Shown: piece by piece, positions 1 through 22,745 of the stretch
How positions within the stretch are numbered: position 1 is the first letter of the stretch
Layout of the letters: every line of letters starts with the position of its first letter
Virus record (IMG/VR): IMGVR_UViG_2778261182_000009
Location: 1 to 22,745 of that record
Reading direction: 5' to 3' (one strand)
Origin: a virus
Taxonomy: Duplodnaviria; Heunggongvirae; Uroviricota; Caudoviricetes
Length of the DNA stretch: 22,745 nucleotides
The notes under the pieces: generated by a model
What the model saw: the letters and a program-made list of their open reading frames with translations, nothing else
Told to the model about the DNA's origin: nothing
The model's database searches: none
Position numbers and translations under genes: made by a program

Positions 1-12
1 GTTGGTGGTGAT

Positions 13-195
13 ATGAGCCGAAAACACTGGACACACAGAATGCCGCGAACGGCGGTGAAATGGGCACTGGTAGCGATACTGGTGCCTTTTTTATTGGTGG
101 GGTGCGTCAGCCTGGATAAGGCACGCCAGCTTTTCGATACGGCTTCTCAGGTCTGCGAAATTGTTGACGGTGTTCGGCAGTGTCTGCAGAACTGA
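13..195 (+). CDS. Small secreted lipoprotein, putative o-spanin (Rz1-like) at the end of the lysis cassette
   Basis: 60 aa ORF with a hydrophobic signal segment ending in an L-V-G-C lipobox (KWALVAILVPFLLVGC) and two further Cys in the short mature part. GGTGGTG precedes the ATG at 13. The other two frames hit stop codons at 9-11 and 14-16, as expected if an upstream i-spanin gene ends in overlap. The position just upstream of cos matches the lambda Rz/Rz1 location. The upstream partner lies outside the window, so the call is tentative. Confidence 0.45.
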   Translation: MSRKHWTHRMPRTAVKWALVAILVPFLLVGCVSLDKARQLFDTASQVCEIVDGVRQCLQN

Positions 196-369
196 TCGCC
201 CGTAAGAGCAGAATATTTTGCTGAAAAATGAAGGGTGCTCCAGCGTCCGGAAAGCATGAAATTCTGTGTTTGCGGTCATTCAATAAAATAAATTCTTTCT
301 TTCGCCGCGAATACTCAAATGTTGATCAGCGCCTGCTGCGGTGACGGGCTTCGATATCAGGAGACGATG

Positions 370-666
370 ATGGAAAAAACAGAAAACAAACCGATTGTAA
401 TTGGTGCTGATGCTGCTCCGTTTAAGTTTGAGTTGTCTCAACTGGTGGAGATGCGCATCAGTGATGAATGGGGTGAGGTTAAAGCCCGCGCGCAGTATGC
501 GGATGGCGAAAACCAGTACTTGATCCACTACAAAGCTGCTGATGGTCGTGCCACAACGGAGTGGTTTGGTGAGTCAATGCTGGAAGCAACAGAAGATGAT
601 CGTCATCCTGGTTGTCCGGTATTTGCAGGTATGAAATTACCGGAAGGCGCAGTCGTTACTGAGTAA
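370..666 (+). CDS. Hypothetical acidic protein (moron-like ORF between lysis cassette and cos)
   Basis: ORF 319..666 in the six-frame track; AGGAG at 359-363 favours the ATG at 367 or 370 (MMEKTENKP...). I recognise no homolog from sequence. It sits where lambda carries bor and other accessory genes. Confidence 0.45.
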   Translation: MEKTENKPIVIGADAAPFKFELSQLVEMRISDEWGEVKARAQYADGENQYLIHYKAADGRATTEWFGESMLEATEDDRHPGCPVFAGMKLPEGAVVTE

Positions 667-730
667 CAGACATTACAGCAGCCCTTCAGTGTGAGGGGCT
701 GCGATAATGCAGGTGTTAGAGTGCGTGTAA

Positions 731-960
731 ATGATAATCGCTCCCATTTTCACGGGTCCTTTCCGGAATCTGAAACACCGAGGGTACGCGTACGCGCAAA
801 AACGCGCTATTTATGAAAATTTTCAGGGAAAAAGCAGATCCGTTCTTCTTCTGGCTAACCTGTTGTTTAATAGAGTTTTCTTGAAAAAAAGAAAGGATCT
901 GGCAGCGGTGATTTTTCGCTGAAAAAAGCGTTTTGAGATCCTTTCTTCTTTTTGTGAGGA
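731..960. other. Lambda-type cos packaging site (cosQ-like, cosN candidate, cosB-like)
   Basis: By-eye alignment to the lambda cos region: ATGATAATC...CACGGGTCCTTTCCGG (about 731-766) matches the lambda right end and cosQ; CGCTATTTATGAAAATTTTC (805-824) and CCGTTCTTCTTC (840-851) match lambda cosB. An inverted repeat AAAGAAAGGATCT / AGATCCTTTCTT lies at about 866-945. The site is immediately upstream of the Nu1 homolog, as in lambda. Confidence 0.65.
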
Positions 961-969
961 ATATGTGCC

Positions 970-1518
970 GTGAAGGTTAACAAAAAGAAACTGGCGGAGA
1001 TTTTTGAGTGCGATGTCAGAACAATCACTGGCTGGCAAAGTCAGGGGCTGAGAGTTTTGTCGGGGGGAGGCAAAGGTATCGAGGCCATGTTCAATACTGC
1101 AGAAGCCATTGAGTGGTATGCGCAGCGGGAAAAAGATATCGAAAACGAAAAGCTCCGCAAGGAACTGGAAGATTTGCGTGCGGCTGCAGAATCAGATTTA
1201 CAACCCGGCACCATTGACTATGAACGCTACCGGCTCACAAAAGCACAGGCTGACGCACAGGAGCTGAAAAATGCCCGCGAAGAAGGGCTGGTGCTGGAAA
1301 CGGAATTGTTTACCTTCATTCTGCAACGTGTGGCTCAGGAGATTTCGGGAATACTTGTACGTGTGCCGCTGACATTACAGCGTAAATATCCGGATATTTC
1401 ACCGTCACACCTTGATGTGGTGAAAACTGAAATCGCAAAAGCCTCCAATGTTGCAGCTAAAGCCGGTGAAAACGTGGGCAGGTGGATTGATGATTTCAGA
1501 CGCACAGAAGGCAGCTAA
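970..1518 (+). CDS. nu1: Terminase small subunit (lambda Nu1 family)
   Basis: GTG start at 970 with GAGGA upstream. The translation ([36 protein letters not shown]...[14 protein letters not shown]...[28 protein letters not shown]) aligns along its length with lambda gpNu1 (MEVNKKQLADIFGASIRTIQNWQEQGMPVLRGGGKG...). Confidence 0.9.
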
Positions 1519-3406
1519 TGCAGCCGGTGCGATAGCCACAGGGCTTTTATCTCTCAATATTCCGGTACCACTGACGACAGTTCAGTGGGCTGATCGACAT
1601 TATTATCTGCCGAAAGAGTCTTCATATACCCCCGGGCAATGGGAAACACTGCCGTTTCAGGTCGCCATTATGAACAGCATGGGAAATGACCGGATCCGCA
1701 CTGTTAATCTGATTAAATCGGCGCGCGTTGGTTACACCAAAATGCTGTTGGGGGTGGAGGCTTATTTTATTGAGCATAAATCCCGTAACAGTCTGCTTTT
1801 TCAGCCAACAGATTCTGCTGCAGAAGATTTCATGAAATCTCATGTTGAGCCAACGATAAGGGATGTCCCTGCATTGCTGGAGCTGGCTCCATGGTTCGGA
1901 AGAAAGCACCGCGATAATACACTCACCCTGAAGCGTTTTTCCTCCGGTGTGGGTTTCTGGTGCCTGGGCGGTGCCGCTGCTAAAAACTACCGTGAAAAAT
2001 CTGTGGATGTGGTCTGCTATGACGAACTCTCCTCGTTTGAACCGGATGTGGAAAAAGAAGGCTCGCCGACGTTGCTTGGCGATAAACGTATCGAAGGCTC
2101 GGTATGGCCTAAATCCATACGCGGCTCAACGCCAAAAATCAAAGGTTCCTGTCAGATTGAGAAAGCCGCGAATGAATCTGCGCATTTCATGCGGTTTTAT
2201 GTCCCTTGCCCTCATTGCGGGGAGGCCCAGTATCTGAAGTTTGGCGATGATGCGACGCCGTTTGGCCTGAAATGGGAGAAGGGTAAACCGGAAACGGTGT
2301 ATTACCTGTGTGAACATAATGGCTGTGTGATCCGGCAGTCGGAACTTGACCAGAGCGACGGACGCTGGATTTGTGACAATACCGGGATGTGGACGCGTGA
2401 CGGCCTGACATTTTACAGCGCCGGTGATGAGGAGATGTCGCCACCGCGCTCAATCTCGTACCACATCTGGACGGCGTACAGTCCATTCACCACCTGGGTG
2501 CAGATTGTCTACGACTGGCTGGATGCGCTGAAGGACCCGAACGGCGTCAAGACGTTTATTAACACCACGCTCGGGGAGCCCTATGAAGAGGCTGTGGCAG
2601 AAAAGCTGAGTTTCGAGTTATTGCTGGAAAAGGTCTGTCACTATGGCGCGCAGGTTCCCCTGCGGGTGGTTTACCTGACCGCAGGGATCGACTCCCAGAA
2701 AGATCGCTATGAAATTTATGTATGGGGCTGGGCTCCCGGCGAAGAAGCCTTTCTGATTGACAAGCAAATTATCATGGGGCGACCGGAAGACGAGGACACC
2801 CTTAAACGTGTTGATGCGGTGATCCGGAAAAAATACCGCCATGCTGACGGTACTGAAATTTCCATTTCCCGCGTCTGCTGGGATACCGGTGGTATCGACC
2901 AGGACATTGTGTATCAGCGTTCCAGAAAACACGGAACTTTTTTTGTGCTTCCCATTAAAGGAGCATCGGTGTACGGCAAGCCGGTGATCACCATGCCCAA
3001 AAAGCGCAACCAGCGTGGGGTGTTTTTGTGTGAGGTGGGCTCTGATACCGTCAAGGAAATGCTGTACGCCCGTTTTGCCCTGCCGGTGGTCTCTGCCAGT
3101 GAAGCCGCCCCGTATACCTTCCGTTTTCCGGATAACCCGGACATTTTTTCGGAAGAAGAGGCGCGTCAGATCGTGGCGGAAGAACTGGTGGAGAAGGTGG
3201 TTAATGGCAGGGTGAAACTGCTGTGGGATAAAAAAGGGCGACGCAACGAAGCCCTCGACTGCCTGGTATATGCCTATGCTGCCCTGCGTATTTCAGTTCA
3301 GCGATGGCAGCTGGACCTTGAGGCACTGGCCCGGGCACGAAGAGATGAGCAGGACGAGGATGATATGAGCCTGGAAGAAATCGCGGCTGCACTGAGTGGA
3401 GGATAA
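1490..3406 (+). CDS. A: Terminase large subunit (lambda gpA family)
   Basis: ORF 1448..3406; homology to lambda gpA begins at the in-frame ATG at 1490 (MISDAQ..., AGGTGGA upstream). Long conserved blocks include [103 protein letters not shown]. Confidence 0.92.
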
Positions 3407-3409
3407 GTG

Positions 3410-3619
3410 ATGATTTATACACATGAGATGCTTTGCGAAGCGCGTCGGGCGCTGCATGAACTGATGATCGGGCGTGCTGTGGCTTCAGTCAGTAAGAACG
3501 GACGGCAGGTACAGTATTCGCGGGCGACGATTAATGAATTACGGCGATATATTGAGGAAATTGAAAGTGCGCTTGGAATGTCAGGTCGTCGCCGTGGCCC
3601 TGCAGGAGTACGACTGTGA
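3410..3619 (+). CDS. W: Head-tail joining / head completion protein (lambda gpW family)
   Basis: About 69 aa; the translation ...EARRALHELMIGRAVASVSKNGRQVQYSRATINELRRYIEEIE...RRRGPAG matches lambda gpW (...[27 protein letters not shown]...RRRGPAG). GGAGGA lies 6 nt upstream of the ATG at 3410; a GTG at 3407 is an alternative start. Confidence 0.8.
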   Translation: MIYTHEMLCEARRALHELMIGRAVASVSKNGRQVQYSRATINELRRYIEEIESALGMSGRRRGPAGVRL

Positions 3620-5187
3620 GCGGGGAACTGGTGGATCTTCATGGGCAACCTCTGCGGCATAGCATGGGATATTCCGGGGGTGGTACCGGATTTGGCGGGC
3701 AGCTTGCGGAATGGCTGCCTGCACCGGAAAGTGCTGATGTGGCACTCTTACCTTCCATTCAGCTGGGTAACGCCCGTGCGGACGATTTGGTCCGTAACAA
3801 CGGTATTGCCGCAAATGCTGTGGAAATTCATAAAGACCATATTGTCGGGCACATGTTTCGCCTGAGTTACCGACCCAACTGGCGCTGGCTGGGGATGTCG
3901 GAAGCTGATTCGCATGCCTTTATTGAAGATGTTGAGGCGGCGTGGATGGAATATTGCGATCCGGTGTTTGGTTCGATGGATGTGGAAGGGCGTCGCTCGT
4001 TTACCGAATTTATTCGTGAAGGGGTGGGGGTCCATACTTTTAACGGTGAAATTTTTGTCCAGCCCGTATGGGATACGGAATCCACGTCATTATTCCGGAC
4101 AAAATTCAAGACCATCAGTCCGAAGCGCGTCAGCACGCCCGGTTATGGCATCGGCGATCGTTTTATGCGTGCCGGAGTGGAAATCAACCGTTACGGAAAG
4201 GCGATTGCTTATCATGTTCAGGACGATGACTGGCCTGGCTACGGTGTCAGTAACTGGACACGGATTGCGGCGACGCTGCCCTCCGGGCGACCGGGAATGA
4301 TCCATGTGTTTCAGCCGCAGGAGGACGGACAGACGCGCGGGGCCAACCAGTTTTATTCCGTGATGGAGCGCCTCAAGATGCTCGACACACTGCAGGCAAC
4401 ACAACTGCAGTCGGCGGTGGTGCGGGCGATGTATGCCGCGACGATTGAATCCACACTGGATTCGGAAAAAGCATTTGAATATATCGCCGGGGTGGGAGAT
4501 GGCGGTAAAAACCCCCTGAACACCATCATGAAAGGGTATGCGCGCTATTACGCCACCAATACGGTAAAGATGGGTGGGGTTCGTATTCCGCATCTTTATC
4601 CGGGGGATTCACTGAATCTGCAGACAGCACAGAATGCGGATAATGGTTTCTCTGAACTGGAAAAGGCGCTGTTACGTTACATTGCTGCCGGACTGGGCGT
4701 GTCCTATGAGCAGCTTTCCCGTGATTATTCACAGGTCAGTTATTCCAGTGCCAGGGCATCCGCCAATGAGTCGTGGCGGTATTTTATGGGGAAACGAAAA
4801 TTTGTGGCCAGCCGTCTGGCGTCACAGATGTTTGCCTGCTGGCTGGAGGAAGCCCTTATTCGCGGTGTGATCCGCCCACCGAAATCCCGTTTCTCATTCT
4901 GGGAGGCTCGTTCCGGGTGGTGTCGTGCCGAGTGGATTGGTGCCGGCCGCATGGCGATTGATGGCCTTAAGGAGGTGCAGGAGGCGGTGATGCGTATTGA
5001 AGGTGGCCTGAGCACGTACGAGAAGGAGCTGGCCCTGATGGGTGATGACTATCAGGAGATTTTCCGTCAGCAACTGCGTGAAAGCCAGGAGCGACAGGCC
5101 GCCGGTCTTCCCCGCCCCATCTGGATAAAGGATACGTTTCAGCAGCAGATCCGACAGACAACGGGAGAAAAAGGCGATGCGTCGTAA
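3616..5187 (+). CDS. B: Portal protein (lambda gpB family)
   Basis: 523 aa, GTG start overlapping the W stop. Strong alignment to lambda gpB: GGGTGFGGQL, GNARADDLVRNNG, HVFQPQEDGQTRGANQFYSVMERLKMLDTLQATQLQSAVV, SLNLQTAQNADNGFS, LLRYIAAGLGVSYEQLSRDYSQVSYSSARASANESW, WIGAGRMAIDGLKEVQEAVMRIEGGLSTYEKE. Confidence 0.92.
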   Translation: MSGELVDLHGQPLRHSMGYSGGGTGFGGQLAEWLPAPESADVALLPSIQLGNARADDLVRNNGIAANAVEIHKDHIVGHMFRLSYRPNWRWLGMSEADSHAFIEDVEAAWMEYCDPVFGSMDVEGRRSFTEFIREGVGVHTFNGEIFVQPVWDTESTSLFRTKFKTISPKRVSTPGYGIGDRFMRAGVEINRYGKAIAYHVQDDDWPGYGVSNWTRIAATLPSGRPGMIHVFQPQEDGQTRGANQFYSVMERLKMLDTLQATQLQSAVVRAMYAATIESTLDSEKAFEYIAGVGDGGKNPLNTIMKGYARYYATNTVKMGGVRIPHLYPGDSLNLQTAQNADNGFSELEKALLRYIAAGLGVSYEQLSRDYSQVSYSSARASANESWRYFMGKRKFVASRLASQMFACWLEEALIRGVIRPPKSRFSFWEARSGWCRAEWIGAGRMAIDGLKEVQEAVMRIEGGLSTYEKELALMGDDYQEIFRQQLRESQERQAAGLPRPIWIKDTFQQQIRQTTGEKGDAS

Positions 5188-6793
5188 TTTATCGCATATT
5201 GCCGCCATGGCATTTAATGAACCGCTTTTACTGGAGCCCGCCTATGCGCGGGTTTTCTTTTGCGCGCTGGGTAAAGAGATGGGGGCCGGCAGCCTTGCCG
5301 TTCCTCAGCAGGCTGTTCAGCTTGATGCTGATGGTATGCAACTGGCTGTGACTGACTATATGGCGGGCGGTCAGCGTCCGGCAAAGAGTTACCAGGTGAA
5401 GAATGGCATCGCCATTCTGCCGGTGAGCGGCACGCTGGTGCATAAACTGGGTACCCTGCGCCCTTACTCCGGCATGACAGGCTATGACGGCCTGACTGCC
5501 CGTCTTCAGATGGCGGTGAATGATCCGGATGTGCGCGGCATTTTGCTGGATATCGACAGCCCGGGCGGTCAGGCTGCCGGGGCGTTTGACTGTGCTGACA
5601 TGATTTACCGCCTGCGGGAACAGAAGCCCGTGTGGGCGCTGTGTAATGATATGGCCTGTTCAGCCGCCATGTTGCTGGCGGCAGCCTGTACGCGTCGGCT
5701 GGTCACGCAGACGGCAAAAATTGGTTCGATTGGTGTGATGATGGCGCACACCAGTTACGAGAAACAACTGGCACAGGAAGGGGTGGACATCACGCTGATT
5801 TACTCCGGGCAGCACAAGGTTGACGGCAACAGTATTCAGGCATTGCCGGCAGGTGTGCGTGCAGATTTTCAGCGCCGTATTGATGAGGCCCGCCGGATGT
5901 TTGTCGACAAGGTGGCGCTTTATACGGGGCTGAGTTCAGAGGCGGTGATGAATACCGAGGCTGCCGTTTATGACGGTCAGGCAGGCATTGATGCAGGCCT
6001 GGCTGATCAACTGATTAATGCTGCAGATGCCGTTGAAGTGATGGTTTCTGTACTGAATGACTCTGTTACGAAGGAGAATGCAATGACTGTTAAAAATCTC
6101 ACCGTTGCTGAAGCGGTGGCCCAGGAAAATCAGCGCGTGATGGGGATCCTGAATTGTCAGGAGGCGAAAGGGCGCGAGCAACTGGCGCAAATGCTGGCAG
6201 GTCAGCCTGGAATGACGGTTGAGCAGGCGAAAACGTTGCTTGCAGCTGCGCCGGTTGCCGGTACTGACAGCACGGGTGATCAGATTATGGCGCTGCCGGA
6301 AGCAAAGGGGCGTGAGCAACTGGCACAGATGCTGGCAGGTCAACCGGGGATGACGGTGGAGCAGGCGAAAGCGTTTCTGGCAGCAGCCCCTGCTGCCAGT
6401 GCTGCAGGCACAGGCGATCAGATTATGGCGTTGCCGGAAGCTAAAGGGCGTGAACAACTCGCGCAGGCGCTGGCTGAACAGCCGGGAATGACCGTTGACC
6501 AGGCAAAAACGTTACTGGCGGCGGCACCGGTTGCCGGTTCTGCAAGTGTCGGCGATCAGATTATGGCGCTGCCGGAGGCGAAAGGGCGCAAGCAACTTGC
6601 ACAGGCACTGGCAGAACAACCGGGAATGACGGTGACGCAGGCGAAAACGTTGCTGGCAGCTGCACCGGCGGCATCGCAACCGTCACAGGAAACACTTTTT
6701 GATCGCTTTATGGCACAGCATGCTGCCAGTGCGGTTTCCGGAGGCGGAACTGCCGGGCACGGAGAAGAAGATCTGCTGATGAGTATGCCGTAA
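5177..6793 (+). CDS. C: Head maturation protease / minor capsid protein C (lambda gpC, S49 peptidase family)
   Basis: The N-terminus MRRNLSHIAAMAFNEPLLLEPAYARVFFCAL matches lambda gpC (MTAELRNLPHIASMAFNEPLMLEPAYARVFFCAL). The protease core is conserved (PVSGTL, PYSGMTGY, PVWALCNDMACSAAMLLAAA, TGSIGVMMAH, LIYSGQHKVDGN, TEAAVYDGQ...IDAGLAD). The C-terminal part overlaps the Nu3 scaffold frame as in lambda. Confidence 0.88.
   Translation: MRRNLSHIAAMAFNEPLLLEPAYARVFFCALGKEMGAGSLAVPQQAVQLDADGMQLAVTDYMAGGQRPAKSYQVKNGIAILPVSGTLVHKLGTLRPYSGMTGYDGLTARLQMAVNDPDVRGILLDIDSPGGQAAGAFDCADMIYRLREQKPVWALCNDMACSAAMLLAAACTRRLVTQTAKIGSIGVMMAHTSYEKQLAQEGVDITLIYSGQHKVDGNSIQALPAGVRADFQRRIDEARRMFVDKVALYTGLSSEAVMNTEAAVYDGQAGIDAGLADQLINAADAVEVMVSVLNDSVTKENAMTVKNLTVAEAVAQENQRVMGILNCQEAKGREQLAQMLAGQPGMTVEQAKTLLAAAPVAGTDSTGDQIMALPEAKGREQLAQMLAGQPGMTVEQAKAFLAAAPAASAAGTGDQIMALPEAKGREQLAQALAEQPGMTVDQAKTLLAAAPVAGSASVGDQIMALPEAKGRKQLAQALAEQPGMTVTQAKTLLAAAPAASQPSQETLFDRFMAQHAASAVSGGGTAGHGEEDLLMSMP
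6083..6793 (+). CDS. nu3: Scaffolding protein (lambda Nu3-like), nested in-frame in the 3' part of gene C
   Basis: An in-frame ATG at 6083 is preceded by AAGGAG at 6071-6076. The downstream sequence (MTVKNLTVAEAVAQENQRVMGILNCQEAKGREQLAQMLAGQPGMTV...) resembles lambda Nu3 (…ITAAVAAENSRIMGILNCEEAHGREEQARVLAETPGMTV…). Separate expression is inferred from the lambda precedent. Confidence 0.55.
   Translation: MTVKNLTVAEAVAQENQRVMGILNCQEAKGREQLAQMLAGQPGMTVEQAKTLLAAAPVAGTDSTGDQIMALPEAKGREQLAQMLAGQPGMTVEQAKAFLAAAPAASAAGTGDQIMALPEAKGREQLAQALAEQPGMTVDQAKTLLAAAPVAGSASVGDQIMALPEAKGRKQLAQALAEQPGMTVTQAKTLLAAAPAASQPSQETLFDRFMAQHAASAVSGGGTAGHGEEDLLMSMP
6161..6670 (+). repeat. In-frame tandem repeat, about 4 copies of 138 bp (46 aa), inside the C/Nu3 scaffold coding region
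   Basis: Copies begin at about 6161, 6299, 6437 and 6575. Each encodes EAKGREQLAQ(M/A)LA(G/E)QPGMTV(E/D/T)QAK(T/A)(L/F)LAAAP...GDQIMALP; the last copy diverges after AAAPAAS. Seen directly in the nucleotide and protein sequence. Confidence 0.85.
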
Positions 6794-6830
6794 GCGTTAT
6801 CCGTGATTCAGATAAATCAGGAGACTGAAA

Positions 6831-7166
6831 ATGATTAAAACAACCACAGAAAAGCGCGCGGATGTGCATATTTTTGCCGGAAGCGATCCGGCGCATACCG
6901 CAACAGCCACCAGTGGTATCAGTGCTGCCACGCCTGCACTGACGCCACTGATGCTGGATGACGCCACCGGCAAACTGGTGGCATGGGATGGTCAGAAAGC
7001 CGGAACGGCAGTGGGCGTGCTGGCTCTGGCGCTTGCCGGAACAGAACCCATGCTGACGTACTACAAAAGCGGTACATTTGCCACTGAGTCGCTGGTCTGG
7101 CCTGATTCTGTGGATGCGGTGAAAAAAGCCAACGCATTTGTGGGAAGTGCCATCAGCTACGCCTGA
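6831..7166 (+). CDS. D: Head decoration protein (lambda gpD family)
   Basis: 111 aa; the translation (...[37 protein letters not shown]...[16 protein letters not shown]...) aligns with lambda gpD (...[37 protein letters not shown]...FYKSGTFRYEDVLWPE...). Good RBS CAGGAG upstream. Confidence 0.88.
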   Translation: [111 protein letters not shown]

Positions 7167-7187
7167 TGGTGAAGTGATTGACTGAAA

Positions 7188-7220
7188 AAACGGGTCGCGA
7201 TGCGGCCCGTTTGTGTTTCT
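7188..7220 (+). terminator. Putative intrinsic terminator / attenuator hairpin between D and E
   Basis: AAACGGGTCGC...GCGGCCCGTTT imperfect GC-rich stem followed by GTGTTTCT, directly after the D stop codon. Confidence 0.35.
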
Positions 7221-7235
7221 GAAGGAAAATAAATT

Positions 7236-8264
7236 ATGGGGTTATTTACCACGCGTCAGTTACTCGGGTACACCGAGCAGAAAGTGAAATTTCGTGCGCT
7301 GTTTCTGGAGCTGTTCTTTCGTCGCACGATCACTTTCCATACTCAGGAAGTCATGCTGGATAAAATTACCGGCAAAACACCGGTTGCGGCGTATGTGTCT
7401 CCGGTGGTGTCAGGCAAAGTGCTGCGCAGCCGTGGTGGTGAAACCCGCGTGTTACGTCCCGGTTATGTAAAACCAAAACACCGCTTTGATTATCAGCAGG
7501 CAGTGGAACGTCTTCCGGGGGAAGATCCGGCCCGTCTTAATGACCCGGCCTACCGCCGCCTGCGTATTCTGACTGACAACCTGAAGCAGGAAGAGCAGGC
7601 GATTGTGCAGGTGGAAGAAATGCAGGCGGTCAGTGCCGTTCTGCAGGGGAAGTACACCATGAGCGGGGAACAGTTTGAGACGGTGGAAGTGGATTTTGGG
7701 CGCTCTGCCGCCAATAACATTACGCAGGCTGGCGGACGCGAATGGTCACAGCAGAATGCTGACACCTTTGATCCAACGCACGATCTGGATGCGTACTGCG
7801 ATTTTGCCTCCGGGACCATCAATATCGCGATTATGGATGGCACGGTCTGGCGTATGCTGAATGGCTTTAAGCTTTTCCGTGAAAAACTGGATACCCGTCG
7901 TGGTTCAAAATCGGAACTGGAAACCGCGCTGAAAGATCTGGGCTCCGTGGTCTCTTTTAAGGGGTATTACGGTGATCTGGCCATTGTTGTGGCGAAGACA
8001 ACGTATGTTGACGAAAACGGGGATGAACAGCGTTATCTGCCGGAAGGTACACTGATTCTGGGGAATACTCAGGCGGAAGGCGTCCGTTGTTATGGTGCCA
8101 TTCAGGATAATCAGGCGCTGAGTGAAGGGATCACCTCTGCAATTCGTTATCCAAAACACTGGCTGGAGGTGGGTGATCCTGGTTGCGAATATACCATGAC
8201 ACAGTCTGCGCCGTTGATGGTGTTGCCGGATCCTGACGCGTTTGTGGTGGTTCAGGTGAAATAA
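7236..8264 (+). CDS. E: Major capsid protein (lambda gpE family)
   Basis: 342 aa; extensive alignment to lambda gpE: YVSPVVSGKVLRSRGG, PGYVKPKH, RLPGEDPARLNDPAYRRLRI, EEMQAVSAVLQGKYTMSGE, KLDTRRGSKSELETALKDLG, LGNTQA, YTMTQSAPLMVLPDPDAFVVVQ. Confidence 0.93.
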   Translation: MGLFTTRQLLGYTEQKVKFRALFLELFFRRTITFHTQEVMLDKITGKTPVAAYVSPVVSGKVLRSRGGETRVLRPGYVKPKHRFDYQQAVERLPGEDPARLNDPAYRRLRILTDNLKQEEQAIVQVEEMQAVSAVLQGKYTMSGEQFETVEVDFGRSAANNITQAGGREWSQQNADTFDPTHDLDAYCDFASGTINIAIMDGTVWRMLNGFKLFREKLDTRRGSKSELETALKDLGSVVSFKGYYGDLAIVVAKTTYVDENGDEQRYLPEGTLILGNTQAEGVRCYGAIQDNQALSEGITSAIRYPKHWLEVGDPGCEYTMTQSAPLMVLPDPDAFVVVQVK

Positions 8265-8266
8265 GA

Positions 8267-8295
8267 CGGGGCGGGATATACCCGCCTTTTTCTTT
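8267..8295 (+). terminator. Rho-independent terminator after the major capsid gene
   Basis: GGCGGG (8270-8275), loop ATATA, CCCGCC (8281-8286), then TTTTTCTTT, immediately after the E stop codon. Confidence 0.7.
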
Positions 8296-8314
8296 ATCGC
8301 ACGGGAGAGATGTG

Positions 8315-8680
8315 ATGACAAAAGAGCAGATGACGGAACGCCTTCAGGCGCTGGCAGTGATTCTGGGGCGTGAAGCAGATATTTCAGGTTCAAAGGCCGA
8401 TCTTGAGCAGCGCCTGGCGGAATGGGAAGAGGAGGCCGCCGGATTCGATGGGGAGGATACCGGGGCGGAAGAGGTGGACAACGATGCATCCGGCGACGGG
8501 ATGCATTCTGAGCGGGGACTCGTCCGGGTGCGCATGCTGAAAACAGCGCATATGCCAGCCTGTGATGCTGTGACGGGAAAAATGTTGATGTTCGCCCGGG
8601 CCTCCAGTGTTGTGCTGGTTAATGAAGCCGCACTTCCTGCATTGCTGGCGGACGGTCTGGCAGAAAAAATTCGGGAGTAA
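8315..8680 (+). CDS. FI: DNA packaging / head assembly protein (lambda gpFI family)
   Basis: The N-terminus MTKEQMTERLQALAVILGREADISGSKADLEQRLAEWEEE resembles lambda gpFI (MTKDELIARLRSLGEQLNRDVSLTGTKEELALRVAELKEE); synteny after E. A GTG at 8312 is an alternative start. Confidence 0.75.
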   Translation: MTKEQMTERLQALAVILGREADISGSKADLEQRLAEWEEEAAGFDGEDTGAEEVDNDASGDGMHSERGLVRVRMLKTAHMPACDAVTGKMLMFARASSVVLVNEAALPALLADGLAEKIRE

Positions 8681-9084
8681 TGATGTTTGATAATCTGTTC
8701 GATCAGGCCATGAGTGATGCGGATAACATCATCCTGGATACGATGGGGACGGAAATCAGCATATATCCGGGCGGCACGGAAAGAAAAATCCGTGCCGTTT
8801 TTGATGCCCCGGCAGATAACACCGGGATGAACACTGGCAGCGGCGAAATTCGTGATACTGCGCCCGTGTTATTTACCCGGAGCGCATGGGTTGCCGGACT
8901 GAAAAAATATGACAGGGTCATGATCCACGGCGAACCCTACCAGGTGGTCGATCCCGGCTGGGATGAGTCAGGCACGGCGGGTCATGGTGTGATTACCATT
9001 ACTCTTGCGCGGGGAGAACCCGGAAGAAGTACACCTGCTGCCCCTGTCCGACCGAGTAAACGCTATGGCAGTCAGAGAGCATGA
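8680..9084 (+). CDS. FII: Head-tail joining protein (lambda gpFII family) with a divergent C-terminal region
   Basis: The N-terminus MMFDNLFDQAMSDADNIILDTMG...RAVFDAP resembles lambda gpFII (MADFDNLFDAAIARADETIRGYMG...RGVFDDP). Start overlaps the FI stop (TAATG). The C-terminal third does not resemble lambda FII. Confidence 0.7.
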   Translation: MMFDNLFDQAMSDADNIILDTMGTEISIYPGGTERKIRAVFDAPADNTGMNTGSGEIRDTAPVLFTRSAWVAGLKKYDRVMIHGEPYQVVDPGWDESGTAGHGVITITLARGEPGRSTPAAPVRPSKRYGSQRA

Positions 9085-9787
9085 GCGAAGCAGTGCCCGG
9101 CAGCGACGGCTGGCACGAAACCTCGTCGTCGATATTGATGAAGATGAGGTGCTGAGCATTATCGCTAAACTGGGTGGTTCAAAAAGTCAGATCCGTAAAG
9201 CCTGGGGTGTGGCACTGAAAAGAGCCGCGTCCGCACTGCGGATGAAGGCTATGGCAGAGTTTAAAAAACAGGTTGCCCCACGCAGTCAGAAAATGATCAA
9301 AAAGCGTGTTCTGCATAATTTTATCATTCGTCGTAACGGTGATGAGTTTGATGAGGCGAAGGTGTGGTTTGGCCTGAACGCCATCAAAGTACGTGATCTG
9401 CGCGGACGTATCAGTGGAGGGCGACGCGGTGAACGCCATCAGTTGCGCGATGAACGGGGACGTTTTGCACCGGCCACACGCCGAAGACAGGCCAGAGAAA
9501 TCCGTTTTAAACCTGCCGGGGAGGCAATACCGGTCACTACCTGGTCAGGTGAAGAGGCTTTCATTAATGAATTTGAGTCTGAAAACCGGAGCGGACGCAT
9601 TTCACGACGTAAGACGGTACTGGTCCGGCAGGCATCCGGACGACGAAGGGTGCGCGAAGCAGAAATTGATATTTATGAAGCCATGCTGAACCGTATAGAG
9701 GATTTTGTTTTCCCTGATGCGGAAGCACTGATCCTGAAAAATTTTGAGCATGAACTGAAATTCCGGGTATTTAAGGGGCTGGAGTGA
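9065..9787 (+). CDS. Hypothetical, strongly basic (Arg/Lys-rich) protein at the head-tail module junction; possible neck or tail completion protein
   Basis: ORF 9005..9787; the first in-frame ATG outside the FII frame conflict is at 9065 (MAVREHERSS...), so the start is uncertain. Very Arg-rich (e.g. RRGERHQLRDERGRFAPATRRRQAREIRFK, RRKTVLVRQASGRRRVRE). No homolog recognised; the function is inferred from position only. Confidence 0.45.
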   Translation: MAVREHERSSARQRRLARNLVVDIDEDEVLSIIAKLGGSKSQIRKAWGVALKRAASALRMKAMAEFKKQVAPRSQKMIKKRVLHNFIIRRNGDEFDEAKVWFGLNAIKVRDLRGRISGGRRGERHQLRDERGRFAPATRRRQAREIRFKPAGEAIPVTTWSGEEAFINEFESENRSGRISRRKTVLVRQASGRRRVREAEIDIYEAMLNRIEDFVFPDAEALILKNFEHELKFRVFKGLE

Positions 9788-10350
9788 TGGAACCATTGAT
9801 GATGGGAACCTGGCATCAGGCAGTGATTGACAGTCTGAAACAAATTCCCTGGGTGGAAGATGCCGATGAGTACCCGGAAAAAGTGACGCAACTGGTGACG
9901 CCTGCCGTGTTTGTGGATGTACCCGGCTGGGACAAGGCTCAGTTTGCCGACGGGCAGACACGGGTCACGCTGAAATGCGATCTGTTTGTGGTGACAGACC
10001 GGGCCGGGAAGACGGAAAACGTGCCAAAACCGCAGATATTTGCCCGCTGTCTGGCAATGGATTTATCTGACTGGATTGATGGAGCCACGTTCGGGCTGGA
10101 TAACGTTGACCCGGCGGTTTTTATCGATGCTGAGGTGGATACCTTCGACCGGCTGCTGGACGACTACATCGTTTTCCGTGTCTCTTTTGAACAGGACATT
10201 CCGGTCGGCGAAGATCCGTTTGCAGTTCCGGCAGGTGCGCCGTTACAGGAAGTCTGGCTGGGTAAAGTACCGGAAACCGGTAAAAAGCATGTGCAGGATT
10301 ATCGTCTTATCTGGAAAGCGGAGGGCACCGGCGATGAGTCTGGCGGATGA
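9784..10350 (+). CDS. Hypothetical acidic protein, possible tail completion or virion morphogenesis protein (occupies the P2 gpR/gpS position)
   Basis: 188 aa ORF with start overlapping the previous stop and end overlapping the gpV start. It lies immediately upstream of the V-W-J-I block, where P2 encodes the tail completion proteins R and S. No direct homology recognised. Confidence 0.45.
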   Translation: MMEPLMMGTWHQAVIDSLKQIPWVEDADEYPEKVTQLVTPAVFVDVPGWDKAQFADGQTRVTLKCDLFVVTDRAGKTENVPKPQIFARCLAMDLSDWIDGATFGLDNVDPAVFIDAEVDTFDRLLDDYIVFRVSFEQDIPVGEDPFAVPAGAPLQEVWLGKVPETGKKHVQDYRLIWKAEGTGDESGG

Positions 10351-10957
10351 AGTGGCAGAGTTACGCCGCAGGGTGGCGGACATGGTCCGTCGCGGCGTGG
10401 TGGAAGAGGTGATCCCGGGTAGCCCGGTGATGGTCCGGGTGGATATCGGAGATGTGCTTTCGCCGCCGTTGCCCTGGATTCAGGTGCAGTCCGGGCGTTA
10501 CATGCAGGTCAGTAATTACCCGGCACCAGGAGATGCGGTCACGGTGATATCGGAGGCAGGTGATCTGCGTAATGGTCGGGTGTATCCGGGGGCCAACATT
10601 GACGCGATTCCGGTACCGGCGGGCAGTGAACACGAGCATGTTATTTTGTTTGATACCGGAACGGAGATCCGTTACGACCGTCAGGCTAATGCCCTGTCCA
10701 TCACGCTGGCTGAAGGCGGTAGCTATAAAATCACCGGCAGGGGAACGCTGGACGGTCCGGTGGAAATCACGGATACCCTGACTGTGCAGGGAAAAACGAA
10801 GATTAATGCCGATACGCAGGTTCTTGGCAATATCGGTGCCTCACAGGAGATCACCGACAAAACCGGTAGCATGAGTAAAATTCGCGAAATTTATAATACT
10901 CATGATCACCCTGGCGACAGCGGGGGAACCACCCGTAAACCTAACCAGAAAATGTAA
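10334..10957 (+). CDS. V: Baseplate spike / assembly protein V (P2 gpV family)
   Basis: ORF 10040..10957; the homologous protein begins at the ATG at 10334 (MSLADEVAELRRRVADMVRRGVVEEV...), resembling the P2 gpV N-terminus. The C-terminal ...HDHPGDSGGTT... matches the P2 gpV ...HKHPGDSGGTT... motif. Confidence 0.82.
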   Translation: MSLADEVAELRRRVADMVRRGVVEEVIPGSPVMVRVDIGDVLSPPLPWIQVQSGRYMQVSNYPAPGDAVTVISEAGDLRNGRVYPGANIDAIPVPAGSEHEHVILFDTGTEIRYDRQANALSITLAEGGSYKITGRGTLDGPVEITDTLTVQGKTKINADTQVLGNIGASQEITDKTGSMSKIREIYNTHDHPGDSGGTTRKPNQKM

Positions 10958-10980
10958 ACGCCGCACCGGCGTTTTTTTTT
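10957..10980 (+). terminator. Putative intrinsic terminator / attenuator between V and W
   Basis: AACGCCG, loop CAC, CGGCGTT, followed by a run of nine T, immediately after the V stop codon. Confidence 0.5.
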
Positions 10981-10992
10981 CGGAAAAATTTC

Positions 10993-11349
10993 ATGATTGG
11001 TATTGATTCAGCCACCGGCAGATATCTGCACGGTAACGAACATTTGCGTCAGTCCGTCACCGATATTTTATCAACACCGGTCGGCAGCCGGGTACTTCTC
11101 AGGGAATACGGCAGCAGGTTGTTCAGTCTGCTTGATAACCCACAGGATGATTTCACGCGGGTGAGGATTGTCCGTGAAACGGCAACCGCCCTTGAGCGCT
11201 GGGAACCCCGCCTGACCCTTCGGCGGGTGGAGGTGACGTGGACCGGAGAAGGAAGCGCCTGGCTGACGCTTGTCGGGGTGAACAACGAGACACAGGAAAC
11301 GATTCGACTCGAGGAGATAAAAATTGGCAACGTCTCAGGCAATCATTGA
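10993..11349 (+). CDS. W: Baseplate assembly protein W (P2 gpW family)
   Basis: 118 aa; ...SVTDILSTPVGSRVLLREYGSRLFSLLDNPQDD...ALERWEPRLTL... aligns with P2 gpW (...SIGDILRTPVGSRVMRRDYGSLLASMIDQPQ...LKWEPRVTL...). Confidence 0.82.
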   Translation: MIGIDSATGRYLHGNEHLRQSVTDILSTPVGSRVLLREYGSRLFSLLDNPQDDFTRVRIVRETATALERWEPRLTLRRVEVTWTGEGSAWLTLVGVNNETQETIRLEEIKIGNVSGNH

Positions 11350-12238
11350 TCTGTCCGCGATACCGGTACCGGATGCGGTGGAGGTGCCGGACACCGCTGT
11401 GCTGGTCACTCAGATAGTGGCGAAATATCAGGAGCTGGATACGTTGTTTTCGGCCATGGTGGAATCCGATCCGGCGTATAAATGGGCAGAGGCACTGGCT
11501 TTTCGTGTGGCGCTGATGCGCCAGCAGGTCAATGATGCTGTCCGGGGTGTACTGCTTGCCAGTGCCCGCAGGAACGATCTGGATCAGATTGGTGCGAATT
11601 TTCAGGTGCAACGTCTGGTCATTACCCCGGCAGATGACAGCACCATTCCGCCCACGCCTGCGGTGTATGAAGATGATGATGCTTTTCGCGAACGTATCCA
11701 GTTGTCATGGGCACGACTCAGCACCGCAGGCGCGAAAAACGCATATCACTATTTTGCACAGAGTGCCGATCCTGATGTGCTGGATGTGAAAGCCTACGGG
11801 CCGGAAACGCATTCACAGGAAGGGCGTGTTTTTCTTTATGTGTTATCGCGAACCGGAAACGGTACGGCATCACAACCCCTGCTGGATAAGGTGGCAGCGT
11901 CAGTCAATGATGATGAAATTCGACCTCTGACGGATTTTGTCAGCGTCCGTGCGGCAGAAATTATTCCCTACGATGTGGTGGCGGATATCCATATTCCCTA
12001 CGGGCTTGATGGTGAACTGGTGATGAAAAATGCCCGTCAGGCGCTGCAGACCTACACTGACAGTGTTCACCGGATTGGTTCTGTGGCGTCCTGCTCCGGT
12101 ATGGACGGAGCCCTGCATCAGACGGGGGTGATCACGGTGGCACTGAAATCGCCGGTCAGTGATATTGTTCCGGTGATGGGACAGGCTCCATGGTGTCGCT
12201 CAGTCACACTGAACAAGGTGGAGACAACCGATGAATGA
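11324..12238 (+). CDS. J: Baseplate assembly protein J (P2 gpJ family)
   Basis: 304 aa; probable TTG start at 11324 with GAGGAG 7 nt upstream. Conserved blocks against P2 gpJ: IIDLSAIPVPD, NDLDQIGANF, RLVITPADDSTIPPTPAV, RERIQ, YHYFAQSADPDV, VRPLTDFVSV. Confidence 0.85.
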   Translation: MATSQAIIDLSAIPVPDAVEVPDTAVLVTQIVAKYQELDTLFSAMVESDPAYKWAEALAFRVALMRQQVNDAVRGVLLASARRNDLDQIGANFQVQRLVITPADDSTIPPTPAVYEDDDAFRERIQLSWARLSTAGAKNAYHYFAQSADPDVLDVKAYGPETHSQEGRVFLYVLSRTGNGTASQPLLDKVAASVNDDEIRPLTDFVSVRAAEIIPYDVVADIHIPYGLDGELVMKNARQALQTYTDSVHRIGSVASCSGMDGALHQTGVITVALKSPVSDIVPVMGQAPWCRSVTLNKVETTDE

Positions 12239-14816
12239 CAAAATCAGAAGCATACTTCCTGTCAGCGCCAGCCGGGCAGAGCGGGTGGTGGACAGTACCG
12301 CCGGTGATATGCTGGCGGAAATCGCGGTCTGTCTGATCCGCTATGTCAAAAATCCCGATTTATGTCCGACGGAATTGCTGCCATGGCTGGCCTGGGAAAT
12401 GTCAGTGGATACCTGGAATGAGCACTGGACGGAGGCGGAAAAAAAGGCGGCGATAAAACGTGCTGCCTATATCCATCGTCACAGGGGAACAAAAGCCGCA
12501 CTGAATGAATCCCTGGCAGACAGTCCGTTCCGGTCGCAGATTGTGGAGTGGTATGAGCAGACGCCACCGGGAGATCCCTATACCTTCCGGCTGAATGTGG
12601 AGCAGAAGGATCTGCCGGTTCTGATGAGCGACCACCAGGATTTGAAACATGCCGTACTACGGGCCAAAAATCTGCGCAGCTGGTTCAGTATTCACGTTTA
12701 TGGAAACTGCCGGGGGAACGGATATGGTTATGGCTATGTGACGGCGACGGAAAAACTGAAAAATAAAATCATGCCATCACAGATCCTGTTGTCGCCGGAC
12801 AGTGTGCAACTGGCTCCCGGAGAAACGGTATCCATAAAAGTGACGATATTGCCACTGATCGCTGAAGATCGCACCTTCACTGTTCACCTGGCAGATGAAC
12901 GTGTGGCTGATATACAGGTTGATGGTGATGTAATCACCCTGACCGGCAGACAGTTCGGGTCCACCACGGTGACTGTGATGACGGTTAATGGTGTGACCGC
13001 CACGTTACCCGTAAGCATTGTGTCAGTCACCCGCGTTTTGATCCGGGTGGACAGTGTCAGCAGGCCATTATTTATGGTGGATCCCAGAGAAACAGGATTC
13101 ACCATTGATTATGGTGACGGAACAGATTCCCGGGACTACACCATTTCAGGGAACGATGTTATGACTACCCGGACACTGGCACCGGGGACGGAACTGATGC
13201 TGACGGTGAAAAACTGTGAAAGCATTACGTTTTATAAAACATATACGTCATCAAACCCGTTGCTGGAGATCATTCAGGTCTGTAGTCTGCGCACAAGTAT
13301 GTATCAGTTTGCATACGGGCACCGTGCGCTGAGAAAAATTCATGACGGAGCATTTGATTACCTGGTAAATGTGAATGATTTTGGCAGGGCGTTTATGGGG
13401 TGTTCTGCTCTGGAAACAGTCCCTGAACATTTGTTTGCCGCCTGTCAGCGGGTGCTCTATTTTTCGTATCTTTTCTGTGACTGTTCATCGTTGTCTGCAA
13501 TCCCGGATGGCCTTTTTGCCGGTGCCGGAGAAGTGGTTGATTTTCGTTATGTATTCAGTGGTTGCAGGAAACTTGCCTCCCTGCCTGAAGGATTGTTCGC
13601 CGACGCGGTTAATGCCACTGATTTTTCGTATGCATTCAATAACTGCAGTATGCTGACAGCACTACCCCCGCGTTTGTTTGCGGGAGCCGTATCAGCAACA
13701 AATTTCCACTATGTTTTTAATGGTTGTCGGGCGCTGACTTCCCTGCCGGATGATTTATTCCACGGACTTCATCAGGCCAGTATTTTCTCCCGGGCTTTTG
13801 CACTGACAGGTCTGACGCACCTGCCGGATAACCTGTTTGCTGAAACCCGTGGAACAAATTTTGACAGCGTTTTTTACTCTGCGGAAAAACTGACACGGGT
13901 TCCCCGCACGTTGTTCCATCTGCCGCTTCATGACGGGAATGTCAGAATTATACTGGATGGTGCTTTTGAGTTTTGTAGTGGGTTACTTACAATTGAGCCG
14001 GGTGTGTTTGATGACATTACGACGAAGATACGTTCAGCAAAGCGTGTATTTCGTCGCTGTTATGCACTGAAAGCGATACCGTCCCGTCTGTTTGCTGGTG
14101 CGGTGAACTGTGAATCTTTTAACACATCATTTGAAAGTTGTCTGGCGCTGACCTCCACTGGTGATGAAGTTTTCTCGGGGAGCGGGATCCAGGATGCACA
14201 ATTAATTTTTGCTTATTGCAGTAACCTGACAACGACAGGGGAAAGGTTGTTTGCCGACTGTCGTTCCCTGACGTCATACAACAATTGTTTTTCATCCTGT
14301 TCGTCACTAAGTCAGATCGGTGCAGGTATGTTGTCCGGCTGCGTTTCCCTGAGAACGGCTTATCATCTGTTGACCGATTCCGTGGGGAGTAACCGGGTGA
14401 CAACCGTGCCAGGGGATTTGTTCCGGGGATGTGTTTCCCTGAACAACATCAGCAGTCTGTTTGATTCCTGTGGTCAGTTAACATCAATTCCGGATGAACT
14501 TTTTGCTGATTGTCAGACGATACAGCATGCGGGGGGCGCATTTTCCCGGTGCGTGCGGTTACAACGTGTCCCGGCGGATATTGTTACGCCATCGACGACT
14601 GCATCCAGCCTGGCTTCCATGTTCCGCAACTGTGAACAGCTTGAAATGGATATCAACGATATATTTACCCGGAATTTCCCGTCGGGCTGTAATCTGCTGA
14701 CTATTTTTACCGGCTGTAAAAATGTGACCGGCAGTAAATCTGAATTTCTTGCAAAATTTCCGTCGCCCTCTGATGCAGAGAATGCCTTTTACGGGTGCGA
14801 CCGGCTGACAGACTGA
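12231..14816 (+). CDS. I: Baseplate protein I homolog (P2 gpI-like N-terminal ~175 aa) fused to a ~680 aa extension: predicted Ig-like domain plus a Cys-rich LRR-like repeat array
   Basis: One uninterrupted 861 aa ORF. Residues about 40-175 align with P2 gpI (NPDLCPTELLPWLAWEMSVDTWNEHWTEAEKKAAIKRAAYIHRHRGTKAAL...PPGDPYTFRLNV vs P2 NPDTCPANLLPWLAWAFSVDRWDEKWPEATKRAVIRDAYFIHCHKGTIGAI...PPGTFRLDI). Downstream come an Ig-like segment (SPDSVQLAPGETVSIKVTILP...TTVTVMTVNGVTATLPVSIVS) and 15-20 repeats of about 24 aa of the form F..C..L..(I/L)P..LFA......F...F. P2 gpI is only about 176 aa. Confidence 0.8.
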   Translation: MNDKIRSILPVSASRAERVVDSTAGDMLAEIAVCLIRYVKNPDLCPTELLPWLAWEMSVDTWNEHWTEAEKKAAIKRAAYIHRHRGTKAALNESLADSPFRSQIVEWYEQTPPGDPYTFRLNVEQKDLPVLMSDHQDLKHAVLRAKNLRSWFSIHVYGNCRGNGYGYGYVTATEKLKNKIMPSQILLSPDSVQLAPGETVSIKVTILPLIAEDRTFTVHLADERVADIQVDGDVITLTGRQFGSTTVTVMTVNGVTATLPVSIVSVTRVLIRVDSVSRPLFMVDPRETGFTIDYGDGTDSRDYTISGNDVMTTRTLAPGTELMLTVKNCESITFYKTYTSSNPLLEIIQVCSLRTSMYQFAYGHRALRKIHDGAFDYLVNVNDFGRAFMGCSALETVPEHLFAACQRVLYFSYLFCDCSSLSAIPDGLFAGAGEVVDFRYVFSGCRKLASLPEGLFADAVNATDFSYAFNNCSMLTALPPRLFAGAVSATNFHYVFNGCRALTSLPDDLFHGLHQASIFSRAFALTGLTHLPDNLFAETRGTNFDSVFYSAEKLTRVPRTLFHLPLHDGNVRIILDGAFEFCSGLLTIEPGVFDDITTKIRSAKRVFRRCYALKAIPSRLFAGAVNCESFNTSFESCLALTSTGDEVFSGSGIQDAQLIFAYCSNLTTTGERLFADCRSLTSYNNCFSSCSSLSQIGAGMLSGCVSLRTAYHLLTDSVGSNRVTTVPGDLFRGCVSLNNISSLFDSCGQLTSIPDELFADCQTIQHAGGAFSRCVRLQRVPADIVTPSTTASSLASMFRNCEQLEMDINDIFTRNFPSGCNLLTIFTGCKNVTGSKSEFLAKFPSPSDAENAFYGCDRLTD

Positions 14817-14826
14817 GGTTTTACAG

Positions 14827-16251
14827 ATGCATGGATTAACACTGACGACAGCAGGCGCGGCAGAGATTGAGGCTGCCTACCAGTCAGGACAGGTGGTGAC
14901 CATCACGCACGTGCTCACCGGTGATGGTGGCGGTCAGAAACTGCCTGAAACACCGGATGAAATGGCTGCAATGACAGGGCTGTATGGTCAGTTTGGTCAG
15001 GAGCCACTTTCTGCCGGTGAATCCGGAGAAGGATTTATCCGTGGTGAAATTGTTATTGACTGCAAAAAATACCCCGGAAAAACGCTGCGTGAACTGGGGA
15101 TGGTGAGTGCCAGCGGCACGCTGATAGCGTACGGGCGTTATCCGGATACGTATTTACCGGCACAGACAGATTCCGTCATCAAAGAGGTTATTCTGACGCT
15201 GGTACTGGGGCTGACGCATGCGCAGAATGTGACGCTGGAGCTTGACCCGTCCAGGGTGATTATCACGCAGGAGGCAGGAGATAAACGCTATCTGCGCATC
15301 AGCGAGAATCTTGCCGATGTGGAAGATAAAGATGAAGCAGTTGATAACCTCGGGTTAAAACCGACGGTGGACAAGGCAAAAAATGCCGTTCAGCGCGATG
15401 GTGACACCATGACCGGGGAGCTGAAAATCAGGAGAGTGAATGCGCTGCGAATTTTCGACGAAGCTTTTGGCCTGATTTTTCGTCGTTCGGAAGAGTGCCT
15501 GCACCTTATCCCTACCAGTGAAGGTCAGGGTGAAAATGGCGATATTGGCCCCCTGCGTCCGTTCACTATTAATCTGCGGACCGGTGAGATATCCATGTCG
15601 CACAAAGTGTCTGTTGGTTTTGGCTCTCAGGTGCAGGGCGCACTGGGTATCGGTGTTCAGAATGCGCTGGGCGGTAACTCAATTGCTTTCGGGGATAACG
15701 ATACAGGTATAAAACAAAACGGCGACGGCATTCTGGATGTTTATGCGAATGGACAGCATGTATTTCGTTTCCAGAATGGTGTGGCGACAGCGTTAAAAAA
15801 TATTCAGGCCGGAAATGCTAAAAAATTCACGTTATCCAGCGCCAACAACTCAACGAAAAACGCAACGTTTAATTTATGGGGCAATTCGTCCCGTCCTGTA
15901 GTTGCAGAGCTTGGTGATGATTCCGGCTGGCATTTTTACAGCCAGAGAAATACGGATAACAGTATAACGTTCGCTGTAAACGGACAGATGGTCCCGTCAA
16001 ATTATGGAAATTTCGATGCCCGTTACCAGACCAAATCAGGGGGCGTGCAGAATTTTCAGTACACCAGTGAGGTGTTTTACAACCCTGGTGGGAATGAGCG
16101 CAGCTGGACGTTTCGGGCACCTTCTGGTTGTGTTTTGTCAGGCATTAATGTTCAGGACACTGGCAGTAACTCTGCAGATAATATCGGTGGCGTGTATTAC
16201 AAACAGGCTCAGATTTATATTGATGGCGCATGGCGCTCAGTATCAGGTTAA
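14827..16251 (+). CDS. H: Tail fiber protein (P2 gpH family)
   Basis: 474 aa; the N-terminus ...LTTAGAAEIEAAY...TGDGGG is fiber-like, and a long block NALGGNSIAFGDNDTGIKQNGDGILDVYANGQHVFRFQNGVATALKNIQAGNAKKFTLSSANNSTKNATFNLWGNSSRPVVAELGDDSGWHFYSQRNTDNSITFAVNGQMVPSNYGNFDARY matches the P2 gpH family. Followed by a fiber assembly gene. Confidence 0.85.
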   Translation: MHGLTLTTAGAAEIEAAYQSGQVVTITHVLTGDGGGQKLPETPDEMAAMTGLYGQFGQEPLSAGESGEGFIRGEIVIDCKKYPGKTLRELGMVSASGTLIAYGRYPDTYLPAQTDSVIKEVILTLVLGLTHAQNVTLELDPSRVIITQEAGDKRYLRISENLADVEDKDEAVDNLGLKPTVDKAKNAVQRDGDTMTGELKIRRVNALRIFDEAFGLIFRRSEECLHLIPTSEGQGENGDIGPLRPFTINLRTGEISMSHKVSVGFGSQVQGALGIGVQNALGGNSIAFGDNDTGIKQNGDGILDVYANGQHVFRFQNGVATALKNIQAGNAKKFTLSSANNSTKNATFNLWGNSSRPVVAELGDDSGWHFYSQRNTDNSITFAVNGQMVPSNYGNFDARYQTKSGGVQNFQYTSEVFYNPGGNERSWTFRAPSGCVLSGINVQDTGSNSADNIGGVYYKQAQIYIDGAWRSVSG

Positions 16252-16264
16252 TTAAGGAAAAATA

Positions 16265-16792
16265 ATGGAACTCGTAAACGTTACGCGTTACTACCCTGAA
16301 GACATGCCTTATGGTGAAGGCATTCAGTATTTCCGTAGTGAAGACGGGCAGGATTTTTATGAATCACTGGATAAATTCACGAAGAAATACAAGCTGTGCA
16401 CGCATCCTGAAACCGGCATTATTTATTCCATGGCGGAAGATGTATCCCGTCTTTATCCCGTTGGTTTTACCATTGTGGAAGTGGATGAACTACCGGAAGG
16501 ATTTTGTATTGAAGCCCGCTGGTATTATAAAGACGGTGAAGTACTGCCGGTCCCTGTAGACTACCGGCAGCAGGCAGAGTCGGAGCGTGCACGTCTTACT
16601 GCGATTGCCGAACGGGAAATATCCGATAAGAAGACGGATTTACTTCTGGGAATCATCAGTGATGAGGAAAAAGAAAAGCTGACAGCCTGGCGTGTTTACG
16701 CAAAGGAACTGCAGGTGATGGATTTCAGCGCCATTGTGGATAAGAGCGCTTATGACAATATTGCCTGGCCTGAATCACCACAAAATATCTGA
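16265..16792 (+). CDS. G: Tail fiber assembly protein (P2 gpG family)
   Basis: 175 aa, immediately downstream of the fiber gene, with a suitable RBS (AAGGAAAAATA-ATG). The ...RQQAESERARLTAIAEREI... segment resembles the conserved region of tail fiber assembly chaperones. Confidence 0.75.
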   Translation: MELVNVTRYYPEDMPYGEGIQYFRSEDGQDFYESLDKFTKKYKLCTHPETGIIYSMAEDVSRLYPVGFTIVEVDELPEGFCIEARWYYKDGEVLPVPVDYRQQAESERARLTAIAEREISDKKTDLLLGIISDEEKEKLTAWRVYAKELQVMDFSAIVDKSAYDNIAWPESPQNI

Positions 16793-16809
16793 AAAAAGTG
16801 AATCAACAG

Positions 16810-16833
16810 ACCGCCTTTAAGGGCGGTTTTTTT
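16810..16833 (+). terminator. Rho-independent terminator after the tail fiber assembly gene
   Basis: ACCGCC (16810-16815), loop TTTAAG, GGCGGT (16822-16827), followed by TTTTTTT; located between G and the sheath gene. Confidence 0.6.
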
Positions 16834-16846
16834 ATGGGAGAAATGT

Positions 16847-18322
16847 ATGTCCGGACTACATGGTGTTGAAACCATTGAACTGACAACAGGCACGGTCGCT
16901 GTGCAGACCATCTCCACGGCAGTGATTGGCCTGGTGGGGACTGCGCCGGATGCTTCCGGTGGTGTGTGTGCTTCCGGCACTGCCGGTTCGTGGCTGCTGG
17001 GAACGGCGCTGGATTTCACGGCGAAACAGGAAGGCCGGGCCGGCAATAAGATTTCTGTGGTTGCCGTCGCGGCCACAGAACAAAGCGCGCAGACCACGGC
17101 CTTACTGGAAGGTACAACCCTGACGATAAAGCTGGGGACGGATGAACACAGCCAGGTTAACGCCACGGTGGACCGTGTGACTGAAGTGGTGAATGCACTG
17201 GGTGATTCACCTGTGACGGCGGCGGTCAGTACCCTGAATGCAGGGGGAGCTGAAAATAATGTGGTGTCGCCGTTCAACCTGACGCTATCCGGCGGGGAAG
17301 ATGAGGCGTTCCCGGTTAATACACCGGTTGTGGTGGCAGGAGCCATTACTCAGGCAGGAAAACTGGGGGCTGCCGGGACACTGTATCCGGCCCTGCGAGA
17401 TATTTTTGACCAGACCGGTGCACTGGTGATTGTGGTGCGTGCGGAAAGTAAACCGAAAGCGAAAGAGGCTGAACAACGCGCGGCGGTGATTAAGGCCATG
17501 GAAGCGCTGACAGAGAGTAAAGGTGTGACGGGCTATCAGCCGCGCATTCTCATTGCCACGGGTTACAGTGAGGATGATGGTGTGGCAAAGGCGCTGGAAA
17601 CGTATGCCGCGAAGCTGCGGGCCGTGGCCTATATCGACTCTCCCTCAATGGCAACGCCGCAGGATGTGGTTCAGCGGCGCGCATCCTTTGGCGGACGTGT
17701 GGAACTGCTGCGCCCGCGCGTGTCAGTAACGGATGACAGCGGGCAGACGGTATTTCGTCCGTATTCGGCGCGCGCTGCCGGGCTGCGTGCCCGTATTGAT
17801 TACGAAAAAGGGTGGTGGTGGTCCAAATCAAACCAGGACGTGATGAATATCACCGGTCTGGAGCAGGTGGATACGTTTATTCTCGGGGAGCAGAACTGCA
17901 CGGCAAACCTGCTGAACATGGAAAATATCTCCACCATTATTCGTCACGACGGCTTTAAGCACTGGGGGAACCGTCTGTGTTCATCCCACAGTCAGTGGCG
18001 TTTTGAGCCGGTACGCCGCACTGCAGATGTGATTGAGGACAGCATCCAGGAGGCCATGCTGCCTTATGTCGATCGCCCGCTTGATAGGGATGTGGCGGAC
18101 GACATTCTTGGCAGTATTAATGCCTATATGCGTCAGCTTAAAAATCTGGGCGCGATCCACGGTGGCAGTGCCTGGCTGAATGATGAACTGAACACAGCAG
18201 AAACCCTGGCCGCCGGGCAGTTGTATATCGATTATGACTTTGGACCGAAGTCACCACTGGAGCGCCTGACACTGCGGGCGATGATTAACAATAAACTGGC
18301 GCTGGAGGAACTGACGGTATGA
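16847..18322 (+). CDS. FI: Contractile tail sheath protein (P2 gpFI family) with an N-proximal insertion
   Basis: 491 aa; the N-terminus MSGLHGVETIELTTGTVAVQTISTAVIGLVGTAPDA matches P2 FI ([37 protein letters not shown]). The C-terminal half is well conserved (GLRARIDYEKGW, IRHDGFKHWGNR, AETLAAGQLYIDYDFGPKSPLERLTLR). An extra segment of about 110 aa has no P2 counterpart. Confidence 0.9.
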   Translation: MSGLHGVETIELTTGTVAVQTISTAVIGLVGTAPDASGGVCASGTAGSWLLGTALDFTAKQEGRAGNKISVVAVAATEQSAQTTALLEGTTLTIKLGTDEHSQVNATVDRVTEVVNALGDSPVTAAVSTLNAGGAENNVVSPFNLTLSGGEDEAFPVNTPVVVAGAITQAGKLGAAGTLYPALRDIFDQTGALVIVVRAESKPKAKEAEQRAAVIKAMEALTESKGVTGYQPRILIATGYSEDDGVAKALETYAAKLRAVAYIDSPSMATPQDVVQRRASFGGRVELLRPRVSVTDDSGQTVFRPYSARAAGLRARIDYEKGWWWSKSNQDVMNITGLEQVDTFILGEQNCTANLLNMENISTIIRHDGFKHWGNRLCSSHSQWRFEPVRRTADVIEDSIQEAMLPYVDRPLDRDVADDILGSINAYMRQLKNLGAIHGGSAWLNDELNTAETLAAGQLYIDYDFGPKSPLERLTLRAMINNKLALEELTV

Positions 18323-18837
18323 TTACGGGTGAAAAAAAACTGTTGCGCGCATGGGCGTTATTTCTTCCTGGTGGGATCCGTCTTCAGGGGGCACATGAAT
18401 ACACGCCGCCTGCCATTAATATCACGACAGTGGATATCAAAACCGGCGCAATGGATGCACCGGTGGCAGTGGATGATGGTATGGAGGCGCTGACCTGCTC
18501 GTTTAAGATTTATGGCTACGATGTTGCCATGCTGACACTGCTTGGATTACAGGCGGGGCTTTATTCGCCGGAGATTGTTGTCCGCCAGGCTTACAGGGTG
18601 GGGAATGCGACCAGCGGACAGGTGGAAACCCTGCAGGGGATGATCTCCAGTATCACGCCGGATGCGCGCCCGGCAACGTCACAGGCGGAGGCTTCGGTGA
18701 CGGTGGAGATGTCGCTGAGTTATTACCGTCAGGCTGTAGATGGTCTGGAAACCATCTGCATTATTCCGGAGGAATTTGTTCGTCGTATTAACGGCGTTAA
18801 TGTTCTGTCGGATCTGAAAAAAATCATCCGGGTTTAA
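18319..18837 (+). CDS. FII: Tail tube protein (P2 gpFII position and size)
   Basis: 172 aa ORF directly downstream of and overlapping the sheath stop (GTATGA), with GGAGGA upstream. Assigned by synteny and the FII-like size; direct sequence similarity is weak by eye. Confidence 0.65.
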   Translation: MITGEKKLLRAWALFLPGGIRLQGAHEYTPPAINITTVDIKTGAMDAPVAVDDGMEALTCSFKIYGYDVAMLTLLGLQAGLYSPEIVVRQAYRVGNATSGQVETLQGMISSITPDARPATSQAEASVTVEMSLSYYRQAVDGLETICIIPEEFVRRINGVNVLSDLKKIIRV

Positions 18838-18856
18838 TCCGGGTATCCGGTTATTC

Positions 18857-18884
18857 AGGCGGCTCAGGCCGCCTTTTCTTTTTT
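18857..18884 (+). terminator. Rho-independent terminator after the tail tube gene
   Basis: AGGCGGC (18857-18863), loop TCAG, GCCGCCT (18868-18874), followed by TTTCTTTTTT. Confidence 0.65.
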
Positions 18885-18897
18885 AAAGGAGATGCTT

Positions 18898-19200
18898 ATG
18901 TCGGAAAAAAACAGTGTTCCTGCCAGCAGCGTGGAAATTGTGTTATCCGTGCCGTATGTCACCGCATCAGGGCAGACGATCACGCACATCACCATGCGTG
19001 CACCCACCGTCCGCGATCGTCTGTTGCATCGACGGAGTACCAAACCGGAAGCAGAGGCTGACCTGGATATGATTGCCGGTCTTTGCGGGATGGATGCGGC
19101 GGACATGATGAACATGGAAGCGTGTGATTACCTGGCCCTGGAGCGGCAGTTTAATGTTTTTTTGCTGCCGCCGGTCCGGCGGAAGAAGACAGCATCCTGA
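18898..19200 (+). CDS. E: Tail assembly chaperone (P2 gpE-like)
   Basis: ORF 18892..19200; AGGAG at 18887-18891 favours the ATG at 18898. Small protein between the tube and tape-measure genes; its 3' end contains a T7G slippery run. Confidence 0.7.
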   Translation: MSEKNSVPASSVEIVLSVPYVTASGQTITHITMRAPTVRDRLLHRRSTKPEAEADLDMIAGLCGMDAADMMNMEACDYLALERQFNVFLLPPVRRKKTAS

Positions 19201-19337
19201 CAGCGATACGGCGTGCTGGTGCCTGGTTCGGGTGGTCTCCCGGAGATGTGATGGCGCTGCCGTATACGGATTTTGTGTCAATGATGCTGGCAGAGTCGGA
19301 AGAGAGGAAACGACGTTATGGCAACGGTTGGCGATAA
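18898..19337 (+). CDS. Tail assembly chaperone frameshift product (P2 E+E'-like), made by a programmed -1 ribosomal frameshift
   Basis: The zero frame reads ...NVFLLPPVRRKKTAS and stops at 19198-19200. The -1 frame opens right at the slippery site (a stop at 19152-19154 sits just upstream in that frame) and runs stop-free from 19158 to a TAA at 19335-19337 (FFAAAGPAEEDSILTAIRRAGAWFGWSPGDVMALPYTDFVSMMLAESEERKRRYGNGWR), overlapping the tape-measure start as in P2. Confidence 0.55.
19157..19164 (+). other. Slippery sequence TTTTTTTG for the -1 programmed frameshift (E to E')
   Basis: T-run at 19157-19163 followed by G; the zero-frame codons are GTT TTT TTG. This is the same heptamer class used for the chaperone frameshift in P2-like tail operons. 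Confidence 0.55.
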
Positions 19338-20970
19338 CCTTAAAGCGAATATCAGGATCGGCGGCACGATAGATCCGTCGTGGAAAAAATCGGTTGATGG
19401 ACTGAAGCACGGATTATCAGGGGCAACACAGGAGGTGGCTCGCCTGACACGCCAGCAGGATGTACTGAAACGAAAAATTCAGGCTGGTGCACTGGCTGGA
19501 CAGGATATTACTGAACTGCGAAAGCAGTATGAAAAGCTGGGCAAAAAAATTCATGATGCCACCGGAGAGCAGGACAAATTTAACCGTAAGCTGGCTCGTG
19601 CTGAACGTCTGGAACGCTGGAAAGGGCGGGCCGGGACGGTCCTTAAAACCGGTTTTGGGCTTTCTGTTGGTTCGGGGTTGATGCTGGCAGCGGGCACTAC
19701 CGCTGTGCTTAACCGGAATACGGAAACGGCAGAGCGGGCAGGGATAGCCCGCAGTTATGGTGTGGATTATGAAACCTATGCGGCATGGGATTCACTTGCC
19801 CGACTGATGGGGCTGAATGGTGAAAACATCGGTGATCTGTTTGAGGAGTACCGGAACAAGGTTTTTGACGATGATAATGGTGCCACGGATAAAGGGGCCA
19901 TTCAGGAGGTGTTTGGTGCGCTGGGGCTGAAAGCCGGGGTGATGGCCGGAAAAAGCAACCAGGAGCAGGTCGAATTTTTATTTGATCGCTTACTGCAGGT
20001 AGAGAATGAACAGGTGGCAGCCGGGATGGCAGATGCGTTGTTTGGTGGTGAGGCCAATAAAATTCTGACCTGGATGCGTCTGTCAGGAAAAACTTACCGG
20101 GAGCTTATCAGTGAGCAGAAACGCTATAACCTGGTGACAAAGGCAGGGGCAGATGGCGCAGTTCAGGGGCATATGGCGCTGTCAAATCTCAGTAATGTTC
20201 TGAGTTCGTCCATTGATGAAATCAGCGGGCAACTGGGTAAGGAGCTGGCACCACATATTCAACAGGTGACGGATGACCTTGCGGCCTGGTTTAAGTATGG
20301 TGGACTGGAAAAAATCCGGGCATTTATCCGTGATGATGCCCTGCCGGCGCTGATCGACATGGCAGCATGGATGTGGAAATTCGGAAAAGTTCTGGCTGGA
20401 ATCACACAAAAAGCCATTGAGTGGGGGTTAGCGGATGATCCACGAGAGGACCGGCGAGAGGTGCTGGAATATCTGGCAAAAATGGGGTCGCCGGAGCTGG
20501 CGAGAGCGGTGGCGCAGAAAAACGGTCAGGGTGAATGGTTTGATGAACTTATCAGGCAAAATCCGGACCTGACGAAACAGGTTGTACAGGCCTATAAAGA
20601 CACCCGCGGTTATTTCCCCTGGAATCATGACGATAAAAAGTTTGATGCATTTCTCGACCCTTTGCTGGGACCGAAGGAAGAACCTGATTTTAAGGCGATA
20701 AAAGAGAAATCCCGCACCTACATTGACGGACTTCCTGCGGCAGGTCAGGGACAGGAAAATCCTGATCGCCTTTCAGCCCTCCAGTATACACCCGGCAGTA
20801 TCAGCAAGGTGGAAGTAAAACCCACATATCAGATACGGGCCGAATTTAACATCACCCAGAAATCTGGCGAGGATGCCGGACAACTGGCAGACAGGGTGAC
20901 GAAAAATCTGGGGGATATTCATTTTGGTCAGCGTTCCCGTATGACTGATGGTTATGAATCCTGGGGGTGA
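19318..20970 (+). CDS. T: Tail tape measure protein (P2 gpT position)
   Basis: 550 aa, predicted largely alpha-helical (coiled-coil-like, with charged heptad-like runs), and a Gly/hydrophobic segment (GFGLSVGSGLMLAAGTTAVL). It lies after the E/E' chaperone genes and before U, as for P2 gpT. Confidence 0.82.
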   Translation: MATVGDNLKANIRIGGTIDPSWKKSVDGLKHGLSGATQEVARLTRQQDVLKRKIQAGALAGQDITELRKQYEKLGKKIHDATGEQDKFNRKLARAERLERWKGRAGTVLKTGFGLSVGSGLMLAAGTTAVLNRNTETAERAGIARSYGVDYETYAAWDSLARLMGLNGENIGDLFEEYRNKVFDDDNGATDKGAIQEVFGALGLKAGVMAGKSNQEQVEFLFDRLLQVENEQVAAGMADALFGGEANKILTWMRLSGKTYRELISEQKRYNLVTKAGADGAVQGHMALSNLSNVLSSSIDEISGQLGKELAPHIQQVTDDLAAWFKYGGLEKIRAFIRDDALPALIDMAAWMWKFGKVLAGITQKAIEWGLADDPREDRREVLEYLAKMGSPELARAVAQKNGQGEWFDELIRQNPDLTKQVVQAYKDTRGYFPWNHDDKKFDAFLDPLLGPKEEPDFKAIKEKSRTYIDGLPAAGQGQENPDRLSALQYTPGSISKVEVKPTYQIRAEFNITQKSGEDAGQLADRVTKNLGDIHFGQRSRMTDGYESWG

Positions 20971-21461
20971 AGATGGTGGATTTACTGGGCTGGGGTGTAA
21001 ACCGGCTTGAGCGTGAAGCATGGGATGCAGTGGGTTCATTAACGGAGGTGGCTTCCCGCGTCATGCTGTCGTTTGGTGAGTTTGAATTCAGTATCGATAC
21101 GGCAGCGTATAACGCCATGAAGCGCACCATGGAATGGCGGTGGGATGAACAGCAGCTTATCGGAAAAAACGACCTGCTGCAGTATACCGGCAAGGGAGCC
21201 AGAGCAATAACCCTTGAAGGTATGGTGCATGCAGGATTTCGTGACGGTGTGGGAATGGATGCCCTTGATACACTGGTTCAGATGGTGGATGACAATCCGG
21301 CACCGTACCTTCTGGTCTCAAGCACAGGTGATGTGATGGGGTATTTTGTTGCAACCTCCTATTCAGATAACACCACGTCCTTTCTTCCCGGCGGTGCGCC
21401 GAAGAACAAAACGTTCACACTGGAGCTGAAATACTATGGCGAAAAACTGGCGGACCACTGA
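20967..21461 (+). CDS. U: Tail protein U (P2 gpU family)
   Basis: 164 aa ORF with start overlapping the tape-measure stop (GTGA), positioned between T and X/D as in P2-like tail operons. Confidence 0.7.
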   Translation: MKMVDLLGWGVNRLEREAWDAVGSLTEVASRVMLSFGEFEFSIDTAAYNAMKRTMEWRWDEQQLIGKNDLLQYTGKGARAITLEGMVHAGFRDGVGMDALDTLVQMVDDNPAPYLLVSSTGDVMGYFVATSYSDNTTSFLPGGAPKNKTFTLELKYYGEKLADH

Positions 21462-21654
21462 CGGCGATATGCTGGATGATATCTGTCAGAGACACTATGG
21501 CAGCGCCGGAGTTAACCAGTCACTGGCGGCGGTGCTGGAGGCCAATCCGGGACTGGCTGACCTTGGTCCGGTATATCCGGCAGGTGTGGAAATCGTGTTG
21601 CCGGACTGGGTGTATGAACCGGAGGAAAAGGAGACGTTTCAGTTATGGGACTGA
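21436..21654 (+). CDS. X: Tail protein X (P2 gpX family, LysM-like)
   Basis: 72 aa; GDMLDDICQRHYGSAGVNQSLAAVLEANPGLADLGPVYPAGVEIVLPD aligns with P2 gpX (GDTLDAICVRYYGRTEGVVETVLAANPGLAELGAVLPHGTAVELPD). Confidence 0.8.
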   Translation: MAKNWRTTDGDMLDDICQRHYGSAGVNQSLAAVLEANPGLADLGPVYPAGVEIVLPDWVYEPEEKETFQLWD

Positions 21655-22745
21655 ATGAATATCTGCCTGATTTCAGCCTGACAGCAGAGGGTGAGGATAT
21701 CACGAAGGCCATAAAGCGGGGGCTGGCTGAACTGCGTTATACCGATAATGGTGCTGCCACAAAGCGCTCCGATGAACTGATGATAACCCTGTTCAGTGAG
21801 ACGATGGCGCTGCCGCCAAAAGGCGCGGTATTAACGCTGGGACTGGGATTCAACGGAAACCTGGTAAATAAAGGCAGTTTTACCGTCTGCCAGGTGGCAA
21901 GCGGTGGTCCTCCCCGTCGGATCACCATTTATGCCACCGCAGCCCCCATGAATGCGTCAAAACATGGCGCAGACGTGACCGCACTGAAAACCCGTGCGTT
22001 CAGCGATGTCACGCTGGGTGACCTGGTGAAAACGATCGCCACTGAAAATAATCTGGTGGCACGGGTCTCACCGGCGCTGGCAAAAATTCGTATCCCGTGG
22101 GTGATGCAGTCATCTGAATCGGATGCGTCCCTGCTTTCCCGGCTTGCAGGGATGTACGGTGCCACCAGTAAACCGACGAACGGTTACTGGTTATTTCTGG
22201 AGTATGGCGCATCACAGAGTACAGGCGGCAGGGATGCGCCTGTAATGACCATCACGCCGGGCATGGTGTCAGACTGGGATTACCGGGAGGGGGTACGGCA
22301 GGGCGCATCCGGAGGCGGAAAAGGAACAACAAAAAAAGGGAAAGTGGGTGTCAGATATTTTGACCCTCGCGACGGGAGAACGCGCGAATTTAAAGTGGAC
22401 GTGGAGTCCACAGACAAGCGACATCCATTCACTCAGCCGGATCAGGACACAGCAAAACACTGCGCAGACTCTAAGGTTAAACGTGTGCAGAAAGCCGGAC
22501 GCCAGATGACGATAACGTTGCCCTGCAGGCCCGCATTGTTGAAAGCGGGGGCGGAAATGCGTTTTATCACGCAGGGATTTGGGGTACGCGAGGATCATAA
22601 CTGGCAGGCTGAGTCGGTGGAGTTTTCACTGGCACCGGGGCAGGGATTTACGCTGAATCTGTCGCTGGCCACCGATATCTCGGCGAAAGGGAAAGCATCA
22701 GGGAAGAAGAAAGCGGATAAAAAAGGCGTGAATTATTACGGGTAA
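21645..22745 (+). CDS. D: Tail protein D / late control gene D protein (P2 gpD family)
   Basis: 366 aa, with the stop codon at the window end. Matches to P2 gpD include GAVLTLGLGFNG, KGSFTV, LGDLVKTIATENNL, SESDASLLSRLAGMYGA, and a basic Lys-rich segment; final gene of the P2-like tail cluster. Confidence 0.85.
   Translation: MGLNEYLPDFSLTAEGEDITKAIKRGLAELRYTDNGAATKRSDELMITLFSETMALPPKGAVLTLGLGFNGNLVNKGSFTVCQVASGGPPRRITIYATAAPMNASKHGADVTALKTRAFSDVTLGDLVKTIATENNLVARVSPALAKIRIPWVMQSSESDASLLSRLAGMYGATSKPTNGYWLFLEYGASQSTGGRDAPVMTITPGMVSDWDYREGVRQGASGGGKGTTKKGKVGVRYFDPRDGRTREFKVDVESTDKRHPFTQPDQDTAKHCADSKVKRVQKAGRQMTITLPCRPALLKAGAEMRFITQGFGVREDHNWQAESVEFSLAPGQGFTLNLSLATDISAKGKASGKKKADKKGVNYYG

Follow-up and report, generated by a model that had tools for sequence, protein, structure and literature searches.

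A lambda-type cos packaging and head module joined to a P2-type contractile tail in an Escherichia coli prophage

How a head encoded by lambda-family genes comes to sit next to a P2-type contractile tail, and how unusual such a join is, are the questions raised by the stretch of DNA analysed here (the window), which comprises the first 22,745 bases of contig NLPG01000017.1. Pfam, PHROGs and tblastn matches make it clear that the window encodes cos packaging and a decorated head of the lambda type, with a contractile tail of the P2 type behind them, as proposed in an earlier reading made from the sequence alone (the sequence-only reading), and every gene named in that reading was found near its proposed place on the plus strand (Table 1). 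About 26 intact genes, all on this strand and separated by short gaps or overlapping, follow one another from cos through Nu1, A, W, B, C/Nu3, D, E, FI, FII and two neck genes to the tail genes V, W, J, I, H, G, sheath, tube, E/E′, T, U, X and D. The window very probably represents the complete late operon for virion construction in a temperate lambdoid myovirus residing as a prophage in E. coli. The design itself is real, but imaged phages of other hosts had already revealed it, and the E. coli lineage adds a further example; judged from its sequence relationships, the combination is no fresh lambda–P2 hybrid.

Table 1. Features of the window, with their positions and the matches by which they were recognised
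Feature	Position	Strand	Evidence
Two small ORFs, function not assigned	13-195 and 319-666	+	phrog_7528 4e-37, phrog_1935 2e-60
cos region	745-960	+	Alignment with joined ends of lambda and phage 21
Nu1, small terminase subunit	970-1518	+	PF07471 3e-85; 87% identical to phage 21, 52% to lambda
gpA, large terminase subunit	1448-3406	+	GpA_ATPase 9e-55, GpA_nuclease 1e-68; 83% phage 21, 67% lambda
gpW, head-tail adaptor	3407-3619	+	PF02831 5e-24; 50% identical to lambda W
gpB, portal	3616-5187	+	PF05136 2e-95 (lambda family); 73% identical to phage 21
gpC, S49 protease	5177-6793	+	PF01343 2e-33
Nested in-frame Nu3-like scaffold gene (start supported)	6083-6793	+	Internal ATG 6083, AAGGAG Shine-Dalgarno
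gpD, head decoration protein	6831-7166	+	PF02924 2e-23; 74% phage 21, 53% lambda
gpE, major capsid protein	7236-8264	+	PF03864 1e-65; 83% phage 21, 59% lambda
gpFI, packaging chaperone	8312-8680	+	PF14000 2e-13; 40% identical to phage 21 FI
gpFII, head-closure (stopper) protein	8680-9084	+	PF05354 3e-13; 34% identical to lambda FII
j1, neck gene, arginine-rich, lambda gpZ position	9065-9787	+	phrog_27 'tail completion or Neck1', 6e-26
j2, neck gene, tail terminator by predicted fold	9799-10350	+	Fold match of predicted structure
gpV, baseplate spike	10334-10957	+	phrog_9992; 27% identical to P2 V; weak Phage_base_V and Apex matches
gpW, baseplate wedge (gp25-like)	10993-11349	+	PF04965; 39% identical to P2
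gpJ, baseplate wedge	11324-12238	+	PF04865; 40% identical to P2
gpI, 861 aa	12231-14816	+	PF09684 (N-terminal P2 gpI domain), PF02368, PF13306
gpH, tail fibre	14827-16251	+	PF12571 (tail-collar fibre)
gpG, fibre assembly protein	16265-16792	+	PF02413
Tail sheath	16847-18322	+	PF04984, PF17482; 35% identical to P2, 63% yong2, 46% Valp1
Tail tube	18319-18837	+	PF04985
Tail assembly chaperone E	18892-19200	+	PF10109
E+E′	ends 19337	+	Predicted -1 frameshift at T TTT TTG 19158-19164
gpT, tape measure, 550 aa	19318-20970	+	phrog_3654 and tape-measure PHROGs
gpU	20967-21461	+	PF06995; 32% identical to P2
gpX	21436-21654	+	PF05489; 50% identical to P2
gpD, baseplate hub	21645-22745 including stop codon	+	PF05954; 39% identical to P2 gpD (tblastn)

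Upstream of Nu1, cosQ (GGGTCCT, 754-760) and the CTATTTATGAAAATTTT block can be aligned with their counterparts in lambda and phage 21, and cosB occupies approximately 803-960. The cosN equivalent lies at about 783-795, with a 12-base cohesive-end sequence, GGTACGCGTACG/C, in place of the lambda GGGCGGCGACCT; a search of the window for the lambda version found no copy. The cos sites of relatives likewise have conserved flanks and a variable centre. By homology this cos site is genuine, and its nick positions are those predicted from the alignment. A listed ORF at 731-922 was rejected as a gene, this stretch being the cos site. The two small ORFs to its left lie between the lysis genes and cos in relatives, and bases 12-718 are 94.8% identical to the Stx2e phage phiP27.

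The lambda set of packaging and head genes is complete and in order, with all Pfam matches above their cut-offs. Proteins from Nu1 to E are 69–87% identical to those of phage 21 and the head proteins 50–67% identical to those of lambda, except for FII and for FI, which had no tblastn match to lambda FI; the head gpW and FII had none to phage 21. The head block had been described as alignable to lambda, which holds at 65–69% nucleotide identity, but phage 21 is far closer (72–82% by blastn, from 1094 to 8433, ending inside FI), and the head cassette appears to share fairly recent ancestry with this siphovirus. The coordinates of gpA are those of the longest ORF, and annotated relatives start it at the equivalent of 1490. 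Within gpC, the ATG at 6083 aligns with the start of phage 21 gene 6, supporting a nested Nu3-like start, and Tandem Repeats Finder detected a 138-bp repeat (3.7 copies, 6160-6668).

For the tail, tblastn to P2 matched V, W, J, I, H, G, sheath, U, X and D at 27–53% identity, while the tube, E and T gave no match at 1e-3 and were recognised by profiles. V and T were identified through PHROGs (V also by tblastn to P2) and not through the main Pfam matches, and the PF05954 match of the tail gpD is weak (25.9 bits against a cut-off of 30.1). The proposed collinearity with P2 is borne out in the gene order from V to D, except that X sits between U and D, unlike in P2, and at amino-acid identities that are low throughout; at the nucleotide level no similarity of the tail to P2 was found outside a short J stretch and the fibre tip. 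Beyond the slippery site in E, the −1 frame stays open for 57 codons, and the corresponding position in P2 carries GGTTTTTTG, which supports production of E+E′ by a programmed −1 frameshift, as predicted from the sequence. In gpI, the N-terminal P2 gpI domain is extended by Ig-like (Big_2) and leucine-rich-repeat (LRR_5) segments; the protein has only 196 aa in the relative from strain E41. The H/G pair is a variable host-range cassette: its GC content is low (0.46–0.50), the H tip has 75% nucleotide identity to P2 H, and G is only 35–41% identical in most relatives. The tape measure gpT is 34–42% identical to those of phages Valp1, Chris1 and yong2.

No window protein matched lambda positions 7977-22000 by tblastn, where the genes for the non-contractile tail (Z, U, V, G/GT, H, M, L, K, I and J) lie, and a sheath and tube are present instead; the predicted virion is thus not that of a lambda-like siphovirus. 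Neither is the phage a member of the Peduoviridae. [quoted passage not shown] No window protein matched the P2 head region (positions 187-6509) by tblastn, the head genes being of lambda families, and P2-style late control appears to be lacking as well: ogr had no match in the window, which ends at the gpD stop codon while the source contig runs on into potB.

The sequence-only reading missed two genes between FII and V, here called j1 and j2. The product of j1 is probably a tail-completion protein, a designation drawn from its PHROG label and gene position; it had no match in Pfam or by PDB sequence search, and its AlphaFold model was poor (pLDDT 60), rendering a fold search on it meaningless. 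The j2 model, for which 9 sequences were used and which reached moderate confidence (pLDDT 72), has the tail-terminator fold of lambda gpU, with the R2 pyocin collar PA0615 as its best structural match, and by this predicted fold j2 is the tail terminator. Sequence comparison of j1 and j2 gave no match to R/S of P2 or to Z/U of lambda. The lambda FII protein contacts the gpU terminator ring through its beta-hairpin and C-terminal loop. Since j2 has a terminator fold and lambda FII docks on a terminator, the compatibility of head and tail can be explained, and the puzzle posed earlier, of a lambda-type FII having to dock onto a foreign tail, becomes smaller, as this tail brings a terminator with the fold of FII's own partner.

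The neck block FII, j1, j2 and V links a gpA/W/portal-B head module to a sheath–tube tail, as in lambdoid and telomere myoviruses. Relatives of j1 were found in 207 IMG/VR contigs and 18 species-representative Enterobacterales genomes, and the block is present in Valp1, yong2, Chris1, vB_EcoM-569R10, these 18 genomes and the 80 IMG/VR contigs that were kept. Among these 80, a lambda-type capsid gene occurs in 27, in 21 of which the tail follows the P2 gene order; all four pairings of head type with tail gene order exist.

The recombination boundary had been placed between FII and V, and there is indeed a modular boundary in this region; its exact place, seen from a locus (L046) with a tail 93–99% identical to that of the window and a different head cassette, is the 3′ end of FII. 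The two crossovers of this locus fall just right of cosN and inside FII, between TLA and RGEPGR (about 8999 in the window), so that the FII core there is about 33% identical to that of the window, whereas the final 25 residues (RGEPGR...GSQRA) match in full. The crossover in FII coincides exactly with the point at which the lambda FII beta-sandwich ends and the terminator-contacting C-terminal loop begins. In more than 80 loci, the FII C-terminal type tracks the tail class and not the head class. From these comparisons, the FII core appears to travel with the head cassette and the C-terminal 25 or so residues with the tail, and the cassette from cosB through the FII core (about 803-8998) would be the exchangeable unit.

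Tentatively, these C-terminal residues, RGEPGRSTPAAPVRPSKRYGSQRA, might serve as a transferable docking peptide suited to the terminator and neck of the tail, a possibility that we regard as somewhat doubtful. The null explanation is plain physical linkage to the tail, which gains support from the overlap of the coding sequence for the FII C-terminus with the j1 start. If the docking peptide were real, two capsid systems (E/D/Nu3 and a ClpP–capsid fusion, with terminases and portals only 23–25% identical) could plug onto one contractile tail by means of a cassette between cosN and the peptide. One tail with two head cassettes yields base-level coordinates for a natural head–tail exchange unit, making the fit of head and tail directly testable by in vitro head–tail joining.

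In the source contig, gpD is followed by potB (within 430 bp), potA, pepT, phoQP and purB, and because the contig begins at window base 1, the left half of the prophage lies outside it. A 95.7%-identical relative is a single lambdoid prophage of about 47.5 kb with int, xis, dicB, relBE, hokD, RusA, Q, holins, endolysin, cos, the module and ydfJ, and with a single integrase. At least 80% of the window is held by 66 of 5426 complete E. coli genomes, and the head–tail junction is found in 78 of them, at several integration sites; the lineage occurs in about 1.4% of these genomes, and many of its carriers are livestock STEC and ETEC strains. In relatives, Stx2k or a pertussis-like toxin is encoded immediately upstream of the lysis genes; such relatives would therefore be candidates for contractile-tailed toxin-converting phages, which have rarely been reported.

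Could this intact-looking module belong to a prophage that is defective elsewhere, and either forms no infectious particles or keeps the genes for transduction-like or tail-only killing particles? The left half of the prophage is outside the contig, some relatives have IS elements or frameshifted replication genes, and none of 50,697 deposited phage records is a member of the E. coli lineage (at least about 90% nucleotide identity), so that the lineage lacks a cultured representative among deposited phages despite its frequency in complete genomes. We nevertheless consider such a defect unlikely, since none of the roughly 26 structural and packaging frames from Nu1 through gpD is interrupted, cos, the nested start and the slippery site for the frameshift have been retained, and metagenome-derived viral contigs of 42–44 kb exist. 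In addition, relatives that are 88–96% identical keep every gene, a pattern that speaks for purifying selection to preserve a functional virion.

That the window is a recent hybrid of a lambda-like siphovirus and a P2-like (Peduoviridae) phage, with a young and possibly poorly adapted join, is very improbable. The close nucleotide similarity of the head block to phage 21 does show that head genes were exchanged with siphoviral lambdoids fairly recently, and the tail order matches the P2 V and F operons. However, the tail proteins are too far from P2 in the identities given above, j1 and j2 resemble the neck genes of neither supposed parent, ogr and P2 head genes are lacking in the window, and both halves are conserved together, with similar divergence, in Valp1, vB_EcoM-569R10 and a Serratia prophage. 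Homology spanning both halves in Vibrio and Enterobacterales phages shows that the arrangement of this head with a contractile tail is old and widespread. Two adjoining elements, that is, a defective lambdoid prophage with head genes beside a P2-type tailocin or second defective prophage, are hardly credible: tail clusters of the P2 type can indeed stand by themselves as R-type tailocins, j2 best matches a pyocin collar, and the left side lies outside the assembly, but FII, j1, j2 and V overlap or are at most 12 bases apart, the stretch between the halves (9084-10334) contains no integrase, no att site, and no regulator or lysis gene, the junction is conserved at the several E. coli integration sites and in cultured phages, and the relatives, including the closest, are single prophages with one integrase. 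The reading as one lambdoid myovirus operon is preferred.

Promoter-like sites are not enriched in the window (5 and 8 found against 8.5 and 10.5 expected), and the strongest terminator-like hairpins fall in intergenic gaps, a hairpin and T run filling the 54-base gap between G and the sheath gene. RNA polymerase modified by the Q antiterminator would produce a single late transcript of the whole block, reading through the hairpin-plus-T-run sites after D, E, V, G and the tube gene, with neither separate P2-style late promoters nor an ogr gene. Nu1 would then bind cosB, and gpA would nick a cosN with lambda-like flanks but a different centre. DNA would enter a prohead of portal B, protease C with the nested scaffold Nu3, and capsid protein E, with FI assisting and D stabilising the head afterwards, and W (adaptor) and FII (stopper) would close the portal in lambda fashion. 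The tail would be made separately in the P2/R-pyocin manner, with V, W, J, I, D, U and X making up the baseplate, H the fibre, and G helping to assemble H. The tube would form round the tape measure with the help of E and E+E′, and the sheath round the tube; j2 would cap the tail, with j1 acting as a gpZ-like completion protein. Finally, the FII hexamer would dock on the j2 ring by the same kind of contact as between FII and gpU in lambda. A scale of about 0.15 nm per tape-measure residue, taken from Valp1 (596 aa, 90 nm tail) and P2 (815 aa; 192 sheath subunits in six-fold rings, giving 32 rings with a 39.5 Å rise), predicts a tail of approximately 85 nm.

Taken together, the finding is an ordinary one, a further E. 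coli prophage of a recognised mosaic design. The order presented earlier as an unusual lambda–P2 join recurs in phages and prophages: it is found, with homology in both halves, in Valp1, in Enterobacterales prophages and in the prophage-derived GenBank record vB_EcoM-569R10, the 21 IMG/VR contigs combine the lambda-type capsid gene with the P2 order, and the junction is present in the 78 E. coli genomes. The order thus largely represents a common, described arrangement.

Among known systems, Vibrio phage Valp1, with its relatives VHML and Vp58.5 (telomere myoviruses), has the same structural order from terminase to gpD, including j1/j2 and X between U and D, and is homologous over both halves at 29–53% (A 42%, B 48%, E 34%, sheath 46%, U 49%, D 53%). 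Valp1 has been imaged as a myovirus with a 60-nm head and a 90-nm contractile tail, and this particle, together with the shared order and homology, indicates that the design is viable; an isometric head with a contractile tail has been shown by electron microscopy for Valp1 only and is predicted for the E. coli lineage. Unlike that lineage, which integrates into the chromosome, Valp1 has protelomerase and partition genes, typical of linear-plasmid (telomere) prophages (a predicted state); it has no D or FI homologue by tblastn, and carries additional baseplate genes, one of them coding for a protein with a PAAR motif.

Hafnia phage yong2 and Citrobacter phage Chris1, both temperate lambdoids, are the closest deposited phages for the tail and neck (sheath 61–63%, V 54–63%, j2 49–52%, j1 40–42%). 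They share the FII–j1–j2–V block, a gpA-family terminase, gpW, a lambda-family portal, and the lambdoid regulation genes cII, Q and RusA. In their heads, however, a ClpP-protease/capsid fusion replaces C, Nu3, D and E, the terminase and portal being the 23–25% identical pair mentioned above, and their tail order (V, sheath ... D, W, J, I, H) is not that of P2.

Phage 21 and lambda are collinear with the window in cos layout (cosQ, cosN, cosB) and from Nu1 to FII, but differ in their cohesive ends, the window having extra repeat units in the scaffold region and strongly diverged FI and FII. P2 operons V and F share the V-W-J-I-H-G and sheath-tube-E/E′-T-U-D order with the same slippery-site frameshift, whereas the window lacks the P2 head genes Q, P, O, N, M and L, sequence homologues of R/S, ogr and, apparently, the separate late promoters. 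The P2 neck consists of portal, gpL and gpR with no stopper, in contrast to W, FII and the terminator here; at 491 aa, the window sheath exceeds that of P2 (396 aa), while its tape measure, at 550 aa, falls short of the 815 aa in P2. In the R2 pyocin cluster (PA0615-PA0628), which supplies the collar matched by j2, X presumably also sits between U and D. P2-type tails on non-P2 heads are known from HAP1-like phages, and Wolbachia phage WO and Xylella XfP1/XfP2 have been described in the literature as chimeras of lambda-like packaging/head genes with P2-like baseplate/tail genes, a likeness of architecture, taken from the published descriptions, between phages of distant hosts.

The window carries a single, unbroken block of plus-strand genes (see the table below). 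By Pfam, Nu1 to FII are members of the packaging and head families of lambda and follow its gene order, and the final 12 kb encodes P2-type tail families. The module assignment of the sequence-only reading, a lambda-type head joined to a P2-type tail, is thus borne out; all the genes it named were found, but its list lacked two neck genes, j1 and j2, located between FII and V. Given the per-gene identities to lambda, phage 21 and P2, 'lambda-type' and 'P2-type' are correct as family labels.

Genes of the window with the basis of their assignment and amino acid identities (%) by tblastn to phage 21, lambda and P2
Gene	Position	Strand	Basis	Phage 21	Lambda	P2
Nu1	970-1518	+	Pfam	87	52	
gpA	1448-3406	+	Pfam	83	67	
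gpW (head)	3407-3619	+	Pfam	no match	50	
Portal B	3616-5187	+	Pfam	73	62	
S49 protease C	5177-6793	+	Pfam	69	54	
Decoration protein D	6831-7166	+	Pfam	74	53	
Capsid E	7236-8264	+	Pfam	83	59	
FI	8312-8680	+	Pfam	40	no match	
FII	8680-9084	+	Pfam	no match	34	
j1	9065-9787	+	position between FII and V; PHROG 27			
j2	9799-10350	+	position between FII and V; fold			
V		+	PHROGs, tblastn			27
gp25/W (tail)		+	Pfam			39
J		+	Pfam			40
P2 gpI	12231-14816	+	Pfam			40 (N-terminal domain only)
Tail-collar fibre H		+	Pfam			53 (distal half)
Fibre assembly protein G		+	Pfam			31
Sheath		+	Pfam			35
Tube		+	Pfam			undetectable at 1e-3
Chaperone E		+	Pfam			undetectable at 1e-3
Tape measure T		+	PHROGs, tblastn			undetectable at 1e-3
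gpU		+	Pfam			32
Tail protein X		+	Pfam			50
gpD (tail)		+	Pfam			39

The head had been described as clearly alignable to lambda. This holds for gene family and order, but the nearest namesake is phage 21, which is much closer than lambda, as seen from the per-gene identities and from a nucleotide match to phage 21 of 72-82% over 1094-8433, ending inside FI. The scaffold (Nu3-like) part of gene C contains a 138-bp tandem repeat (6160-6668, 3.7 copies, 79% match) encoding a 46-residue unit (IMALPEAKGREQLAQ.LA.QPGMTV.QAK.LLAAAP). Phage 21 has about three copies of it and lambda one, and this difference in copy number explains the gene C product lengths of 538, 501 and 439 residues in the window, phage 21 and lambda, respectively. 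An in-frame ATG at 6083, preceded by AAGGAG, aligns with the start of the nested scaffold gene (Nu3) of phage 21.

Judged by sequence, the tail is only remotely related to that of P2. Nucleotide similarity to P2 is confined to a short stretch of J and to the fibre tip, and no window protein matches a P2 head gene. The distal part of H (15660-16025) is 75% identical in nucleotides to P2 gene H (14191-14556), far exceeding the similarity of any other tail gene, which suggests that the receptor-binding tip has been shared or exchanged. Near the end of gene E, the slippery heptamer T TTT TTG (19158-19164) is located where P2 has GGTTTTTTG, and the −1 frame is open for 57 codons, to 19337. The ORF 19124-19372 previously listed as E' is in the wrong frame; the actual extension is the −1 frame from 19164.

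The gpI protein is 861 residues long, compared with the usual 180-200 or so. After an N-terminal P2 gpI domain of the normal kind come an immunoglobulin-like (Big_2) domain and BspA-type leucine-rich repeats, an extension that may serve as an additional baseplate adhesin. E. coli strain 401651 also has the long form, whereas gpI of strain E41 has 196 residues. From gpI through H and G the GC content is lower (0.46-0.50).

Among the loci compared, two head types are combined with two tail gene orders, and all four combinations exist. The heads are either of the lambda type (C, Nu3, D, E) or of an alternative type with a DUF1441 small terminase, distant gpA and portal proteins, a ClpP-capsid fusion and a cement protein; the tails follow either the P2 order or the order V, then sheath to D, W, J, I, H. 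The most informative locus is L046, a relative with a near-identical tail (j1, j2, W, sheath, tube and E 93-99% identical to the window) behind the alternative head cassette (A 25%, B 23% and FII 44% identical). In nucleotides it resembles the window from base 1 to a point shortly after cosN (~803); the similarity is then lost and returns at 8999, which is 85 bases short of the FII stop codon. The FII cores of the two are about one-third identical up to a common TLA motif, and the last 25 residues (RGEPGRSTPAAPVRPSKRYGSQRA) are identical. A junction between the head and tail modules, which the sequence-only reading had placed between FII and V, is thereby confirmed and mapped to the base, at 8999 within FII. 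From these breakpoints, the natural exchange unit extends from cosB through the FII core, and j1, j2 and all downstream genes belong to the tail.

When the siphovirus phage 21 is used instead, the break comes earlier, inside FI at ~8433; what follows it on the head side, the distal half of FI plus the FII core, is therefore specific to the contractile-tailed relatives. Inheritance of FII as a whole with the tail can be rejected, as the FII core is equally far from siphoviral and myoviral FII proteins (32-38% identical) and in L046 moves with the head. Only the C-terminal tail of FII follows the tail module. It occurs in two types, '...PGRSTPAAPVRPSKRYGSQRA' and '...PGKxQPxINKWS', which track tail class and not head type in more than 80 loci. 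It may serve in docking, but since its coding sequence overlaps the j1 start, simple linkage could account for this pattern and would make it a passenger.

On the tail side of this junction, j1 and j2 match no Pfam family, sequence searches of the PDB with either were empty, and their profiles gave no signal against lambda Z and U or P2 R and S. The j1 protein matches PHROG 27 ('tail completion or Neck1') and sits where lambda has gpZ; its AlphaFold model has a pLDDT of 60, and Foldseek against the PDB returned nothing below E=0.97. Assigned by fold only, j2 would be a terminator of the type that FII meets in lambda. Within lambda particles, hexameric FII is bound to the gpU ring via a β-hairpin (residues 46-62) and a C-terminal loop (108-117). 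P2 is without a stopper ring, its adaptor gpL binding directly to the terminator gpR, which is stated to be homologous to PA0615 and to siphoviral terminators. The neck of the window phage would thus run from portal B through adaptor W and stopper FII to terminator j2, and the lambda-style head completion would meet a partner with the same fold as in lambda.

The alternative that head and tail come from two adjacent, separately defective prophages finds no support, since the relatives are single prophages and no feature that could delimit a second element separates the head genes from the tail genes; FII, j1, j2 and V overlap or almost touch. The best E. coli match, in strain 401651 (95.7% over 97% of the window), is one prophage of ~47.5 kb at the Qin site, with the order integrase and excisionase beside rspB, dicB, relBE, hokD, RusA, antiterminator Q, two holins, endolysin, cos, the entire window module, a DinI remnant and split ydfJ. 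A second relative is located at a tRNA-Ser gene. The window itself constitutes the first 22,745 bases of contig NLPG01000017.1, and the left half of its own prophage copy is cut off by the contig end. At most 430 bases past the gpD stop, the chromosomal genes potB, potA, pepT, roxA, phoQP and purB begin, so the tail ends at the prophage-chromosome junction. The 401651 relative lies at the ydfJ/rspB site, where K-12 has the cryptic prophage Qin, and dicB, relBE and hokD are common to both. That Qin is a deletion remnant of this lineage is not supported, as only NohA (Nu1, 53%) matches the window.

The exact lambda cohesive end GGGCGGCGACCT is not found in the window; its only match, with two mismatches, falls within gene W and does not exceed chance expectation. 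The cos site was located in an alignment of 684-985 to lambda and phage 21 with their ends joined, in which cosQ (GGGTCCT, 754-760) and the block CTATTTATGAAAATTTT, on the right-hand side of the nick region, are conserved and the core at the cosN position, GGTACGCGTACG/C (~783-795), differs. An ORF listed at 731-922 was rejected as a gene, the region being the cos site. When 783-795 was compared with 401651 (L001, 14150-14170) and with L036, L044, L045, L054, L056 and L061, the central ~6 bases varied among relatives otherwise 90-96% identical (for example ACGCGT, CTGGGG, CATAGC, CGGTGG, CGGTAG, CATGGG and CTGTAG), between conserved flanks CACCGRGGGT and ACGCGCAAAAA. The cohesive-end sequence itself thus appears free to vary. 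In several close relatives (L038, L039, L041, L044, L056, L060 and L061), Nu1 is only 38-40% identical to that at 970-1518 while gpA is still 93-95% identical, and in some of them the sequence to the right of cosN differs too. This looks like a swap of packaging specificity, involving the small terminase and cosB, similar to that between lambda and phage 21. Upstream of cos, two small ORFs (12-718) are 94.8% identical in nucleotides to the Stx2e phage phiP27 (20678-21382), the remainder of which does not match the window.

The two halves of the window show no enrichment of promoter-like sites (5 and 8 found, 8.5 and 10.5 expected), and terminator-like sites are about twice as frequent as in shuffled sequence (20 versus 10.3 and 19 versus 11.5). 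The strongest plus-strand sites, GC-rich hairpins with T runs at 7188-7212, 8268-8288, 10956-10974, 16808-16829 and 18857-18874, lie between genes, immediately downstream of D, E, V, G and the tube gene; the gap between G and the sheath gene (54 bases) is filled by one. No ogr follows gpD in the source contig. A single Q-antiterminated late transcript is likeliest, since Q and the lysis genes lie directly upstream in the relatives, and the intergenic hairpins may tune gene dosage or mRNA stability within it. The predicted particle would have a lambda-like decorated head and a contractile tail of ~85 nm, taking ~0.15 nm per residue of the 550-residue tape measure, as calibrated on Valp1 (596 residues, 90 nm) and P2 (815 residues; 192 sheath subunits, six-fold, that is 32 rings at a 39.5 Å rise).

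Two relatives, L119 (CP101978.1, 4018-5258) and L123 (5339-6064), carry toxin cargo between Q and the holins. Both have a Nu1 identical to that of the window and the same head, neck and baseplate genes, the L119 tail being seen as far as gene J. L119 has a Shiga toxin operon that matches the one in phage phiSTEC1575-Stx2k at 100% identity; the virion genes of that phage itself have no match in the window. L123 has a pertussis-toxin-S1-like gene. Because such cargo accompanies window-like virion genes, the lineage may include contractile-tailed toxin-converting phages.

At least 80% of the window is held by 66 of the 5426 complete E. coli genomes, and the FI-FII-j1-j2-V junction by 78, among which STEC or ETEC of cattle and pig origin are numerous; relatives of j1 are encoded in 18 species-representative Enterobacterales genomes and 207 IMG/VR contigs. 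The deposited phage collection holds no cultured representative of this E. coli lineage. The nearest deposited phages by sheath, Hafnia phage yong2 (63%) and Citrobacter phage Chris1 (61%), are both lambdoid and encode a terminase of the gpA type, gpW, a portal of the lambda family, FII, j1, j2, V and a P2-type tail. Homologues of j1 occur in 7 of 50,697 phage records, including that of Vibrio phage Valp1, a relative of VHML and Vp58.5.

Valp1 has the structural gene order of the window and is homologous throughout (A 42%, W 41%, B 48%, C 35%, E 34%, j1 29%, j2 35%, V 33%, J 37%, sheath 46%, tube 36%, T 34%, U 49%, X 51% and D 53%). Images of Valp1 show a myovirus whose head measures 60 nm and whose contractile tail measures 90 nm. 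Head and tail have diverged alike in Valp1, in the prophage-derived record vB_EcoM-569R10 and in a Serratia proteamaculans prophage; their association is therefore old and not a recent lambda × P2 event. Taken together, the whole gene order, read earlier as a mosaic, recurs in Valp1, prophages and IMG/VR contigs; the architecture is established and widespread, and the window adds another member to a known lineage. HAP1-like phages have been described as having only the V and F tail operons in common with P2, and WO and Xylella phages as lambda-head/P2-tail chimeras.

Follow-up and report, generated by a model that had tools for sequence, protein, structure and literature searches.

The window, that is, the whole stretch of 22,745 nucleotides that was analysed, opens inside the ORF of a small membrane peptide, of which it covers the final 11 nt (..WW-TGA, positions 3-11), the stop codon of this ORF being separated by a single nucleotide from the ATG of a lipoprotein gene at position 13. 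An AT-richer spacer, a gene for an acidic protein of 98 or 99 residues, an inverted repeat and a terminase gene follow in this order:

1-11, + strand: 3' end of the reading frame of a small membrane peptide (..VRWW, TGA stop at 9-11)
13-195, + strand: lipoprotein precursor gene, 60 aa, MSRKHWTHRMPRTAVKWALVAILVPFLLVGCVSLDKARQLFDTASQVCEIVDGVRQCLQN, stop codon at 193-195
13-102, + strand: predicted lipoprotein signal peptide, residues 1-30
62-95, + strand: intrinsic-terminator-like element in codons 17-28, with an 11-bp hairpin (62-87, loop GCGA) followed by TTTTTTATT
103-105, + strand: Cys31 of the LVGC lipobox (L-V-G-C, then V-S)
103-192, + strand: predicted mature lipopeptide, 30 residues
196-366, + strand: AT-richer intergenic spacer, conserved in its 3' half (281-366), with an AGGAG Shine-Dalgarno sequence at 359-363
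367-666, + strand: gene of an acidic 99-aa protein (98 aa from the ATG at 370), with a predicted SH3-like core at residues ~19-73
671-709, no strand assigned: GC-rich inverted repeat I2, just past the stop codon of the acidic protein gene and without a T-run
970-1518, + strand: terminase small subunit Nu1 (PF07471, E 3.4e-85)

The lipoprotein gene and the 98/99-aa ORF are genuine genes under purifying selection. In both, third codon positions carry most of the variation, and comparison with cross-genus homologues gave dN/dS values of 0.15-0.35 for the lipoprotein and of at most ~0.2, with saturated dS, for the 98/99-aa ORF. Two minus-strand ORFs (91-279 and 280-528) were ruled out, codon-position variation tracking the plus-strand frames. 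Pfam and NCBIfam scans placed neither protein in a family, the sole NCBIfam match being a meaningless one to QseG (E 0.12), and a PADLOC scan of both found nothing. The lipoprotein matches PHROG 7528, of function not known, over its full length (residues 1-60 of 60, E 3.6e-37), and its homologues form 157 clusters from Escherichia, Salmonella, Citrobacter, Cronobacter and Yersinia.

As described in an earlier note on this DNA, the 60-aa product has a canonical lipobox. The call was made by hand with a rule of the PROSITE PS51257 type, which is satisfied by a K/R within the first seven residues, an h-region devoid of charge and the LVGC cysteine at position 31. A Tat signal was ruled out by the absence of a twin-arginine motif and a SAR domain by the excessive hydrophobicity of the h-region. 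The n-region is unusually long and conserved (M-x-R-K-H-W-T-H-R-x-P-R). Residues 17-30 constitute the sole hydrophobic segment, the +2 residue is a Val, the Asp of inner-membrane retention being absent, and the C-terminus is polar (..CLQN). The mature lipopeptide is slightly anionic (pI 4.68) and amphipathic, with a muH of 0.53 over 18 residues that is reached by 87 of 2000 shuffles, and the AF2 model of the lipoprotein is one long helix of low confidence (pLDDT 68), uninformative beyond helicity.

The spacer is AT-richer than its surroundings, as noted previously (GC 0.38-0.43 vs 0.51-0.56 in the flanks), and its 3' half is conserved at the level of coding first and second codon positions. 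The independent promoter that had been proposed within it did not emerge from the analyses: a consensus sigma-70-type scan of the plus strand (1-1100) returned no site at the scan threshold, a manual search for -10 and -35 boxes in 196-366 gave weak candidates only (e.g. TAAAAT at 285-290 without a -35), an Rfam scan of 1-1000 had no match at E≤1 and the RNA fold of 190-375 carried no structure signal (z 0.04).

The following ORF reads 99 aa from its first ATG and 98 aa from the ATG at 370, the start retained by PGAP in relatives, and its product is acidic as reported before (pI 4.62; D+E 19 vs K+R 10). The same report recognised no homologue, a statement that does not hold literally, although none of the homologues has a known function: they form 109 clusters at E≤1e-3 and the core domain occurs in 723 representative clusters, all of them without annotation; residues 2-99 match PHROG 1935 (E 1.4e-60), also of function not known. 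The AF2 model (mean pLDDT 85.7) has six strands and predicts an SH3-like beta-barrel, the best Foldseek match being HspQ (5ycq, E 3.6e-3, TM 0.55/0.70), followed by KOW, PWWP, SH3 and Tudor domains. Like HspQ and the YccV-like barrels, the protein is about 100 aa long, acidic and folded in a five- to six-stranded SH3-like barrel. Unlike HspQ, it has no significant sequence support for such an affiliation, and its conserved C-terminal tail (HPGCPV..LPEGA) is specific to the subfamily of enterobacterial phages. Alignment of the family to HspQ with hhalign, although in the same register, was not significant (probability 1.1% for A1 and 19.6% for A5), the family matched no Pfam family including YccV (PF08755), and a PDB sequence search with its profile gave no match at E≤10; the likeness is thus at the fold level only.

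Members of this family usually adjoin lysis or terminase genes. Two of them follow the gene of a P2 gpM-type small terminase subunit, one lies in an early region (Bcep176), and those of P2-like and Edwardsiella prophages overlap or abut the preceding late gene. Because these contexts are not uniform, they point only weakly to a role in lysis or packaging. We regard the gene as a probable co-oriented passenger of the late operon that would encode a cytoplasmic protein, our best guess being that this protein binds other proteins or nucleic acids and thereby modulates lysis, packaging or another late function without being essential. Alternatively, it could be an independent moron active in the lysogen, with a promoter in 196-366, a terminator at 671-709 and a product such as an HspQ-like protease modulator or a DNA-binding or DNA-mimic protein. 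The AT-rich spacer with its strongly conserved 3' half, the hairpin directly 3' of the stop codon at a module boundary, the occurrence of the gene in unrelated contexts, including an early region, and the resemblance to HspQ in fold, size and acidity would fit such a moron. We nevertheless consider it unlikely, given that no sigma-70-like site reached the scan threshold, that the hairpin has no T-run, that the gene overlaps or abuts a late gene in the prophages cited above and that the likeness to HspQ is weak. Taken alone, the protein is ordinary conserved hypothetical material; with it, the recurrent passengers of late operons gain a large SH3-like family that lacks annotation.

The repeat at 671-709, which relatives also have 3' of this ORF, marks the 3' edge of a shared module composed of the lipoprotein gene, the spacer and the ORF; different loci cease to be homologous at ~700-719. 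Since Nu1 starts at 970, the location between lysis genes and lambda-type terminase genes, in the expected cos area, given by the earlier note is correct. The part of that location that concerns cos itself was not recovered, a search for the lambda cosN 12-mer near Nu1 giving no site; cos is presumed to lie in the gap upstream of Nu1 (720-969), which is rich in direct and inverted repeats.

The lipoprotein gene closes the lysis cassette of the phage and occupies the usual spanin slot. An M15 or GH108 endolysin gene was found at most 2 kb upstream and on the same strand in 113 of 114 dereplicated loci, 40 of which have the lipoprotein start within 60 nt past the endolysin, these counts not representing independent events because near-identical E. 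coli prophages make up most of the viral contig sets. A scan of genome contigs for the lipoprotein yielded three loci only. In Yersinia, the cassette consists of two holin-family genes, a GH108 endolysin gene and the lipoprotein gene, the latter two overlapping by ATGA with no ORF between them. Lelliottia and one further host have a single S-like holin, and there too the lipoprotein gene comes directly 3' of the endolysin gene, with no ORF between. The small membrane peptide that ends at the start of the window belongs to PHROG 4493, a family of unknown function, and its complete form in relatives reaches 57 aa in phiSTEC1575-Stx2k and 28/37 aa in E. coli M8 and bR_120. Its gene is accessory and variable, often lying between endolysin and lipoprotein and missing from many lipoprotein loci.

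An o-spanin was one of the identities first envisaged for the lipoprotein. Its lipobox, the lack of Asp at +2 and its site after the endolysin agree with this class, as does the published call for its phiP27 homologue, and the partner that should accompany it is largely missing. In 151 neighbourhoods, extending from the endolysin to 1.2 kb past the lipoprotein, no i-spanin-like ORF (N-terminal TMD and a tail of at least 50 aa) was detected except for genuine Rz genes in two loci, and genuine Rz genes occur only alongside truncated lipoprotein copies. Moreover, PGAP annotated no spanin in the lysis regions of two complete E. coli prophages. With no cognate i-spanin gene embedding, overlapping or adjoining it in these neighbourhoods, the lipoprotein does not fit the canonical o-spanin of a two-component pair.

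The relation to Rz/Rz1 is an either/or one. Three further Rz/Rz1 loci retain the lipoprotein gene only as a 5'-truncated copy, one of which is frameshifted. Among the 80 loci best matching for the M15 endolysin, 74 have at least 1.3 kb of downstream sequence; 65 of these cassettes carry the lipoprotein only, four Rz/Rz1 only, five neither and none both. In one locus (L194), Rz/Rz1 is preceded by the same kind of ..RWW small peptide as the lipoprotein in the window. Only a small number of recombination events between prophages of E. coli that are close relatives may underlie this pattern.

On sequence grounds, the lipoprotein is best read as an outer-membrane lysis lipoprotein replacing Rz/Rz1. 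The explanation that we favour, with somewhat more confidence than doubt, is that its gene ends the lysis cassette and that it gives the outer-membrane step without a dedicated i-spanin, the 98/99-aa gene being a separate passenger of the late operon. The cassette, ordered as holin(s), endolysin, optional small membrane peptides and lipoprotein, would be transcribed with the late genes. The lipoprotein would be exported, lipid-modified at Cys31 and cut by signal peptidase II, and the resulting amphipathic 30-residue lipopeptide, with its two cysteines, is expected in the inner leaflet of the outer membrane because its +2 residue is Val and not Asp. There it would supply the lysis step that spanins supply in sister phages, most likely as a tethered membrane-destabilising lipopeptide, the weakened outer membrane failing once the endolysin removes the cell wall. 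In function, it would have more in common with colicin-release lipoproteins, or with a disruptor made of one part, than with a complex that spans the periplasm.

Comparison with known systems places the lipoprotein close to several of them. It resembles the lambda Rz1-type o-spanins in its ~60-aa precursor, its lipobox, its outer-membrane sorting residues, its periplasmic cysteines and its position as last gene of a lysis cassette, and its slot is taken by Rz/Rz1 in sister cassettes. It differs from them in that no i-spanin gene embeds, overlaps or adjoins its gene, in a sequence unlike that of any spanin family in PHROG or Pfam and in its mature domain, which has just 30 residues, is predicted to be helical and lacks a proline-rich stretch such as that of lambda Rz1. 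As in the unimolecular spanins of the T1 gp11 type, a single lysis-cassette gene encodes an N-terminal lipobox and, as proposed only, a protein acting alone at the outer membrane. Those spanins end in a transmembrane domain and have a long periplasmic domain rich in beta structure, whereas the lipoprotein has no second hydrophobic segment and ends in the polar ..CLQN, and it does not belong to their class. The size and lipobox match the type of the colicin lysis proteins and BRP: with the colicin lysis lipoproteins (PF02402, Lysis_col) and entericidin B it shares the length of the precursor (~45-60 aa), a lipobox of the LxGC type and a mature part of ~28-33 residues. Colicin lysis (bacteriocin-release) lipoproteins permeabilise the outer membrane without a partner, and the stable signal peptide of one of them, the pCloDF13 BRP, is described as functional. 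The lipoprotein is not a member of Lysis_col (no Pfam match at E≤1), and its gene would be phage-late and is not part of an SOS-regulated colicin operon.

Several points count against the lipopeptide as an outer-membrane lysis factor: 30 residues are too short to span the periplasm, five of the M15 cassettes have neither gene, and we know of no phage precedent for a lipoprotein-only factor of this kind. A comparable case is the disruptin gp28 of phiKT, a phage free of spanins; it is a small protein of the lysis cassette, has no partner and has been proposed to disrupt the outer membrane (bioRxiv 10.1101/515445). The lipoprotein is likewise small and without a partner gene nearby. The disruptin, however, is a cationic antimicrobial-like peptide with no lipobox, whereas the lipoprotein bears one and is slightly anionic, and this difference in charge counts against the explanation favoured above.

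The stronger proposal, that the 30-residue lipopeptide alone is the outer-membrane lysis factor of a widespread group of temperate enterobacterial phages to which the Stx2e phage P27 belongs, and that its gene contains a conserved intrinsic terminator within the signal-peptide codons, is put forward as a tentative one that we hold to be rather doubtful. In about 15% of the phages that infect Gram-negative hosts no spanin can be recognised, and the phiKT disruptin is the sole described alternative (bioRxiv 10.1101/515445). The lipoprotein family is common in prophages of E. coli, Salmonella, Citrobacter, Cronobacter and Yersinia, several of its carriers being toxin-converting, and a minimal lipopeptide fills the spanin slot in them, alternating with Rz/Rz1 in otherwise identical cassettes. 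If the lipopeptide acted alone, it would represent a new and very small outer-membrane-breaking module, a third solution beside spanins and the disruptin, of use in engineered lysis and in the annotation of "spanin-less" phages, and the published phiP27 spanin assignment would be corrected. In the stronger proposal with its embedded terminator, the lethal lipopeptide and the downstream late-operon genes would be expressed only by a Q-antiterminated polymerase.

Three other readings of the lipoprotein were weighed. It could be an ordinary o-spanin with an unrecognised i-spanin: a very short one as suggested for phiP27, a small membrane peptide encoded upstream, or a product encoded elsewhere in the genome. 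The similarity of phiP27 to the window spans 12-718, and its homologue is listed as a putative o-spanin, as a singleton of the class "separated", in a 51-aa form (20706-20861) with a 30-residue periplasmic domain that is 83% helical, the proposed i-spanin being a 64-aa product of 20348-20542 (Kongari et al. 2018, PMC6139136). This i-spanin looks spurious from its sequence context: the 64-aa ORF starts with TTG, has no match and is antisense to a 90-aa ORF with a full-length match to PHROG 36812 (E 5e-20), and the region is missing from most lipoprotein loci. A literature search on L32/L33 of phiP27 gave nothing relevant. The small transmembrane peptides often encoded just 5' of the lipoprotein gene could be partners, but with their C-terminal TMDs they extend just 2-4 residues beyond the membrane, and at least 40 loci lack them. 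In two loci (L007-L008), a gene upstream of the holin encodes a 222-aa protein that combines a single TMD with a long helical tail and could be an unconventional inner-membrane partner. The weaknesses of the phiP27 pair and of the upstream peptides, together with the lack of i-spanin-like ORFs across the 151 neighbourhoods, Rz with truncated copies aside, make a two-component spanin quite improbable.

We consider slightly less probable still that the lipoprotein is a lysogenic-conversion factor, as had been suggested before, or a superinfection-exclusion factor, comparable to Bor, Cor or Llp, expressed by the prophage to alter the cell surface and adjacent to lysis genes incidentally. The gap between lysis genes and terminase is a known moron site, the family accompanies toxin-converting phages (Stx2e, Stx2k, LT-II-like) and typical exclusion factors are small outer-membrane lipoproteins. 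Conversely, the gene invariably has the orientation of the endolysin gene, in many cases being coupled to it or overlapping with it, and its linkage to lysis genes is tight, as seen in the 1-nt gap of the window, the Yersinia overlap and the 40 closely spaced loci. In addition, no promoter was detected upstream or within the region, the conserved terminator-like hairpin in the ORF would stop non-antiterminated transcription, the gene is replaced by Rz/Rz1 and not by other morons, and the protein has no similarity to Pfam, NCBIfam or annotated PHROG families. Harbouring a lysis-cassette lipoprotein and a conserved 98-aa gene, the region 13-666 is therefore probably not a lysogenic-conversion island.

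Least likely among these readings is a regulator of lysis timing, acting on holin triggering or endolysin activity through the lipoprotein or a stable, conserved signal peptide, without an attack on the outer membrane, in phages that would then be spanin-less. In its favour, conservation within the protein is highest in the signal peptide with its long n-region, and the five related cassettes with neither lipoprotein nor Rz imply that spanin-less variants exist. Against it, the alternation with Rz/Rz1 suggests that the lipoprotein serves the step that Rz/Rz1 serves, no likeness to known antiholins could be demonstrated and the conservation is partly at the nucleotide level, owing to the constraint of the embedded hairpin.

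This hairpin, terminator-like and with suppressed synonymous variation across genera inside signal-peptide codons, was an unexpected observation. It was found by a terminator scan whose match alone is not above chance. An RNA hairpin of -16 to -26 kcal/mol is present in eight homologues of seven genera, with nearly invariant synonymous sites. Synonymous diversity is 0.043 in codons 18-27 vs 0.177 elsewhere (Mann-Whitney p=0.002), a level reached by 23 of 20,000 random codon sets, and the rare codons ATA, GTA and TTA are kept within the hairpin codons. Double compensatory changes were not found in 62-87; 99.7% of cells are paired, and 6 of the 11 pairs vary on one side and still pair. The element thus represents a compact case of combined coding and RNA-structure constraint.

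The region at 13-666 is the tail of a lysis cassette followed by one passenger gene, and is not demonstrably a lysogenic-conversion island. Its content as described in an earlier note (a 60-aa lipoprotein with a lipobox, an acidic ORF and an AT-richer spacer) was confirmed, with small corrections to ORF length and to the 5' edge, and the note's interpretation was supported in part. The layout is as follows:

1-11, + strand: 3' end of a small ORF (..TGG TGG TGA), from the reading frame at the window start
13-195, + strand: lipoprotein ORF, ATG at 13, 60 codons, product MSRKHWTHRMPRTAVKWALVAILVPFLLVGCVSLDKARQLFDTASQVCEIVDGVRQCLQN (ORF reading)
62-95: terminator-like hairpin (62-87), then a U-run, TTTTTTATT, inside the lipoprotein signal-peptide codons (terminator scan)
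196-366: spacer of 171 nt with lower G+C (0.38-0.43 vs 0.51-0.56 in the flanks)
359-363: AGGAG ahead of the second ORF
367-666, + strand: second ORF of 99 aa (98 aa if read from the second ATG, the start chosen by PGAP in relatives)
671-709: GC-rich 18-nt inverted repeat without T-run, directly 3' of the stop of the 98-aa ORF
720-969: repeat-rich gap of 250 nt between this inverted repeat and Nu1
from 970: Nu1, terminase small subunit (PF07471, E 3e-85), followed by the large terminase subunit

Conservation shows that the two ORFs are genuine genes. The lipoprotein matched PHROG 7528 along its whole length (E 3.6e-37) and the 98-aa protein matched PHROG 1935 (E 1.4e-60), both families of unknown function; no match to either protein was found in Pfam, NCBIfam or PADLOC. 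Homologues of the lipoprotein formed 157 clusters (90% identity) in Escherichia, Salmonella, Citrobacter, Cronobacter and Yersinia. The 98-aa ORF, for which the earlier note recognised no homologue, has 109 clusters of them, and a core profile retrieved 723 representative clusters at E<=1e-3, many being stand-alone proteins of ~60 aa and none containing a Pfam domain. Pairwise dN/dS against cross-genus homologues was 0.15-0.35 for the lipoprotein and at most 0.2 for the 98-aa ORF, and ~109 distinct related sequences vary mainly at the third codon position in the + strand frames. Overlapping minus-strand ORFs were dismissed because the variation follows these frames.

According to the lipobox and signal-peptidase-II rule, applied by hand, the lipoprotein is predicted to be a signal-peptidase-II precursor, with a basic n-region, a 14-residue hydrophobic core and the lipobox L-V-G-C31, and its 30-residue mature part, with Val-Ser at +2/+3, should sort to the outer membrane. 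The mature peptide is slightly anionic, predicted to be helical, and amphipathic (muH 0.53 over 18 residues, reached by 87 of 2000 shuffles). In it a D-G turn is flanked by Cys48, which is invariant, and Cys57, which is nearly so.

The closest named relative is the Stx2e phage phiP27 (94.8% over 12-718). It and E. coli prophages with 92-96% identity to the window have the same gene order: two holins, then the endolysin (M15 peptidase or GH108), variable small ORFs, the lipoprotein, the 98-aa ORF and the packaging genes. About 250 related loci were gathered, and positions were counted on the 114 dereplicated loci that had 2 kb of sequence upstream. On the same strand, 113 of them have an upstream endolysin of the M15 or GH108 type, and in 40 the lipoprotein starts at most 60 nt past the endolysin stop. 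In Yersinia kristensenii its ATG overlaps that stop (ATGA), and in Lelliottia nimipressuralis and one unidentified host the cassette consists of an S-like holin, the endolysin and the lipoprotein, and nothing else. The position is constant although holins and endolysins vary between cassettes. This fixed linkage and the single base between the small-ORF stop and the lipoprotein ATG argue that the lipoprotein is expressed together with the late lysis genes, and against an independent lysogenic-conversion unit, one of the two readings initially proposed.

The other reading, an o-spanin, fits the position in the cassette and the listing of phiP27 among the “separated” two-component spanins of Kongari et al. 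(PMC6139136). The lipoprotein has already been published as a putative o-spanin of this phage (20706-20861, 51 aa; PMC6139136), which corresponds to the window-type lipoprotein read from Met10. Its proposed i-spanin partner is a 64-aa ORF (20348-20542), the pair having a combined periplasmic length of 62 residues, the shortest of that survey (PMC6139136). This 64-aa ORF has a TTG start on the plus strand and no match, and the segment holding it is missing from most lipoprotein loci. On the minus strand, antisense to it, runs an unannotated ORF of 90 aa (phiP27 20332-20604, or 3655-3927 of the phiP27 locus L001) with a full-length match to PHROG 36812 (E 5e-20), so that the published i-spanin annotation looks wrong.

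The search for a partner ran between the endolysin and a point 1.2 kb beyond the lipoprotein, and took any ORF whose N-terminal TMD is accompanied by a soluble tail of 50 residues or more. Across the neighbourhoods of 151 loci, the only i-spanin-like ORFs were genuine Rz, in two loci, the search otherwise returning secreted fimbrial-like morons and read-through variants. Between endolysin and lipoprotein, many cassettes, though not all, contain one or two tiny membrane peptides of 28-65 aa (PHROG 4493; window 1-11 and related loci L002 3838-4011, L004 4731-5011 and L010 4641-4996), with a C-terminal TMD, just 2-4 residues past the membrane and often an ..RWW ending. PGAP annotated a spanin in neither of two complete prophage lysis regions. 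From these neighbourhoods we consider that the lipoprotein is not a canonical o-spanin, with the caveat that two loci (L007 and L008) encode a 222-aa single-TMD helical protein upstream of the holin.

Anchoring on the M15 endolysin revealed an alternation with Rz/Rz1. Among the 80 best IMG/VR loci, 74 had at least 1.3 kb of downstream sequence: 65 encode the full lipoprotein without Rz, four Rz with embedded Rz1 without the lipoprotein, none both, and five, all of one arrangement, neither. The slot is the same, a small peptide ending in ..IRWW preceding Rz/Rz1 in locus L194 and one ending in ..VRWW preceding the lipoprotein in the window. Three further Rz/Rz1 loci (L152, L162 and L121) retain the lipoprotein gene only from codon 16, one copy being frameshifted, and in all three the remnant lies behind an inserted minus-strand gene (205 aa, RHGER motif; L152 3027-3644) separating it from Rz/Rz1. 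This gene, presumably histidine-phosphatase-like, looks like a moron. Such an either/or distribution is what one would expect if non-orthologous genes displace each other at a single functional step, with few independent events since these loci are closely related.

Thirty residues being too short to bridge the periplasm, we favour a lipoprotein that would act as a tethered lipopeptide destabilising the outer membrane. It resembles colicin-release lipoproteins in size and architecture, without sequence homology. It is unlike the phiKT disruptin, which is cationic and has no lipobox, and unlike u-spanins with their C-terminal TMD. The neighbourhoods show that the defining partner is absent and that the gene alternates with Rz/Rz1, and on these grounds the lipoprotein is a putative new variant among outer-membrane lysis factors; its interest would be greater if complementation showed stand-alone action.

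The hairpin at 62-87 is by itself not above chance in the terminator scan. It is kept nearly base-for-base in homologues of seven genera (overall dS against the window 0.3-1.5), with the rare codons ATA, GTA and TTA fixed. Synonymous diversity in codons 18-27 is four-fold lower than in the rest of the gene (0.043 vs 0.177; Mann-Whitney p=0.002), a level equalled in 23 of 20000 random codon sets. Six stem positions vary, all one-sided and all still paired; double compensatory changes, and hence proof by covariation, are absent from the stem. These data suggest a constraint on 62-95, which would explain much of the signal-peptide invariance. If the element terminates transcription, the lipoprotein and downstream genes would be expressed only by Q-modified polymerase, fitting late expression and arguing against read-through expression in the lysogen.

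The independent promoter suggested for the spacer was not recovered, the promoter scan giving no sigma-70-like site on the + strand; 196-366 also has no Rfam family and no unusual or stable RNA fold. Its 3' half (281-366) is conserved like coding first and second codon positions, and an unconventional promoter or leader is possible.

The 98-aa protein is acidic (pI 4.62; 19 D+E vs 10 K+R), and no signal peptide or TMD was seen in its sequence or predicted model. AlphaFold2, from a 30-sequence alignment, predicted a six-stranded SH3-like barrel (mean pLDDT 85.7). The top PDB match was HspQ (5ycq, E 3.6e-3, TM 0.55/0.70), followed by KOW, PWWP, SH3 and Tudor domains; profile comparison with HspQ gave the expected register and was not significant (probability 1-20%). 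BFVD matches were all uncharacterised small phage proteins. Close relatives of the gene lie 170-180 nt behind the lipoprotein, which occurs without it in 52 of 168 loci (about one third). Elsewhere it follows the LysC o-spanin in Edwardsiella, Rz in Salmonella, a DUF2514 gene in a P2-like Enterobacter prophage (which we take to be an Rz-like i-spanin from its place after the M15 endolysin) and the small terminase subunit gene (gpM-type, PF05944) in two P2-like elements; in E. roggenkampii it directly precedes the holin, another E. coli prophage has it within the lysis region, and in Burkholderia phage Bcep176 it sits among early genes. We read it as a probable mobile late-operon passenger with a binding-type fold; that it modulates lysis or packaging is a guess. 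Some SH3-like family members (P0290, P0306, P0230 and P0234) consist of tandem duplications or have repeated modules fused at the C-terminus, and such fusions might give functional leads.

Homology between related loci stops at ~700-719, beside the inverted repeat at 671-709, which thereby marks a recombination or module boundary. The lambda cosN 12-mer was not found near Nu1. Dense direct and inverted repeats occupy 820-990, upstream of Nu1 (e.g. AAAAAAAGAAAGGATCT / AGATCCTTTCTTCTTTT at 884-900 / 936-952), and presumably represent cosB sites bound by terminase or IHF.

The cassette often travels with toxin genes (L006 6988-8140, L010 2489-3217, L001 825-2060 and L002 1-619), namely Stx2e, Stx2k, an LT-II-like A/B pair in Yersinia kristensenii and a pertussis-S1-like ADP-ribosyltransferase in Cronobacter. 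An unannotated E. coli-type lipoprotein region (94.5% nucleotide identity) is also present in locus L003 (PP818812.1 20079-20332), named Actinobacillus phage vB_Apl-pPE4, a host assignment that looks doubtful.

Follow-up and report, generated by a model that had tools for sequence, protein, structure and literature searches.

A lambda-type cos site in an Escherichia coli prophage with a predicted cohesive end unlike that of lambda

Overview

The window analyzed here is the whole stretch of 22,745 nucleotides that makes up the IMG/VR virus record IMGVR_UViG_2778261182_000009. Its positions 754-969 are the cos site of an E. coli prophage that combines a lambda-type head with a P2-type contractile tail, and that this region is a cos site can be taken as almost certain. 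To judge from the sequence, it is a functional-looking lambda-type cos inside the prophage, with a cohesive end unlike lambda's, and all the computational evidence is concordant on this point. Comparison with relatives further indicates that the site belongs, as one allele among several, to a lineage with a hypervariable cohesive-end core, and that this lineage is tied to one clade of TerL nuclease domains. We are fairly confident in the joint account, namely a lambda-type cos with 12-nt 5' ends, a series of alleles, a core interior that the enzyme does not read and a palindrome that is incidental. The finding is incremental and does not represent a new kind of system.

Architecture of the cos site

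Positions 731-969 of the window contain cosQ, an I2-like block and the repeats R3 (+), R2 (-) and R1 (+) with an IHF-like site, after which come the genes for TerS and TerL. The subsites keep both the order and the spacing of lambda through to the TerS start. The individual features are the following.

754-760, + strand: cosQ heptamer GGGTCCT, the packaging-termination signal; identical to lambda and to the annotated cosQ of the phage 21 record OL657228; separated by 22 bp from the predicted nick in the top strand (by 23 bp in both lambda and 21)
774-782, + strand: cosN left flank AACACCGAG; the lambda counterpart is CAGGTTACG
783-794, + strand: predicted 12-nt 5' cohesive end GGTACGCGTACG, the cosN core; placed in register with lambda, 21 and Gifsy-1
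795-807, + strand: right flank CGCAAAAACGCGC; its first two bases, CG, adjoin the bottom-strand nick, as they do in lambda
805-824, + strand: I2-equivalent CGCTATTTATGAAAATTTTC; 20/20 identical to lambda bp 23-42, by alignment
835-850, + strand: cosB R3 CAGATCCGTTCTTCTT, TerS binding-site homologue; bp 53-68 in lambda numbering; member of direct and inverted repeat families
856-868, - strand: putative I1-equivalent, an IHF-like site; reverse complement AAACAACAGGTTA, compared with AAACATTAAGTTA in the phage 21 annotation
886-901, - strand: cosB R2; inverted relative to R3 and R1
936-950, + strand: cosB R1 AGATCCTTTCTTCTT; from repeat search and motif enrichment
970-1518, + strand: TerS, Nu1 family, 182 aa, GTG start; Pfam PF07471, E = 3e-85
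1490-3406, + strand: TerL, gpA family, likely ATG at 1490 (638 aa), ORF opening at 1448; PF05876 (ATPase, E = 9e-55) and PF20454 (nuclease, E = 1e-68)

The GTG of TerS at 970 is 188 bp from the predicted bp 1, compared with 191 bp in lambda and 189 bp in phage 21. Thus, the architecture that defines a lambda-type cos (cosQ, cosB and TerS/TerL) was found in full, whereas the sequence of cosN departs from its consensus. A scan of window positions 200-1100 for promoters and terminators returned nothing exceeding the shuffle expectation.

Alignment with lambda and phage 21 revealed three blocks of perfect identity: GGGTCCTTTCCGG (cosQ and its neighbours), CGCTATTTATGAAAATTTTC (I2) and CCGTTCTTCTTC (the R3 core). 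The initial annotation had the flanks matching lambda almost base for base, which is true of these blocks but not of the flanks overall, where identity to lambda is 37/53 left of cosN, 25/36 over bp 13-48 and 96/142 in cosB. Nor are Nu1 and A, which it took to be closely related to those of lambda, especially near to them: TerS is 53% and TerL 65% identical to lambda, whereas their identities to phage 21 reach 88% and 83%.

The R motif AGATCCKTTCTT occurs in the 22.7 kb just three times, at 836-847 (+), 889-900 (-) and 936-947 (+), all inside cos; three matches were seen in none of 100 shuffles. The layout of the repeats is that of R3, R2 and R1 in lambda, with R3 and the IHF-like site at the positions predicted by lambda numbering. 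The latter sits between R3 and R2, where I1 is annotated in phage 21. The 88% identity of TerS to phage 21 (160/182) is concentrated outside the DNA-binding domain, and it is the C-terminal two-thirds of the protein that are phage 21-like. The N-terminal 54 aa are identical to Gifsy-1 at 39/54 positions, and the recognition helix RTITGWQS resembles RTVTAWQS of Gifsy-1. R repeats with an AGATCC core occur here together with the matching TerS helix, and R3 reads CAGATCCGTTCTTCTT in both phages. The cosB site and the TerS recognition helix are therefore best classified, at the sequence level, as Gifsy-1-type and not as lambda- or 21-type.

Prophage context

The cos site is followed by a lambda-type packaging and head module (970-8680) and by a P2-type contractile tail module (10040-22745). 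The packaging and head set is intact and comprises Nu1, gpA (ATPase and nuclease), W, the lambda-family portal (B), an S49 protease, D, E and FI. The tail genes include those for baseplate V/W/J/I, sheath, tube, tape measure, X and D. Left of cos are ORFs 13-195 and 319-666, which belong to PHROG families of unknown function. As first proposed, cos is internal to the phage sequence: it sits between small late-region ORFs and terS, as expected for a prophage. The closest prophage in a complete genome, that of E. coli 401651, is 95.7% identical over 97% of the window and shares its layout and annotation; there, holin and endolysin genes are found just upstream of the cos-left region. Relatives adjoin ydfJ in E. 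coli 401651.

Positions 12-718 of the window are 94.8% identical to the Stx2e phage phiP27. Homology with the other members of the clade starts abruptly at about 726, just before the conserved block on the cosQ side, which marks cos as a module boundary.

In the SerU-LTIIb record (KU052038), where LT-IIb toxin genes lie immediately upstream of cos, a 'NU1-like protein' CDS is annotated over cos at 6461-6679 and corresponds to ORF 731-922 of the window. We rejected this ORF as a NU1-like protein, since it has no family match and overlies cos, and the CDS in KU052038 is probably a mis-annotation.

A series of cohesive-end alleles

Scanning viral contigs with a cosQ...I2 pattern yielded at least 120 stretches. 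The majority of them carry the lambda 12-mer GGGCGGCGACCT, and the few variants among the matches listed all keep GGGCG at bp 1-5. The flank type of the window was found in 34 viral and 13 metagenome contigs and, among the species-representative genomes, in that of Buttiauxella. Since Buttiauxella ferragutiae was the single match in the scan of one genome per species, the group is essentially an E. coli strain-level one; about 81 of the 5,426 complete E. coli genomes have this cos type.

A tight group of 37 loci, defined by the right flank CGCAAAAA and composed of E. coli prophages and viral contigs with near-identical flanks, contains 12 different 12-mers. Across 33 distinct sequences, bp -1, 1, 2, 10, 11, 12 and 16 are invariant although the search pattern left these positions unconstrained (bp 13-15 were fixed by it). 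Base pairs 3-9 and -2 are variable in the same sequences, with entropy up to 2 bits, and CGCA at bp 13-16 is common to all relatives. When only the right side of the site was used as the anchor, positions -12 to -3, -1 and bp 1-2 proved to be near-invariant without being forced, and cosQ was near-invariant among 25 distinct relatives; bp -2 was A, G or C. Upstream of cosQ, the intergenic DNA likewise varies a great deal. The left flank AACACCGAG is present in Hafnia phage yong2 and phage vB_EcoM-705R4 as well.

Two metagenome contigs carry the exact allele of the window, GGTACGCGTACG: L163, with 98.1% identity to the window over 6.0 kb, and L166, with 97.7% over 8.8 kb. The allele is thus inherited and not an error. 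The same allele is absent from the 5,426 complete E. coli genomes. The closest complete-genome prophage, that of E. coli 401651, has GGTCTGGGGACG instead, with four of the seven core positions changed against a divergence of 3.1% elsewhere (binomial P = 3e-5).

Core sites only 1-2 bp apart show, taken in pairs, each of the four possible allele combinations. Several alleles look mosaic (for example, GGTCAT+GGGACG), and one 12-mer was found with different cosB types and different upstream DNA. Packaging from one cos allele to another produces a molecule with mismatched ends. The mosaic alleles and the 12-mers shared across contexts fit an exchange through such heteroduplex cohesive ends, whose mismatches survive into progeny, as found by Feiss and colleagues (PMC4669245).

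Several individual loci deserve a separate description. In contig L178, GGTCTGGGGACG lies at about 3700-3760 on the minus strand behind a lambda-like left flank ending in CCACG (C at -2) and a variant cosQ region, an arrangement consistent with crossovers exactly at cos. One IMG/VR contig, L078, has two inverted AACACCACG/GGGCGGCAGACG cos sites about 1 kb apart, at 9602-9670 (+) and 10556-10624 (-), the outer sides of which carry different cosB types. Two IMG/VR prophage contigs from genome 2833053935 (L135 and L136) share the same cos flanks and differ by one base in their 12-mers, GGGTTTTAGACG and GGGCTTTAGACG; their cosQ-like motif is GGTACTTCC, not GGGTCCTTTC. Finally, phage vB_EcoM-705R4 (ON470624) has, at 3500-3620, cosQ followed by AACACCGAG/GGTCGGTAGACG/CGCAAAAAC without the I2 block, together with a different TerS and a TerL of 45% identity. 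The cosQ-cosN half of the site moves independently of cosB and TerS.

Register of the core and predicted nicks

Where lambda and phage 21 read GTTACG/GGGCGGCGACCT/CGCGGG, the window reads ACCGAG/GGTACGCGTACG/CGCAAA. The two 12-mers are identical at 6/12 positions in ungapped register, and, in agreement with the initial annotation, GGGCGGCGACCT was found on neither strand of the whole window. The string said to replace it, GGGTACGCGTACGCG, is present, but its coordinates are 782-796 and not about 783-797. Written as AG/GGTA CGCG TACG/CG, the site departs from the cosN consensus at bp -2, 3 and 4 and keeps positions -1, 1, 2, 13 and 14; bp 5 also differs from lambda. Lambda has 45 nt from GGGTCCTTTC to TATTTATG and the window 44 nt, the missing base being left of cosN. 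Because the gap from bp 12 to TATTTATG is 13 nt in every lambda-like site sampled (lambda, 21, Gifsy-1 and the relatives), we placed the 12-mer at 783-794. This register predicts nicks at 782/783 in the top strand and at 794/795 in the bottom strand, the former position being set solely by an assumed lambda-like stagger of 12 bp. We consider these exact positions probable.

The record of Hafnia phage yong2 ends with ...CACCGAG GGGGCAGCGACA and starts with CGCGGG, a boundary that aligns with 794/795 of the window. It is supportive of the predicted bottom-strand nick, with the proviso that the TerL of yong2 is only 25% identical; our search for a paper describing how the termini of this record were determined returned none. 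Of the phage records, which could place the nicks by their ends, just nine match the cos region, and none of 50,697 carries a TerL of this nuclease clade. Viral contigs matching the right-side-only pattern all have the site internally (0/29 start or end at cos).

It might be argued that the site is a working cos nicked elsewhere, for example with GTACGCGTAC as a 10-nt overhang or with a 13-14-nt overhang from 781 or 782. The spacing from cosQ to cosN is indeed 1 bp shorter than in lambda, and the top-strand nick is derived from the lambda-like stagger. Moreover, the G at -1 varies no more than G1 and G2 do, so that conservation alone does not fix the exact phosphodiester bond. However, the variable bp 3-9 fall inside the 12-mer with conserved bases at both its edges, the bottom-strand boundary matches the end of the yong2 record, and the nuclease domain is 62-79% identical to enzymes known for 12-nt ends. 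The palindrome that would form the 10-nt overhang is not conserved: it is broken in GGTACGTGTACG, the nearest allele (L154), which is one base off that of the window, and other alleles have only 2-4 of the six inner pairs symmetric. We therefore regard nicks at other positions as rather improbable. The preferred reading, a lambda-like cos with a cohesive end distinct from that of lambda, is what had been suggested at the outset, and the intact gene set, the subsite order, the inherited 12-mer and the invariant bases at the predicted nick sites all point to it.

Rates of change in the core

To compare the two types of cos sites, divergence per site was computed for the core and for four-fold degenerate sites of TerL.

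Clade of the window: 17 loci, 10 distinct 12-mers; bp 3-9 0.474, bp 3-6 0.445, TerL four-fold sites 0.155
Lambda-flank group: 53 loci, 6 distinct 12-mers; bp 3-9 0.052, bp 3-6 0.019, TerL four-fold sites 0.372

In the clade of the window, the core is about 3-5 times more divergent per site than the adjacent four-fold degenerate sites of TerL, and in 12 loci with TerL at least 98% identical (the window included) the values are 0.474 for bp 3-9 versus 0.096 for four-fold sites. Lambda-type sites show the opposite, with a core conserved about 7-fold more strongly than the TerL four-fold sites. Thus, the same element is strongly conserved in one lineage and outpaces linked silent sites in the other. 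These comparisons are pairwise with non-independent pairs, and recombination at cos could bring in old alleles, so that a core changing 'faster than neutral' does not by itself prove either selection or hypermutation. A further caveat is that the DNA upstream of cosQ varies as well.

Link between cosN type and the TerL nuclease domain

The TerL of the window is a mosaic. Its ATPase domain is 96-100% identical to gp2 of phage 21 over residues ~50-250, while the identity of its nuclease domain is only ~72% with 21 and 62% with lambda. Among 50,697 phage records, the latter domain is matched best by that of Gifsy-1 (78.8%), and these records include no isolated phage with a nuclease domain of this clade. 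No PDB relative of TerL was found by sequence. The mosaic junction is located at window positions ~2240-2400 (TerL residues ~250-300 in the numbering of the 652-aa ORF), where identity drops to ~62-78%. Past this junction, the nuclease domain of the window is as far from phage 21 as lambda is.

Analysis of 74 complete TerLs revealed that the cosN type tracks the nuclease domain and not the ATPase domain. Sequences with a nuclease at least 97.9% identical to that of the window have the AACACCGRG flank and ten different 12-mers, irrespective of whether their ATPase domains are 99% or 82% alike. Conversely, the lambda cosN is found at locus L112, where identity is 96% for the ATPase domain but only 75% for the nuclease domain. 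Two intermediates with nuclease identity of 92-93% combine a CCGAG flank with either GGGCGGCGACCT or GGGCGGCAGACG. TerLs that are at least 98% identical serve eight cohesive ends of different sequence. Even phages with TerL identities of 45% (vB_EcoM-705R4) or 25% (yong2) retain the outer flank AACACCG. Taken together, these comparisons tie the hypervariable-core lineage to one TerL nuclease clade, with the site of the window as one of its alleles.

Could the variability simply reflect decay, with cosN being a mutated, non-functional remnant in a defective prophage? No isolated phage has a TerL of this nuclease clade, the relative SerU-LTIIb is clearly deleted after terS, and the exact allele is missing from the 5,426 complete E. 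coli genomes, all of which would suit such a history. Yet decay would not spare bp -1, 1, 2 and 10-16, cosQ, I2 and the R repeats while altering just bp 3-9. Furthermore, the head, packaging and tail ORFs of the window are all open and match their families, 17/17 related TerL ORFs assigned to the clade are complete, and the allele has been stably inherited across 2% divergence. A decayed remnant is thus very unlikely.

Palindrome and direct repeat

The initial annotation drew attention to a perfect palindrome, GTACGCGTAC, and to a direct repeat of GTACGC, and both are there, the former at 784-793 and the latter at 784 and 790. As functional features, however, they were rejected, because sister alleles lack both. 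The 16-bp cosN has partial two-fold symmetry, with 6/8 pairs (12/16 bp) in the window versus 10/16 bp in lambda (a hand count, with the inner six pairs calculated), and the inner pairs of the other alleles are no more symmetric than those of lambda. Palindrome and repeat are confined to this one allele, and the palindrome is incidental. The predicted overhang GGTACGCGTACG is self-complementary at 10/12 positions, so like ends could pair in vitro, for this allele only. That the perfect 10-bp palindrome at 784-793 (it contains ACGCGT, GTAC twice and CGCG) is a site for another protein, such as a regulator or a restriction-modification enzyme, overlaid on cos can be practically dismissed: with G2 and C11 fixed, four further symmetric pairs are expected by chance in ~1/256 alleles and at least 12 alleles were sampled, relatives with 96-98% identical surroundings have non-palindromic cores, and the neighbouring genes point to no such factor.

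Proposed mechanism of cutting

By analogy with lambda, TerS dimers would bind the three AGATCCKTTCTT repeats (R3, R2 and R1), with the DNA bent at I1. TerS would then anchor TerL such that the bottom strand is nicked between 794 and 795, and the top-strand nick, at 782/783 and thus ahead of bp 1, would be made by a second TerL. The expected products are 12-nt 5' cohesive ends, with GGTACGCGTACG at the left end and its complement at the right end, and cosQ (754-760) would serve termination at the next cos.

In lambda, it is the second, top-strand cut that is sequence-sensitive. In the present lineage, the constant positions are bp -1, 1, 2 and 10-12, CGCA behind the cut and, on the left, the outer flank AACACCG; bp 3-9 and -2 are free. 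From this pattern of constant and variable positions we infer that the enzyme reads bases at and outside the nicks and not the interior, including bp 3-6, which are conserved in lambda-type sites. The nuclease lineage would accordingly use bp -1 to 2 together with the outer flank to place its cut in the top strand, so that the interior is free to vary.

A broader interpretation, which we offer only tentatively, is that this TerL nuclease lineage moved top-strand recognition from the left half GGGCGG to the AACACCGRG flank, and that the variety of ends is selected or driven by damage and repair rather than by drift. If true, the shift in recognition frees 7/12 cohesive-end bases. Selection might then favour 'private' ends, which block productive joining or mis-termination between, for example, co-resident related prophages or, alternatively, escape satellites that carry cos. 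Another possible driver is damage to the single-stranded overhang combined with heteroduplex repair after packaging between unlike cos sites.

The alleles represent a ready-made series with which to ask what contacts set the place of the top-strand nick, the un-anchored one. They also bear on cohesive-end compatibility as a limit to exchange among co-resident prophages, on the prediction of phage termini from sequence and on the design of cos vectors with orthogonal ends.

Comparison with known systems

The cos site of lambda is the textbook model of sequence-specific genome packaging. Natural variation of cosN has reportedly been surveyed by Vahanian et al. in 2017 (Virology 509:140), and the hypervariable group may already be tabulated there. 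A passage in PMC9303873, citing Vahanian et al. 2017, describes as highly conserved the first four bp together with the two bp that flank the site on either side. The CG pairs that border the nicks, cosQ and cosN's left half are under selection, and mutation of G2 is the classic severe cosN defect (PMC4669245). Known natural differences are confined to bp 7-12, with N15 and phiD326 differing at bp 9 and 12 and Gifsy-1 at 8, 9 and 11 (PMC4669245). The group of the window shows a natural enzyme lineage in which bp 3-6 of the left half and bp -2 are free as well.

The window shares with lambda the cosQ heptamer, the 20-bp I2 block, the order R3(+)-I1-R2(-)-R1(+) and a TerS start ~190 bp from bp 1, and it keeps G-1, G1, G2, C11 and the CG after the bottom-strand nick. 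It differs from lambda in the 12-mer at bp 3, 4 and 5, within the left half that has been described as conserved and sensitive to mutation, in bp -2 (A instead of C), in a cosQ-to-cosN distance shorter by 1 bp and in the R repeats (AGATCC instead of GTTTCC). Phage 21 has the closest terminase, with TerS 88% identical and the TerL ATPase domain 96-100% identical over residues ~50-250, but its cosN is that of lambda, its R type (TGTCGG) is its own and its nuclease domain is only ~72% identical.

Gifsy-1 resembles the window in the type of R repeats and the TerS recognition helix, and its TerL nuclease is the closest among sequenced phages (78.8%). In contrast to the window, Gifsy-1 keeps the lambda left flank GTTACG and the left half GGGCGG, and its 12-mer, GGGCGGCAGCGT, differs from that of lambda only at bp 8, 9 and 11 (PMC4669245). 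The phages N15, phiD326 and mEp237 (the latter with GGGCGGCGTCCG) likewise have natural cohesive-end variants that are tolerated by the same enzyme family (PMC4669245). Their differences are limited to the right half (bp 7-12), whereas the group of the window also varies at bp 3-6 and -2 and, unlike these phages, has many alleles coexisting under one nearly identical TerL.

Follow-up and report, generated by a model that had tools for sequence, protein, structure and literature searches.

A four-unit in-frame repeat of a Nu3-like module in the nested protease/scaffold gene of a lambda/21-type prophage

The nested protease/scaffold gene and its repeat array

The 22,745-nucleotide stretch of viral DNA analysed here (the window) comes from a prophage with a lambda/21-type head. 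Its head genes run from the small and large terminase genes through the portal gene (3616-5187), a gpC-like gene (5177-6793), the decoration gene (6831-7166) and the major capsid gene (7236-8264) to FI and a head-closure protein at the FII position. The gpC-like product contains a Peptidase_S49 domain at residues 146-289 (Pfam PF01343, E = 1.9e-33), matches the head maturation protease family phrog_53 (E = 1e-220) and, by BLASTP over the protease domain, shares 62% identity with lambda gpC. The following features lie at the locus:

5177..6793, plus strand: gpC-like prohead protease/scaffold fusion gene, 538 aa, with an S49 peptidase domain followed by a Nu3-like C-terminal region
5660..5662, plus strand: codon for Ser162, aligned by BLASTP with lambda gpC Ser166 (CNDMACSAAM against ANDMNCSAGQ), which is reportedly the catalytic residue
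6071..6076, plus strand: Shine-Dalgarno sequence AAGGAG, 6 nt upstream of an internal ATG at 6083
6083..6793, plus strand: predicted nested in-frame gene for a Nu3-like scaffolding protein, 236 aa, starting 906 nt (302 codons) from 5177
6083..6145, plus strand: scaffold N-terminal helix, MTVKNLTVAEAVAQENQRVMG, which leads into unit 1 and is homologous to lambda AQITAAVAAENSRIMG
6146..6283, plus strand: unit 1, ILNCQEAKGREQLAQMLAGQPGMTVEQAKTLLAAAP with linker VAGTDSTGDQ, HMM score 80.1; this type is always first in relatives
6284..6421, plus strand: unit 2, internal, IMALPEAKGREQLAQMLAGQPGMTVEQAKAFLAAAP with linker AASAAGTGDQ, HMM score 78.4
6422..6559, plus strand: unit 3, internal, IMALPEAKGREQLAQALAEQPGMTVDQAKTLLAAAP with linker VAGSASVGDQ, HMM score 76.1
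6560..6697, plus strand: unit 4, the last, IMALPEAKGRKQLAQALAEQPGMTVTQAKTLLAAAP, with its core at 6560-6667 and a diverged linker, AASQPSQETL, HMM score 73.1
6698..6790, plus strand: conserved C-terminal tail, FDRFMAQHAASAVSGGGTAGHGEEDLLMSMP, 31 aa, kept in phage 21 and lambda
5936..6457, minus strand: antisense ORF of 173 aa with a TTG start, a side effect of repeated coding sequence rich in Ala, Leu and Gln, and not a gene

Several observations fit the predicted internal start. The signal is conserved in all relatives, AGGAG or GGAGG with an ATG occurring at the equivalent place in close and phage-21-like ones, and independent proteins have been called from the start equivalent to 6083 in relatives (e.g., P0011, P0013, P0016 and P0020). 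PHROG scaffold and capsid-assembly families match the Nu3-like region, with the head scaffolding family phrog_8399 matching the nested product in four stretches. By its S49 domain, its position and its Nu3-like C-terminus, 5177-6793 appears to belong to the lambda-type nested gpC/Nu3 genes, with a putative internal start.

The original prediction of four tandem in-frame 138-bp repeats was confirmed in three ways. Tandem Repeats Finder places an array at 6160-6668 (period 138, 3.7 copies, 79% matches, score 585), a repeat self-search of the window returns three 237-nt copies spaced by 138 nt at 80% identity, and translation of the ORF at 5177-6793 resolves four head-to-tail units of 138 bp (46 aa) at 6146-6697, in frame with both the S49 prohead protease gene and the nested scaffold gene. 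The span first proposed, 6161-6670, fits the part detectable at the DNA level, whereas in protein phase the array runs from 15 nt upstream of that, where unit 1 opens with ILNCQ, to 6697, where the diverged linker of unit 4 ends. Protein identity between units is 65-78% over 46 aa, with 26 of 37 core columns invariant among the four, and DNA identity is 64-78%. The array is thus a protein-level domain repeat in the C-terminal region common to the gpC-like protease and its nested scaffold, and it lengthens both, as had been proposed; the fusion protein has 538 aa against 439 aa in lambda.

Each unit is predicted by an AF2 model to form a 36-aa three-helix core followed by a flexible linker of about 10 aa (helices within one unit fall, for example, at residues 110-115, 124-131 and 138-147). 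Units 1, 3 and 4 reach a pLDDT of 74-81, against 51-57 for unit 2, and the scaffold N-terminal helix is placed at residues 8-23, with a pLDDT of about 77-79 over residues 11-50. The linkers, rich in Gly, Ser, Thr and Ala, have a pLDDT below 50 and the pTM of the model is 0.26, suggesting a beads-on-a-string arrangement. As the conserved core of the Nu3-like domain, the module recurs in 307 representative proteins in a search of 1.84 billion representatives. Among diverse proteins (50%-identity clusters), conservation reaches 85% or more at positions I1, E6, A7, G9, R10, E11, A14, L17, A18, M23, A28, L32 and P36, and the last module of distant relatives has a fixed place, at a median distance of 49 residues from the C-terminus. 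No Pfam or NCBIfam family covers the module, for which these databases gave sub-threshold, low-complexity or helical noise such as the HU N-terminus and DUF732. A sequence search of the PDB with the Nu3-like protein returned bL12 and ATP synthase delta, both chance matches.

Divergence, selection and copy number

The original description of the units as only slightly diverged holds for the protein and fails for the synonymous sites of the cores, which differ by 37-64%. Pairwise, the unit cores have a pS of 0.37-0.64 against a pN of 0.04-0.17 (omega 0.04-0.31); units 2 and 3, with a pS of 0.61 that is near saturation, have 8% non-synonymous differences (omega 0.07). Orthologous units give pN/pS values of about 0.03-0.37, mostly below 0.2, resembling the protease domain. 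By these substitution patterns, the four copies of the present allele are ancient and every copy is under purifying selection. Exact DNA matches between units reach at most 18 nt. With copies so old and exact matches so short, the present allele is neither a product of recent slippage, an origin that had been suggested for it, nor a good substrate for homologous recombination. Furthermore, the old synonymous divergence and the limit of 18 nt on exact matches speak together against assembly artefact, recent slippage and DNA-level function, to the point of excluding them.

As had been anticipated, comparison with homologues uncovers variation in copy number between strains. Arrays in the present lineage hold two to five units in exact 46-aa steps, including complete genomes with five non-identical units (STEC005) and with three (PapRG-04-4), while phage-21-type relatives have 3, 4 or about 6; with one module in lambda and three in the phage 21 clade, the overall range is 1 to about 6. 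The four-unit form is the common allele in the present lineage. It occurs in 42 of 49 close loci and in protein clusters of 826, 470 and 153 members, and among complete E. coli genomes a match spanning exactly the four-unit length, on which the count rests, was obtained in all 40 of the best matches and in 55 of 60 evenly spaced ones (87-98.5% identity). With equal array length in so many complete genomes, the array is neither chance nor an assembly artefact. Arrays at 51 loci comprise 44 distinct sequences.

Relatives always retain a first and a last unit of the types seen here, and the internal units turn over, being duplicated, lost or homogenised in whole-unit steps. Unit 2 is missing or replaced in several alleles (e.g., L062 and the L071 group), unit 3 is duplicated or triplicated in others, and one locus (L059) carries a chimeric unit junction. 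Unequal recombination between units probably underlies this gain and loss. In the draft assemblies L083-L086 the internal units are 100% identical in DNA, so copy numbers there could be wrong. A tie between copy number and the type of capsid protein was considered and rejected in the present lineage, in which the major capsid protein is 95.6-99.7% identical across alleles of two to five units.

Comparison with phage 21, lambda and other scaffolds

The best comparator is phage 21 rather than lambda. Genes 5 and 6 of phage 21 (GenBank M81255.1, also OL657228.1), the gpC and Nu3 homologues, share the gene position and the nested protease/scaffold layout. Their protease domain is 74% identical in protein and about 74% in DNA, an internal ribosome-binding site and gp6 start are annotated at the place equivalent to 6083, and the module is likewise tandem and in frame in the common C-terminal region. 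One HMM, built on units from the window and from phage 21 together, gives every unit of either a score of 46-80 bits. The window units are, as phage 21 Tri boxes are defined, tandem in-frame Nu3 core boxes of about 36 aa in the gene 5/6 overlap. Phage 21 has three of them (Tri1, Tri and Tri3, annotated in M81255 as 'Tri boxes, function unknown') whereas the window has four and so departs from a strict triplication; with two to five in relatives and 3, 4 or about 6 in phage-21-type arrays, box number is a variable and not a defining constant. The phage 21 boxes are also more diverged and unequally spaced (50, 47 and about 47 aa), in contrast to the exact 46-aa period of the window. Among the papers returned by literature searches, of which the 1993 phage 21 publication that underlies the GenBank record was not one, none describes the repeat or its copy-number variation, nor did the searchable literature yield a selection analysis.

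Lambda has the same gene order (B-C/Nu3-D-E), a major capsid protein 59% identical to that of the window, and a homologous module and C-terminal tail, and the serine aligned to its Ser166 is conserved in the window. In agreement with the original prediction, lambda Nu3 contains a single copy of the motif (ILNCEEAHGREEQARVLAETPGMTVKTARRILAAAP), and the alignment sets it against the first part of unit 1 and the last part of unit 4; the single lambda module aligns with unit 4, whose type is always last in relatives. In lambda, unlike in the window, the module is preceded by a long non-homologous segment rich in Ser, Thr and Ala, and Nu3 starts farther upstream, within the C-terminal region of the protease. 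Lambda Nu3 is known from yeast two-hybrid and genetic work to interact with E, B, C and itself (PMC3224144).

Likeness to stand-alone scaffolds may extend only to the way of working, in which a transient internal scaffold would touch the HK97-fold capsid protein through a small helical element. No sequence or fold match was detectable between the module and the coat-binding helix-turn-helix domains of P22 gp8, 80alpha and phi29, which are single-copy and lie at the extreme C-terminus, whereas the window module is repeated and followed by the conserved 31-aa tail. In herpesviruses, UL26 and UL26.5 form an in-frame nested gene in which the protease and the abundant scaffold have a common C-terminal domain, so that the protease is co-assembled into the procapsid. 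The window gene follows an equal logic, by analogy and not by membership, since the herpesvirus protease is of an unrelated fold (assemblin, as opposed to S49) and no module is repeated there. The variable-copy three-helix modules of Gram-positive proteins (protein A domains, GA modules and Ebh/Embp repeats) are likewise a structural analogy only, with no sequence relationship and with scores such as any three-helix bundle would give.

Possible roles of the repeated module

The array is a selected domain repeat that evolves by whole units, and we think it probable that it serves as a multivalent scaffolding or protease-delivery domain. The array expands and contracts in whole units, with its end units anchored and its interior changing, and two to five units work with essentially one capsid protein, four prevailing in the present lineage. 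Each module may offer the same surface for binding the major capsid protein, other subunits of scaffold or portal, or both, making the scaffold multivalent, and likewise the protease that is brought in on the same domain. Copy number would then tune the avidity, reach and stoichiometry of scaffold-shell contacts, and not capsid geometry. Purifying selection indicates that each copy matters, without indicating for what.

Lambda builds its T=7 head with a single module, a point against the multivalent reading; taken with the alleles of two to five modules that share the same capsid, this means that extra copies are not essential in kind. The original prediction had offered a simply tolerated expansion as an option. 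In such a case one module, or the first and last, would be functional and the internal units neutral passengers whose in-frame gain or loss is harmless. Such an account is possible but rather unlikely. It agrees with the range of 1 to about 6 copies among relatives, with the near-identity of the capsid protein across two to five, with lambda functioning on one and with turnover falling on the internal units. Neutral passengers, however, would be expected to gather replacements and in-frame indels, whereas internal units 2 and 3 have kept an omega of 0.07 at a pS of 0.61, and homogenisation by gene conversion cannot account for their low dN because dS is high. The strong predominance of four units also runs counter to it. 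Because every copy is under purifying selection, tolerance is unlikely to be the whole story.

Alternatively, the modules may act as semi-rigid beads that set the distance between the N-terminal part of the protein and its tail, such that length matters and valency does not. In such an arrangement the N-terminal part would be the protease domain and the N-terminal helix, possibly with portal or self-association contacts, and the tail would contact the shell. The layout is fixed (N-terminal helix, n modules, then a conserved tail, median 49 residues), and lambda, phage 21 and the present prophage all conserve the tail. Scaffolds of herpesviruses and P22 bind the capsid through their extreme C-terminus; by analogy, the conserved tail could be the binding element here, with the modules serving as spacers or for self-association. 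A mere spacer has no need of the strongly conserved polar signature (E6, G9, R10 and E11, each at least 85% across 50%-identity clusters), and array length clearly varies within one capsid type, leaving us doubtful of a ruler.

A bolder form of the multivalent reading, which we hold to be improbable as stated, is that the array is a naturally tunable valency device. Scaffold and protease chains, each bearing n identical modules that bind capsid or scaffold and are strung on flexible linkers, would cause the procapsid core to co-assemble in a multivalent, possibly condensate-like manner, and copy number, from 1 to about 6, would be under fluctuating selection. Such selection might act on assembly kinetics or fidelity, or on resistance to capsid-hijacking satellites or to competing co-resident prophages with common head genes.

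It is highly improbable that the repeat has its function in the DNA or RNA, as repeated protein-binding sites or structured RNA, or serves the antisense ORF. The phage 21 record OL657228.1 does annotate two CII-binding motif pattern matches in the homologous gene, and the antisense ORF is long at 173 codons. Divergence is nevertheless concentrated at synonymous positions, so the peptide is the conserved entity; the sole TTGYN6TTGY match in the window lies outside the array at 19073-19086, and no promoter-like site occurs in 5800-7000. In close relatives the antisense frame is broken, its longest stop-free stretch ranging from 93 to 276 codons, and the ORF has no NCBIfam match; it is therefore spurious, as originally called. 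The likelihood that the array is an over-expanded or mis-assembled repeat with a lower true copy number is negligible, as units only 64-78% identical, with at most 18 nt of exact match, leave nothing to collapse or inflate, the four-unit span recurs in complete E. coli genomes and the arrays at 51 loci are of 44 distinct sequences, and nothing speaks for an artefact in the present allele, although the L083-L086 drafts, with their identical internal units, could be mis-assembled.

The array is thus a real feature and an ordinary variant of a known one, represented by one module in lambda and three in phage 21. As a variable-number locus it can confuse prophage typing, as well as short-read assembly where units are identical, and it also yields spurious antisense ORFs. 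Natural alleles of 1 to about 6 copies with nearly the same capsid protein, and with purifying selection on every copy, offer a handle on scaffold valency and protease delivery. If valency is indeed tunable through copy number, the two- to five-unit alleles of E. coli prophages would be a ready-made system for scaffold valency in HK97-fold assembly.

Architecture of the array and its host gene

The array lies within one open reading frame (ORF), 5177-6793 (538 aa). In Pfam this ORF hits the S49 peptidase domain (PF01343, E 1.9e-33); among PHROGs it hits the head maturation protease family, its scaffold part being matched four times. Genes run in the order terminase small and large subunits, portal, the gpC-like gene, decoration protein, major capsid protein, FI and head-closure protein (FII position). 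Lambda gpC shares 62% identity with the protease domain, its Ser166 aligning with Ser162, and lambda gpE shares 59% with the major capsid protein. AAGGAG followed 6 nt on by an in-frame ATG at 6083 predicts a nested Nu3-like scaffold gene of 236 aa; an equivalent Shine-Dalgarno sequence and ATG occur in the examined close and phage-21-like relatives, though flanks diverge, and both phage 21 records (GenBank M81255.1 and OL657228.1) annotate the equivalent site as the gp6 start.

Tandem Repeats Finder reported a single array at 6160-6668 (period 138, 3.7 copies, 79% matches, score 585), and an ungapped repeat search recovered three copies of 237 nt (80% identity) at an exact spacing of 138 nt. 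Together with translation, these searches bear out the original prediction of four tandem 138-bp repeats, placed there at 6161-6670, and its reading of the array as an expanded Nu3-like scaffolding domain was largely right. All units are in frame inside the ORF:

6146-6283: unit 1, 46 aa, linker VAGTDSTGDQ
6284-6421: unit 2, 46 aa, linker AASAAGTGDQ
6422-6559: unit 3, 46 aa, linker VAGSASVGDQ
6560-6697: unit 4, 46 aa, linker diverged

Each comprises a 36-aa core (consensus IMALPEAKGREQLAQMLAGQPGMTVEQAKTLLAAAP) and a Gly/Ser/Thr/Ala-rich linker of about 10 aa; unit-to-unit identity is 65-78% in protein and 64-78% in DNA. Lambda Nu3 (NC_001416) holds a single module, ILNCEEAHGREEQARVLAETPGMTVKTARRILAAAP, matching the beginning of unit 1 and the end of unit 4 in alignment, with a homologous tail behind it, so the single core motif given for lambda in the prediction is correct. 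Phage 21 is the closest characterised phage (~74% DNA identity, and 74% in the protease-domain protein); its gp5/gp6 carry three diverged module copies, whereas the window has four, and M81255.1 labels the copies 'Tri1 box', 'Tri box' and 'Tri3 box', 'function unknown; putative'. Since these boxes are already annotated, a lambdoid scaffold gene with its Nu3 core repeated is a known feature, and the window array is a four-unit member of this Tri box/Nu3-core repeat class.

Several observations concern the surrounding sequence. ORF 319-666 (+), a match to phrog_1935 (function unknown), lies upstream of the terminase small subunit. At 10040-20970 a P2-like contractile tail module is joined to the lambda/21-type head module, with PHROG matches in P2 order (baseplate assembly protein, baseplate wedge subunit, baseplate protein, tail fibre, fibre assembly protein, sheath):

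16847-18322: sheath, PHROG match in the P2-like tail module
18319-18837: ORF in tube position after the sheath, best PHROG match 'head closure'
19318-20970: tape measure, after the tube-position ORF

With a lambda-like head and a P2-like tail, the prophage is a lambda-like-head/myovirus-tail hybrid and not a lambda-like siphovirus. Antisense ORF 16750-17346 (-; 198 codons), in the fibre-assembly/sheath region, lacks any PHROG match and is likely to be spurious. A 610-aa E. coli protein named 'phage baseplate assembly protein V' (P0277) is 99% identical to the gpC-like protein over 82% of the query; the gene call is probably fused or wrongly named.

Copy-number variation among relatives

We fetched 121 loci via the protease domain alone, making the sampling independent of the repeat, and obtained module counts with an HMM trained on the window and phage 21 units.

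Module counts by protease identity to the window
Close relatives (91-100% identical), 4 units: 42 loci
Close relatives (91-100% identical), 3 units: L059, L062, L083
Close relatives (91-100% identical), 2 units: L084, L085, L089
Close relatives (91-100% identical), 5 units: L086
Phage-21-like loci (72-83% identical): 3 units in all
Distant relatives: 0-1 modules detectable

Protein lengths among the close relatives (446, 492, 538 and 584 aa) follow exact 46-aa steps. In complete genomes, a 584-aa protein of E. coli STEC005 carries five units, none identical to another (87-96% DNA identity), and a 492-aa protein of strain PapRG-04-4 carries three; eight further STEC genomes match the five-unit query over its full length, as STEC005 does. 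Whole-unit gain and loss occurs, four units being the modal number; the anticipated variation between strains is thus realised as 2-5 units among close relatives, with 3 and 5 seen in complete genomes. Related database proteins include P0237 and P0250 (5 units, 43-aa spacing), the phage-21-type P0346 (4 units) and P0280 (E. coli, 657 aa), a phage-21-type gpC homologue with 5 full units and a truncated sixth. P0280 originated by duplication of a 156-aa block that spans two and a half modules, the protease region's end and another copy of the nested start (GGTMPQLTATEAAAQENQRVMG), and potentially gives two nested scaffold products.

There were 44 distinct array sequences among 51 loci. Unit by unit, the last is always unit-4-like and the first always unit-1-like, save in L059, where it is chimeric (a unit 1/2 junction); interiors comprise [2,3], [3], [3,3], [2,2], [1',1',3], [3,3,3] or nothing, and L062 has lost exactly unit 2. 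Such anchored ends and variable interior suggest unequal recombination among units. The IMG/VR drafts L080-L086 and L090 (array at ~3470-4250 of each locus) form a 2-, 3-, 4- and 5-unit series with internal units 100% identical in DNA, which points either to unequal crossing-over of very recent date or to counts beyond the resolution of short-read assembly; given this identity, the copy numbers of L080-L086 could be assembly-dependent. A related three-unit allele was confirmed in a complete genome (L125). Across 2-, 3-, 4- and 5-unit alleles the major capsid protein remains 95.6-99.7% identical to that of the window: the number of units varies independently of the capsid protein, and 2-5 units are tolerated with one capsid type.

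Selection on the units and competing explanations

The array is a protein-level module repeat in the region common to the protease and nested scaffold. Lambda Nu3 has been linked to E, B, C and itself by yeast two-hybrid and genetic data (PMC3224144). On the favoured reading, each module would present an equivalent binding surface, the array would render the scaffold and co-assembling protease multivalent, and module copy number would tune avidity or reach, not geometry.

A neutral, tolerated expansion is an unlikely alternative, as the four cores differ by 0.37-0.64 per synonymous site against 0.04-0.17 per non-synonymous site (Nei-Gojobori; omega 0.04-0.31, and 0.07 for internal units 2 and 3), which speaks against neutral decay of extra copies. 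The same synonymous divergence argues against gene-conversion homogenisation in the window allele. For orthologous first and last units, pN/pS against diverged alleles is roughly 0.03-0.37, in most cases under 0.2, like the protease domain. Purifying selection acts on every copy, and the conserved entity in the array is the peptide. That the modules set length or spacing, the conserved tail being the true shell contact, is improbable.

At 6254-6300, 6392-6438 and 6530-6576 (linker and next-unit start), the linker codons of units 1-3 have lower synonymous pS (0.25-0.43) than the cores (0.61-0.64), and the ATTATGGCG.TGCCGGA stretch opening units 2-4, adjoining the linker, looks nearly identical by eye in the raw sequence. 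Low linker divergence could mark a preferred recombination register or more recent local conversion.

A DNA-level or antisense function is very improbable: high synonymous divergence argues against any DNA- or RNA-level role, and motif and promoter searches found no CII-type motif or promoter-like site in the array. Antisense ORF 5936-6457, whose codon boundaries coincide with those of the gpC-like gene, is a compositional by-product of the repeat. It had been called spurious, as its variable stop-free length (longest stretch in that frame 93 to 276 codons among close relatives), lack of an NCBIfam family match and lack of a promoter-like site confirm. An assembly artefact is ruled out for practical purposes by the longest exact DNA match between any two units (18 consecutive bases) and by the same array length in complete E. 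coli genomes, where 106 of 5,426 match the 1,001-nt query (99 over at least 80% of it) and the four-unit length (992-1,004 nt, 87-98.5% identity) recurs in every one of the 40 best rows and in 55 of 60 evenly spaced rows. The 18-base limit likewise rules out a recent slippage product for the window allele. Database clusters headed by the 538-aa protein have 826, 470 and 153 members, drawn from E. coli, E. marmotae, E. albertii, Citrobacter and Salmonella.

The module across proteins

A four-unit profile matched 307 proteins (E <=0.001) among 1.84 billion representative proteins. HMM re-scoring of 148 sequences from the best 150 of these found one module in 131, two in 13, three in 4 and four or more in none, indicating that a single copy is the rule and that arrays of at least three are essentially confined to enterobacterial lambdoids. 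In S49 proteases of 400-550 aa the module sits close to the C-terminus (median distance 49 residues); otherwise it occurs in 100-230-aa stand-alone proteins. Its signature is I[LM]x[LC]xEAxGRExxAxxLAxxPGM[TS]VExAKxxLxAAP, with I1, E6, A7, G9, R10, E11, A14, L17, A18, M23, A28, L32 and P36 at least 85% conserved, and no Pfam or NCBIfam model covers the 36 residues. This sharply defined module recurs widely in prohead proteases of the S49 type and in small free-standing scaffold proteins, among them hypothetical proteins of Bradyrhizobium. For the 236-aa scaffold, AF2 (17-sequence alignment, mean pLDDT 65, pTM 0.26) predicts an N-terminal helix, low-confidence linkers, units 1, 3 and 4 with three short helices apiece (pLDDT 74-81) and, less confidently, unit 2 with two helices (pLDDT 51-57).

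The array findings are unsurprising to a phage-assembly specialist; new here are the population-level copy-number series, the pattern of anchored ends and variable interior, and the evidence of selection on each copy. Scaffold alleles with differing module number form a convenient natural allelic series.

Follow-up and report, generated by a model that had tools for sequence, protein, structure and literature searches.

The two genes that lie between the lambda-type FII gene and the P2-type V gene of this virus, here called ORF A and ORF B, encode members of known protein kinds and are not orphans. Very probably, they supply both tail-completion functions of a canonical type-1 neck on a contractile tail, a reading drawn from homology and fold, from the order and conservation of the genes and from the pattern of charge. 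ORF A would be a tail completion protein (TCP, or Neck1) of the lambda gpZ type and ORF B a tail terminator like the R2-pyocin collar (PA0615). A preliminary description of the window (the whole stretch of 22,745 nucleotides that was analyzed) had reported two ORFs between FII and V, and both were found on the + strand with the same coordinates. It had also argued that this slot must hold the neck, tail terminator and tail completion functions, and profile and fold comparisons agree, with ORF B as the terminator and ORF A as the TCP. Families that are still labelled 'hypothetical' or 'unknown function' (by PGAP and as PHROG 1072) can now be named as terminator (PA0615/collar) and completion protein (gpZ).

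The FII gene (8680..9084, + strand) encodes a lambda-type head-closure or head-tail joining protein (Hc1), the predicted docking partner of the terminator on the head side. It matches Pfam Phage_attach (E 2.6e-13) and PHROG 82 'head closure Hc1' (E 5e-30), and exceeds the NCBIfam tail_join_FII cutoff (26.3 bits; cutoff 25). ORF A (9065..9787, + strand; 240 aa) starts at ATG 9065, ends with TGA 9785-9787 and shares 20 nt with the 3' end of FII. This overlap had been given as a reason to doubt the start of ORF A. The overlap is real, but position 9065 is backed both by RefSeq/PGAP, whose start is the equivalent of 9065, and by close homologues, which have the start Met in common, including a Salmonella protein with 66 % identity. 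More distant homologues start about nine residues further in. A longer form from TTG 9005 was rejected, having support from neither homologues nor PGAP. A shorter form from GTG 9149 was also rejected; a later start is ruled out because R12, R15, R18 and D23 are conserved, and these N-terminal residues would be lost.

The mechanical ORF of ORF B has 188 aa and begins at GTG 9784. The start at ATG 9787 (9787..10350, + strand; 187 aa) overlaps the TGA of ORF A by one base and agrees with the N-termini of homologues, while PGAP places the start four codons downstream of this ATG. The stop codon (10348-10350) lies past the start of V at 10334, so that these two genes also overlap. V (10334..10957, + strand), the first baseplate gene and directly 3' of the terminator, encodes a baseplate spike of the P2 gpV type. 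It matches PHROG 9992 'baseplate assembly protein' (E 1.5e-24), shows weak Pfam matches to Phage_base_V and Apex, and is labelled 'phage baseplate assembly protein V' by PGAP. Both ORF A and ORF B are 'hypothetical' in RefSeq/PGAP.

For ORF B, the R2 pyocin collar PA0615 (PDB 6u5f / 6u5j) was the best match in both sequence and fold (TM ~0.63-0.69). When the family profile (A3) was searched against PDB, 6u5f_A 'Collar PA0615' was found with an E-value of 2.4e-8 over profile positions 86-171, and a smaller ORF B profile (A2) reached 7.7e-5 against PA0615. The AF2 model of ORF B has an overall pLDDT of 80, with values above 90 for most of residues 1-145. Its best Foldseek matches are the pyocin R2 collar (3.7e-8), the Mu terminator 9khy, A-1(L) gp7, T5 p142 and lambda gpU, and the monocin cap, the diffocin collar and T4 gp15 are found among the others. 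In total 28 PDB matches were obtained at E <= 1e-3, and the named ones are terminator, collar, cap or neck assemblies. Two further fold matches (2gjv and 4acv) are not annotated as such.

Lambda gpU, P2 gpR, the Mu terminator (9khy) and T5 p142 thus have the alpha/beta terminator fold in common with ORF B. Sequence similarity to gpU and gpR is undetectable, and the PHROGs are different (37 for gpU and 65 for gpR vs 1072 for ORF B, 'unknown function', E 8.5e-51). The ORF B family gave no signal by hhalign against the lambda gpU and P2 gpR sequences (gpR probability <1 %), and ORF B did not match the Pfam terminator models (Phage_tail_U/gpU, P2 gpR and DUF3168 / gp17). The 45 family members produced just two weak Pfam matches, to Phage_Mu_Gp37 (E 0.05). 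One ORF B homologue carries the UniRef label DUF3168.

The likeness to PA0615 extends to gene position. The R2 pyocin cluster opens with PA0615 (PMC1250226), just as the tail module here opens with ORF B. The baseplate and tail genes of the R2 pyocin match the P2-named Pfam families that were found in the window. The gene right after PA0615 is presumably a gpV homologue. The lambda-like gene run reaches through gpZ, and the contractile-tail module begins at the collar gene, an arrangement shared with R2 pyocin. ORF B and PA0615 are similar in length (187 aa vs 171 residues in the deposited chain) and their conserved C-terminal extensions align, but their identity is only 19 %. Another difference is that the pyocin has no head and PA0615 no TCP partner, whereas ORF B must dock FII; PA0615 needs no FII-binding face because the pyocin is headless.

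The C-terminal arm of ORF B (about residues 145-187; 10219..10347, + strand) is absent from lambda gpU. Its sequence is conserved, with P152, L158, G159, P162, G165, H168, D171 and Y172 near-invariant, and it aligns with the C-terminus of PA0615, while its pLDDT is below 50. In the diffocin collar, the N-domain sits on the tube and a C-terminal beta-strand makes a 'handshake' with the sheath (PMC11329794). By analogy, the arm of ORF B is a candidate strand for joining the last sheath ring.

Myophages can use two proteins as tube and sheath caps (PMC11784142), and T4 gp15 is among the fold matches of ORF B. It might therefore be supposed that ORF A and ORF B form separate sheath and tube terminator rings as gp15 and gp3 do in T4, but we consider this extremely improbable. 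The fold of the ORF A model is unlike that of a terminator, and none of the terminators in PDB was matched; ORF A groups with gpZ. For ORF B, the closest matches (the pyocin collar, the Mu terminator and the A-1(L) terminator) each cap the tail with a single protein.

The tail completion protein reading of ORF A begins with PHROG 27 'tail completion or Neck1 protein', which is matched by ORF A residues 15-239 (E 4e-26) and also by lambda gpZ (3e-69) and the Z protein of Wolbachia phage WO (7e-27). A deep HMM search returned 185 relatives of ORF A, and 125 of them were aligned as an extended family (alignment A4). Pfam Minor_tail_Z (PF06763) is matched by 61 of these 125 members (best E 1e-12). 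When compared with lambda gpZ by hhalign, A4 gave a probability of 96 % and an E-value of 3e-9 over 143 columns, a link that is transitive, via intermediates; as an HMM it scored 40 bits against gpZ. With the close-family profile (A1), the protein of phage WO that is annotated as Z scored 22.8 bits, and lambda gpZ gave no signal. Since A1 is blind to lambda gpZ, the link to gpZ passes through PHROG 27 and intermediate sequences.

Other searches were negative or uninformative. ORF A did not match Pfam Minor_tail_Z or HK97-gp10_like at E <= 0.1, and its family showed a probability <1 % against P2 gpS by hhalign. Against PDB, profile A1 found spurious designed-repeat and ribosomal matches only and A4 found none. 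Single-sequence phmmer searches of PDB with ORF A and ORF B returned only the MCT10 transporter (E 0.4) and nothing meaningful. The whole Pfam and NCBIfam scans gave zero matches for either protein. It was claimed earlier that neither protein resembles those of lambda or P2. This holds for Pfam and NCBIfam only, and not for PHROG 27, which ORF A shares with gpZ, nor for the homology between ORF B and PA0615. Membership in gpZ/gpU-type families is essentially what the profile searches found, but the subfamilies concerned are poorly annotated.

The AF2 model of ORF A (pLDDT 89) contains helices at residues 40-70 and 204-237 with a beta domain (82-198) between them. Long helices with a small beta domain are also the architecture of TCP models (PMC11784142, PMC11661146), lambda gpZ included, for which long terminal helices and a beta domain are predicted (PMC11661146). 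Searched against BFVD, the model matched 'minor tail protein', 'tail component' and HK97 gp10-family models with E-values of 1e-5 to 0.05. In the Foldseek search of PDB the best E-value was no better than 0.3, and no solved structure and no terminator was matched.

ORF A resembles lambda gpZ further in its slot straight after FII, its strong basicity and the position of an Arg-rich loop. This loop (about residues 112-150, RGRISGGRRGERHQLRDERGRFAPATRRRQAREIRF; 9398..9514, + strand) was delimited by alignment with relatives and has pLDDT values of 75-84. In an alignment that included short relatives and the phage WO Z protein, it aligns with the SRRRRRKKGQR loop of lambda gpZ. It is about 20-25 residues longer in the Escherichia/Salmonella/Citrobacter clade, and the matches of short relatives to the A1 profile are split in two, leaving out the loop segment. 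ORF A has a second short insert (NEFESENRSG, near residues 160-176) and an extra basic N-terminus, and it is the longest of the 125 relatives. Thus it differs from gpZ in length (240 aa vs 192 aa), in the expanded loop, the second insert and the N-terminus, and in missing Pfam PF06763. In addition, ORF A works with a contractile tail and is followed by a gene other than gpU. In this clade a contractile tail carries both a completion protein of the lambda gpZ type and a collar of the pyocin type. The enlarged loop could have a function of its own as an adaptation, perhaps as an extended DNA-end clamp or plug in a wider contractile-neck lumen, but this suggestion is a doubtful one.

ORF A had been described as extremely basic with Arg clusters and ORF B as acidic, and the measured values confirm it. 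ORF A contains 15.8 % Arg and 7.1 % Lys, has a net charge of +21 and a pI of 11.0, and its Arg clusters lie at residues 1-20, 111-150 and 171-200. For ORF B the pI is 4.25 and the net charge -18. For the 19 other window proteins that were measured, Arg ranged from 0.9 to 11 % and pI from 4.5 to 6.7. The contrast is a trait of the family: all 125 relatives of ORF A have a pI of 9.5-12 (median 10.5), with ORF A only 17th in Arg content, and all 45 relatives of ORF B have a pI of 4.05-4.84. The corresponding values are 12.0 for lambda gpZ and 10.5 for P2 gpS, and lambda gpU (4.05) and P2 gpR (4.5) are acidic as ORF B is.

Such basicity and Arg clustering, together with the clade-specific Arg-rich insertions, could also suit an ejected or internal DNA-binding protein (a pilot, or one that protects the genome end) that is merely gpZ-like and not a structural part of the neck. 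SPP1 particles without gp16.1 look normal and misroute their DNA (PMC11099176), and the TCP of phage 80alpha contacts the DNA end (PMC11661146). However, such behaviour overlaps what is known of TCPs, so that this reading is hardly a competitor; charge of this kind is found throughout the family, and both the gene position and the PHROG of ORF A are those of gpZ. We regard it as improbable. The earlier suggestion that the basic protein might bind nucleic acid or be internal nevertheless agrees with the located 80alpha gp51 (PMC11661146).

Gene order was compared in 21 related loci from about 10 enterobacterial genera, and the order (FII), TCP, terminator, V was found in all 21. Vibrio phage Valp1 and Wolbachia phage WO have the same block. 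Around it, head types and the order of tail genes have been exchanged, and the identity of ORF A and ORF B stays at about 40-50 % irrespective of the upstream head type. This wide conservation of the block and the steady identity therefore show that the arrangement is old and stable rather than a newly made junction. The step from the gpZ-type gene to the collar gene marks the point at which the two module lineages meet in the widespread lambda-head / P2-tail architecture, to which phage WO also belongs.

The preliminary description had proposed the two proteins as special adaptors from a recombination junction, and the conservation of the block in Enterobacterales, Valp1 and WO speaks against this. 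In its full form the proposal is that ORF A and ORF B serve as adaptors specific to one lineage, having arisen or been recruited where a lambda-type head and a P2-type tail recently recombined, so as to make otherwise incompatible modules fit. The genes do stand just where head genes of the lambda family give way to baseplate genes of the P2 family, and by family the lambda-like run ends at ORF A and the pyocin-like run starts at ORF B. Both also lack any Pfam or NCBIfam match and are 'hypothetical protein' to PGAP. Against this, both families are large and old and occur in ordinary phages and a tailocin, and FII, Z, terminator and V stand together in the 21 loci, the Vibrio phage and WO with any head type. 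The conservation data have already largely refuted recent adaptors, which we hold to be decidedly improbable.

The canonical order of neck genes is Ad-Hc1-Ne1-Tc1, with gpZ and gpS as Ne1 proteins (Lopes 2014, PMC4362835), and the slot of ORF A between Hc1/FII and the terminator gene fits this order in the window and in the 21 loci. In siphophages the terminator gene is likewise placed after the TCP gene (PMC11099176, Table 1). P2 is different: R is followed by S, the reverse order, and orf30 and a terminator separate both from V. P2 gpS belongs to PHROG 26 and ORF A to PHROG 27, and gpS and gpR are functional counterparts only of ORF A and ORF B (PMC4362835, PMC11099176).

In Valp1, Citrobacter phage Chris1 and WO, neighbouring homologues of ORF A and ORF B immediately precede V, and in Hafnia phage yong2 the matches to ORF A and ORF B adjoin each other. 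The full order in Valp1 (gpW-like adaptor, portal, protease, capsid, Hc1, Ne1, ORF B homologue, V) is the same as here, while the head of Chris1 has a ClpP-capsid fusion. The ORF A counterpart in WO is annotated 'minor tail protein Z'. The homologues in these four phages show 26-53 % identity and are shorter, with 196 aa for the Valp1 TCP and 165 aa for the Z protein of WO, and the expansion of the Arg-rich loop that marks the clade is missing from them.

For the stoichiometry, virion location, sheath handshake and DNA contact of the two proteins we infer the following neck. The gpW adaptor, the portal and the FII head closure would be followed by the tail completion protein and the tail terminator. 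ORF B would form a hexameric ring that caps the finished tube, its conserved C-terminal arm probably locking the last sheath ring as well, like the pyocin and diffocin collars, and its upper face would dock the FII ring of a filled head. ORF A would join the tail at about the same step. Its probable place is inside the lumen of the neck, on the tape measure, whose N-terminus is encoded from window position 19318, and on the end of the DNA, where it would aid head-tail joining and correct DNA delivery, and its strong positive charge would serve DNA contact.

The models for such a role are SPP1 gp16.1, which acts both in tail-head joining and in DNA routing (PMC11099176), and 80alpha gp51, a monomer within the neck lumen that contacts the DNA end and the N-termini of the tape measure (PMC11661146). 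In lambda reconstructions gpZ was not seen, and in T5 the assigned TCP is at the tail tip (PMC11784142). 80alpha gp51 is the sole located member of the wider TCP superfamily; as the location comes from one siphophage only, the luminal placement of ORF A is an extrapolation. We know of no contractile-tailed phage in which a TCP has been located so far. The place and role of TCPs in such phages lend the proteins some further interest, and this easily induced E. coli prophage could therefore be tractable for locating one.

The gene families are carried by 82 of 5,426 complete E. coli genomes (about 1.5 %), and they are also found in several isolated phages and many Enterobacterales prophages. Megablast of the phage collection gave no match, and the phage relatives came up only by protein-level search. 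Scanning the whole window with Rfam revealed no RNA family, and neither repeat nor promoter scans of the region brought up anything relevant within ORF A or ORF B. One 20-nt direct repeat was observed in two copies, probably by chance.

When the window was divided into modules using Pfam and PHROGs, a lambda-family head module and a P2/R-pyocin-family contractile tail module were observed. The head module consists of Nu1 (970-1518), gpA (1448-3406), gpW (3410-3616), the portal (3616-5187), an S49 protease (5177-6793), D (6831-7166), the major capsid protein E (7236-8264), FI (8312-8680) and FII (8680-9084). The tail module includes V (10334-10957), W (10993-11349), J (11324-12238), I (12231-14816, +), a fibre (14827-16251), a fibre chaperone (16265-16792), the sheath (16847-18322), the tube (18319-18837), a chaperone (18892-19200), U (20967-21461) and the tail protein D (21645 to the end). 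The ORF at 19318-20970 (+; 550 aa) is presumed from its position to encode the tape measure; it has no Pfam match at E ≤ 0.001 and its homologue is labelled 'hypothetical protein' by PGAP. A 115-aa ORF 5' of the small terminase gene (319-666, +) likewise has no Pfam match at E ≤ 0.001.

Between the two modules lie ORF A (9065-9787; 240 aa) and ORF B (9787-10350; 187 aa from the ATG at 9787 or 188 aa from the GTG at 9784). The 5' end of ORF A overlaps FII by 20 nt, the ATG of ORF B overlaps the ORF A stop codon, and the 3' end of ORF B overlaps the start of V by 17 nt. The values computed from sequence were 15.8 % Arg, net charge +21 and pI 11.0 for ORF A, and net charge -18 and pI 4.25 for ORF B (pI 4.5-6.7 for the 19 other window proteins measured). 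The coordinates and pI values bear out the preliminary description of one Arg-rich basic and one acidic protein at the junction. Its statement that neither has a recognisable similarity to lambda or P2 proteins does not hold, as ORF A shares phrog_27 with lambda gpZ and ORF B matches the R2 pyocin collar PA0615. The profile and structure-prediction check it proposed placed ORF A in the gpZ family (PHROG 27) and ORF B with the PA0615 collar and terminator folds. Each protein is a diverged new representative of a known family, overlooked by current Pfam, NCBIfam and PGAP annotation.

ORF A is a tail completion protein (TCP) of the lambda gpZ type. Over nearly its full length it falls in phrog_27, 'tail completion or Neck1 protein' (E-value 4e-26), together with lambda gpZ (3e-69) and unlike P2 gpS, which falls in phrog_26. 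When 1.84 billion representative proteins were searched by profile, 185 relatives were obtained. Pfam Minor_tail_Z was matched by 61 of the 125 relatives in the extended alignment (best E-value 1e-12), and this alignment matched lambda gpZ with 96 % probability (E-value 3e-9). ORF A itself had no Minor_tail_Z match in the Pfam scan, and the profile of its close family alone gave no alignment with gpZ; thus, its links to Pfam and to gpZ itself are transitive. The PHROG 27 link is direct. The AlphaFold model was confident (pLDDT 89). Helices are predicted at the N-terminus (26-81; one long helix spans 40-70) and a further long one at the C-terminus (204-237), with a beta domain between them (82-198). 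Foldseek found no solved structure matching this model, which is expected because, to our knowledge, almost no TCP structures have been solved. The best BFVD matches were unnamed 188-aa phage proteins; models labelled 'minor tail protein', 'tail component' or HK97 gp10 family came next.

ORF B belongs to the pyocin-collar type of tail terminators. Its Pfam and NCBIfam scans and a single-sequence search of the PDB gave nothing, and PHROGs placed it in phrog_1072 ('unknown function'). A nine-sequence family profile matched the solved PA0615 structure (6u5f) with an E-value of 7.7e-5, improving to 2.4e-8 with 45 sequences. The AlphaFold model (pLDDT 80; >90 for most of residues 1-145) has a predicted alpha-beta-beta-beta-alpha-beta-beta topology, and its top Foldseek match was again the pyocin collar (3.7e-8), followed by the Mu terminator (9khy), the cyanophage A-1(L) gp7 terminator, T5 p142, the monocin cap, lambda gpU, the diffocin collar and T4 gp15. 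The C-terminal ~40 residues were modelled with low confidence; they align with the PA0615 C-terminus and contain conserved P152, L158, G159, P162, G165, H168, D171 and Y172. In the diffocin collar, the N-domain sits on the tube and a C-terminal strand enters the handshake sheet of the last sheath subunit (PMC11329794); by analogy, we infer that ORF B binds the tube and joins the sheath in this way. Like ORF B, which is first in the tail module, PA0615 opens its cluster, PA0615-PA0628 (PMC1250226).

The start of ORF A at 9065 is supported by the equivalent PGAP start and by close homologues that have the same initial Met, one of them a Salmonella protein with 66 % identity. Distant relatives start 9 residues later, and a later start was excluded by conserved N-terminal Arg/Asp positions. 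For the ORF B homologue (WP_089642961.1; 15500-16051 of the prophage locus in E. coli 401651, NZ_CM129040), PGAP begins 4 codons 3' of the stop-overlapping ATG; in other genera the homologues begin with M-EPL../MAEPLL.., which supports the earlier ATG at 9787.

The charges of both proteins are family traits. The pI was 9.5-12 (median 10.5) across the 125 ORF A relatives, among which ORF A ranked 17th by Arg content, and 4.05-4.84 across 45 ORF B relatives. Lambda gpZ (14.6 % Arg, pI 12.0) and gpU (pI 4.05) form a similar pair, as do P2 gpS (pI 10.5) and gpR (pI 4.5). ORF A is the longest of the 125 because its Arg-rich loop (RGERHQLRDERGRFAPATRRRQAREIRF) is expanded by ~20-25 residues. This expansion is common to Salmonella and Citrobacter relatives, and lambda gpZ has SRRRRRKKGQR at the same position. 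A second short insert, NEFESENRSG, is found in the closest clade only.

The homologues of ORF A and ORF B were adjacent in every locus where both were read. The pair lies immediately 5' of V in Citrobacter phage Chris1, Vibrio phage Valp1 and Wolbachia phage WO, and the two matches are adjacent as a gene pair in Hafnia phage yong2. In Valp1, the whole gpW-to-V order is that of the window. The ORF A homologue there already carries the annotation 'tail completion or Neck1 protein', and the one in WO 'minor tail protein Z'. WO (MN180248, 6222-7979) and Valp1 (6664-8674) share an FII-like gene, gpZ, a PA0615-like gene and V, and an older WO record labels the ORF B homologue 'similar to hypothetical protein of Pseudomonas aeruginosa'. 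Among 21 related loci (Pantoea, Scandinavium, Enterobacter, Erwinia, Citrobacter, Serratia, Rosenbergiella, Cedecea, Rouxiella and Salmonella), none departs from the order (FII), TCP, terminator, V. On either side of this block, the head is of the S49 protease/D/E type or has a ClpP-capsid fusion with a cement protein, and the tail genes run either V-W-J-I...sheath or V-sheath...U-D-W-J-I; all four combinations are present among loci L004-L025 and the window. Identity of ORF A and ORF B was 39-54 % under either upstream head type. From the constant order and the head-independent identity, the pair is assigned to the tail module of a lineage that is old and widespread, and not to a recent junction. 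The proposal of novel adaptors at a recombination junction is therefore unsupported, as the block is kept in the 21 loci, Valp1 and WO. By family affiliation, the lambda-like run reaches through gpZ and the pyocin-like run starts at the collar gene.

The arrangement is a canonical type-1 neck, with adaptor, head closure (Hc1), Neck1 (Ne1) and tail terminator (Tc1) in the order described in PMC4362835; in that earlier survey, a gpW-like adaptor had been noted in one myophage. The earlier guess that the two ORFs fill the neck, terminator and completion slot was right. Upon the homology, fold, synteny, conservation and charge shown here, the following steps are proposed from relatives. A hexamer of ORF B would end polymerisation of tube and sheath, its C-terminal arm would tie the sheath to the tube, and it would present a face binding the FII ring. 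ORF A would be added to the tail at about the same step, where it would help the terminator to bind and the head to join; later it would contribute to the correct routing of DNA, as was shown for SPP1 gp16.1 (PMC11099176). Like 80alpha gp51 (PMC11661146), it most likely occupies the lumen, in contact with the DNA end and the N-termini of the tape measure; the alternative suggestion that ORF A binds nucleic acid agrees with what is known of TCPs. This placement has its caveats: lambda gpZ has not been detected in lambda maps and the assigned TCP of T5 is at the tail tip (PMC11784142), and the neck channel of myophage 812 is without a TCP (PMC12886913). The remaining interest lies in the position that TCPs take in contractile-tailed phages and in the clade-specific Arg-rich expansion of ORF A.

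The window constitutes the late (virion) operon of a prophage of E. coli. Among 5,426 complete E. coli genomes, 82 carry the 8300-11000 segment with 93-97 % identity, chromosomal in every case, and the prophage in NZ_CM129040 adjoins a truncated ydfJ. In that prophage, the region 5' of the terminase genes (1-6100 of the locus) contains a tRNA-Gly, a DNA methyltransferase, a TerB-family protein and a lysis cassette of two holins and an M15 peptidase, and the prophage borders the truncated ydfJ and DinI-like pseudogenes. Several E. coli relatives align to the segment only to query position 2496 (window ~10795), which indicates a mosaic breakpoint in the C-terminal part of the V spike gene, not at the head-tail boundary.

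The gpI homologue (12231-14816, +) is 861 aa, compared with the 531-nt I gene of P2 (~176 aa). Its N-terminal Tail_P2_I domain is followed by an Ig-like domain (Big_2) and by leucine-rich repeats of the BspA type (LRR_5, E-value 5e-8), and the extension looks like an unusual receptor-binding or decoration addition on the baseplate wedge protein. Intrinsic-terminator-like hairpins with T-runs (+) were observed directly 3' of E (8268-8288) and of V (10956-10974). They flank the FI-FII-TCP-terminator-V group and may be attenuators setting stoichiometry in the late operon.

Follow-up and report, generated by a model that had tools for sequence, protein, structure and literature searches.

A leucine-rich-repeat extension of a gpI-type baseplate wedge protein in an E. 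coli prophage: a candidate accessory adhesin arm

The window analyzed here, a 22,745-nt stretch of a Caudoviricetes genome (IMG/VR record IMGVR_UViG_2778261182_000009), carries contractile-tail genes in the order gpV-gpW-gpJ-gpI-fiber-assembly protein (Table 1), with sheath and tube genes after the assembly protein gene. This is the gene order of phage P2, and the gene downstream of gpJ, which the 3' end of gpJ overlaps by 8 nt, occupies the place of P2 gpI. The RefSeq name for a 93.8%-identical gene is “phage tail protein I”, and the exact 861-aa protein is present in E. coli assembly GCA_002230665.1. A sequence-only reading of this DNA had described a Cys-rich, leucine-rich-repeat (LRR)-like array inside a phage tail gene, beginning at codon 350 (nt 13278). 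The tail gene in question encodes a baseplate wedge protein and is not the tail fiber gene, which lies downstream. The GC content of the gpI extension is 0.46-0.50, as compared to 0.52-0.58 in the baseplate core genes, and resembles that of the fiber tip and the assembly gene.

Table 1. Baseplate and fiber genes of the window and the domains of the extended gpI protein.
Feature	Position (nt)	Strand	Basis or remark
gp25/gpW	10993-11349		Upstream member of the baseplate cluster
gpJ-type baseplate wedge, gpI partner	11324..12238	+	Pfam Baseplate_J, E 2.6e-23; phrog_6 and phrog_4226 baseplate families
Extended gpI-type baseplate wedge gene	12231..14816	+	ORF list; 861 aa plus stop codon
gpI core, wedge/triplex subunit, aa 1-178	12231..12764	+	Tail_P2_I, TIGR01634 and pyocin Tri2 match
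Big_2 Ig-like domain, putative spacer, aa 181-262	12771..13016	+	Pfam Big_2, Foldseek, phmmer
Beta-sandwich cap, aa 263-359	13017..13307	+	PKD-like “FTIDYGDG...” motif; accompanies the LRR array
LRR array, aa 360-861 (502 aa)	13308..14813	+	18 full units and one partial; 27-aa repeat
Conventional tail fiber, 474 aa	14827..16251	+	Pfam Phage_tail_fib N-terminal domain; tail-fiber PHROGs
Tail fiber assembly protein, 175 aa	16265..16792	+	Pfam Caudo_TAP, E 1.5e-21; phrog_136

Four domains follow one another in the extended protein: the gpI core, a Big_2 Ig-like domain, a PKD-like beta-sandwich cap and the LRR array. The core was recognized by Pfam Tail_P2_I (PF09684) over aa 9-149 (E 7e-34, 117 bits against a cut-off of 20.6) and by the equivalog model TIGR01634 (93 bits, cut-off 30), and it matched the pyocin R2 baseplate protein Tri2 (PA0619, 6u5b) at E 6.6e-18. 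AlphaFold2 modeled this part poorly, with pLDDT <50 for aa 1-40 and 79-181. The Big_2 domain scored 26-30 bits in Pfam (cut-off 22.8 bits), was modeled with pLDDT mostly >80, and matched the C-terminal Ig-like domain of the lambda tail tube protein V (2l04 and 7t4f) in both Foldseek and phmmer searches. The cap is predicted to form six beta-strands (pLDDT mostly 86-95, with one lower block at 74), and it is conserved in Bacteroidales and other relatives with the consensus “TIDWGDG...THTY...GEY..V.G”. Several BFVD structural matches carry the name “PKD domain-containing protein”. Since Pfam gave no PKD match to the cap even at E <= 10, we dropped a full PKD assignment and retain “PKD-like” because of the motif and the names of the BFVD neighbors.

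The repeat unit of the array follows the pattern F-x-x-C-x-x-L-x-x-[IVL]-P-x-x-L-F-x(8)-F-x-x-x. Compared with 200 shuffles, BLOSUM62 autocorrelation reveals a periodicity far beyond chance: the peak lies at a lag of 27 residues (z = 14.7), and harmonics follow at 54 (z 7.6) and 81 (z 5.1). A weaker half-unit pseudo-repeat, in which F..C recurs at +13/+14 aa, was also detected (z 3.6-3.9). The unit of 23-25 aa that had been proposed is therefore too short. The proposed number of 15-20 units, on the other hand, agrees with the count given in Table 1, where the partial unit measures 9 aa, and the six repeat strings quoted at the time were all located (starting at aa 388, 442, 469, 496, 607, and 744). 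The last ~66 aa of the array constitute a conserved C-terminal cap. Cys makes up 4.9% of the C-terminal 512 aa as compared to 1.1% of the N-terminal part, so “Cys-rich” is an apt description; Phe (8.8%) and Leu are enriched there as well. The periodic Cys occupies one fixed core position in the unit, as in InlJ (3bz5), where such residues form a “cysteine ladder”. Because of this core position, and because the virion presumably assembles in the reducing cytoplasm, disulfide mapping of the array is probably beside the point.

At the DNA level, Tandem Repeats Finder detected no tandem repeat in the array, even at a score of 30, and recurrences were limited to stretches of 14-27 nt with 68-94% identity, several of them spaced 81 nt apart. 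We therefore reject a recent duplication or a slippage-prone array; the repeats have diverged and the array is old, as had been supposed.

Profile searches upheld the assignment to BspA-type, LRR_5-like repeats. PF13306, with a gathering score of 27.7 bits, reached 33.4 bits with the full-length protein and 39.6 bits with aa 350-861, where three stretches were matched, and the gpI homologues of E. coli M8 and Klebsiella also passed (37.8 and 41.3 bits). AlphaFold2 predicted a solenoid with a pLDDT of 94.7, which supports the LRR reading; the modeled fold is like that of solved LRR_5 structures, and its best structural relatives include the gut-commensal surface proteins 4gt6, 4h09, and 4fs7. 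The unit is longer than in the canonical family, however. The TpLRR consensus is 23 residues, and the LRR_5 model holds six copies in 127 positions, or ~21-23 positions per copy; in the alignment, 84 positions of the model take up 97 residues of the query. The period of 27 aa is also seen in the family consensus. At 50% identity, the repeat family of the array comprises about 14,000 clusters. Because of the 27-aa period, the array is a longer-unit subclass and not the canonical BspA repeat.

Membership in the DUF285/PARCEL group was also considered. PARCEL elements are repeats of 25-26 residues whose coding DNA has dyad symmetry (Roske et al. 2010, PMC2996958). The array scored below the cut-offs of DUF285 (PF03382; 14.6 versus 25 bits) and of the PARCEL model TIGR02167 (22 versus 30 bits), and dyad symmetry was not evident in its coding DNA, where we found three weak inverted repeats in 1.5 kb. 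As the scores, the period and the lack of dyad symmetry all spoke against it, this membership was not adopted. Close relatives of the array (Klebsiella gpI, P0007, and P0134) nevertheless exceed the DUF285 threshold, and the boundary of that family therefore cuts through a group of related arrays. The array is thus placed between the curated LRR_5 and DUF285 models and is not a textbook 23-residue BspA repeat.

Comparison with other gpI proteins showed that the extension is optional and that short gpI is the norm. The extended protein aligns near-identically with the short gpI of E. coli A10 until about aa 175; the A10 protein is 95.6% identical, ends 20 aa past the junction and totals 196 aa. 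The best 120 homologues of the gpI core were all 134-278 aa long, a result that shows the norm and not the frequency of long forms, which this search missed as its candidates were limited by shared words. Among 5426 complete E. coli genomes, only four carry a long gpI; at least 80% of the prophage region is present in 66 genomes. Because the extension is so rare in E. coli, any benefit that it confers must be conditional. The fiber of the prophage shares 91% identity and a near-identical tip with that of a prophage with a short gpI, whereas the tip differs in the nearest long-gpI prophage. The extension adds to the fiber and does not replace it, and both the fiber and the assembly protein are intact.

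The extension is also mosaic. One relative (P0010) is 96% identical in the gpI core and only 40% identical in the LRR array, and dS, which is 0.03 across the core and Big_2 domain, reaches 0.16-0.22 in the cap and array, a six-fold jump at about aa 262. These data show that the extension is exchanged as a module. At the same time, the reading frame is intact over the 2.05 kb of the extension, a dN/dS of 0.28 over the array indicates purifying selection, and the same architecture is kept in phages of E. coli, Salmonella, and Klebsiella at 40-45% identity. The variable residues lie at exposed positions and the F/C/L/P core is nearly invariant. Any solenoid would be expected to vary where it is exposed, and this pattern is no proof of a binding surface. 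Repeat number, for which a role in tuning reach or specificity had been suggested, varies as well: the gpI homologues have about 9.4, 10.4, 15.4, 16.4, 18.6, and 23.7 units.

Megablast against 50,697 phage records gave no match, and relatives of the module were found by protein-level search only. The module corresponds to phrog_9915 and also occurs on gpI of Klebsiella phage ST16-OXA48phi5.4. Elsewhere it is fused to DUF2612 structural proteins, collagen-like fibers, and major tail (tail-tube) proteins, and a related module is found in a Phapecoctavirus protein within a receptor-binding gene cluster. Outside phages, the closest relatives come from gut Bacteroidales (Phocaeicola) and are surface proteins, among them a surface lipoprotein with BACON domains. 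In BFVD, 72 structures matched at E <= 0.001, and the listed ones include many phage proteins with BspA-family or LRR annotations. Arrays of this kind had been thought better known from bacterial surface adhesins than from enterobacterial phage tails; relatives of the surface-adhesin type were indeed found, but LRR modules of this type are not rare in phages. In the literature we found no description of a gpI-LRR fusion or of an LRR-type phage receptor-binding protein, and no ligand-binding or host-range experiments on any member of the module family. The relevant reports were limited to annotations of DUF285/PARCEL and BspA-family ORFs in the genome table of a Vibrio jumbo phage and to predictions for phage Goslar; a SPLASH preprint lead (LRR_5/phage) was dismissed as unrelated. 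The gpI-LRR fusion is thus uncharacterized, while LRR arms as such are common in sequence databases.

What might the extension do? We favor the reading, to which we give a probability of roughly 60%, that the baseplate rim carries six copies of it as monomeric arms, which serve as accessory adhesins. A mobile module consisting of the Big_2 spacer, the PKD-like cap, and a 19-unit LRR solenoid would have been joined to the C-terminus of gpI, the 27-residue units packing around a buried Cys/Phe/Leu core. P2 gpI is equivalent to T4 gp7 and to TssG, the stoichiometries are (gp6)2-(gp7)1 and (TssF)2-(TssG)1, and the gp7/TssG-class subunit recruits the receptor-binding-like TssK (PMC6300606). By analogy with this stoichiometry, and given the homology to Tri2, the extended gpI would be incorporated into the virion baseplate at one copy per wedge. 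Because gpI-class proteins (T4 gp7, TssG, Tri2) are present once per wedge, each virion would carry six LRR arms beside its six trimeric fibers. Variable exposed residues of the solenoid may then contact a ligand on a surface, for which a bacterial-envelope component is the most plausible candidate. With the arms keeping the baseplate close to the cell, adsorption would be improved or modulated, and primary specificity would still come from the conventional fiber. We infer copy number, rim exposure, adhesin function and ligand from position and fold. LRRs are general protein-binding scaffolds, and the ligand could also be envisaged on the animal host or as part of the phage.

One possibility is that the arm has a larger role, as the primary receptor-binding protein that sets host range, with the downstream fiber secondary. 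The exchange of arrays between near-identical gpI cores would fit such a role, as would the low GC content, which is typical of exchanged specificity modules and similar to that of the fiber tip and assembly gene, and the occurrence of the related module in the Phapecoctavirus receptor-binding cluster. However, the primary receptor-binding proteins of P2-type tails are trimeric fibers, most of the prophage lineage lacks the extension yet has the same fiber and assembly protein, and the fiber tip assorts independently of the extension. We therefore consider this unlikely.

Slightly less likely again, in our view, is a gut ligand that is not bacterial: the arm might recognize mucin glycans or some other surface molecule of the animal host, and would then serve in mucus retention or host-cell contact. 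Mucus retention of virions has been proposed for capsid Ig-like domains, and BspA-family proteins are adhesins to host matrix that mediate host-cell contact in oral bacteria. The kinship with Phocaeicola surface proteins and with the gut-commensal structures named above points the same way, and all of the carriers seen in this analysis are intestinal isolates from humans or mice. The module is not specific to the gut, however, because marine cyanophages, Bacillus phage G, and giant viruses carry it too, and the arm's attachment to the baseplate, not the capsid, points to adsorption to bacterial cells.

It could also be speculated that the concave face of the LRR acts within the virion, where the arm would position the phage's own fibers or stabilize the pre-contraction baseplate. 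LRRs are classic scaffolds for protein-protein interaction, and peripheral baseplate proteins dock on gpI-class subunits (PMC6300606). This is improbable, as the same fiber works with a gpI of 196 aa, the module also occurs on tail-tube and fiber proteins where such a partner is absent, and the LRR changes much faster than any virion partner. Finally, the rarity of the extension and its dispensability in relatives might suggest a passenger without function, a selfish or decaying insert that a permissive C-terminus tolerates, but the maintained frame, purifying selection, nearly invariant core positions, highly confident structure model and architecture conserved across phages of three host genera make this very hard to credit.

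Phage host-recognition models rest on trimeric fibers and tailspikes. The accessory arm favored here would be of a contrasting design, in which a monomeric LRR solenoid is carried on an Ig-like spacer by a conserved wedge subunit. In a bolder version, for which we see only an outside chance, such solenoids would be an unrecognized and widely used class of host-recognition module, passing horizontally between gut Bacteroidales, where they sit on surface lipoproteins, and unrelated phages, where they are attached to baseplates, tail tubes, and fibers, and the six arms of the E. coli prophage might bind an animal-host or mucus ligand. If so, the virion would gain niche targeting that is independent of infection. 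The prophage lineage provides natural variants with no extension, ~16 units and ~19 units in otherwise near-identical tails, and their comparison in a tractable E. coli host could reveal the function of the arm directly. Understanding these arms would help sequence-based prediction of host range and the engineering of phages and tailocins.

Among known systems, the N-terminal 178 aa belong to the family of P2 gpI, Tri2, gp7, and TssG, whose typical gpI members are about 180-210 aa; the E. coli protein adds ~680 aa. T4 gp7 is also greatly enlarged, by unrelated domains. The array resembles the BspA-type LRR_5 proteins BACOVA_04585 (4fs7), FAEPRAA2165_01021 (4gt6), and EUBVEN_01088 (4h09), but these are secreted or anchored at the cell surface whereas the array is fused to a baseplate subunit. 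With DUF285/PARCEL proteins it shares the “F.gC..L” motif followed by a hydrophobic F/M ~20 residues on, a variable repeat number, a patchy and seemingly horizontal spread and a link to surface proteins, and it differs in period, as noted above. In the jumbo phage Goslar, LRR/beta-helix domains are predicted on the DUF7941 “fibre cloud” proteins of the peripheral baseplate (bioRxiv 10.64898/2026.04.21.720040). The likeness lies in a predicted LRR at the baseplate periphery for which host recognition has been proposed; the Goslar case, itself a prediction, involves another phage group and a DUF7941 anchor rather than gpI. A further parallel is provided by the Ig-like decoration domains, such as that of lambda gpV (2l04), to which the gpI Big_2 domain is directly matched. 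These are likewise non-essential, outward-facing accessories fused promiscuously to core structural proteins, and the LRR module is equally promiscuous in its fusion partners. In the extended gpI, by contrast, the Ig domain would be a spacer, and the protein ends in an LRR solenoid of 500 aa that is far larger and of another fold class.

The period of the array was measured by BLOSUM62 autocorrelation on aa 350-861, compared with 200 shuffles. The maximum lay at lag 27 (z = 14.7), with harmonics at lags 54 and 81 and a weak 13/14 signal. The periodicity noticed in the sequence-only reading is thus significant, and its unit is 27 aa, not the proposed 23-25 aa. The six peptide strings quoted there were all found (at aa 388, 442, 469, 496, 607, and 744), and the region is Cys-rich as described: 4.9% Cys in the last 512 aa versus 1.1% in the remainder, with 8.8% Phe. 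By motif parse and seed HMM we counted 18 full units and one 9-aa partial unit, within the expected 15-20, the canonical unit being F-x-x-C-x-x-L-x-x-[IVL]-P-x-x-L-F-x8-F-x3. At the DNA level, no tandem repeats were detected by Tandem Repeats Finder; recurring stretches are short, 68-94% identical, and in several cases spaced 81 nt apart. The array is old, in agreement with the earlier proposal. AT skew is strongly negative over the LRR-coding DNA (window 13400-14800), as low as -0.34; this reflects T-rich Phe, Leu, Cys, and Ser codons, not a replication signal.

Features of the 861-aa gpI protein and its gene neighborhood in the window
Feature	Position (nt)	Residues	Strand	Remarks
gp25/gpW	10993-11349			P2-type contractile-tail cluster
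gpJ	11324-12238			directly before the gpI gene in cluster order
gpI host ORF, 861 aa	12231-14816		+	contains the whole repeat feature; nt 13278 is codon 350
gpI core (Tail_P2_I)		9-149		E 7e-34; equivalog model TIGR01634 also matches
Big_2 Ig-like domain		185-254		Pfam
Cap domain, ~95 aa		263-359		six-strand beta-sandwich; 'FTIDYGDG' motif
LRR array		360-861
Tail fibre	14827-16251			next after the gpI gene
Fibre assembly protein	16265-16792			after tail fibre; followed by sheath and tube

Pfam, NCBIfam, and structure models divide the protein into four parts. It is a true gpI family member, and its core matches PA0619 (Tri2), a subunit of the pyocin R2 baseplate whose structure is solved (E 6.6e-18). 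The cap motif, kept in distant relatives as 'TIDWGDG...THTY...GEY..V.G', resembles a PKD domain. Pfam assigned this segment to no family and gave no PKD match; several viral structural neighbors bear PKD-domain protein names. By Pfam's criterion the array belongs to LRR_5 (PF13306), as suggested earlier: the whole protein scored 33.4 bits and its C-terminal part 39.6 bits, above the gathering threshold of 27.7. The 27-residue unit does not, however, fit the canonical BspA repeat of about 23 residues, and the protein scored under the cut-offs of both DUF285 and the PARCEL 26-residue repeat. The array is best described as a long-unit subclass between the LRR_5 and DUF285/PARCEL models, within the LRR clan.

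An AlphaFold2 model of the full protein with 12 homologues gave pLDDT >90 over most of aa 181-861, the core being modelled poorly. A second model, of aa 262-861 with 40 homologues, was highly confident (pLDDT 94.7, pTM 0.90). The periodic Cys most likely form a buried ladder of free thiols, not disulfides, because they hold a fixed core position, InlJ offers a precedent, and assembly is cytoplasmic.

Lambda-like head genes lie upstream of the P2-type tail cluster, and an identical gpI protein is recorded in E. coli assembly GCA_002230665.1. Downstream, the tail-assembly-chaperone ORF (18892-19200) carries a slippery run, TTTTTTTG, at 19157-19164, and its -1 frame is open to ~19350, overlapping the tape-measure start at 19318 (window 18892-19372); this arrangement is the canonical P2 gpE/gpE+E' programmed -1 frameshift.

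The extension is optional in gpI. The E. coli A10 gene shares 95.6% DNA identity through its first 525 nt and then encodes a 20-aa tail, for a total of 196 aa, and the best 120 gpI-core homologues in a 5.8-billion-protein set are all 134-278 aa. Among 5426 complete E. coli genomes, 66 contain 80% or more of the prophage region, and one of these 66 has the window-type LRR (91% DNA identity). A second LRR type, of ~16 units, occurs in three mouse E. coli isolates (M8, RSHH22, and SK6988). Their 803-aa gpI proteins are mutually 100% identical; P0010, a near-identical protein of 803 aa, puts the identity of their array to that of the window at ~40%. In M8 (NZ_CP019953.1; 6001-8412 and 10461-12891) an IS66 element directly follows the fibre assembly gene, splitting it from the sheath gene. 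The architecture of the window's gpI recurs in a 1008-aa gpI from Klebsiella phage ST16-OXA48phi5.4 (Peduoviridae). Repeat number varies among gpI fusions (~9.4, 10.4, 15.4, 16.4, 18.6, and 23.7 units, the two lowest from N-terminally incomplete proteins).

The extension is mosaic. Identity of P0010 to the window is 96% in the core, 85% in Big_2, 52% in the cap, and 40% in the LRR. Between window 12231-14813 and its closest relative, strain 401651 (8001-10583), dS is 0.03 at aa 1-262 (core and Big_2) and 0.16-0.22 at aa 263-861 (cap and LRR), a jump that places a recombination boundary where Big_2 meets the cap. GC in the array falls to 0.46-0.50. With dN/dS of 0.28, the array is under purifying selection; repeat positions F0, L6, P10, L13, and F14 are invariant, C3 and F23 nearly so, and positions 2, 4, 8, 21, and 24 vary most. 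Fibre and extension assort independently: the fibre of the short-gpI prophage matches the window's at 91% identity and almost exactly at the tip, and in the nearest long-gpI prophage the tip differs. GC reaches its regional minimum (0.44-0.47) over the fibre tip and fibre assembly gene (window 15900-16800), versus 0.52-0.59 in baseplate and sheath genes, and the final ~55 aa diverge between fibres otherwise 89% identical; the stretch is a mosaic specificity cassette of the usual kind.

The cap-plus-LRR unit (phrog_9915) is promiscuous. Its fusion partners are DUF2612/phrog_587 structural proteins, the N-termini of collagen-like fibres, and a 'major tail protein with Ig-like domain' of siphovirus type (phrog_807), examples being P0156, P0170, P0134, P0143, and P0166; some phages may therefore have tail tubes decorated with LRR arrays along their full length. 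The Phapecoctavirus 'tail protein' gp128 of Escherichia phage tuntematon (NC_052660.1; 3177-5849) joins an RCC1-like beta-propeller and two Big_2 domains to a short C-terminal LRR stretch of the same type. Its gene adjoins those for a tail fibre and a colanic-acid-degrading protein, within a receptor-binding gene cluster. Outside phages, one close relative (P0007) is a lipoprotein of Bacteroidales type carrying BACON domains. The repeat family is very large, with 14,011 clusters (50% identity) at E <= 1e-3 and 986 at E <= 1e-30. In BFVD, 72 viral proteins matched by structure at E <= 0.001; among the matches listed, many carry BspA-family or LRR annotations.

The counterparts of gpI are T4 gp7 and T6SS TssG. 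This subunit occurs once in each (gp6)2-(gp7)1 wedge trimer, and TssG recruits TssK, which is receptor-binding-like (PMC6300606). On this basis, the virion would carry six monomeric arms, each an Ig-like spacer, cap, and LRR solenoid, standing out from the rim of the baseplate next to the trimeric fibres. For the Ig-like decoration domains on structural proteins of phages, the general view is that they aid adsorption by weak surface binding. The LRR module parallels them in four properties (it is optional, has many fusion partners, varies at exposed positions, and is conserved by selection), and for this reason we favor, at a probability of roughly 60%, an accessory adhesin with a ligand in the bacterial envelope. 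It is unlikely that the arm has the primary receptor-binding role, and less likely still that its ligand is a mucus or animal-host molecule. That the arm acts within the virion, for example by holding the fibres, is distinctly improbable. A functionless passenger is highly improbable.

The module is very widespread in virions, and this lineage has natural with/without variants suited to testing function. At the level of sequence, our reading of the gpI-LRR protein is secure. The architecture is already in public records as 'phage tail protein I', and our literature search found neither a description of it nor an experiment. The idea that comes closest in print is that of predicted LRR domains in peripheral baseplate proteins of phage Goslar. 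As a concept, the architecture is unsurprising.

Follow-up and report, generated by a model that had tools for sequence, protein, structure and literature searches.

Gene content of the tail sheath locus

The window is the whole 22,745-nucleotide stretch of viral DNA that we analysed, and it contains a tail sheath gene whose conserved core is interrupted by one accessory module. The features discussed below are as follows.

16847..18322, + strand: tail sheath gene, an ORF of 491 aa, with a P2 FI / R-pyocin core and one accessory module
16847..16957, + strand: N-terminal arm and first beta-strand of domain II (aa 1-37), kept in P2 FI
16958..17305, + strand: inserted accessory module (aa 38-153), ending in an L-x-G-G junction motif
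17075..17098, + strand: indel-prone module loop (about aa 77-84), with 5-50 extra residues in homologues
17225..17245, + strand: second variable module loop (about aa 127-133), absent from most homologues
17306..18319, + strand: remaining sheath core (aa 154-491), comprising the rest of domain II and C-terminal domain I, collinear with P2 FI 33-384
16750..17346, - strand: antisense ORF of 198 aa with an ATG start, interpreted as not being a gene
18319..18837, + strand: tail tube gene (PF04985 Phage_tube, 79.1 bits), its start overlapping the sheath stop codon

In Pfam searches the 491-aa protein matches Phage_sheath_1 (PF04984) at aa 215-375 (53.7 bits, gathering cut-off 31.4) and Phage_sheath_1C (PF17482) at aa 380-478 (60.6 bits, gathering cut-off 26.9), and it matches the phrog_23 ‘tail sheath’ group with an E of 6e-110. 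Judged by sequence, it is a contractile tail sheath protein of the P2 FI / R-pyocin family, and its source is a P2-like prophage. Its first 37 residues are well conserved among homologues (column conservation 0.84), with a strand at 26-32 in the AF2 model.

The neighbourhood is that of a P2-type tail: a tail-fibre assembly gene and fibre genes lie upstream, the sheath gene is followed directly by the tail tube gene, and an E-type tail chaperone (Phage_TAC_7, 45.6 bits), a 550-aa ORF at the tape-measure position, gpU (GpU, 97 bits) and gpD come next in that order. The 550-aa ORF has no Pfam match, and the Pfam GPD model stays below its cut-off on the window gpD (25.9 against 30.1 bits). The same succession of fibre assembly, sheath, tube, E chaperone, tape measure, gpU and gpD surrounds P2 FI and the R2 pyocin sheath PA0622. 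Two overlaps were seen among these genes. At 18319..18322 the sheath stop and the tube start share an ATGA, which suggests translational coupling, and the E-type chaperone ORF (18892..19200) shares part of its length with a second ORF (19124..19372) in a different frame, as expected of the P2 E/E' -1 frameshift. Elsewhere in the window, at 12231..14816 (+ strand), an 861-aa protein carries the P2 gpI baseplate domain Tail_P2_I at its N-terminus (aa 9-149), followed by a Big_2 Ig-like domain (aa 185-254) and a BspA-type leucine-rich-repeat region (aa 615-764). For comparison, gpI has 176 aa in P2 and 196 aa in the Escherichia coli prophage homologue, and the extra C-terminal stretch of about 680 aa may give the baseplate a receptor-binding add-on.

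A single contiguous insert in the sheath

The first-pass annotation of this locus proposed that the sheath matches P2 FI at both ends and carries, at 16964-17303, an insertion of about 110 aa without a P2 counterpart. Comparison with P2 FI (NC_001895 17652-18842) by BLASTP yields two collinear pieces, window residues 5-36 matching P2 FI 6-37 at 50% identity and window residues 146-483 matching P2 FI 33-384 at 37% identity (E 8e-65), and no significant match between them. The sheath of the R2 pyocin, which is the closest solved structure (3j9q, 386 aa), aligns in the same way, its residues 33-381 corresponding to window 146-487 (E 3e-53). When 13 P2-family sheaths are aligned with MAFFT, the extra residues stand together in one gap-free block that faces a single gap in P2 FI; they are neither spread along the protein nor present in P2 FI itself. 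A single contiguous insert in the window sheath, without an equivalent in P2 FI or in the R2 pyocin sheath, is thereby confirmed, and its profile-derived boundaries (aa 38/39-152/153, or 16958..17305) differ from the annotated ones by at most two codons.

The lengths given for the two proteins, 491 aa against 396 aa for P2 FI, also hold, and the net excess is 95 aa rather than 113 because the core loops of P2 FI are longer elsewhere. The insert had been described as rich in Ala, Thr, Val and Gly, and residues 37-152 indeed contain 16 Ala, 15 Thr, 14 Gly and 13 Val, about 50% of the total.

Predicted fold and likeness to known sheath domains

The AF2 model of the full-length sheath (54-sequence alignment) is of moderate confidence overall (mean pLDDT 71.7) and poor at aa 323-393, and its most confident part is aa 30-150 (pLDDT 89-95). 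Modelled alone, residues 33-158 reach a pLDDT of 90.4 and a pTM of 0.80, with seven strands, one 10-residue helix and one short helix. The insert is thus confidently modelled both within the sheath and by itself, and is predicted to be an autonomously folding alpha/beta domain of about 115 residues.

The distal domain III (PF17481, Phage_sheath_domII) of phiCD508 gp55, DSY3957 (3hxl) and Lin1278 resembles the module in sequence at a level below the gathering score. PF17481 is the only Pfam family that recurs among matches to the inserts, always below that score: it scores 11.3 bits (E 0.49) on the window insert against a gathering threshold of 31.4, gives sub-threshold matches in eight of 26 insert homologues (best E 7e-4), and reaches 25.3 bits (E 2e-5) on the sheath of Hafnia phage yong2 and an E of 6e-4 on that of phage Valp1. 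Alignment of insert profiles to phiCD27 gp55 with hhalign does not reach significance; the top local match consistently lies within the C-terminal half of gp55 domain III, aligned in register with an ‘L-x-G-G-x-D’ exit motif, and an hmmsearch of the insert profile against gp55 as a single target gives an E of about 1e-3. Searches of the PDB were likewise unproductive for the insert: Foldseek returned no match below E 0.28, phmmer against PDB sequences only chance matches (E 1.8 or worse), and the insert profiles nothing, while a broader module profile had as its top match among PDB sequences the phage Milano sheath gp20, a marginal one (E 0.13). Kinship of the insert to PF17481 is probable rather than established, and we do not file it as a member of that family.

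Against BFVD, Foldseek gave four matches at E <=1e-3, all to unnamed phage proteins of which none is a sheath by name; they include a 246-aa Myoviridae protein (TM 0.74), a 423-aa protein of the crAss-like phage cr128_1 and a 1214-aa ‘Fibronectin type III’ phage protein. These fit the use of the module in virion proteins of several kinds. We considered whether the insert might be catalytic or intein-like and rejected this: it has no conserved Cys, His or Ser, and its uninterrupted reading frame is under purifying selection.

Copies of the module outside tail sheaths

No Pfam-A (2025 copy) or NCBIfam model describes the module, and we built an HMM from 26 insert sequences and searched it against 1.84 billion representative proteins. 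It matched 633 clusters at E <=1e-3, most of which are not sheaths, and 89 at E <=1e-10. Among the best 150 of the 633 clusters, 35 show a recognisable sheath core and carry the module at aa ~33-160; a minority of the other 115 are short sheath fragments, and most of the remaining core-less clusters carry two to 10 module copies in tandem.

Carriers identified through Pfam, NCBIfam and PHROGs include two flagellins (P0139, P0148), in which three module copies stand between Flagellin_N and Flagellin_C, a FlgL protein (P0135; TIGR02550, 163.9 bits), a 2909-aa protein with PATR autotransporter repeats and a DUF3383 protein. A further group (P0121, P0123, P0124 and relatives) matches only phrog_8757, ‘virion structural protein’; these proteins of 700-1050 aa contain four to six tandem copies between conserved N-termini (M-x-L-I..F-L-x-I-A-D-R) and conserved C-termini, and have no Pfam or NCBIfam match. 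Locus L014 (8001-10142) belongs with this group, and in one metagenome contig the gene lies 2.5 kb upstream of a Phage_tube_2 gene and adjoins a histidine kinase / response regulator pair.

Several comparisons bear on whether these matches reflect homology. In tblastn searches of phage genomes, one phrog_8757-like repeat protein matches the sheath inserts of phages Valp1, ZRG1, AcaML1 and H905 at 33-43% identity. Composition-preserving shuffles of the matches score no higher than 9.5 bits, whereas the real median is 35.8. A profile built from 55 repeats of 30 multi-copy proteins, which have neither a sheath core nor the junction motif, finds the window sheath with 49.5 bits (aa 39-152; profile positions 5-118 of 119), and a flagellin-family profile (19 repeats) finds it at aa 53-154 with 39.3 bits; neither of the two has a match in P2 FI or in sheaths with extra domains at the other two sites described below (B and C). 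The shuffle control and the two reciprocal profiles therefore indicate that the homology is real and not an effect of Ala/Thr/Gly/Val bias.

On this profile evidence the insert is one copy of a widespread mobile module. The earlier description of it as a lineage-specific insertion holds as to the insertion; a private, lineage-specific origin does not, as the module family reaches beyond sheaths. On balance we slightly favour a broader reading, in which a ‘polymer-surface’ family of about 115 residues has been exchanged among sheaths, flagellin/FlgL, giant autotransporter-like and phage-like structural proteins, and was captured at more than one sheath loop.

Constraint and proposed role of the module

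Over 54 homologues the insert has a column conservation of 0.37-0.59, against mostly 0.63-0.92 in the core, where the variable block at aa 201-220 has 0.48. Its length ranges from 106 to 163 aa among these homologues, with indel hot spots near aa 79/80, 117/118 and 127-133, and the segment at aa 121-140 is the least conserved (0.37, gap fraction 0.26). Between the window and yong2 the insert is 40% identical and the core 69%. Of 80 substitutions relative to the E. coli prophage copy (94.6% identical), 67 lie at codon position 3 of the + frame, so that the insert is evidently translated in that frame and under purifying selection, and Nei-Gojobori dN/dS is 0.145 in the insert and 0.027 in the C-terminal core, values that rest on small numbers, five non-synonymous changes each. 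By these estimates the insert changes at roughly five times the rate of the core, though it remains subject to purifying selection. Positions of the module that are invariant or nearly so hold Gly, Ala, Leu, Asn, Pro, Phe and one Asp, and no catalytic-looking set of residues is found among them.

In contractile sheaths, domain I, made of the N- and C-terminal parts, provides the lattice and tube contacts, and many sheath proteins bear non-essential outer domains. The region of flagellin between Flagellin_N and Flagellin_C forms the exposed outer domains. Additional sheath domains lie nested toward the outside and show less conservation (PMC6088184; PMC9230969), and in phiCD508 the distal sheath domain shows flexibility along the tail and is ordered solely at its contacts with the baseplate triplex protein (PMC11948020). 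We propose that the conserved N- and C-terminal regions in the window sheath would form the contractile lattice and contact the tube, and that the module, inserted into the loop after the first beta-strand of domain II in a P2/pyocin-type sheath, would leave this outward-facing domain, project from the tail exterior as one copy per subunit, and re-enter at the conserved ‘LSGGEDEAFP’ junction. It would not be part of the contraction machinery. As a passive decoration it may thicken or laterally brace the extended sheath; alternatively it may dock on baseplate proteins, like the distal domain of phiCD508 gp55.

An exposed domain on the tail surface, possibly decorative or binding-related, had been suggested from the outset. 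The extra domain is borne out, and its exposure on the tail surface is most likely from topology and relatives, given the excursion from the domain II loop and the sharing of the module with flagellar outer regions. The lack of a catalytic signature, the fold-determining character of the conserved residues, the faster evolution and the indel-prone loops argue for passive surface decoration, and we infer a structural, non-essential role; of the two suggested uses the decorative one is the better supported, and for binding no positive evidence emerged. Taken as a whole, the reading of the insert as a mobile, surface-exposed and passive structural decoration module seems to us likely, a judgement that draws mostly on identity and topology and less on function.

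Ig-like domains on phage surfaces have been proposed to aid reversible sticking to the host surface, and the module might be a ligand-binding, adhesin-like domain that sticks reversibly to glycans or proteins there. In favour of this, copies of it are found in a giant PATR/autotransporter-like protein and in the outer regions of flagellins, which can serve adhesion; the module's loops differ in length as well as in sequence; and adhesion is listed among the hypotheses for extra sheath domains (PMC9230969). However, the searches returned no significant match to a carbohydrate-binding or lectin family (the sole such match, CBM_6, is to one of 26 members at E 0.031), conservation falls on Gly, Ala, Leu, Asn and Pro instead of on a polar or aromatic pocket, and dedicated fibre proteins are already encoded in the window. 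We therefore consider an adhesin unlikely, and retain passive decoration as the preferred reading.

Insertion point and other sites of sheath decoration

The module lies after the first strand of sheath domain II, and the usual site for an extra domain is about 60 residues further on. Pfam divides phiCD27 gp55, a near-identical counterpart of the solved phiCD508 gp55, into Gp18_domIII_N (PF22671, 35-93), Phage_sheath_domII (PF17481, 95-204) and Phage_sheath_1 (208-365), and Gp18_domIII_N is also unbroken at aa 26-86 of P2 FI. In the clade of the window sheath, by contrast, it is interrupted by the module at about profile position 8 (AcaML1 149-202 corresponding to positions 8-58, yong2 145-197 to positions 9-58). 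The window sheath has the order strand 1, module, strand 2, helix, strand 3, whereas a canonical three-domain sheath has strand 1, strand 2, helix, strand 3, module. The window module is accordingly not found at the PF17481 position, directly after Gp18_domIII_N and before Phage_sheath_1: domain III of the phiCD508 gp55 type (gp55 aa 95-204) follows Gp18_domIII_N, whereas the window module interrupts it.

In the 13-sequence alignment, P2-family sheaths carry extra residues at three or more sites. Site A, that of the module, is occupied in the window, an E. coli prophage, yong2, Chris1, 569R10, Valp1 and AcaML1. Site B, the canonical one, is occupied in Escherichia phage PhiKM (L012), a Bcepmuvirus, whose insert of about 90 residues at aa ~85-175 follows the third strand of domain II and is matched neither by PF17481 nor by the window module profile. 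Site C, after the ‘PRIL..PGF’ strand at about window aa 242, is occupied in KA2-1 (L004), PPpW-3 (L005), FoX3 (L006) and ECOO78 (L011), which lack an insert at site A and where the extras are of 80-165 residues and consist of repeats of G-x-G-Y-T-S-A-P-T-V-x-F-x-G-G; they have no Pfam match and are unrelated to the window module. Full-length tblastn matches to the window sheath (ECOO78, ep3, PhiKM and others) were considered as possible sharers of the insert and set aside, as MAFFT places their extras at other sites. These alignments show independent decoration of P2-family sheaths at three sites or more.

Two sheath homologues contain more than one copy of the module, P0216 (593 aa) with two in tandem at site A and P0269 (599 aa) with one at site A and one at site B, so the module can occupy either loop. 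The cores of the site-A sheaths Valp1 and AcaML1 are 54-56% identical to site-C sheaths and only 39-50% to the window core, and this failure of core identity to track the insert site points to gain, loss or exchange of modules within the family.

Could the module instead have been ancestral at site A and deleted in the P2/pyocin lineage? Accessory domains of related fold are widespread in sheaths, and the site-A sheaths are not monophyletic by core identity, which could reflect an ancient presence followed by losses. Yet Gp18_domIII_N is contiguous in both minimal (P2 FI) and three-domain sheaths (phiCD27/phiCD508 gp55), which makes the split state the derived one. The module is demonstrably mobile: tandem arrays of it exist, host proteins of unrelated kinds carry it, and single sheaths can have it in two copies or at two sites. 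Close relatives also carry unrelated inserts at two other sites. Because the split state is derived and the module is mobile, we regard a deletion in P2 as quite improbable and prefer an insertion into the window lineage's sheath.

The antisense reading frame

The ORF on the opposite strand (16750..17346) had already been called spurious, and this is sustained. That it might be a real overlapping gene that shapes the composition of the insert is extremely improbable: it has 198 aa and an ATG start and is open across the insert in the E. coli prophage, but its 3' part is truncated there, the codon-position bias of the substitutions is that of the + frame, 65% of synonymous recodings of the sheath give an antisense open stretch as long or longer (mean longest stretch 178 aa, against 167 observed inside the gene), comparable stretches run throughout sheath genes, including P2 FI, and none lies over the insert of the lower-GC 569R10. 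In more distant homologues the ORF is absent or shifted. It is best read, from the recodings and comparisons, as a by-product of a sense-strand composition poor in Tyr, His and Gln.

Distribution and relation to known systems

‘Type 2’ sheaths, with a main domain and one compact extra and lengths of 426-713 aa, have been defined by Evseev et al. 2022 (PMC9230969), and the window sheath has both features (491 aa; one extra compact AF2 domain, aa 38-153). P2 FI and the R2 pyocin sheath PA0622 are one-domain ‘type 1’ sheaths in the same scheme (Evseev et al. 2022); their core is homologous over its full length to that of the window sheath, but they lack aa 38-153 and their Gp18_domIII_N is contiguous. 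The same architecture as in the window, with the module at the same site, occurs in Hafnia phage yong2 (63% amino acid identity) and Citrobacter phage Chris1 (61%); in relatives of this kind the module is about 40% identical to that of the window and the core 67-69%.

The one E. coli prophage that we examined has the module at this site too, and combines a lambda-like head module with a P2-like tail module. Prophage sheath genes about 94% identical in nucleotides, annotated as tail sheath protein, occur in 77 of 5426 complete E. coli genomes, none of which holds an identical copy of the window gene, and a large protein database has hundreds of sheath homologues of 487-492 aa in Enterobacterales. 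Megablast of the sheath gene against a phage collection gave no match. The records of yong2, Chris1 and the E. coli prophage make no comment on the extra domain.

Sheaths with one extra domain are thus a class already described, and the protein family is already annotated as tail sheath; in this respect the insert is ordinary. The T4 gp18 sheath has two nested extra domains at the canonical site, the ‘Russian-doll’ domains I and II, to which no sequence similarity of the window module was detected. Flagellin/FlgL variable regions resemble the window sheath in setting a variable excursion within a conserved polymerising core. The insertion point after strand 1 of domain II is apparently undescribed in the sources that we searched, and in the same literature we found no link between sheath decoration and flagellin/FlgL repeats; a survey of flagellar outer domains mentions neither phage nor sheath (PMC11532411).

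The insert leaves the understanding of contraction unchanged. What it adds is a permissive loop of P2-type sheaths that accepts a whole folded domain, which may be useful for display on, or engineering of, tailocins and phages, and a link in sequence between sheath decoration and the repeats of flagellar outer domains. If the reading as an exchanged family is true, phage tails and bacterial flagella would share a pool of decoration domains.

Follow-up and report, generated by a model that had tools for sequence, protein, structure and literature searches.

A putative programmed −1 frameshift in the gpE-like tail assembly chaperone gene of an Escherichia coli prophage

Genomic setting of the chaperone gene

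The stretch of DNA analyzed here (22,745 nucleotides, IMG/VR record IMGVR_UViG_2778261182_000009; hereafter the window) corresponds to the late region of an E. coli prophage and encodes a lambda-like head (large terminase, portal, protease/scaffold and major head protein) and a contractile tail, whose module includes baseplate and fibre genes in addition to the tail genes listed below. Matches to Pfam and PHROG families confirmed the tail gene order sheath, tube, chaperone, tape measure, U, X and D. The prophage pairs its lambda-like head genes with a tail module of the P2/R-pyocin-like contractile type, in which the order of the last genes is U-X-D. The region is present at 90–97% identity in 74 of 5426 complete E. 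coli genomes. A blastn search at the “distant” setting with positions 18319–19600 gave no match among 50,697 phage records and, on this evidence, none of the isolated phages in those records is near enough at the DNA level; the phage matches at the protein level are at most 42% identical. The features of the tail region, with the evidence for each, are as follows.

16847–18322, + strand: tail sheath gene, 491 aa (Pfam PF04984 and PF17482; PHROG 23 tail sheath, E = 6e-110)
18319–18837, + strand: tail tube gene of the P2 FII type, 172 aa (Pfam PF04985 Phage_tube, E = 4e-22)
18857–18884, + strand: terminator-like hairpin, AGGCGGC-TCAG-GCCGCCT followed by TTTCTTTTTT (terminator scan)
18886–18891, + strand: Shine-Dalgarno sequence AAGGAG of the chaperone gene, 6 nt before the ATG at 18898 (read from the sequence)
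18898–19200, + strand: gpE-like tail assembly chaperone, 0-frame product, 100 aa, 11.1 kDa (PF10109, PHROG 166)
19318–20970, + strand: tape measure protein gene, 550 aa (PHROG 3654, E = 8e-210, and several tape-measure PHROGs)
20967–21461, + strand: gpU-like tail protein (PF06995, E = 8e-28)
21436–21654, + strand: Tail protein X (PF05489, E = 3e-19)
21645–22745, + strand: gpD-like protein (late control/baseplate hub), running past the end of the window (PHROG 52, E = 9e-95)

In a RefSeq relative the product of the tape-measure gene is named tape measure protein, and the score of the gpD-like gene (21645–22745) for PF05954 falls under the cutoff of that family. The hairpin at 18857–18884 separates the tube gene from the chaperone gene. 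At the equivalent position, relatives at 45–93% identity have hairpins of differing sequence, mostly with a T run after them. This hairpin may be an attenuator that keeps the expression of sheath and tube above that of the chaperone and the tape measure.

The chaperone ORF can begin at either of two ATG codons (18892 or 18898) and stops at TGA 19198–19200, where an earlier reading of the sequence alone (the sequence-only reading) had also ended the gene. The start at 18898, giving 100 residues, is favoured because of the AAGGAG at 18886–18891 and the RefSeq calls in relatives, which annotate a 100-aa chaperone product. The protein read in the 0 frame scores 45.7 bits against PF10109 (Phage_TAC_7; cutoff 25, E = 7e-12), with residues 14–89 aligned to positions 2–78 of the 79 in the profile, and the fusion predicted below scores 49.4 bits against the same cutoff. 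The family is described as “Phage tail assembly chaperone proteins, E, or 41 or 14”. By this profile match, which lies above the gathering threshold, the N-terminal domain is a member of the P2 gpE chaperone family.

The shift site and the −1 frame

Near its 3′ end the chaperone gene contains a run of seven T residues (19157–19163) followed by G (19164), the T7G sequence that had been proposed as a slippery site. The 0-frame codons here are GTT TTT TTG, so that the heptamer T TTT TTG is in phase for tandem −1 slippage; it lies 39 nt, or 13 codons, before the chaperone stop. The −1 frame is open from 19155 to 19334 and closes with TAA at 19335–19337, overlapping the tape-measure ATG (19318) by 20 nt. 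The sequence-only reading had described this frame as opening at the slippery run, continuing without a stop to 19337 and overlapping the start of the tape-measure gene. On translation of the frames across the site, each of its coordinates held. The elements of the site are given below.

19152–19154, + strand: last −1-frame stop (TAA) before the shift site (−1 translation)
19158–19164, + strand: slippery heptamer T TTT TTG, with TTT 19159–19161 for the P site and TTG 19162–19164 for the A site (phase checked)
19164–19337, + strand: E′-like extension in the −1 frame, 57 codons and TAA (periodicity, dN/dS and profile match)
18898–19337, + strand: predicted E+E′ fusion, 146 aa, 16.2 kDa (junction ...QFNVFL then AAAGPAEED...)

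A −1 frame that stays open for at least 59 codons follows only 3.4% of the window's 6346 coding positions. The window contains 23 in-phase XXXYYYZ heptamers, and that at 19158–19164 has both the longest −1 open stretch (59 codons) and the position nearest to the 3′ end of its own gene. An open −1 frame at 19155–19334 is unlikely to have arisen by chance.

Other repetitive motifs occur elsewhere in the window. The longest homopolymer is a T9 run (10972–10980) just 5′ of an ORF starting at 10993. The motif that shifts most readily in E. coli, A AAA AAG, occurs in phase at 12440–12446, early in the gene for an 861-aa tail protein (12231–14816); it is probably there by chance, because the −1 frame that follows it is open for 22 codons only.

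The site was compared in 64 loci from a scan of viral contigs and six from a scan of genomes of other Enterobacterales. The close set comprises 34 sequences, corresponding to 28 haplotypes. Across these haplotypes, the variable sites of the E-only part of the gene are distributed 59/18/9 among the codon positions, with the peak at third positions of the 0 frame. Between 19201 and 19317 the peak moves to third positions of the −1 frame (25 sites, versus 7 and 8 at the other two; chi-square p = 4.6e-4). The extension has dN/dS values of 0.19–0.44 against relatives at 50–55% identity, a comparison in which dS is saturated. A motif, RRxGxWFGWxPxx[VI][ML]xxP, is conserved within the extension, and conservation of the −1 frame begins right at the heptamer. 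Periodicity and dN/dS together argue that the −1 frame is translated, and held under purifying selection, from the heptamer onwards. Past 19338, in the tape-measure region, an ungapped comparison gave a flat periodicity (90/68/69), almost certainly through misalignment caused by indels or mosaicism.

Two overlapping ORFs were considered as coding and rejected. That at 19124–19372 on the + strand lies in the +1 frame, and the sequence-only reading was right to set it apart from the frameshift product. Its periodicity of substitution disagrees with coding in that frame, and its length varies from 33 to 86 codons among the relatives, while the −1 ORF is constant at 60 codons in 34 of the 34 close sequences. 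For the minus-strand ORF (18967–19410) the periodicity likewise disagrees. On these grounds both look spurious.

The same data bear on whether the −1 ORF could be a separate small gene with its own start. Such a gene has been called in this frame: PGAP annotates a 45-aa “hypothetical protein” in one RefSeq genome (NZ_CP078137), and gene callers report short −1-frame ORFs elsewhere (P0011, P0014, P0015 and P0019). The ATG used in NZ_CP078137, however, results from a Thr-to-Met substitution, at a codon that is ACA (19200–19202) in the window. The first ATG, GTG or TTG that follows the last −1-frame stop in the window lies in ...DVMALP..., past the conserved RRAGAWFGW motif, and no Shine-Dalgarno sequence was seen ahead of it in the window. 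Annotated starts also vary between genomes, whereas the conservation starts at one place, the heptamer. We therefore regard an independent gene as very unlikely.

Conservation of the heptamer and kinship with P2 E′

None of the 34 close sequences departs from T TTT TTG at the site. At 41–55% identity, prophages of Trabulsiella, Cedecea, Dryocola and Citrobacter keep NNT TTT TTG/A: the form T TTT TTG is found in Trabulsiella and one Citrobacter, and T TTT TTA in Cedecea and Dryocola. By locus, L071 and L076 have T TTT TTG, and L072, L073, L035 and L036 have T TTT TTA. The codon before TTT is GTT, GCT or CGT (Val, Ala or Arg), and in P2 it is GGT (Gly). The residue at this position thus varies and yet the third base stays T. 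At the site itself, Phe is always encoded by TTT and Leu always by TTG or TTA, while nearby Leu codons are CTG. Both patterns suggest that the motif is selected as nucleotide sequence and not for the residues that it encodes. The extension is conserved in the 34 close sequences and in five loci at middle distance. The sequence-only reading had made conservation of the extension in homologous phages part of its test, and the extension does persist in relatives down to 41–55% identity.

A long T run invites two further explanations. An error of sequencing or assembly could have placed an indel in the homopolymer, of a kind to which such runs are prone, the true gene being one uninterrupted ORF. 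The same T7G and the same two-frame layout are nevertheless found in 34 independently assembled close sequences, the layout recurs in relatives with T6 and in P2, and the 0-frame tail (LLPPxRRK...) is conserved together with its stop. The probability of such an error is negligible. Alternatively, RNA polymerase could slip at the T7 and add one U in some transcripts, which would lead to the same fusion. The window does have a homopolymer of seven T, and E. coli genes contain UUUUUUU less often than expected in each of the three frames, which may result from such slippage (PMC4066793). Against this, relatives and P2 have only T6 at the site (GCT TTT TTG, CGT TTT TTG and GGT TTT TTG); the phase of the heptamer has been kept and the length of the run has not, which argues against slippage of the polymerase. 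For E. coli RNA polymerase to slip efficiently, a run of about nine or more is generally required. The P2 record, furthermore, annotates a translational frameshift. We consider a transcriptional origin of the fusion very unlikely.

In P2 (GenBank AF063097), E occupies 19430–19705 and the joined E+E′ extends to 19857, with the remark “-1 frameshift; essential tail protein”; the shift site is at 19685 and T starts at 19850. According to the account of Christie et al. (2002) given in PMC3931495, gpE and gpE+E′ lie in the FETUD tail operon. P2 resembles the window in its PF10109 N-terminal domain, in a T TTT TTG near the 3′ end of E with a −1 shift, in a 57-residue extension that overlaps the start of the tape-measure gene, and in the location of these genes after those for sheath and tube. 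The two differ in the T run (T6 in P2, T7 in the window), in the distance from the shift site to the E stop (24 nt in P2, 39 nt in the window) and in the overlap with the tape-measure gene (8 nt with T in P2, 20 nt in the window). In the window, additionally, the sheath is about 100 aa longer than that of P2, the genes U and D are separated by X, and the head genes resemble those of lambda.

P2 E′ scores 78.7 bits against PF06528 (Phage_P2_GpE), whereas the extension of the window fails to match this family even at E ≤ 10. The extensions of relatives match homologous positions of the profile at E = 0.05–0.08, with 13 bits against a cutoff of 23. In hhalign, the family profile aligns with P2 gpE+E′ over 123 collinear columns (E = 3.9e-4, probability about 36%, identity 22%), with the Phe-Leu junction and the F-x-W-x-P-x-[DE] motif of E′ in register; the extension alone gives E = 3.8e-4 and a probability of 36% against P2 E′. 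The comparison with P2 E/E′ that the sequence-only reading had called for thus returned the same heptamer, likewise near the 3′ end of E, with an extension of the same length and an aligned junction. Of its broader claim, that this is a conserved chaperone arrangement of the E+E′ type, the N-terminal family, the gene order and the heptamer stand, and the likeness of the extension to P2 E′ is only remote. From its alignment, the extension is probably a distant homologue of P2 E′ that fails the current Pfam model.

NCBIfam gave no match for the fusion or the extension, and a search of PDB sequences with the family profile gave none at E ≤ 10. When about 5.8 billion protein clusters were searched with the 146-aa fusion, the 10 that were returned are all of the E type, each with no more than 62% coverage. 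Among the database ORFs, P0012 and P0016 contain the C-terminal half of E′ (…PGDVMALPYEDFVAIMLAEAEERKQCYGNGGR) joined to unrelated N-terminal sequence, a sign that the locus may have been recombined or rearranged in some genomes.

The extension is thus without a database family match, and no fusion protein is found among the proteins from the homology search, as might be expected if the open −1 frame were a product of chance or a non-coding spacer and the T run were incidental. The periodicity and dN/dS, by contrast, reflect selection on the protein in the −1 frame; relatives at 41–55% identity retain the heptamer and the ORF with its length; and the profile of the extension matches P2 E′ as well as the extensions of distant relatives (E = 4.3e-8, see below). 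The conservation data largely refute this explanation, and there is very little chance that it is correct.

The site also agrees with what is known of recoded chaperones in general. Two overlapping ORFs lie between the tube gene (18319–18837) and the tape-measure gene (19318–20970), the layout described by Xu, Hendrix and Duda (2004). As in their description, the downstream ORF has no start of its own before the motif and is conserved as coding sequence. The heptamer itself has the canonical form, X XXY YYZ in phase, and is conserved at the nucleotide level. T7G and T7C sites are also described in Smp131 and related P2-like prophages of Stenotrophomonas and Xanthomonas, where they are predictions only; these sites are likened to ours by their description and come from a different host clade.

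Predicted products and routes of recoding

Taken together, these comparisons make it very probable that a programmed −1 frameshift on T TTT TTG gives rise to both a gpE-like chaperone and a longer E+E′ fusion. Most ribosomes would read 18898–19200 and produce the 100-aa chaperone. A minority would slip by −1 with tRNA-Phe on TTT 19159–19161 in the P site and tRNA-Leu on TTG 19162–19164 in the A site, resume at GCT (19164) in the −1 frame and terminate at TAA 19335–19337. The resulting 146-aa product would have its first 89 residues in common with the chaperone, followed by a different tail of 57 residues. The tryptic peptide spanning the junction would be QFNVFLAAAGPAEEDSILTAIR after tandem slippage and QFNVFFAAAGPAEEDSILTAIR (the FF variant) after slippage of the P-site tRNA alone; the peptide across the site in the 0 frame is QFNVFLLPPVR.

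In lambda, a siphovirus, the slippery sequence is G GGA AAG. Just 5′ of its tape-measure gene, this phage encodes a short chaperone together with a longer form made by a −1 shift; the part common to both binds the tape measure, the extension binds the tail tube subunit, and the ratio of the two forms, about 1:30 (long:short), matters (PMC5009743). The parallel with lambda G/GT drawn by the sequence-only reading is sound as to this logic. It is an analogy and not a homology: a Pfam scan of the window protein at E ≤ 0.01 gave PF10109 only and no match to the lambda gpG or gpT families, so that the likeness is one of function rather than of family membership. The predicted roles in the window are borrowed from lambda. 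If P2 E/E+E′ and lambda G/GT are a guide, the N-terminal part would coat the tape-measure protein encoded next, the E′ tail would bring in the tube protein, and tail assembly would depend on the long form being made at a fixed, low ratio to the short one. We infer that the fusion is made, and likewise its amount and its binding partners. The motif U_UU.U_UU.G is absent from a list of the most efficient E. coli shift motifs (PMC4066793), and its efficiency may consequently be low. A low efficiency would fit a low ratio of fusion to chaperone, as in lambda.

Two elements near the heptamer are candidate stimulators of the shift.

19140–19143, + strand: candidate Shine-Dalgarno-like stimulator GGAG, 14 nt 5′ of the heptamer
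19168–19182, + strand: candidate stimulator hairpin CCGCCG-GUC-CGGCGG, starting 3 nt after the heptamer (weakly supported)

The GGAG lies within the 6–17 nt range used to search for such elements (PMC4066793). The sequence CTG GAG is kept in the window, L033, L071, L072 and L073, and GAG GAG is found in L070 and L074, a conservation that is confounded by that of the Leu-Glu residues encoded there. The hairpin has a minimum free energy of −11.8 kcal/mol, no better than that of shuffled sequences (z-score −0.5 to −0.9), and is also confounded by coding constraint. In L072 and L073 the same offset is occupied by another hairpin, of 8 bp (z = −4.2 and −2.3); in L076 and P2 the folding is weak. A consensus fold of 10 sequences (RNAalifold) reached −4.2 kcal/mol and showed no covariation, so that no stimulatory structure is clearly conserved. 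Folded singly, most of the sequences do not outperform their shuffled versions. We therefore treat both the hairpin and the GGAG as candidates, either of which may have a role. The E. coli dnaX gene offers a comparison, with tandem slippage on an X XXY YYZ heptamer; in the window, a possible Shine-Dalgarno-like element 5′ of the heptamer and a hairpin 3′ of it are the candidate stimulators (PMC3711429; PMC4066793). It differs in its heptamer (A AAA AAG), in having well-defined stimulators and in the outcome, as the dnaX shift leads to a shorter product and that in the window would lead to a longer one.

Two groups of relatives lack the canonical heptamer. The first comprises high-GC, pseudomonad-like loci at 28–35% identity (L037–L066), which are without an XXXYYYZ heptamer and in which the −1 frame is Arg-rich nonsense. 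In 26 of 30 of these loci the E gene ends in CTT TGA N, a +1 shift site of the prfB/RF2 type (for example in L041 and L066, both around 3260–3390), and 32–37 conserved residues follow directly in the +1 frame. This +1 extension and the −1 extension of the window family align in hhalign with a probability of 94.9% (E = 4.3e-8). On this alignment, the same domain seems to be reached by a −1 shift in one clade and by a +1 shift in another.

The second group consists of Hafnia phage yong2 (L070, 2749–2931) and two Rosenbergiella loci (L074 and L075, about 2734–2916), which have AAY GTT TTT ATG at the homologous site. GTT TTT ATG contains a T5 run and is non-canonical, and the −1 extension is still conserved between the Hafnia and Rosenbergiella loci. 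The sequence suggests that the P-site tRNA-Phe alone slips here on T TTT, or that some other route is used. Since these loci keep the extension without the heptamer, a canonical heptamer is not strictly required in the family.

We tentatively propose a joint reading of these observations, which may well be right but which we stop short of calling probable: the extension is a diverged branch of P2 E′ missed by PF06528 and NCBIfam, and the chaperone family switches the recoding route by which the domain is reached. The routes would be a −1 shift on T TTT TTG/A in enterobacterial prophages, GTT TTT ATG in Hafnia and Rosenbergiella, and a +1 shift on CTT TGA N in the high-GC relatives.

The mechanism is a textbook one, and the arrangement is ordinary for phages; its instance in this prophage lineage is unannotated. 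The two RefSeq records that we inspected contain the short chaperone only, with no join, and one of them adds a stray 45-aa “hypothetical protein”. As the fusion is absent from these records and from the homology search, a likely essential 146-aa E+E′ protein is missing from those proteomes, and as the extension falls outside the Pfam GpE model, profile-based pipelines will go on missing it. The prophage adds one more lineage that keeps the chaperone frameshift despite near-total turnover of the sequence. The prophage and its +1 relatives form a compact system in which to compare how different recoding routes set the same protein ratio.

Follow-up and report, generated by a model that had tools for sequence, protein, structure and literature searches.

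The window analysed in this study was the whole 22,745-nucleotide stretch of the IMG/VR virus record IMGVR_UViG_2778261182_000009, and it held the late genes of a temperate phage of E. coli. Positions 1105..8264 carried a head module of the phage-21/lambda type, with 77% nucleotide identity to phage 21 and lambda-type phages. The head genes encoded the small and large terminase, a W-like joining protein, portal B, an S49 protease/scaffold, a decoration protein, the major capsid protein (E), and FI. The tail was not accompanied by Q, P, O, N, M, and L, which serve head formation and packaging in P2. Because the head was of the phage-21 type, the phage did not belong to Peduoviridae, the P2-like taxon. 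The window was a mosaic in which a P2-type contractile tail (10000..22745) adjoined a module for packaging and head formation of the phage-21/lambda type.

The tail module also included, from about 10 kb, genes for W/gp25, J, I, a collar fibre, and a fibre-assembly protein. A Pfam match was obtained for each member of the P2-type tail set (W/gp25, J, I, FI, FII, E, U, X, and D). The baseplate V gene was named in a RefSeq relative ("baseplate assembly protein V") and had no Pfam match in the window. The tail genes were arranged as V, W, J, and I; fibre and chaperone; and FI, FII, E, E', T, U, X, and D. This order was that of P2, save that X lay beside D. The gpX gene was located between gpU and gpD, as in phages Chris1, yong2, and Valp1, while in P2 the X gene has L and the holin gene Y as its neighbours. 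The positions of the features are listed in Table 1.

Table 1. Tail features of the window, with the evidence for each.
Feature	Position	Strand	Size and evidence
gpI baseplate gene	12231..14816	+	861 aa; Tail_P2_I (residues 9-149), Big_2 Ig-like domain, BspA-type leucine-rich-repeat region
Tail sheath (gpFI-like)	16847..18322	+	491 aa; Pfam Phage_sheath_1 and Phage_sheath_1C
Tail tube (gpFII-like)	18319..18837	+	172 aa; Pfam Phage_tube, E 4e-22; 22% identical to P2 FII
Tail assembly chaperone gpE	18892..19200	+	102 aa from the first ATG; Pfam Phage_TAC_7, E 7e-12
Slippery heptamer T_TTT_TTG, predicted -1 frameshift giving gpE+E'	19158..19164	+	Read in the E frame
E' extension, -1 frame	19164..19337	+	Three-frame translation; ends 20 nt inside the tape-measure gene
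Tail tape measure protein (proposed)	19318..20970	+	550 aa; phrog_3654 match, helical model, gene position
gpU-like tail protein	20967..21461	+	Pfam Phage_P2_GpU, E 8e-28; 32% identical to P2 gpU
gpX-like tail protein	21436..21654	+	Pfam Phage_tail_X, E 3e-19
gpD-like baseplate hub protein	21645..22745	+	366 aa; Pfam Phage_GPD, E 7e-6, below the gathering score

The feature under study was the 550-aa ORF, which was read directly in the window as 1653 nt with an ATG start, a length far beyond chance. An in-frame stop was present about 30 nt upstream of the ATG, and GAGAGGAAA, a purine-rich Shine-Dalgarno-like stretch, lay 5' of it; the start was therefore well defined. The stop overlapped the start of gpU in the tetranucleotide GTGA (20967-20970). 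A mis-called start was considered and rejected on the basis of the upstream in-frame stop and the overlap of the ATG by E'.

The gpE homologue in one RefSeq relative (L001) was annotated as "phage tail assembly protein", and the RefSeq relatives of gpE started at the second Met, at 18898. The phase of the heptamer within gpE was that required for slippage by -1, and P2 has an identical T_TTT_TTG heptamer at its annotated -1 site. The E' frame, which was open to 19337, overlapped the ATG of the 550-aa ORF, and P2 E+E' likewise overlaps T. The E' extension showed a weak local similarity to the tail of P2 E' (F.W.P ... RR.GN). The Pfam search of the modelled E+E' fusion gave no separate domain and no match for the E' extension. 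In RefSeq, the E' extension was entered as a free-standing 45-aa "hypothetical protein" (L001, 22354..22491).

In long-tailed phages generally, the tape-measure gene follows a frameshifted chaperone pair. In the annotations, T comes after E/E' in P2 and gp42 comes after gp41 in Mu, in keeping with this arrangement. In the window, the order was sheath, tube, E, E' (-1 frameshift), the 550-aa ORF, U, X, and D, so that the ORF occupied the tape-measure slot directly after the gpE/E' pair and directly before gpU, gpX, and gpD. In the PHROG profile search, the protein matched phrog_3654 end to end (residues 3-549 against profile positions 2-576 of 577, E 8.4e-210), a profile labelled "unknown function". 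Weak matches (E 7e-9 to 6e-4) were also obtained to phrog_8125, 9570, 2854, 8462, 17727, and 13674, all of which are labelled "tail length tape measure protein".

The three-dimensional structure of the 550-aa protein was modelled by AlphaFold2 on 34 diverse homologues. In the model, DSSP assigned 20 helices and the helical part reached to about residue 470; the pLDDT was above 90 at residues 130-290 and 380-450. A hydrophobic Gly-rich segment at residues 105-132, GFGLSVGSGLMLAAGTTAVL, formed the Kyte-Doolittle peak. A Foldseek search of the model against BFVD gave 37 matches at E ≤ 1e-3, and most of the named ones were "Tail tape measure". These matches were weak (E 6e-8 and weaker, TM-scores ~0.3), and such TM-scores are as would be expected for flexible helical models. 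A 99% identical protein of the same length (P0003) carried the source label "MAG TPA: tail tape measure". No Pfam or NCBIfam family matched the 550-aa protein (NCBIfam at E ≤ 0.01), and PDB sequence and fold searches with it returned generic coiled-coil noise and no related solved structure. This lack of a Pfam, NCBIfam, or PDB relative accounts for its RefSeq name, "hypothetical protein".

The absence of a curated Pfam or NCBIfam family, together with a PHROG of its own labelled "unknown function", would also suit another tail or baseplate component, with the true length ruler encoded elsewhere. This explanation was considered very improbable. The ORF fills a conserved slot after a frameshifted chaperone pair, and the repeated weak tape-measure PHROG matches, the named tape-measure folds, and the helical model all point to a tape measure. 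A ruler gene elsewhere in the tail module was considered and rejected, and no other candidate ORF was found there; of the other large ORFs of the module, one encoded the collar fibre (474 aa), one the sheath, and one the 861-aa gpI with its Ig and LRR domains. The tape-measure role of the 550-aa ORF is supported by position, fold class, and weak profile matches. The assignment of the gene as a tape measure in the sequence-only reading agreed with the slot between E/E' and U/X/D, with the helical model, and with the weak PHROG and BFVD tape-measure matches. The "hypothetical protein" labels of E' and the tape measure are annotation gaps, not unknowns.

The earlier reading had also given the length of the protein as 550 aa, which the reading of the ORF confirmed. 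It had put P2 gpT at roughly 800 aa; this was correct, since gpT is encoded at 19850..22297 of AF063097 and has 815 aa. The tape measure of the window was shorter than P2 gpT, as had been claimed, by about one third. The length gap between 550 and 815 aa was the sole point in favour of regarding the gene as a truncated or frameshifted remnant of a gpT-sized tape measure, produced by sequencing error or prophage decay. Against this stood the lengths of the homologues. The closest database proteins were exactly 550 aa in 120 of 120 cases, from many independent assemblies, and relatives at 58% and 50% identity (P0121, 540 aa; P0122, 560 aa) aligned over residues 1-549. The 34 family representatives were 501-619 aa long, with a median of 554, and the tape measures of the phage relatives had 607 aa in Chris1, 591 aa in yong2, 596 aa in Valp1, and 546 aa in vB_EcoM-705R4. 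The near-complete coverage of phrog_3654, a start bounded by the upstream stop and overlapped by E', and a stop overlapping the start of gpU also spoke for an intact gene, and there was no homology to gpT from which the 550-aa protein could derive. A remnant of a longer gene was therefore considered extremely improbable. The truncation by sequencing error that the earlier reading had named as a way to refute its claim was rejected, since every close homologue has 550 aa and lengths in the family run from 501 to 619 aa.

The P2 gpT protein, a tail length determinator, and the window tape measure occupy the same slot in the string V W J I H G, FI FII E E' T U D. Both follow a chaperone with a T_TTT_TTG -1 frameshift, and the ruler function is presumed to be shared. 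The two proteins differ in sequence as well as in length. The best BLASTP match between them had an E of 0.30 over 33 residues. TIGR01760 (tape_meas_TP901) scored 357 bits in gpT and had no match in the window protein, and gpT belongs to phrog_28, whereas the window tape measure belongs to phrog_3654. Judged by these comparisons, the window tape measure is no shortened gpT and belongs to a different sequence family, whose members are all short.

The nearest phage records were Chris1 and yong2 (tape measure 39-42% identical), followed by Valp1 (35%). The tape measures of these three phages (591-607 aa) were 35-42% identical to that of the window over the N-terminal 370-450 residues, and Chris1, the one of the three that was scanned, also matched phrog_3654. 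For the neighbouring sheath, tube, E, U, X, and D proteins, the identity between the window and Chris1, yong2, and Valp1 was 28-63%. The W, J, and I baseplate genes of Chris1 and yong2 are placed after D, a Mu-like order, and not ahead of the sheath. The head modules of all three phages differ from that of the window, and Valp1 is a telomere phage.

For its last 100-180 residues, the tape measure could not be aligned to Chris1, yong2, and Valp1, and the alignments ended at residues 369-453. The C-terminus (20680..20970, residues ~455-550) was conserved in the closer representatives. The last ~80 residues were predicted to be mostly non-helical, with low confidence in the AlphaFold2 model. This non-helical end may make no contribution to tail length, and the C-terminal part of the protein may be a hub-specific module.

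Over residues 146-483, the sheath shared 37% identity with P2 FI; its identity was 61-63% to Chris1 and yong2 and 46% to Valp1. Its best solved relative was the R-pyocin sheath PA0622. Neither P2 FI (396 aa) nor PA0622 has a counterpart of residues 37-145 of the sheath, an insertion of ~108 residues; the sheaths of Chris1, yong2, and Valp1 (487-489 aa) aligned end to end with the window sheath. The insertion is probably an extra surface domain. The gpD protein was 39% identical to P2 gpD over ~200 aa and 48-50% identical to gpD of Chris1 and yong2. The sequence-only reading had placed these genes in "a distinct tail lineage carrying P2-like genes". This view agreed with the identities to P2 of the sheath (37%), tube (22%), gpU (32%), and gpD (39%), and with a tape measure without similarity to gpT. 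The proteins beside the tape measure are true, though remote, homologues of those of P2.

The usual size of gpI is ~180-200 aa. The gpI of the Sx181-0-1 relative had 196 aa, versus 861 aa in the window. Among 5426 complete E. coli genomes, the full-length long gpI was found in one, that of strain 401651 (93.8% nucleotide identity), and most gpI relatives shared the first 525 nt only. The long extension may provide the baseplate with an additional module for receptor binding.

The tail module (16847-22745) was present in 78 of the 5426 complete E. coli genomes (~1.4%) at 92-96% nucleotide identity. Sx181-0-1 carried it in a lambdoid prophage with RusA, a Q antiterminator, tRNAs, a holin, and GH108 lysis genes, and this prophage was inserted beside prfC; strain A36 (NZ_CP028739) was another carrier besides Sx181-0-1 (NZ_CP078137). 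A megablast search of the tape-measure gene against 50,697 phage records gave no match, and tblastn against the phage records found tape-measure relatives at ≤42% identity. No cultured phage in the searched collection shared the tail module at the DNA level.

The ruler principle was established for lambda and T4 (PMC3185693), and tail length changes linearly with truncations and insertions in the tape measure (PMC13585406). With reference to Abuladze et al. 1994, a review counts T4 as one of the phages with an identified ruler protein (PMC3185693). The relation between residues and tail length was calibrated with one family member (Valp1) and two unrelated myoviruses (P2 and T4). Valp1 is a myovirus with a contractile tail of 90 × 20 nm (PMC11054321), and its tape measure of 596 aa corresponds to 1.51 Å per residue. 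It was the sole calibrator found within the tape-measure family of the window, the vB_EcoM-569R10 group being in-silico prophages. The P2 tail of 135 nm (PMC7552001) corresponds to 1.66 Å per residue for 815 aa, and the T4 tail of ~1000 Å (~100 nm) with a gp29 of 590 aa (PMC3185693) corresponds to 1.69 Å per residue. At 1.5-1.7 Å per residue, 550 aa gives a predicted tail of ~83-93 nm. The tail of this phage would be 0.62-0.69 of the length of that of P2, and roughly as long as those of Valp1 and T4.

In the mechanism proposed by analogy with lambda gpH and T4 gp29, the gpE and gpE+E' chaperones would hold the largely helical tape measure. The tape measure would be anchored in the baseplate hub, and the tube, then the sheath, would polymerise along it. 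Polymerisation would stop at the far end of the tape measure, and for this reason the tape measure's length would set that of the tail.

A true tape measure could also be combined with a tail not noticeably shorter than that of P2, through a more extended conformation or another length factor. The ratio of length to residues does vary, from 1.51 to 1.69 Å among Valp1, P2, and T4, and it has been argued that T4 gp29 cannot be fully helical if it spans the tail (PMC3185693). However, a tail of 135 nm from 550 aa needs 2.45 Å per residue, well outside the observed range, and Valp1, of the same family and with a tape measure 46 residues longer, has a tail of 90 nm. A tail of P2 length was considered unlikely on these grounds, and the shorter tail was preferred.

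The comparison was extended to two other rulers of contractile tails. T4 gp29 resembles the window tape measure in being a contractile-tail ruler of 590 aa with a tail of ~100 nm; no sequence relationship between the two was detected, and the setting of baseplate and tail differs greatly. Mu gp42 serves as the ruler in a temperate enterobacterial phage with a contractile tail and likewise follows a frameshifted chaperone. It differs in its length of 690 aa and in the annotated -2 frameshift, and it showed no similarity to the window protein in the BLASTP panel.

The results suggested that 19318..20970 is very probably the complete, functional tape measure of a temperate E. coli phage with a phage-21/lambda-like head and a distantly P2-like contractile tail. 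Under this reading, the protein belongs to the phrog_3654 family, which is distinct from gpT, and its length would set a tail of ~83-93 nm. A wider proposal, for which the chances appear evenly balanced, is that the phage represents a lineage of myoviruses with a lambdoid head and a P2-like tail that is common in E. coli. The lineage would carry a compact, un-annotated phrog_3654 ruler whose variable C-terminal 100-180 residues are perhaps matched to the hub.

A short tape measure in a mosaic lambdoid/P2-like prophage is ordinary phage biology; the finding has little importance beyond annotation and resolves no open question. The tape measure and the E' extension, entered as "hypothetical protein" in RefSeq across dozens of E. 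coli genomes, can now be named. A contractile tail of 83-93 nm is a testable prediction for a lineage without a close relative among the searched phage records. If the wider proposal is true, the phrog_3654 family merits a curated model and would mark a uniformly short-tailed clade, with tails of ~85-95 nm. "P2-like" tail modules can hold rulers from unrelated sequence families.
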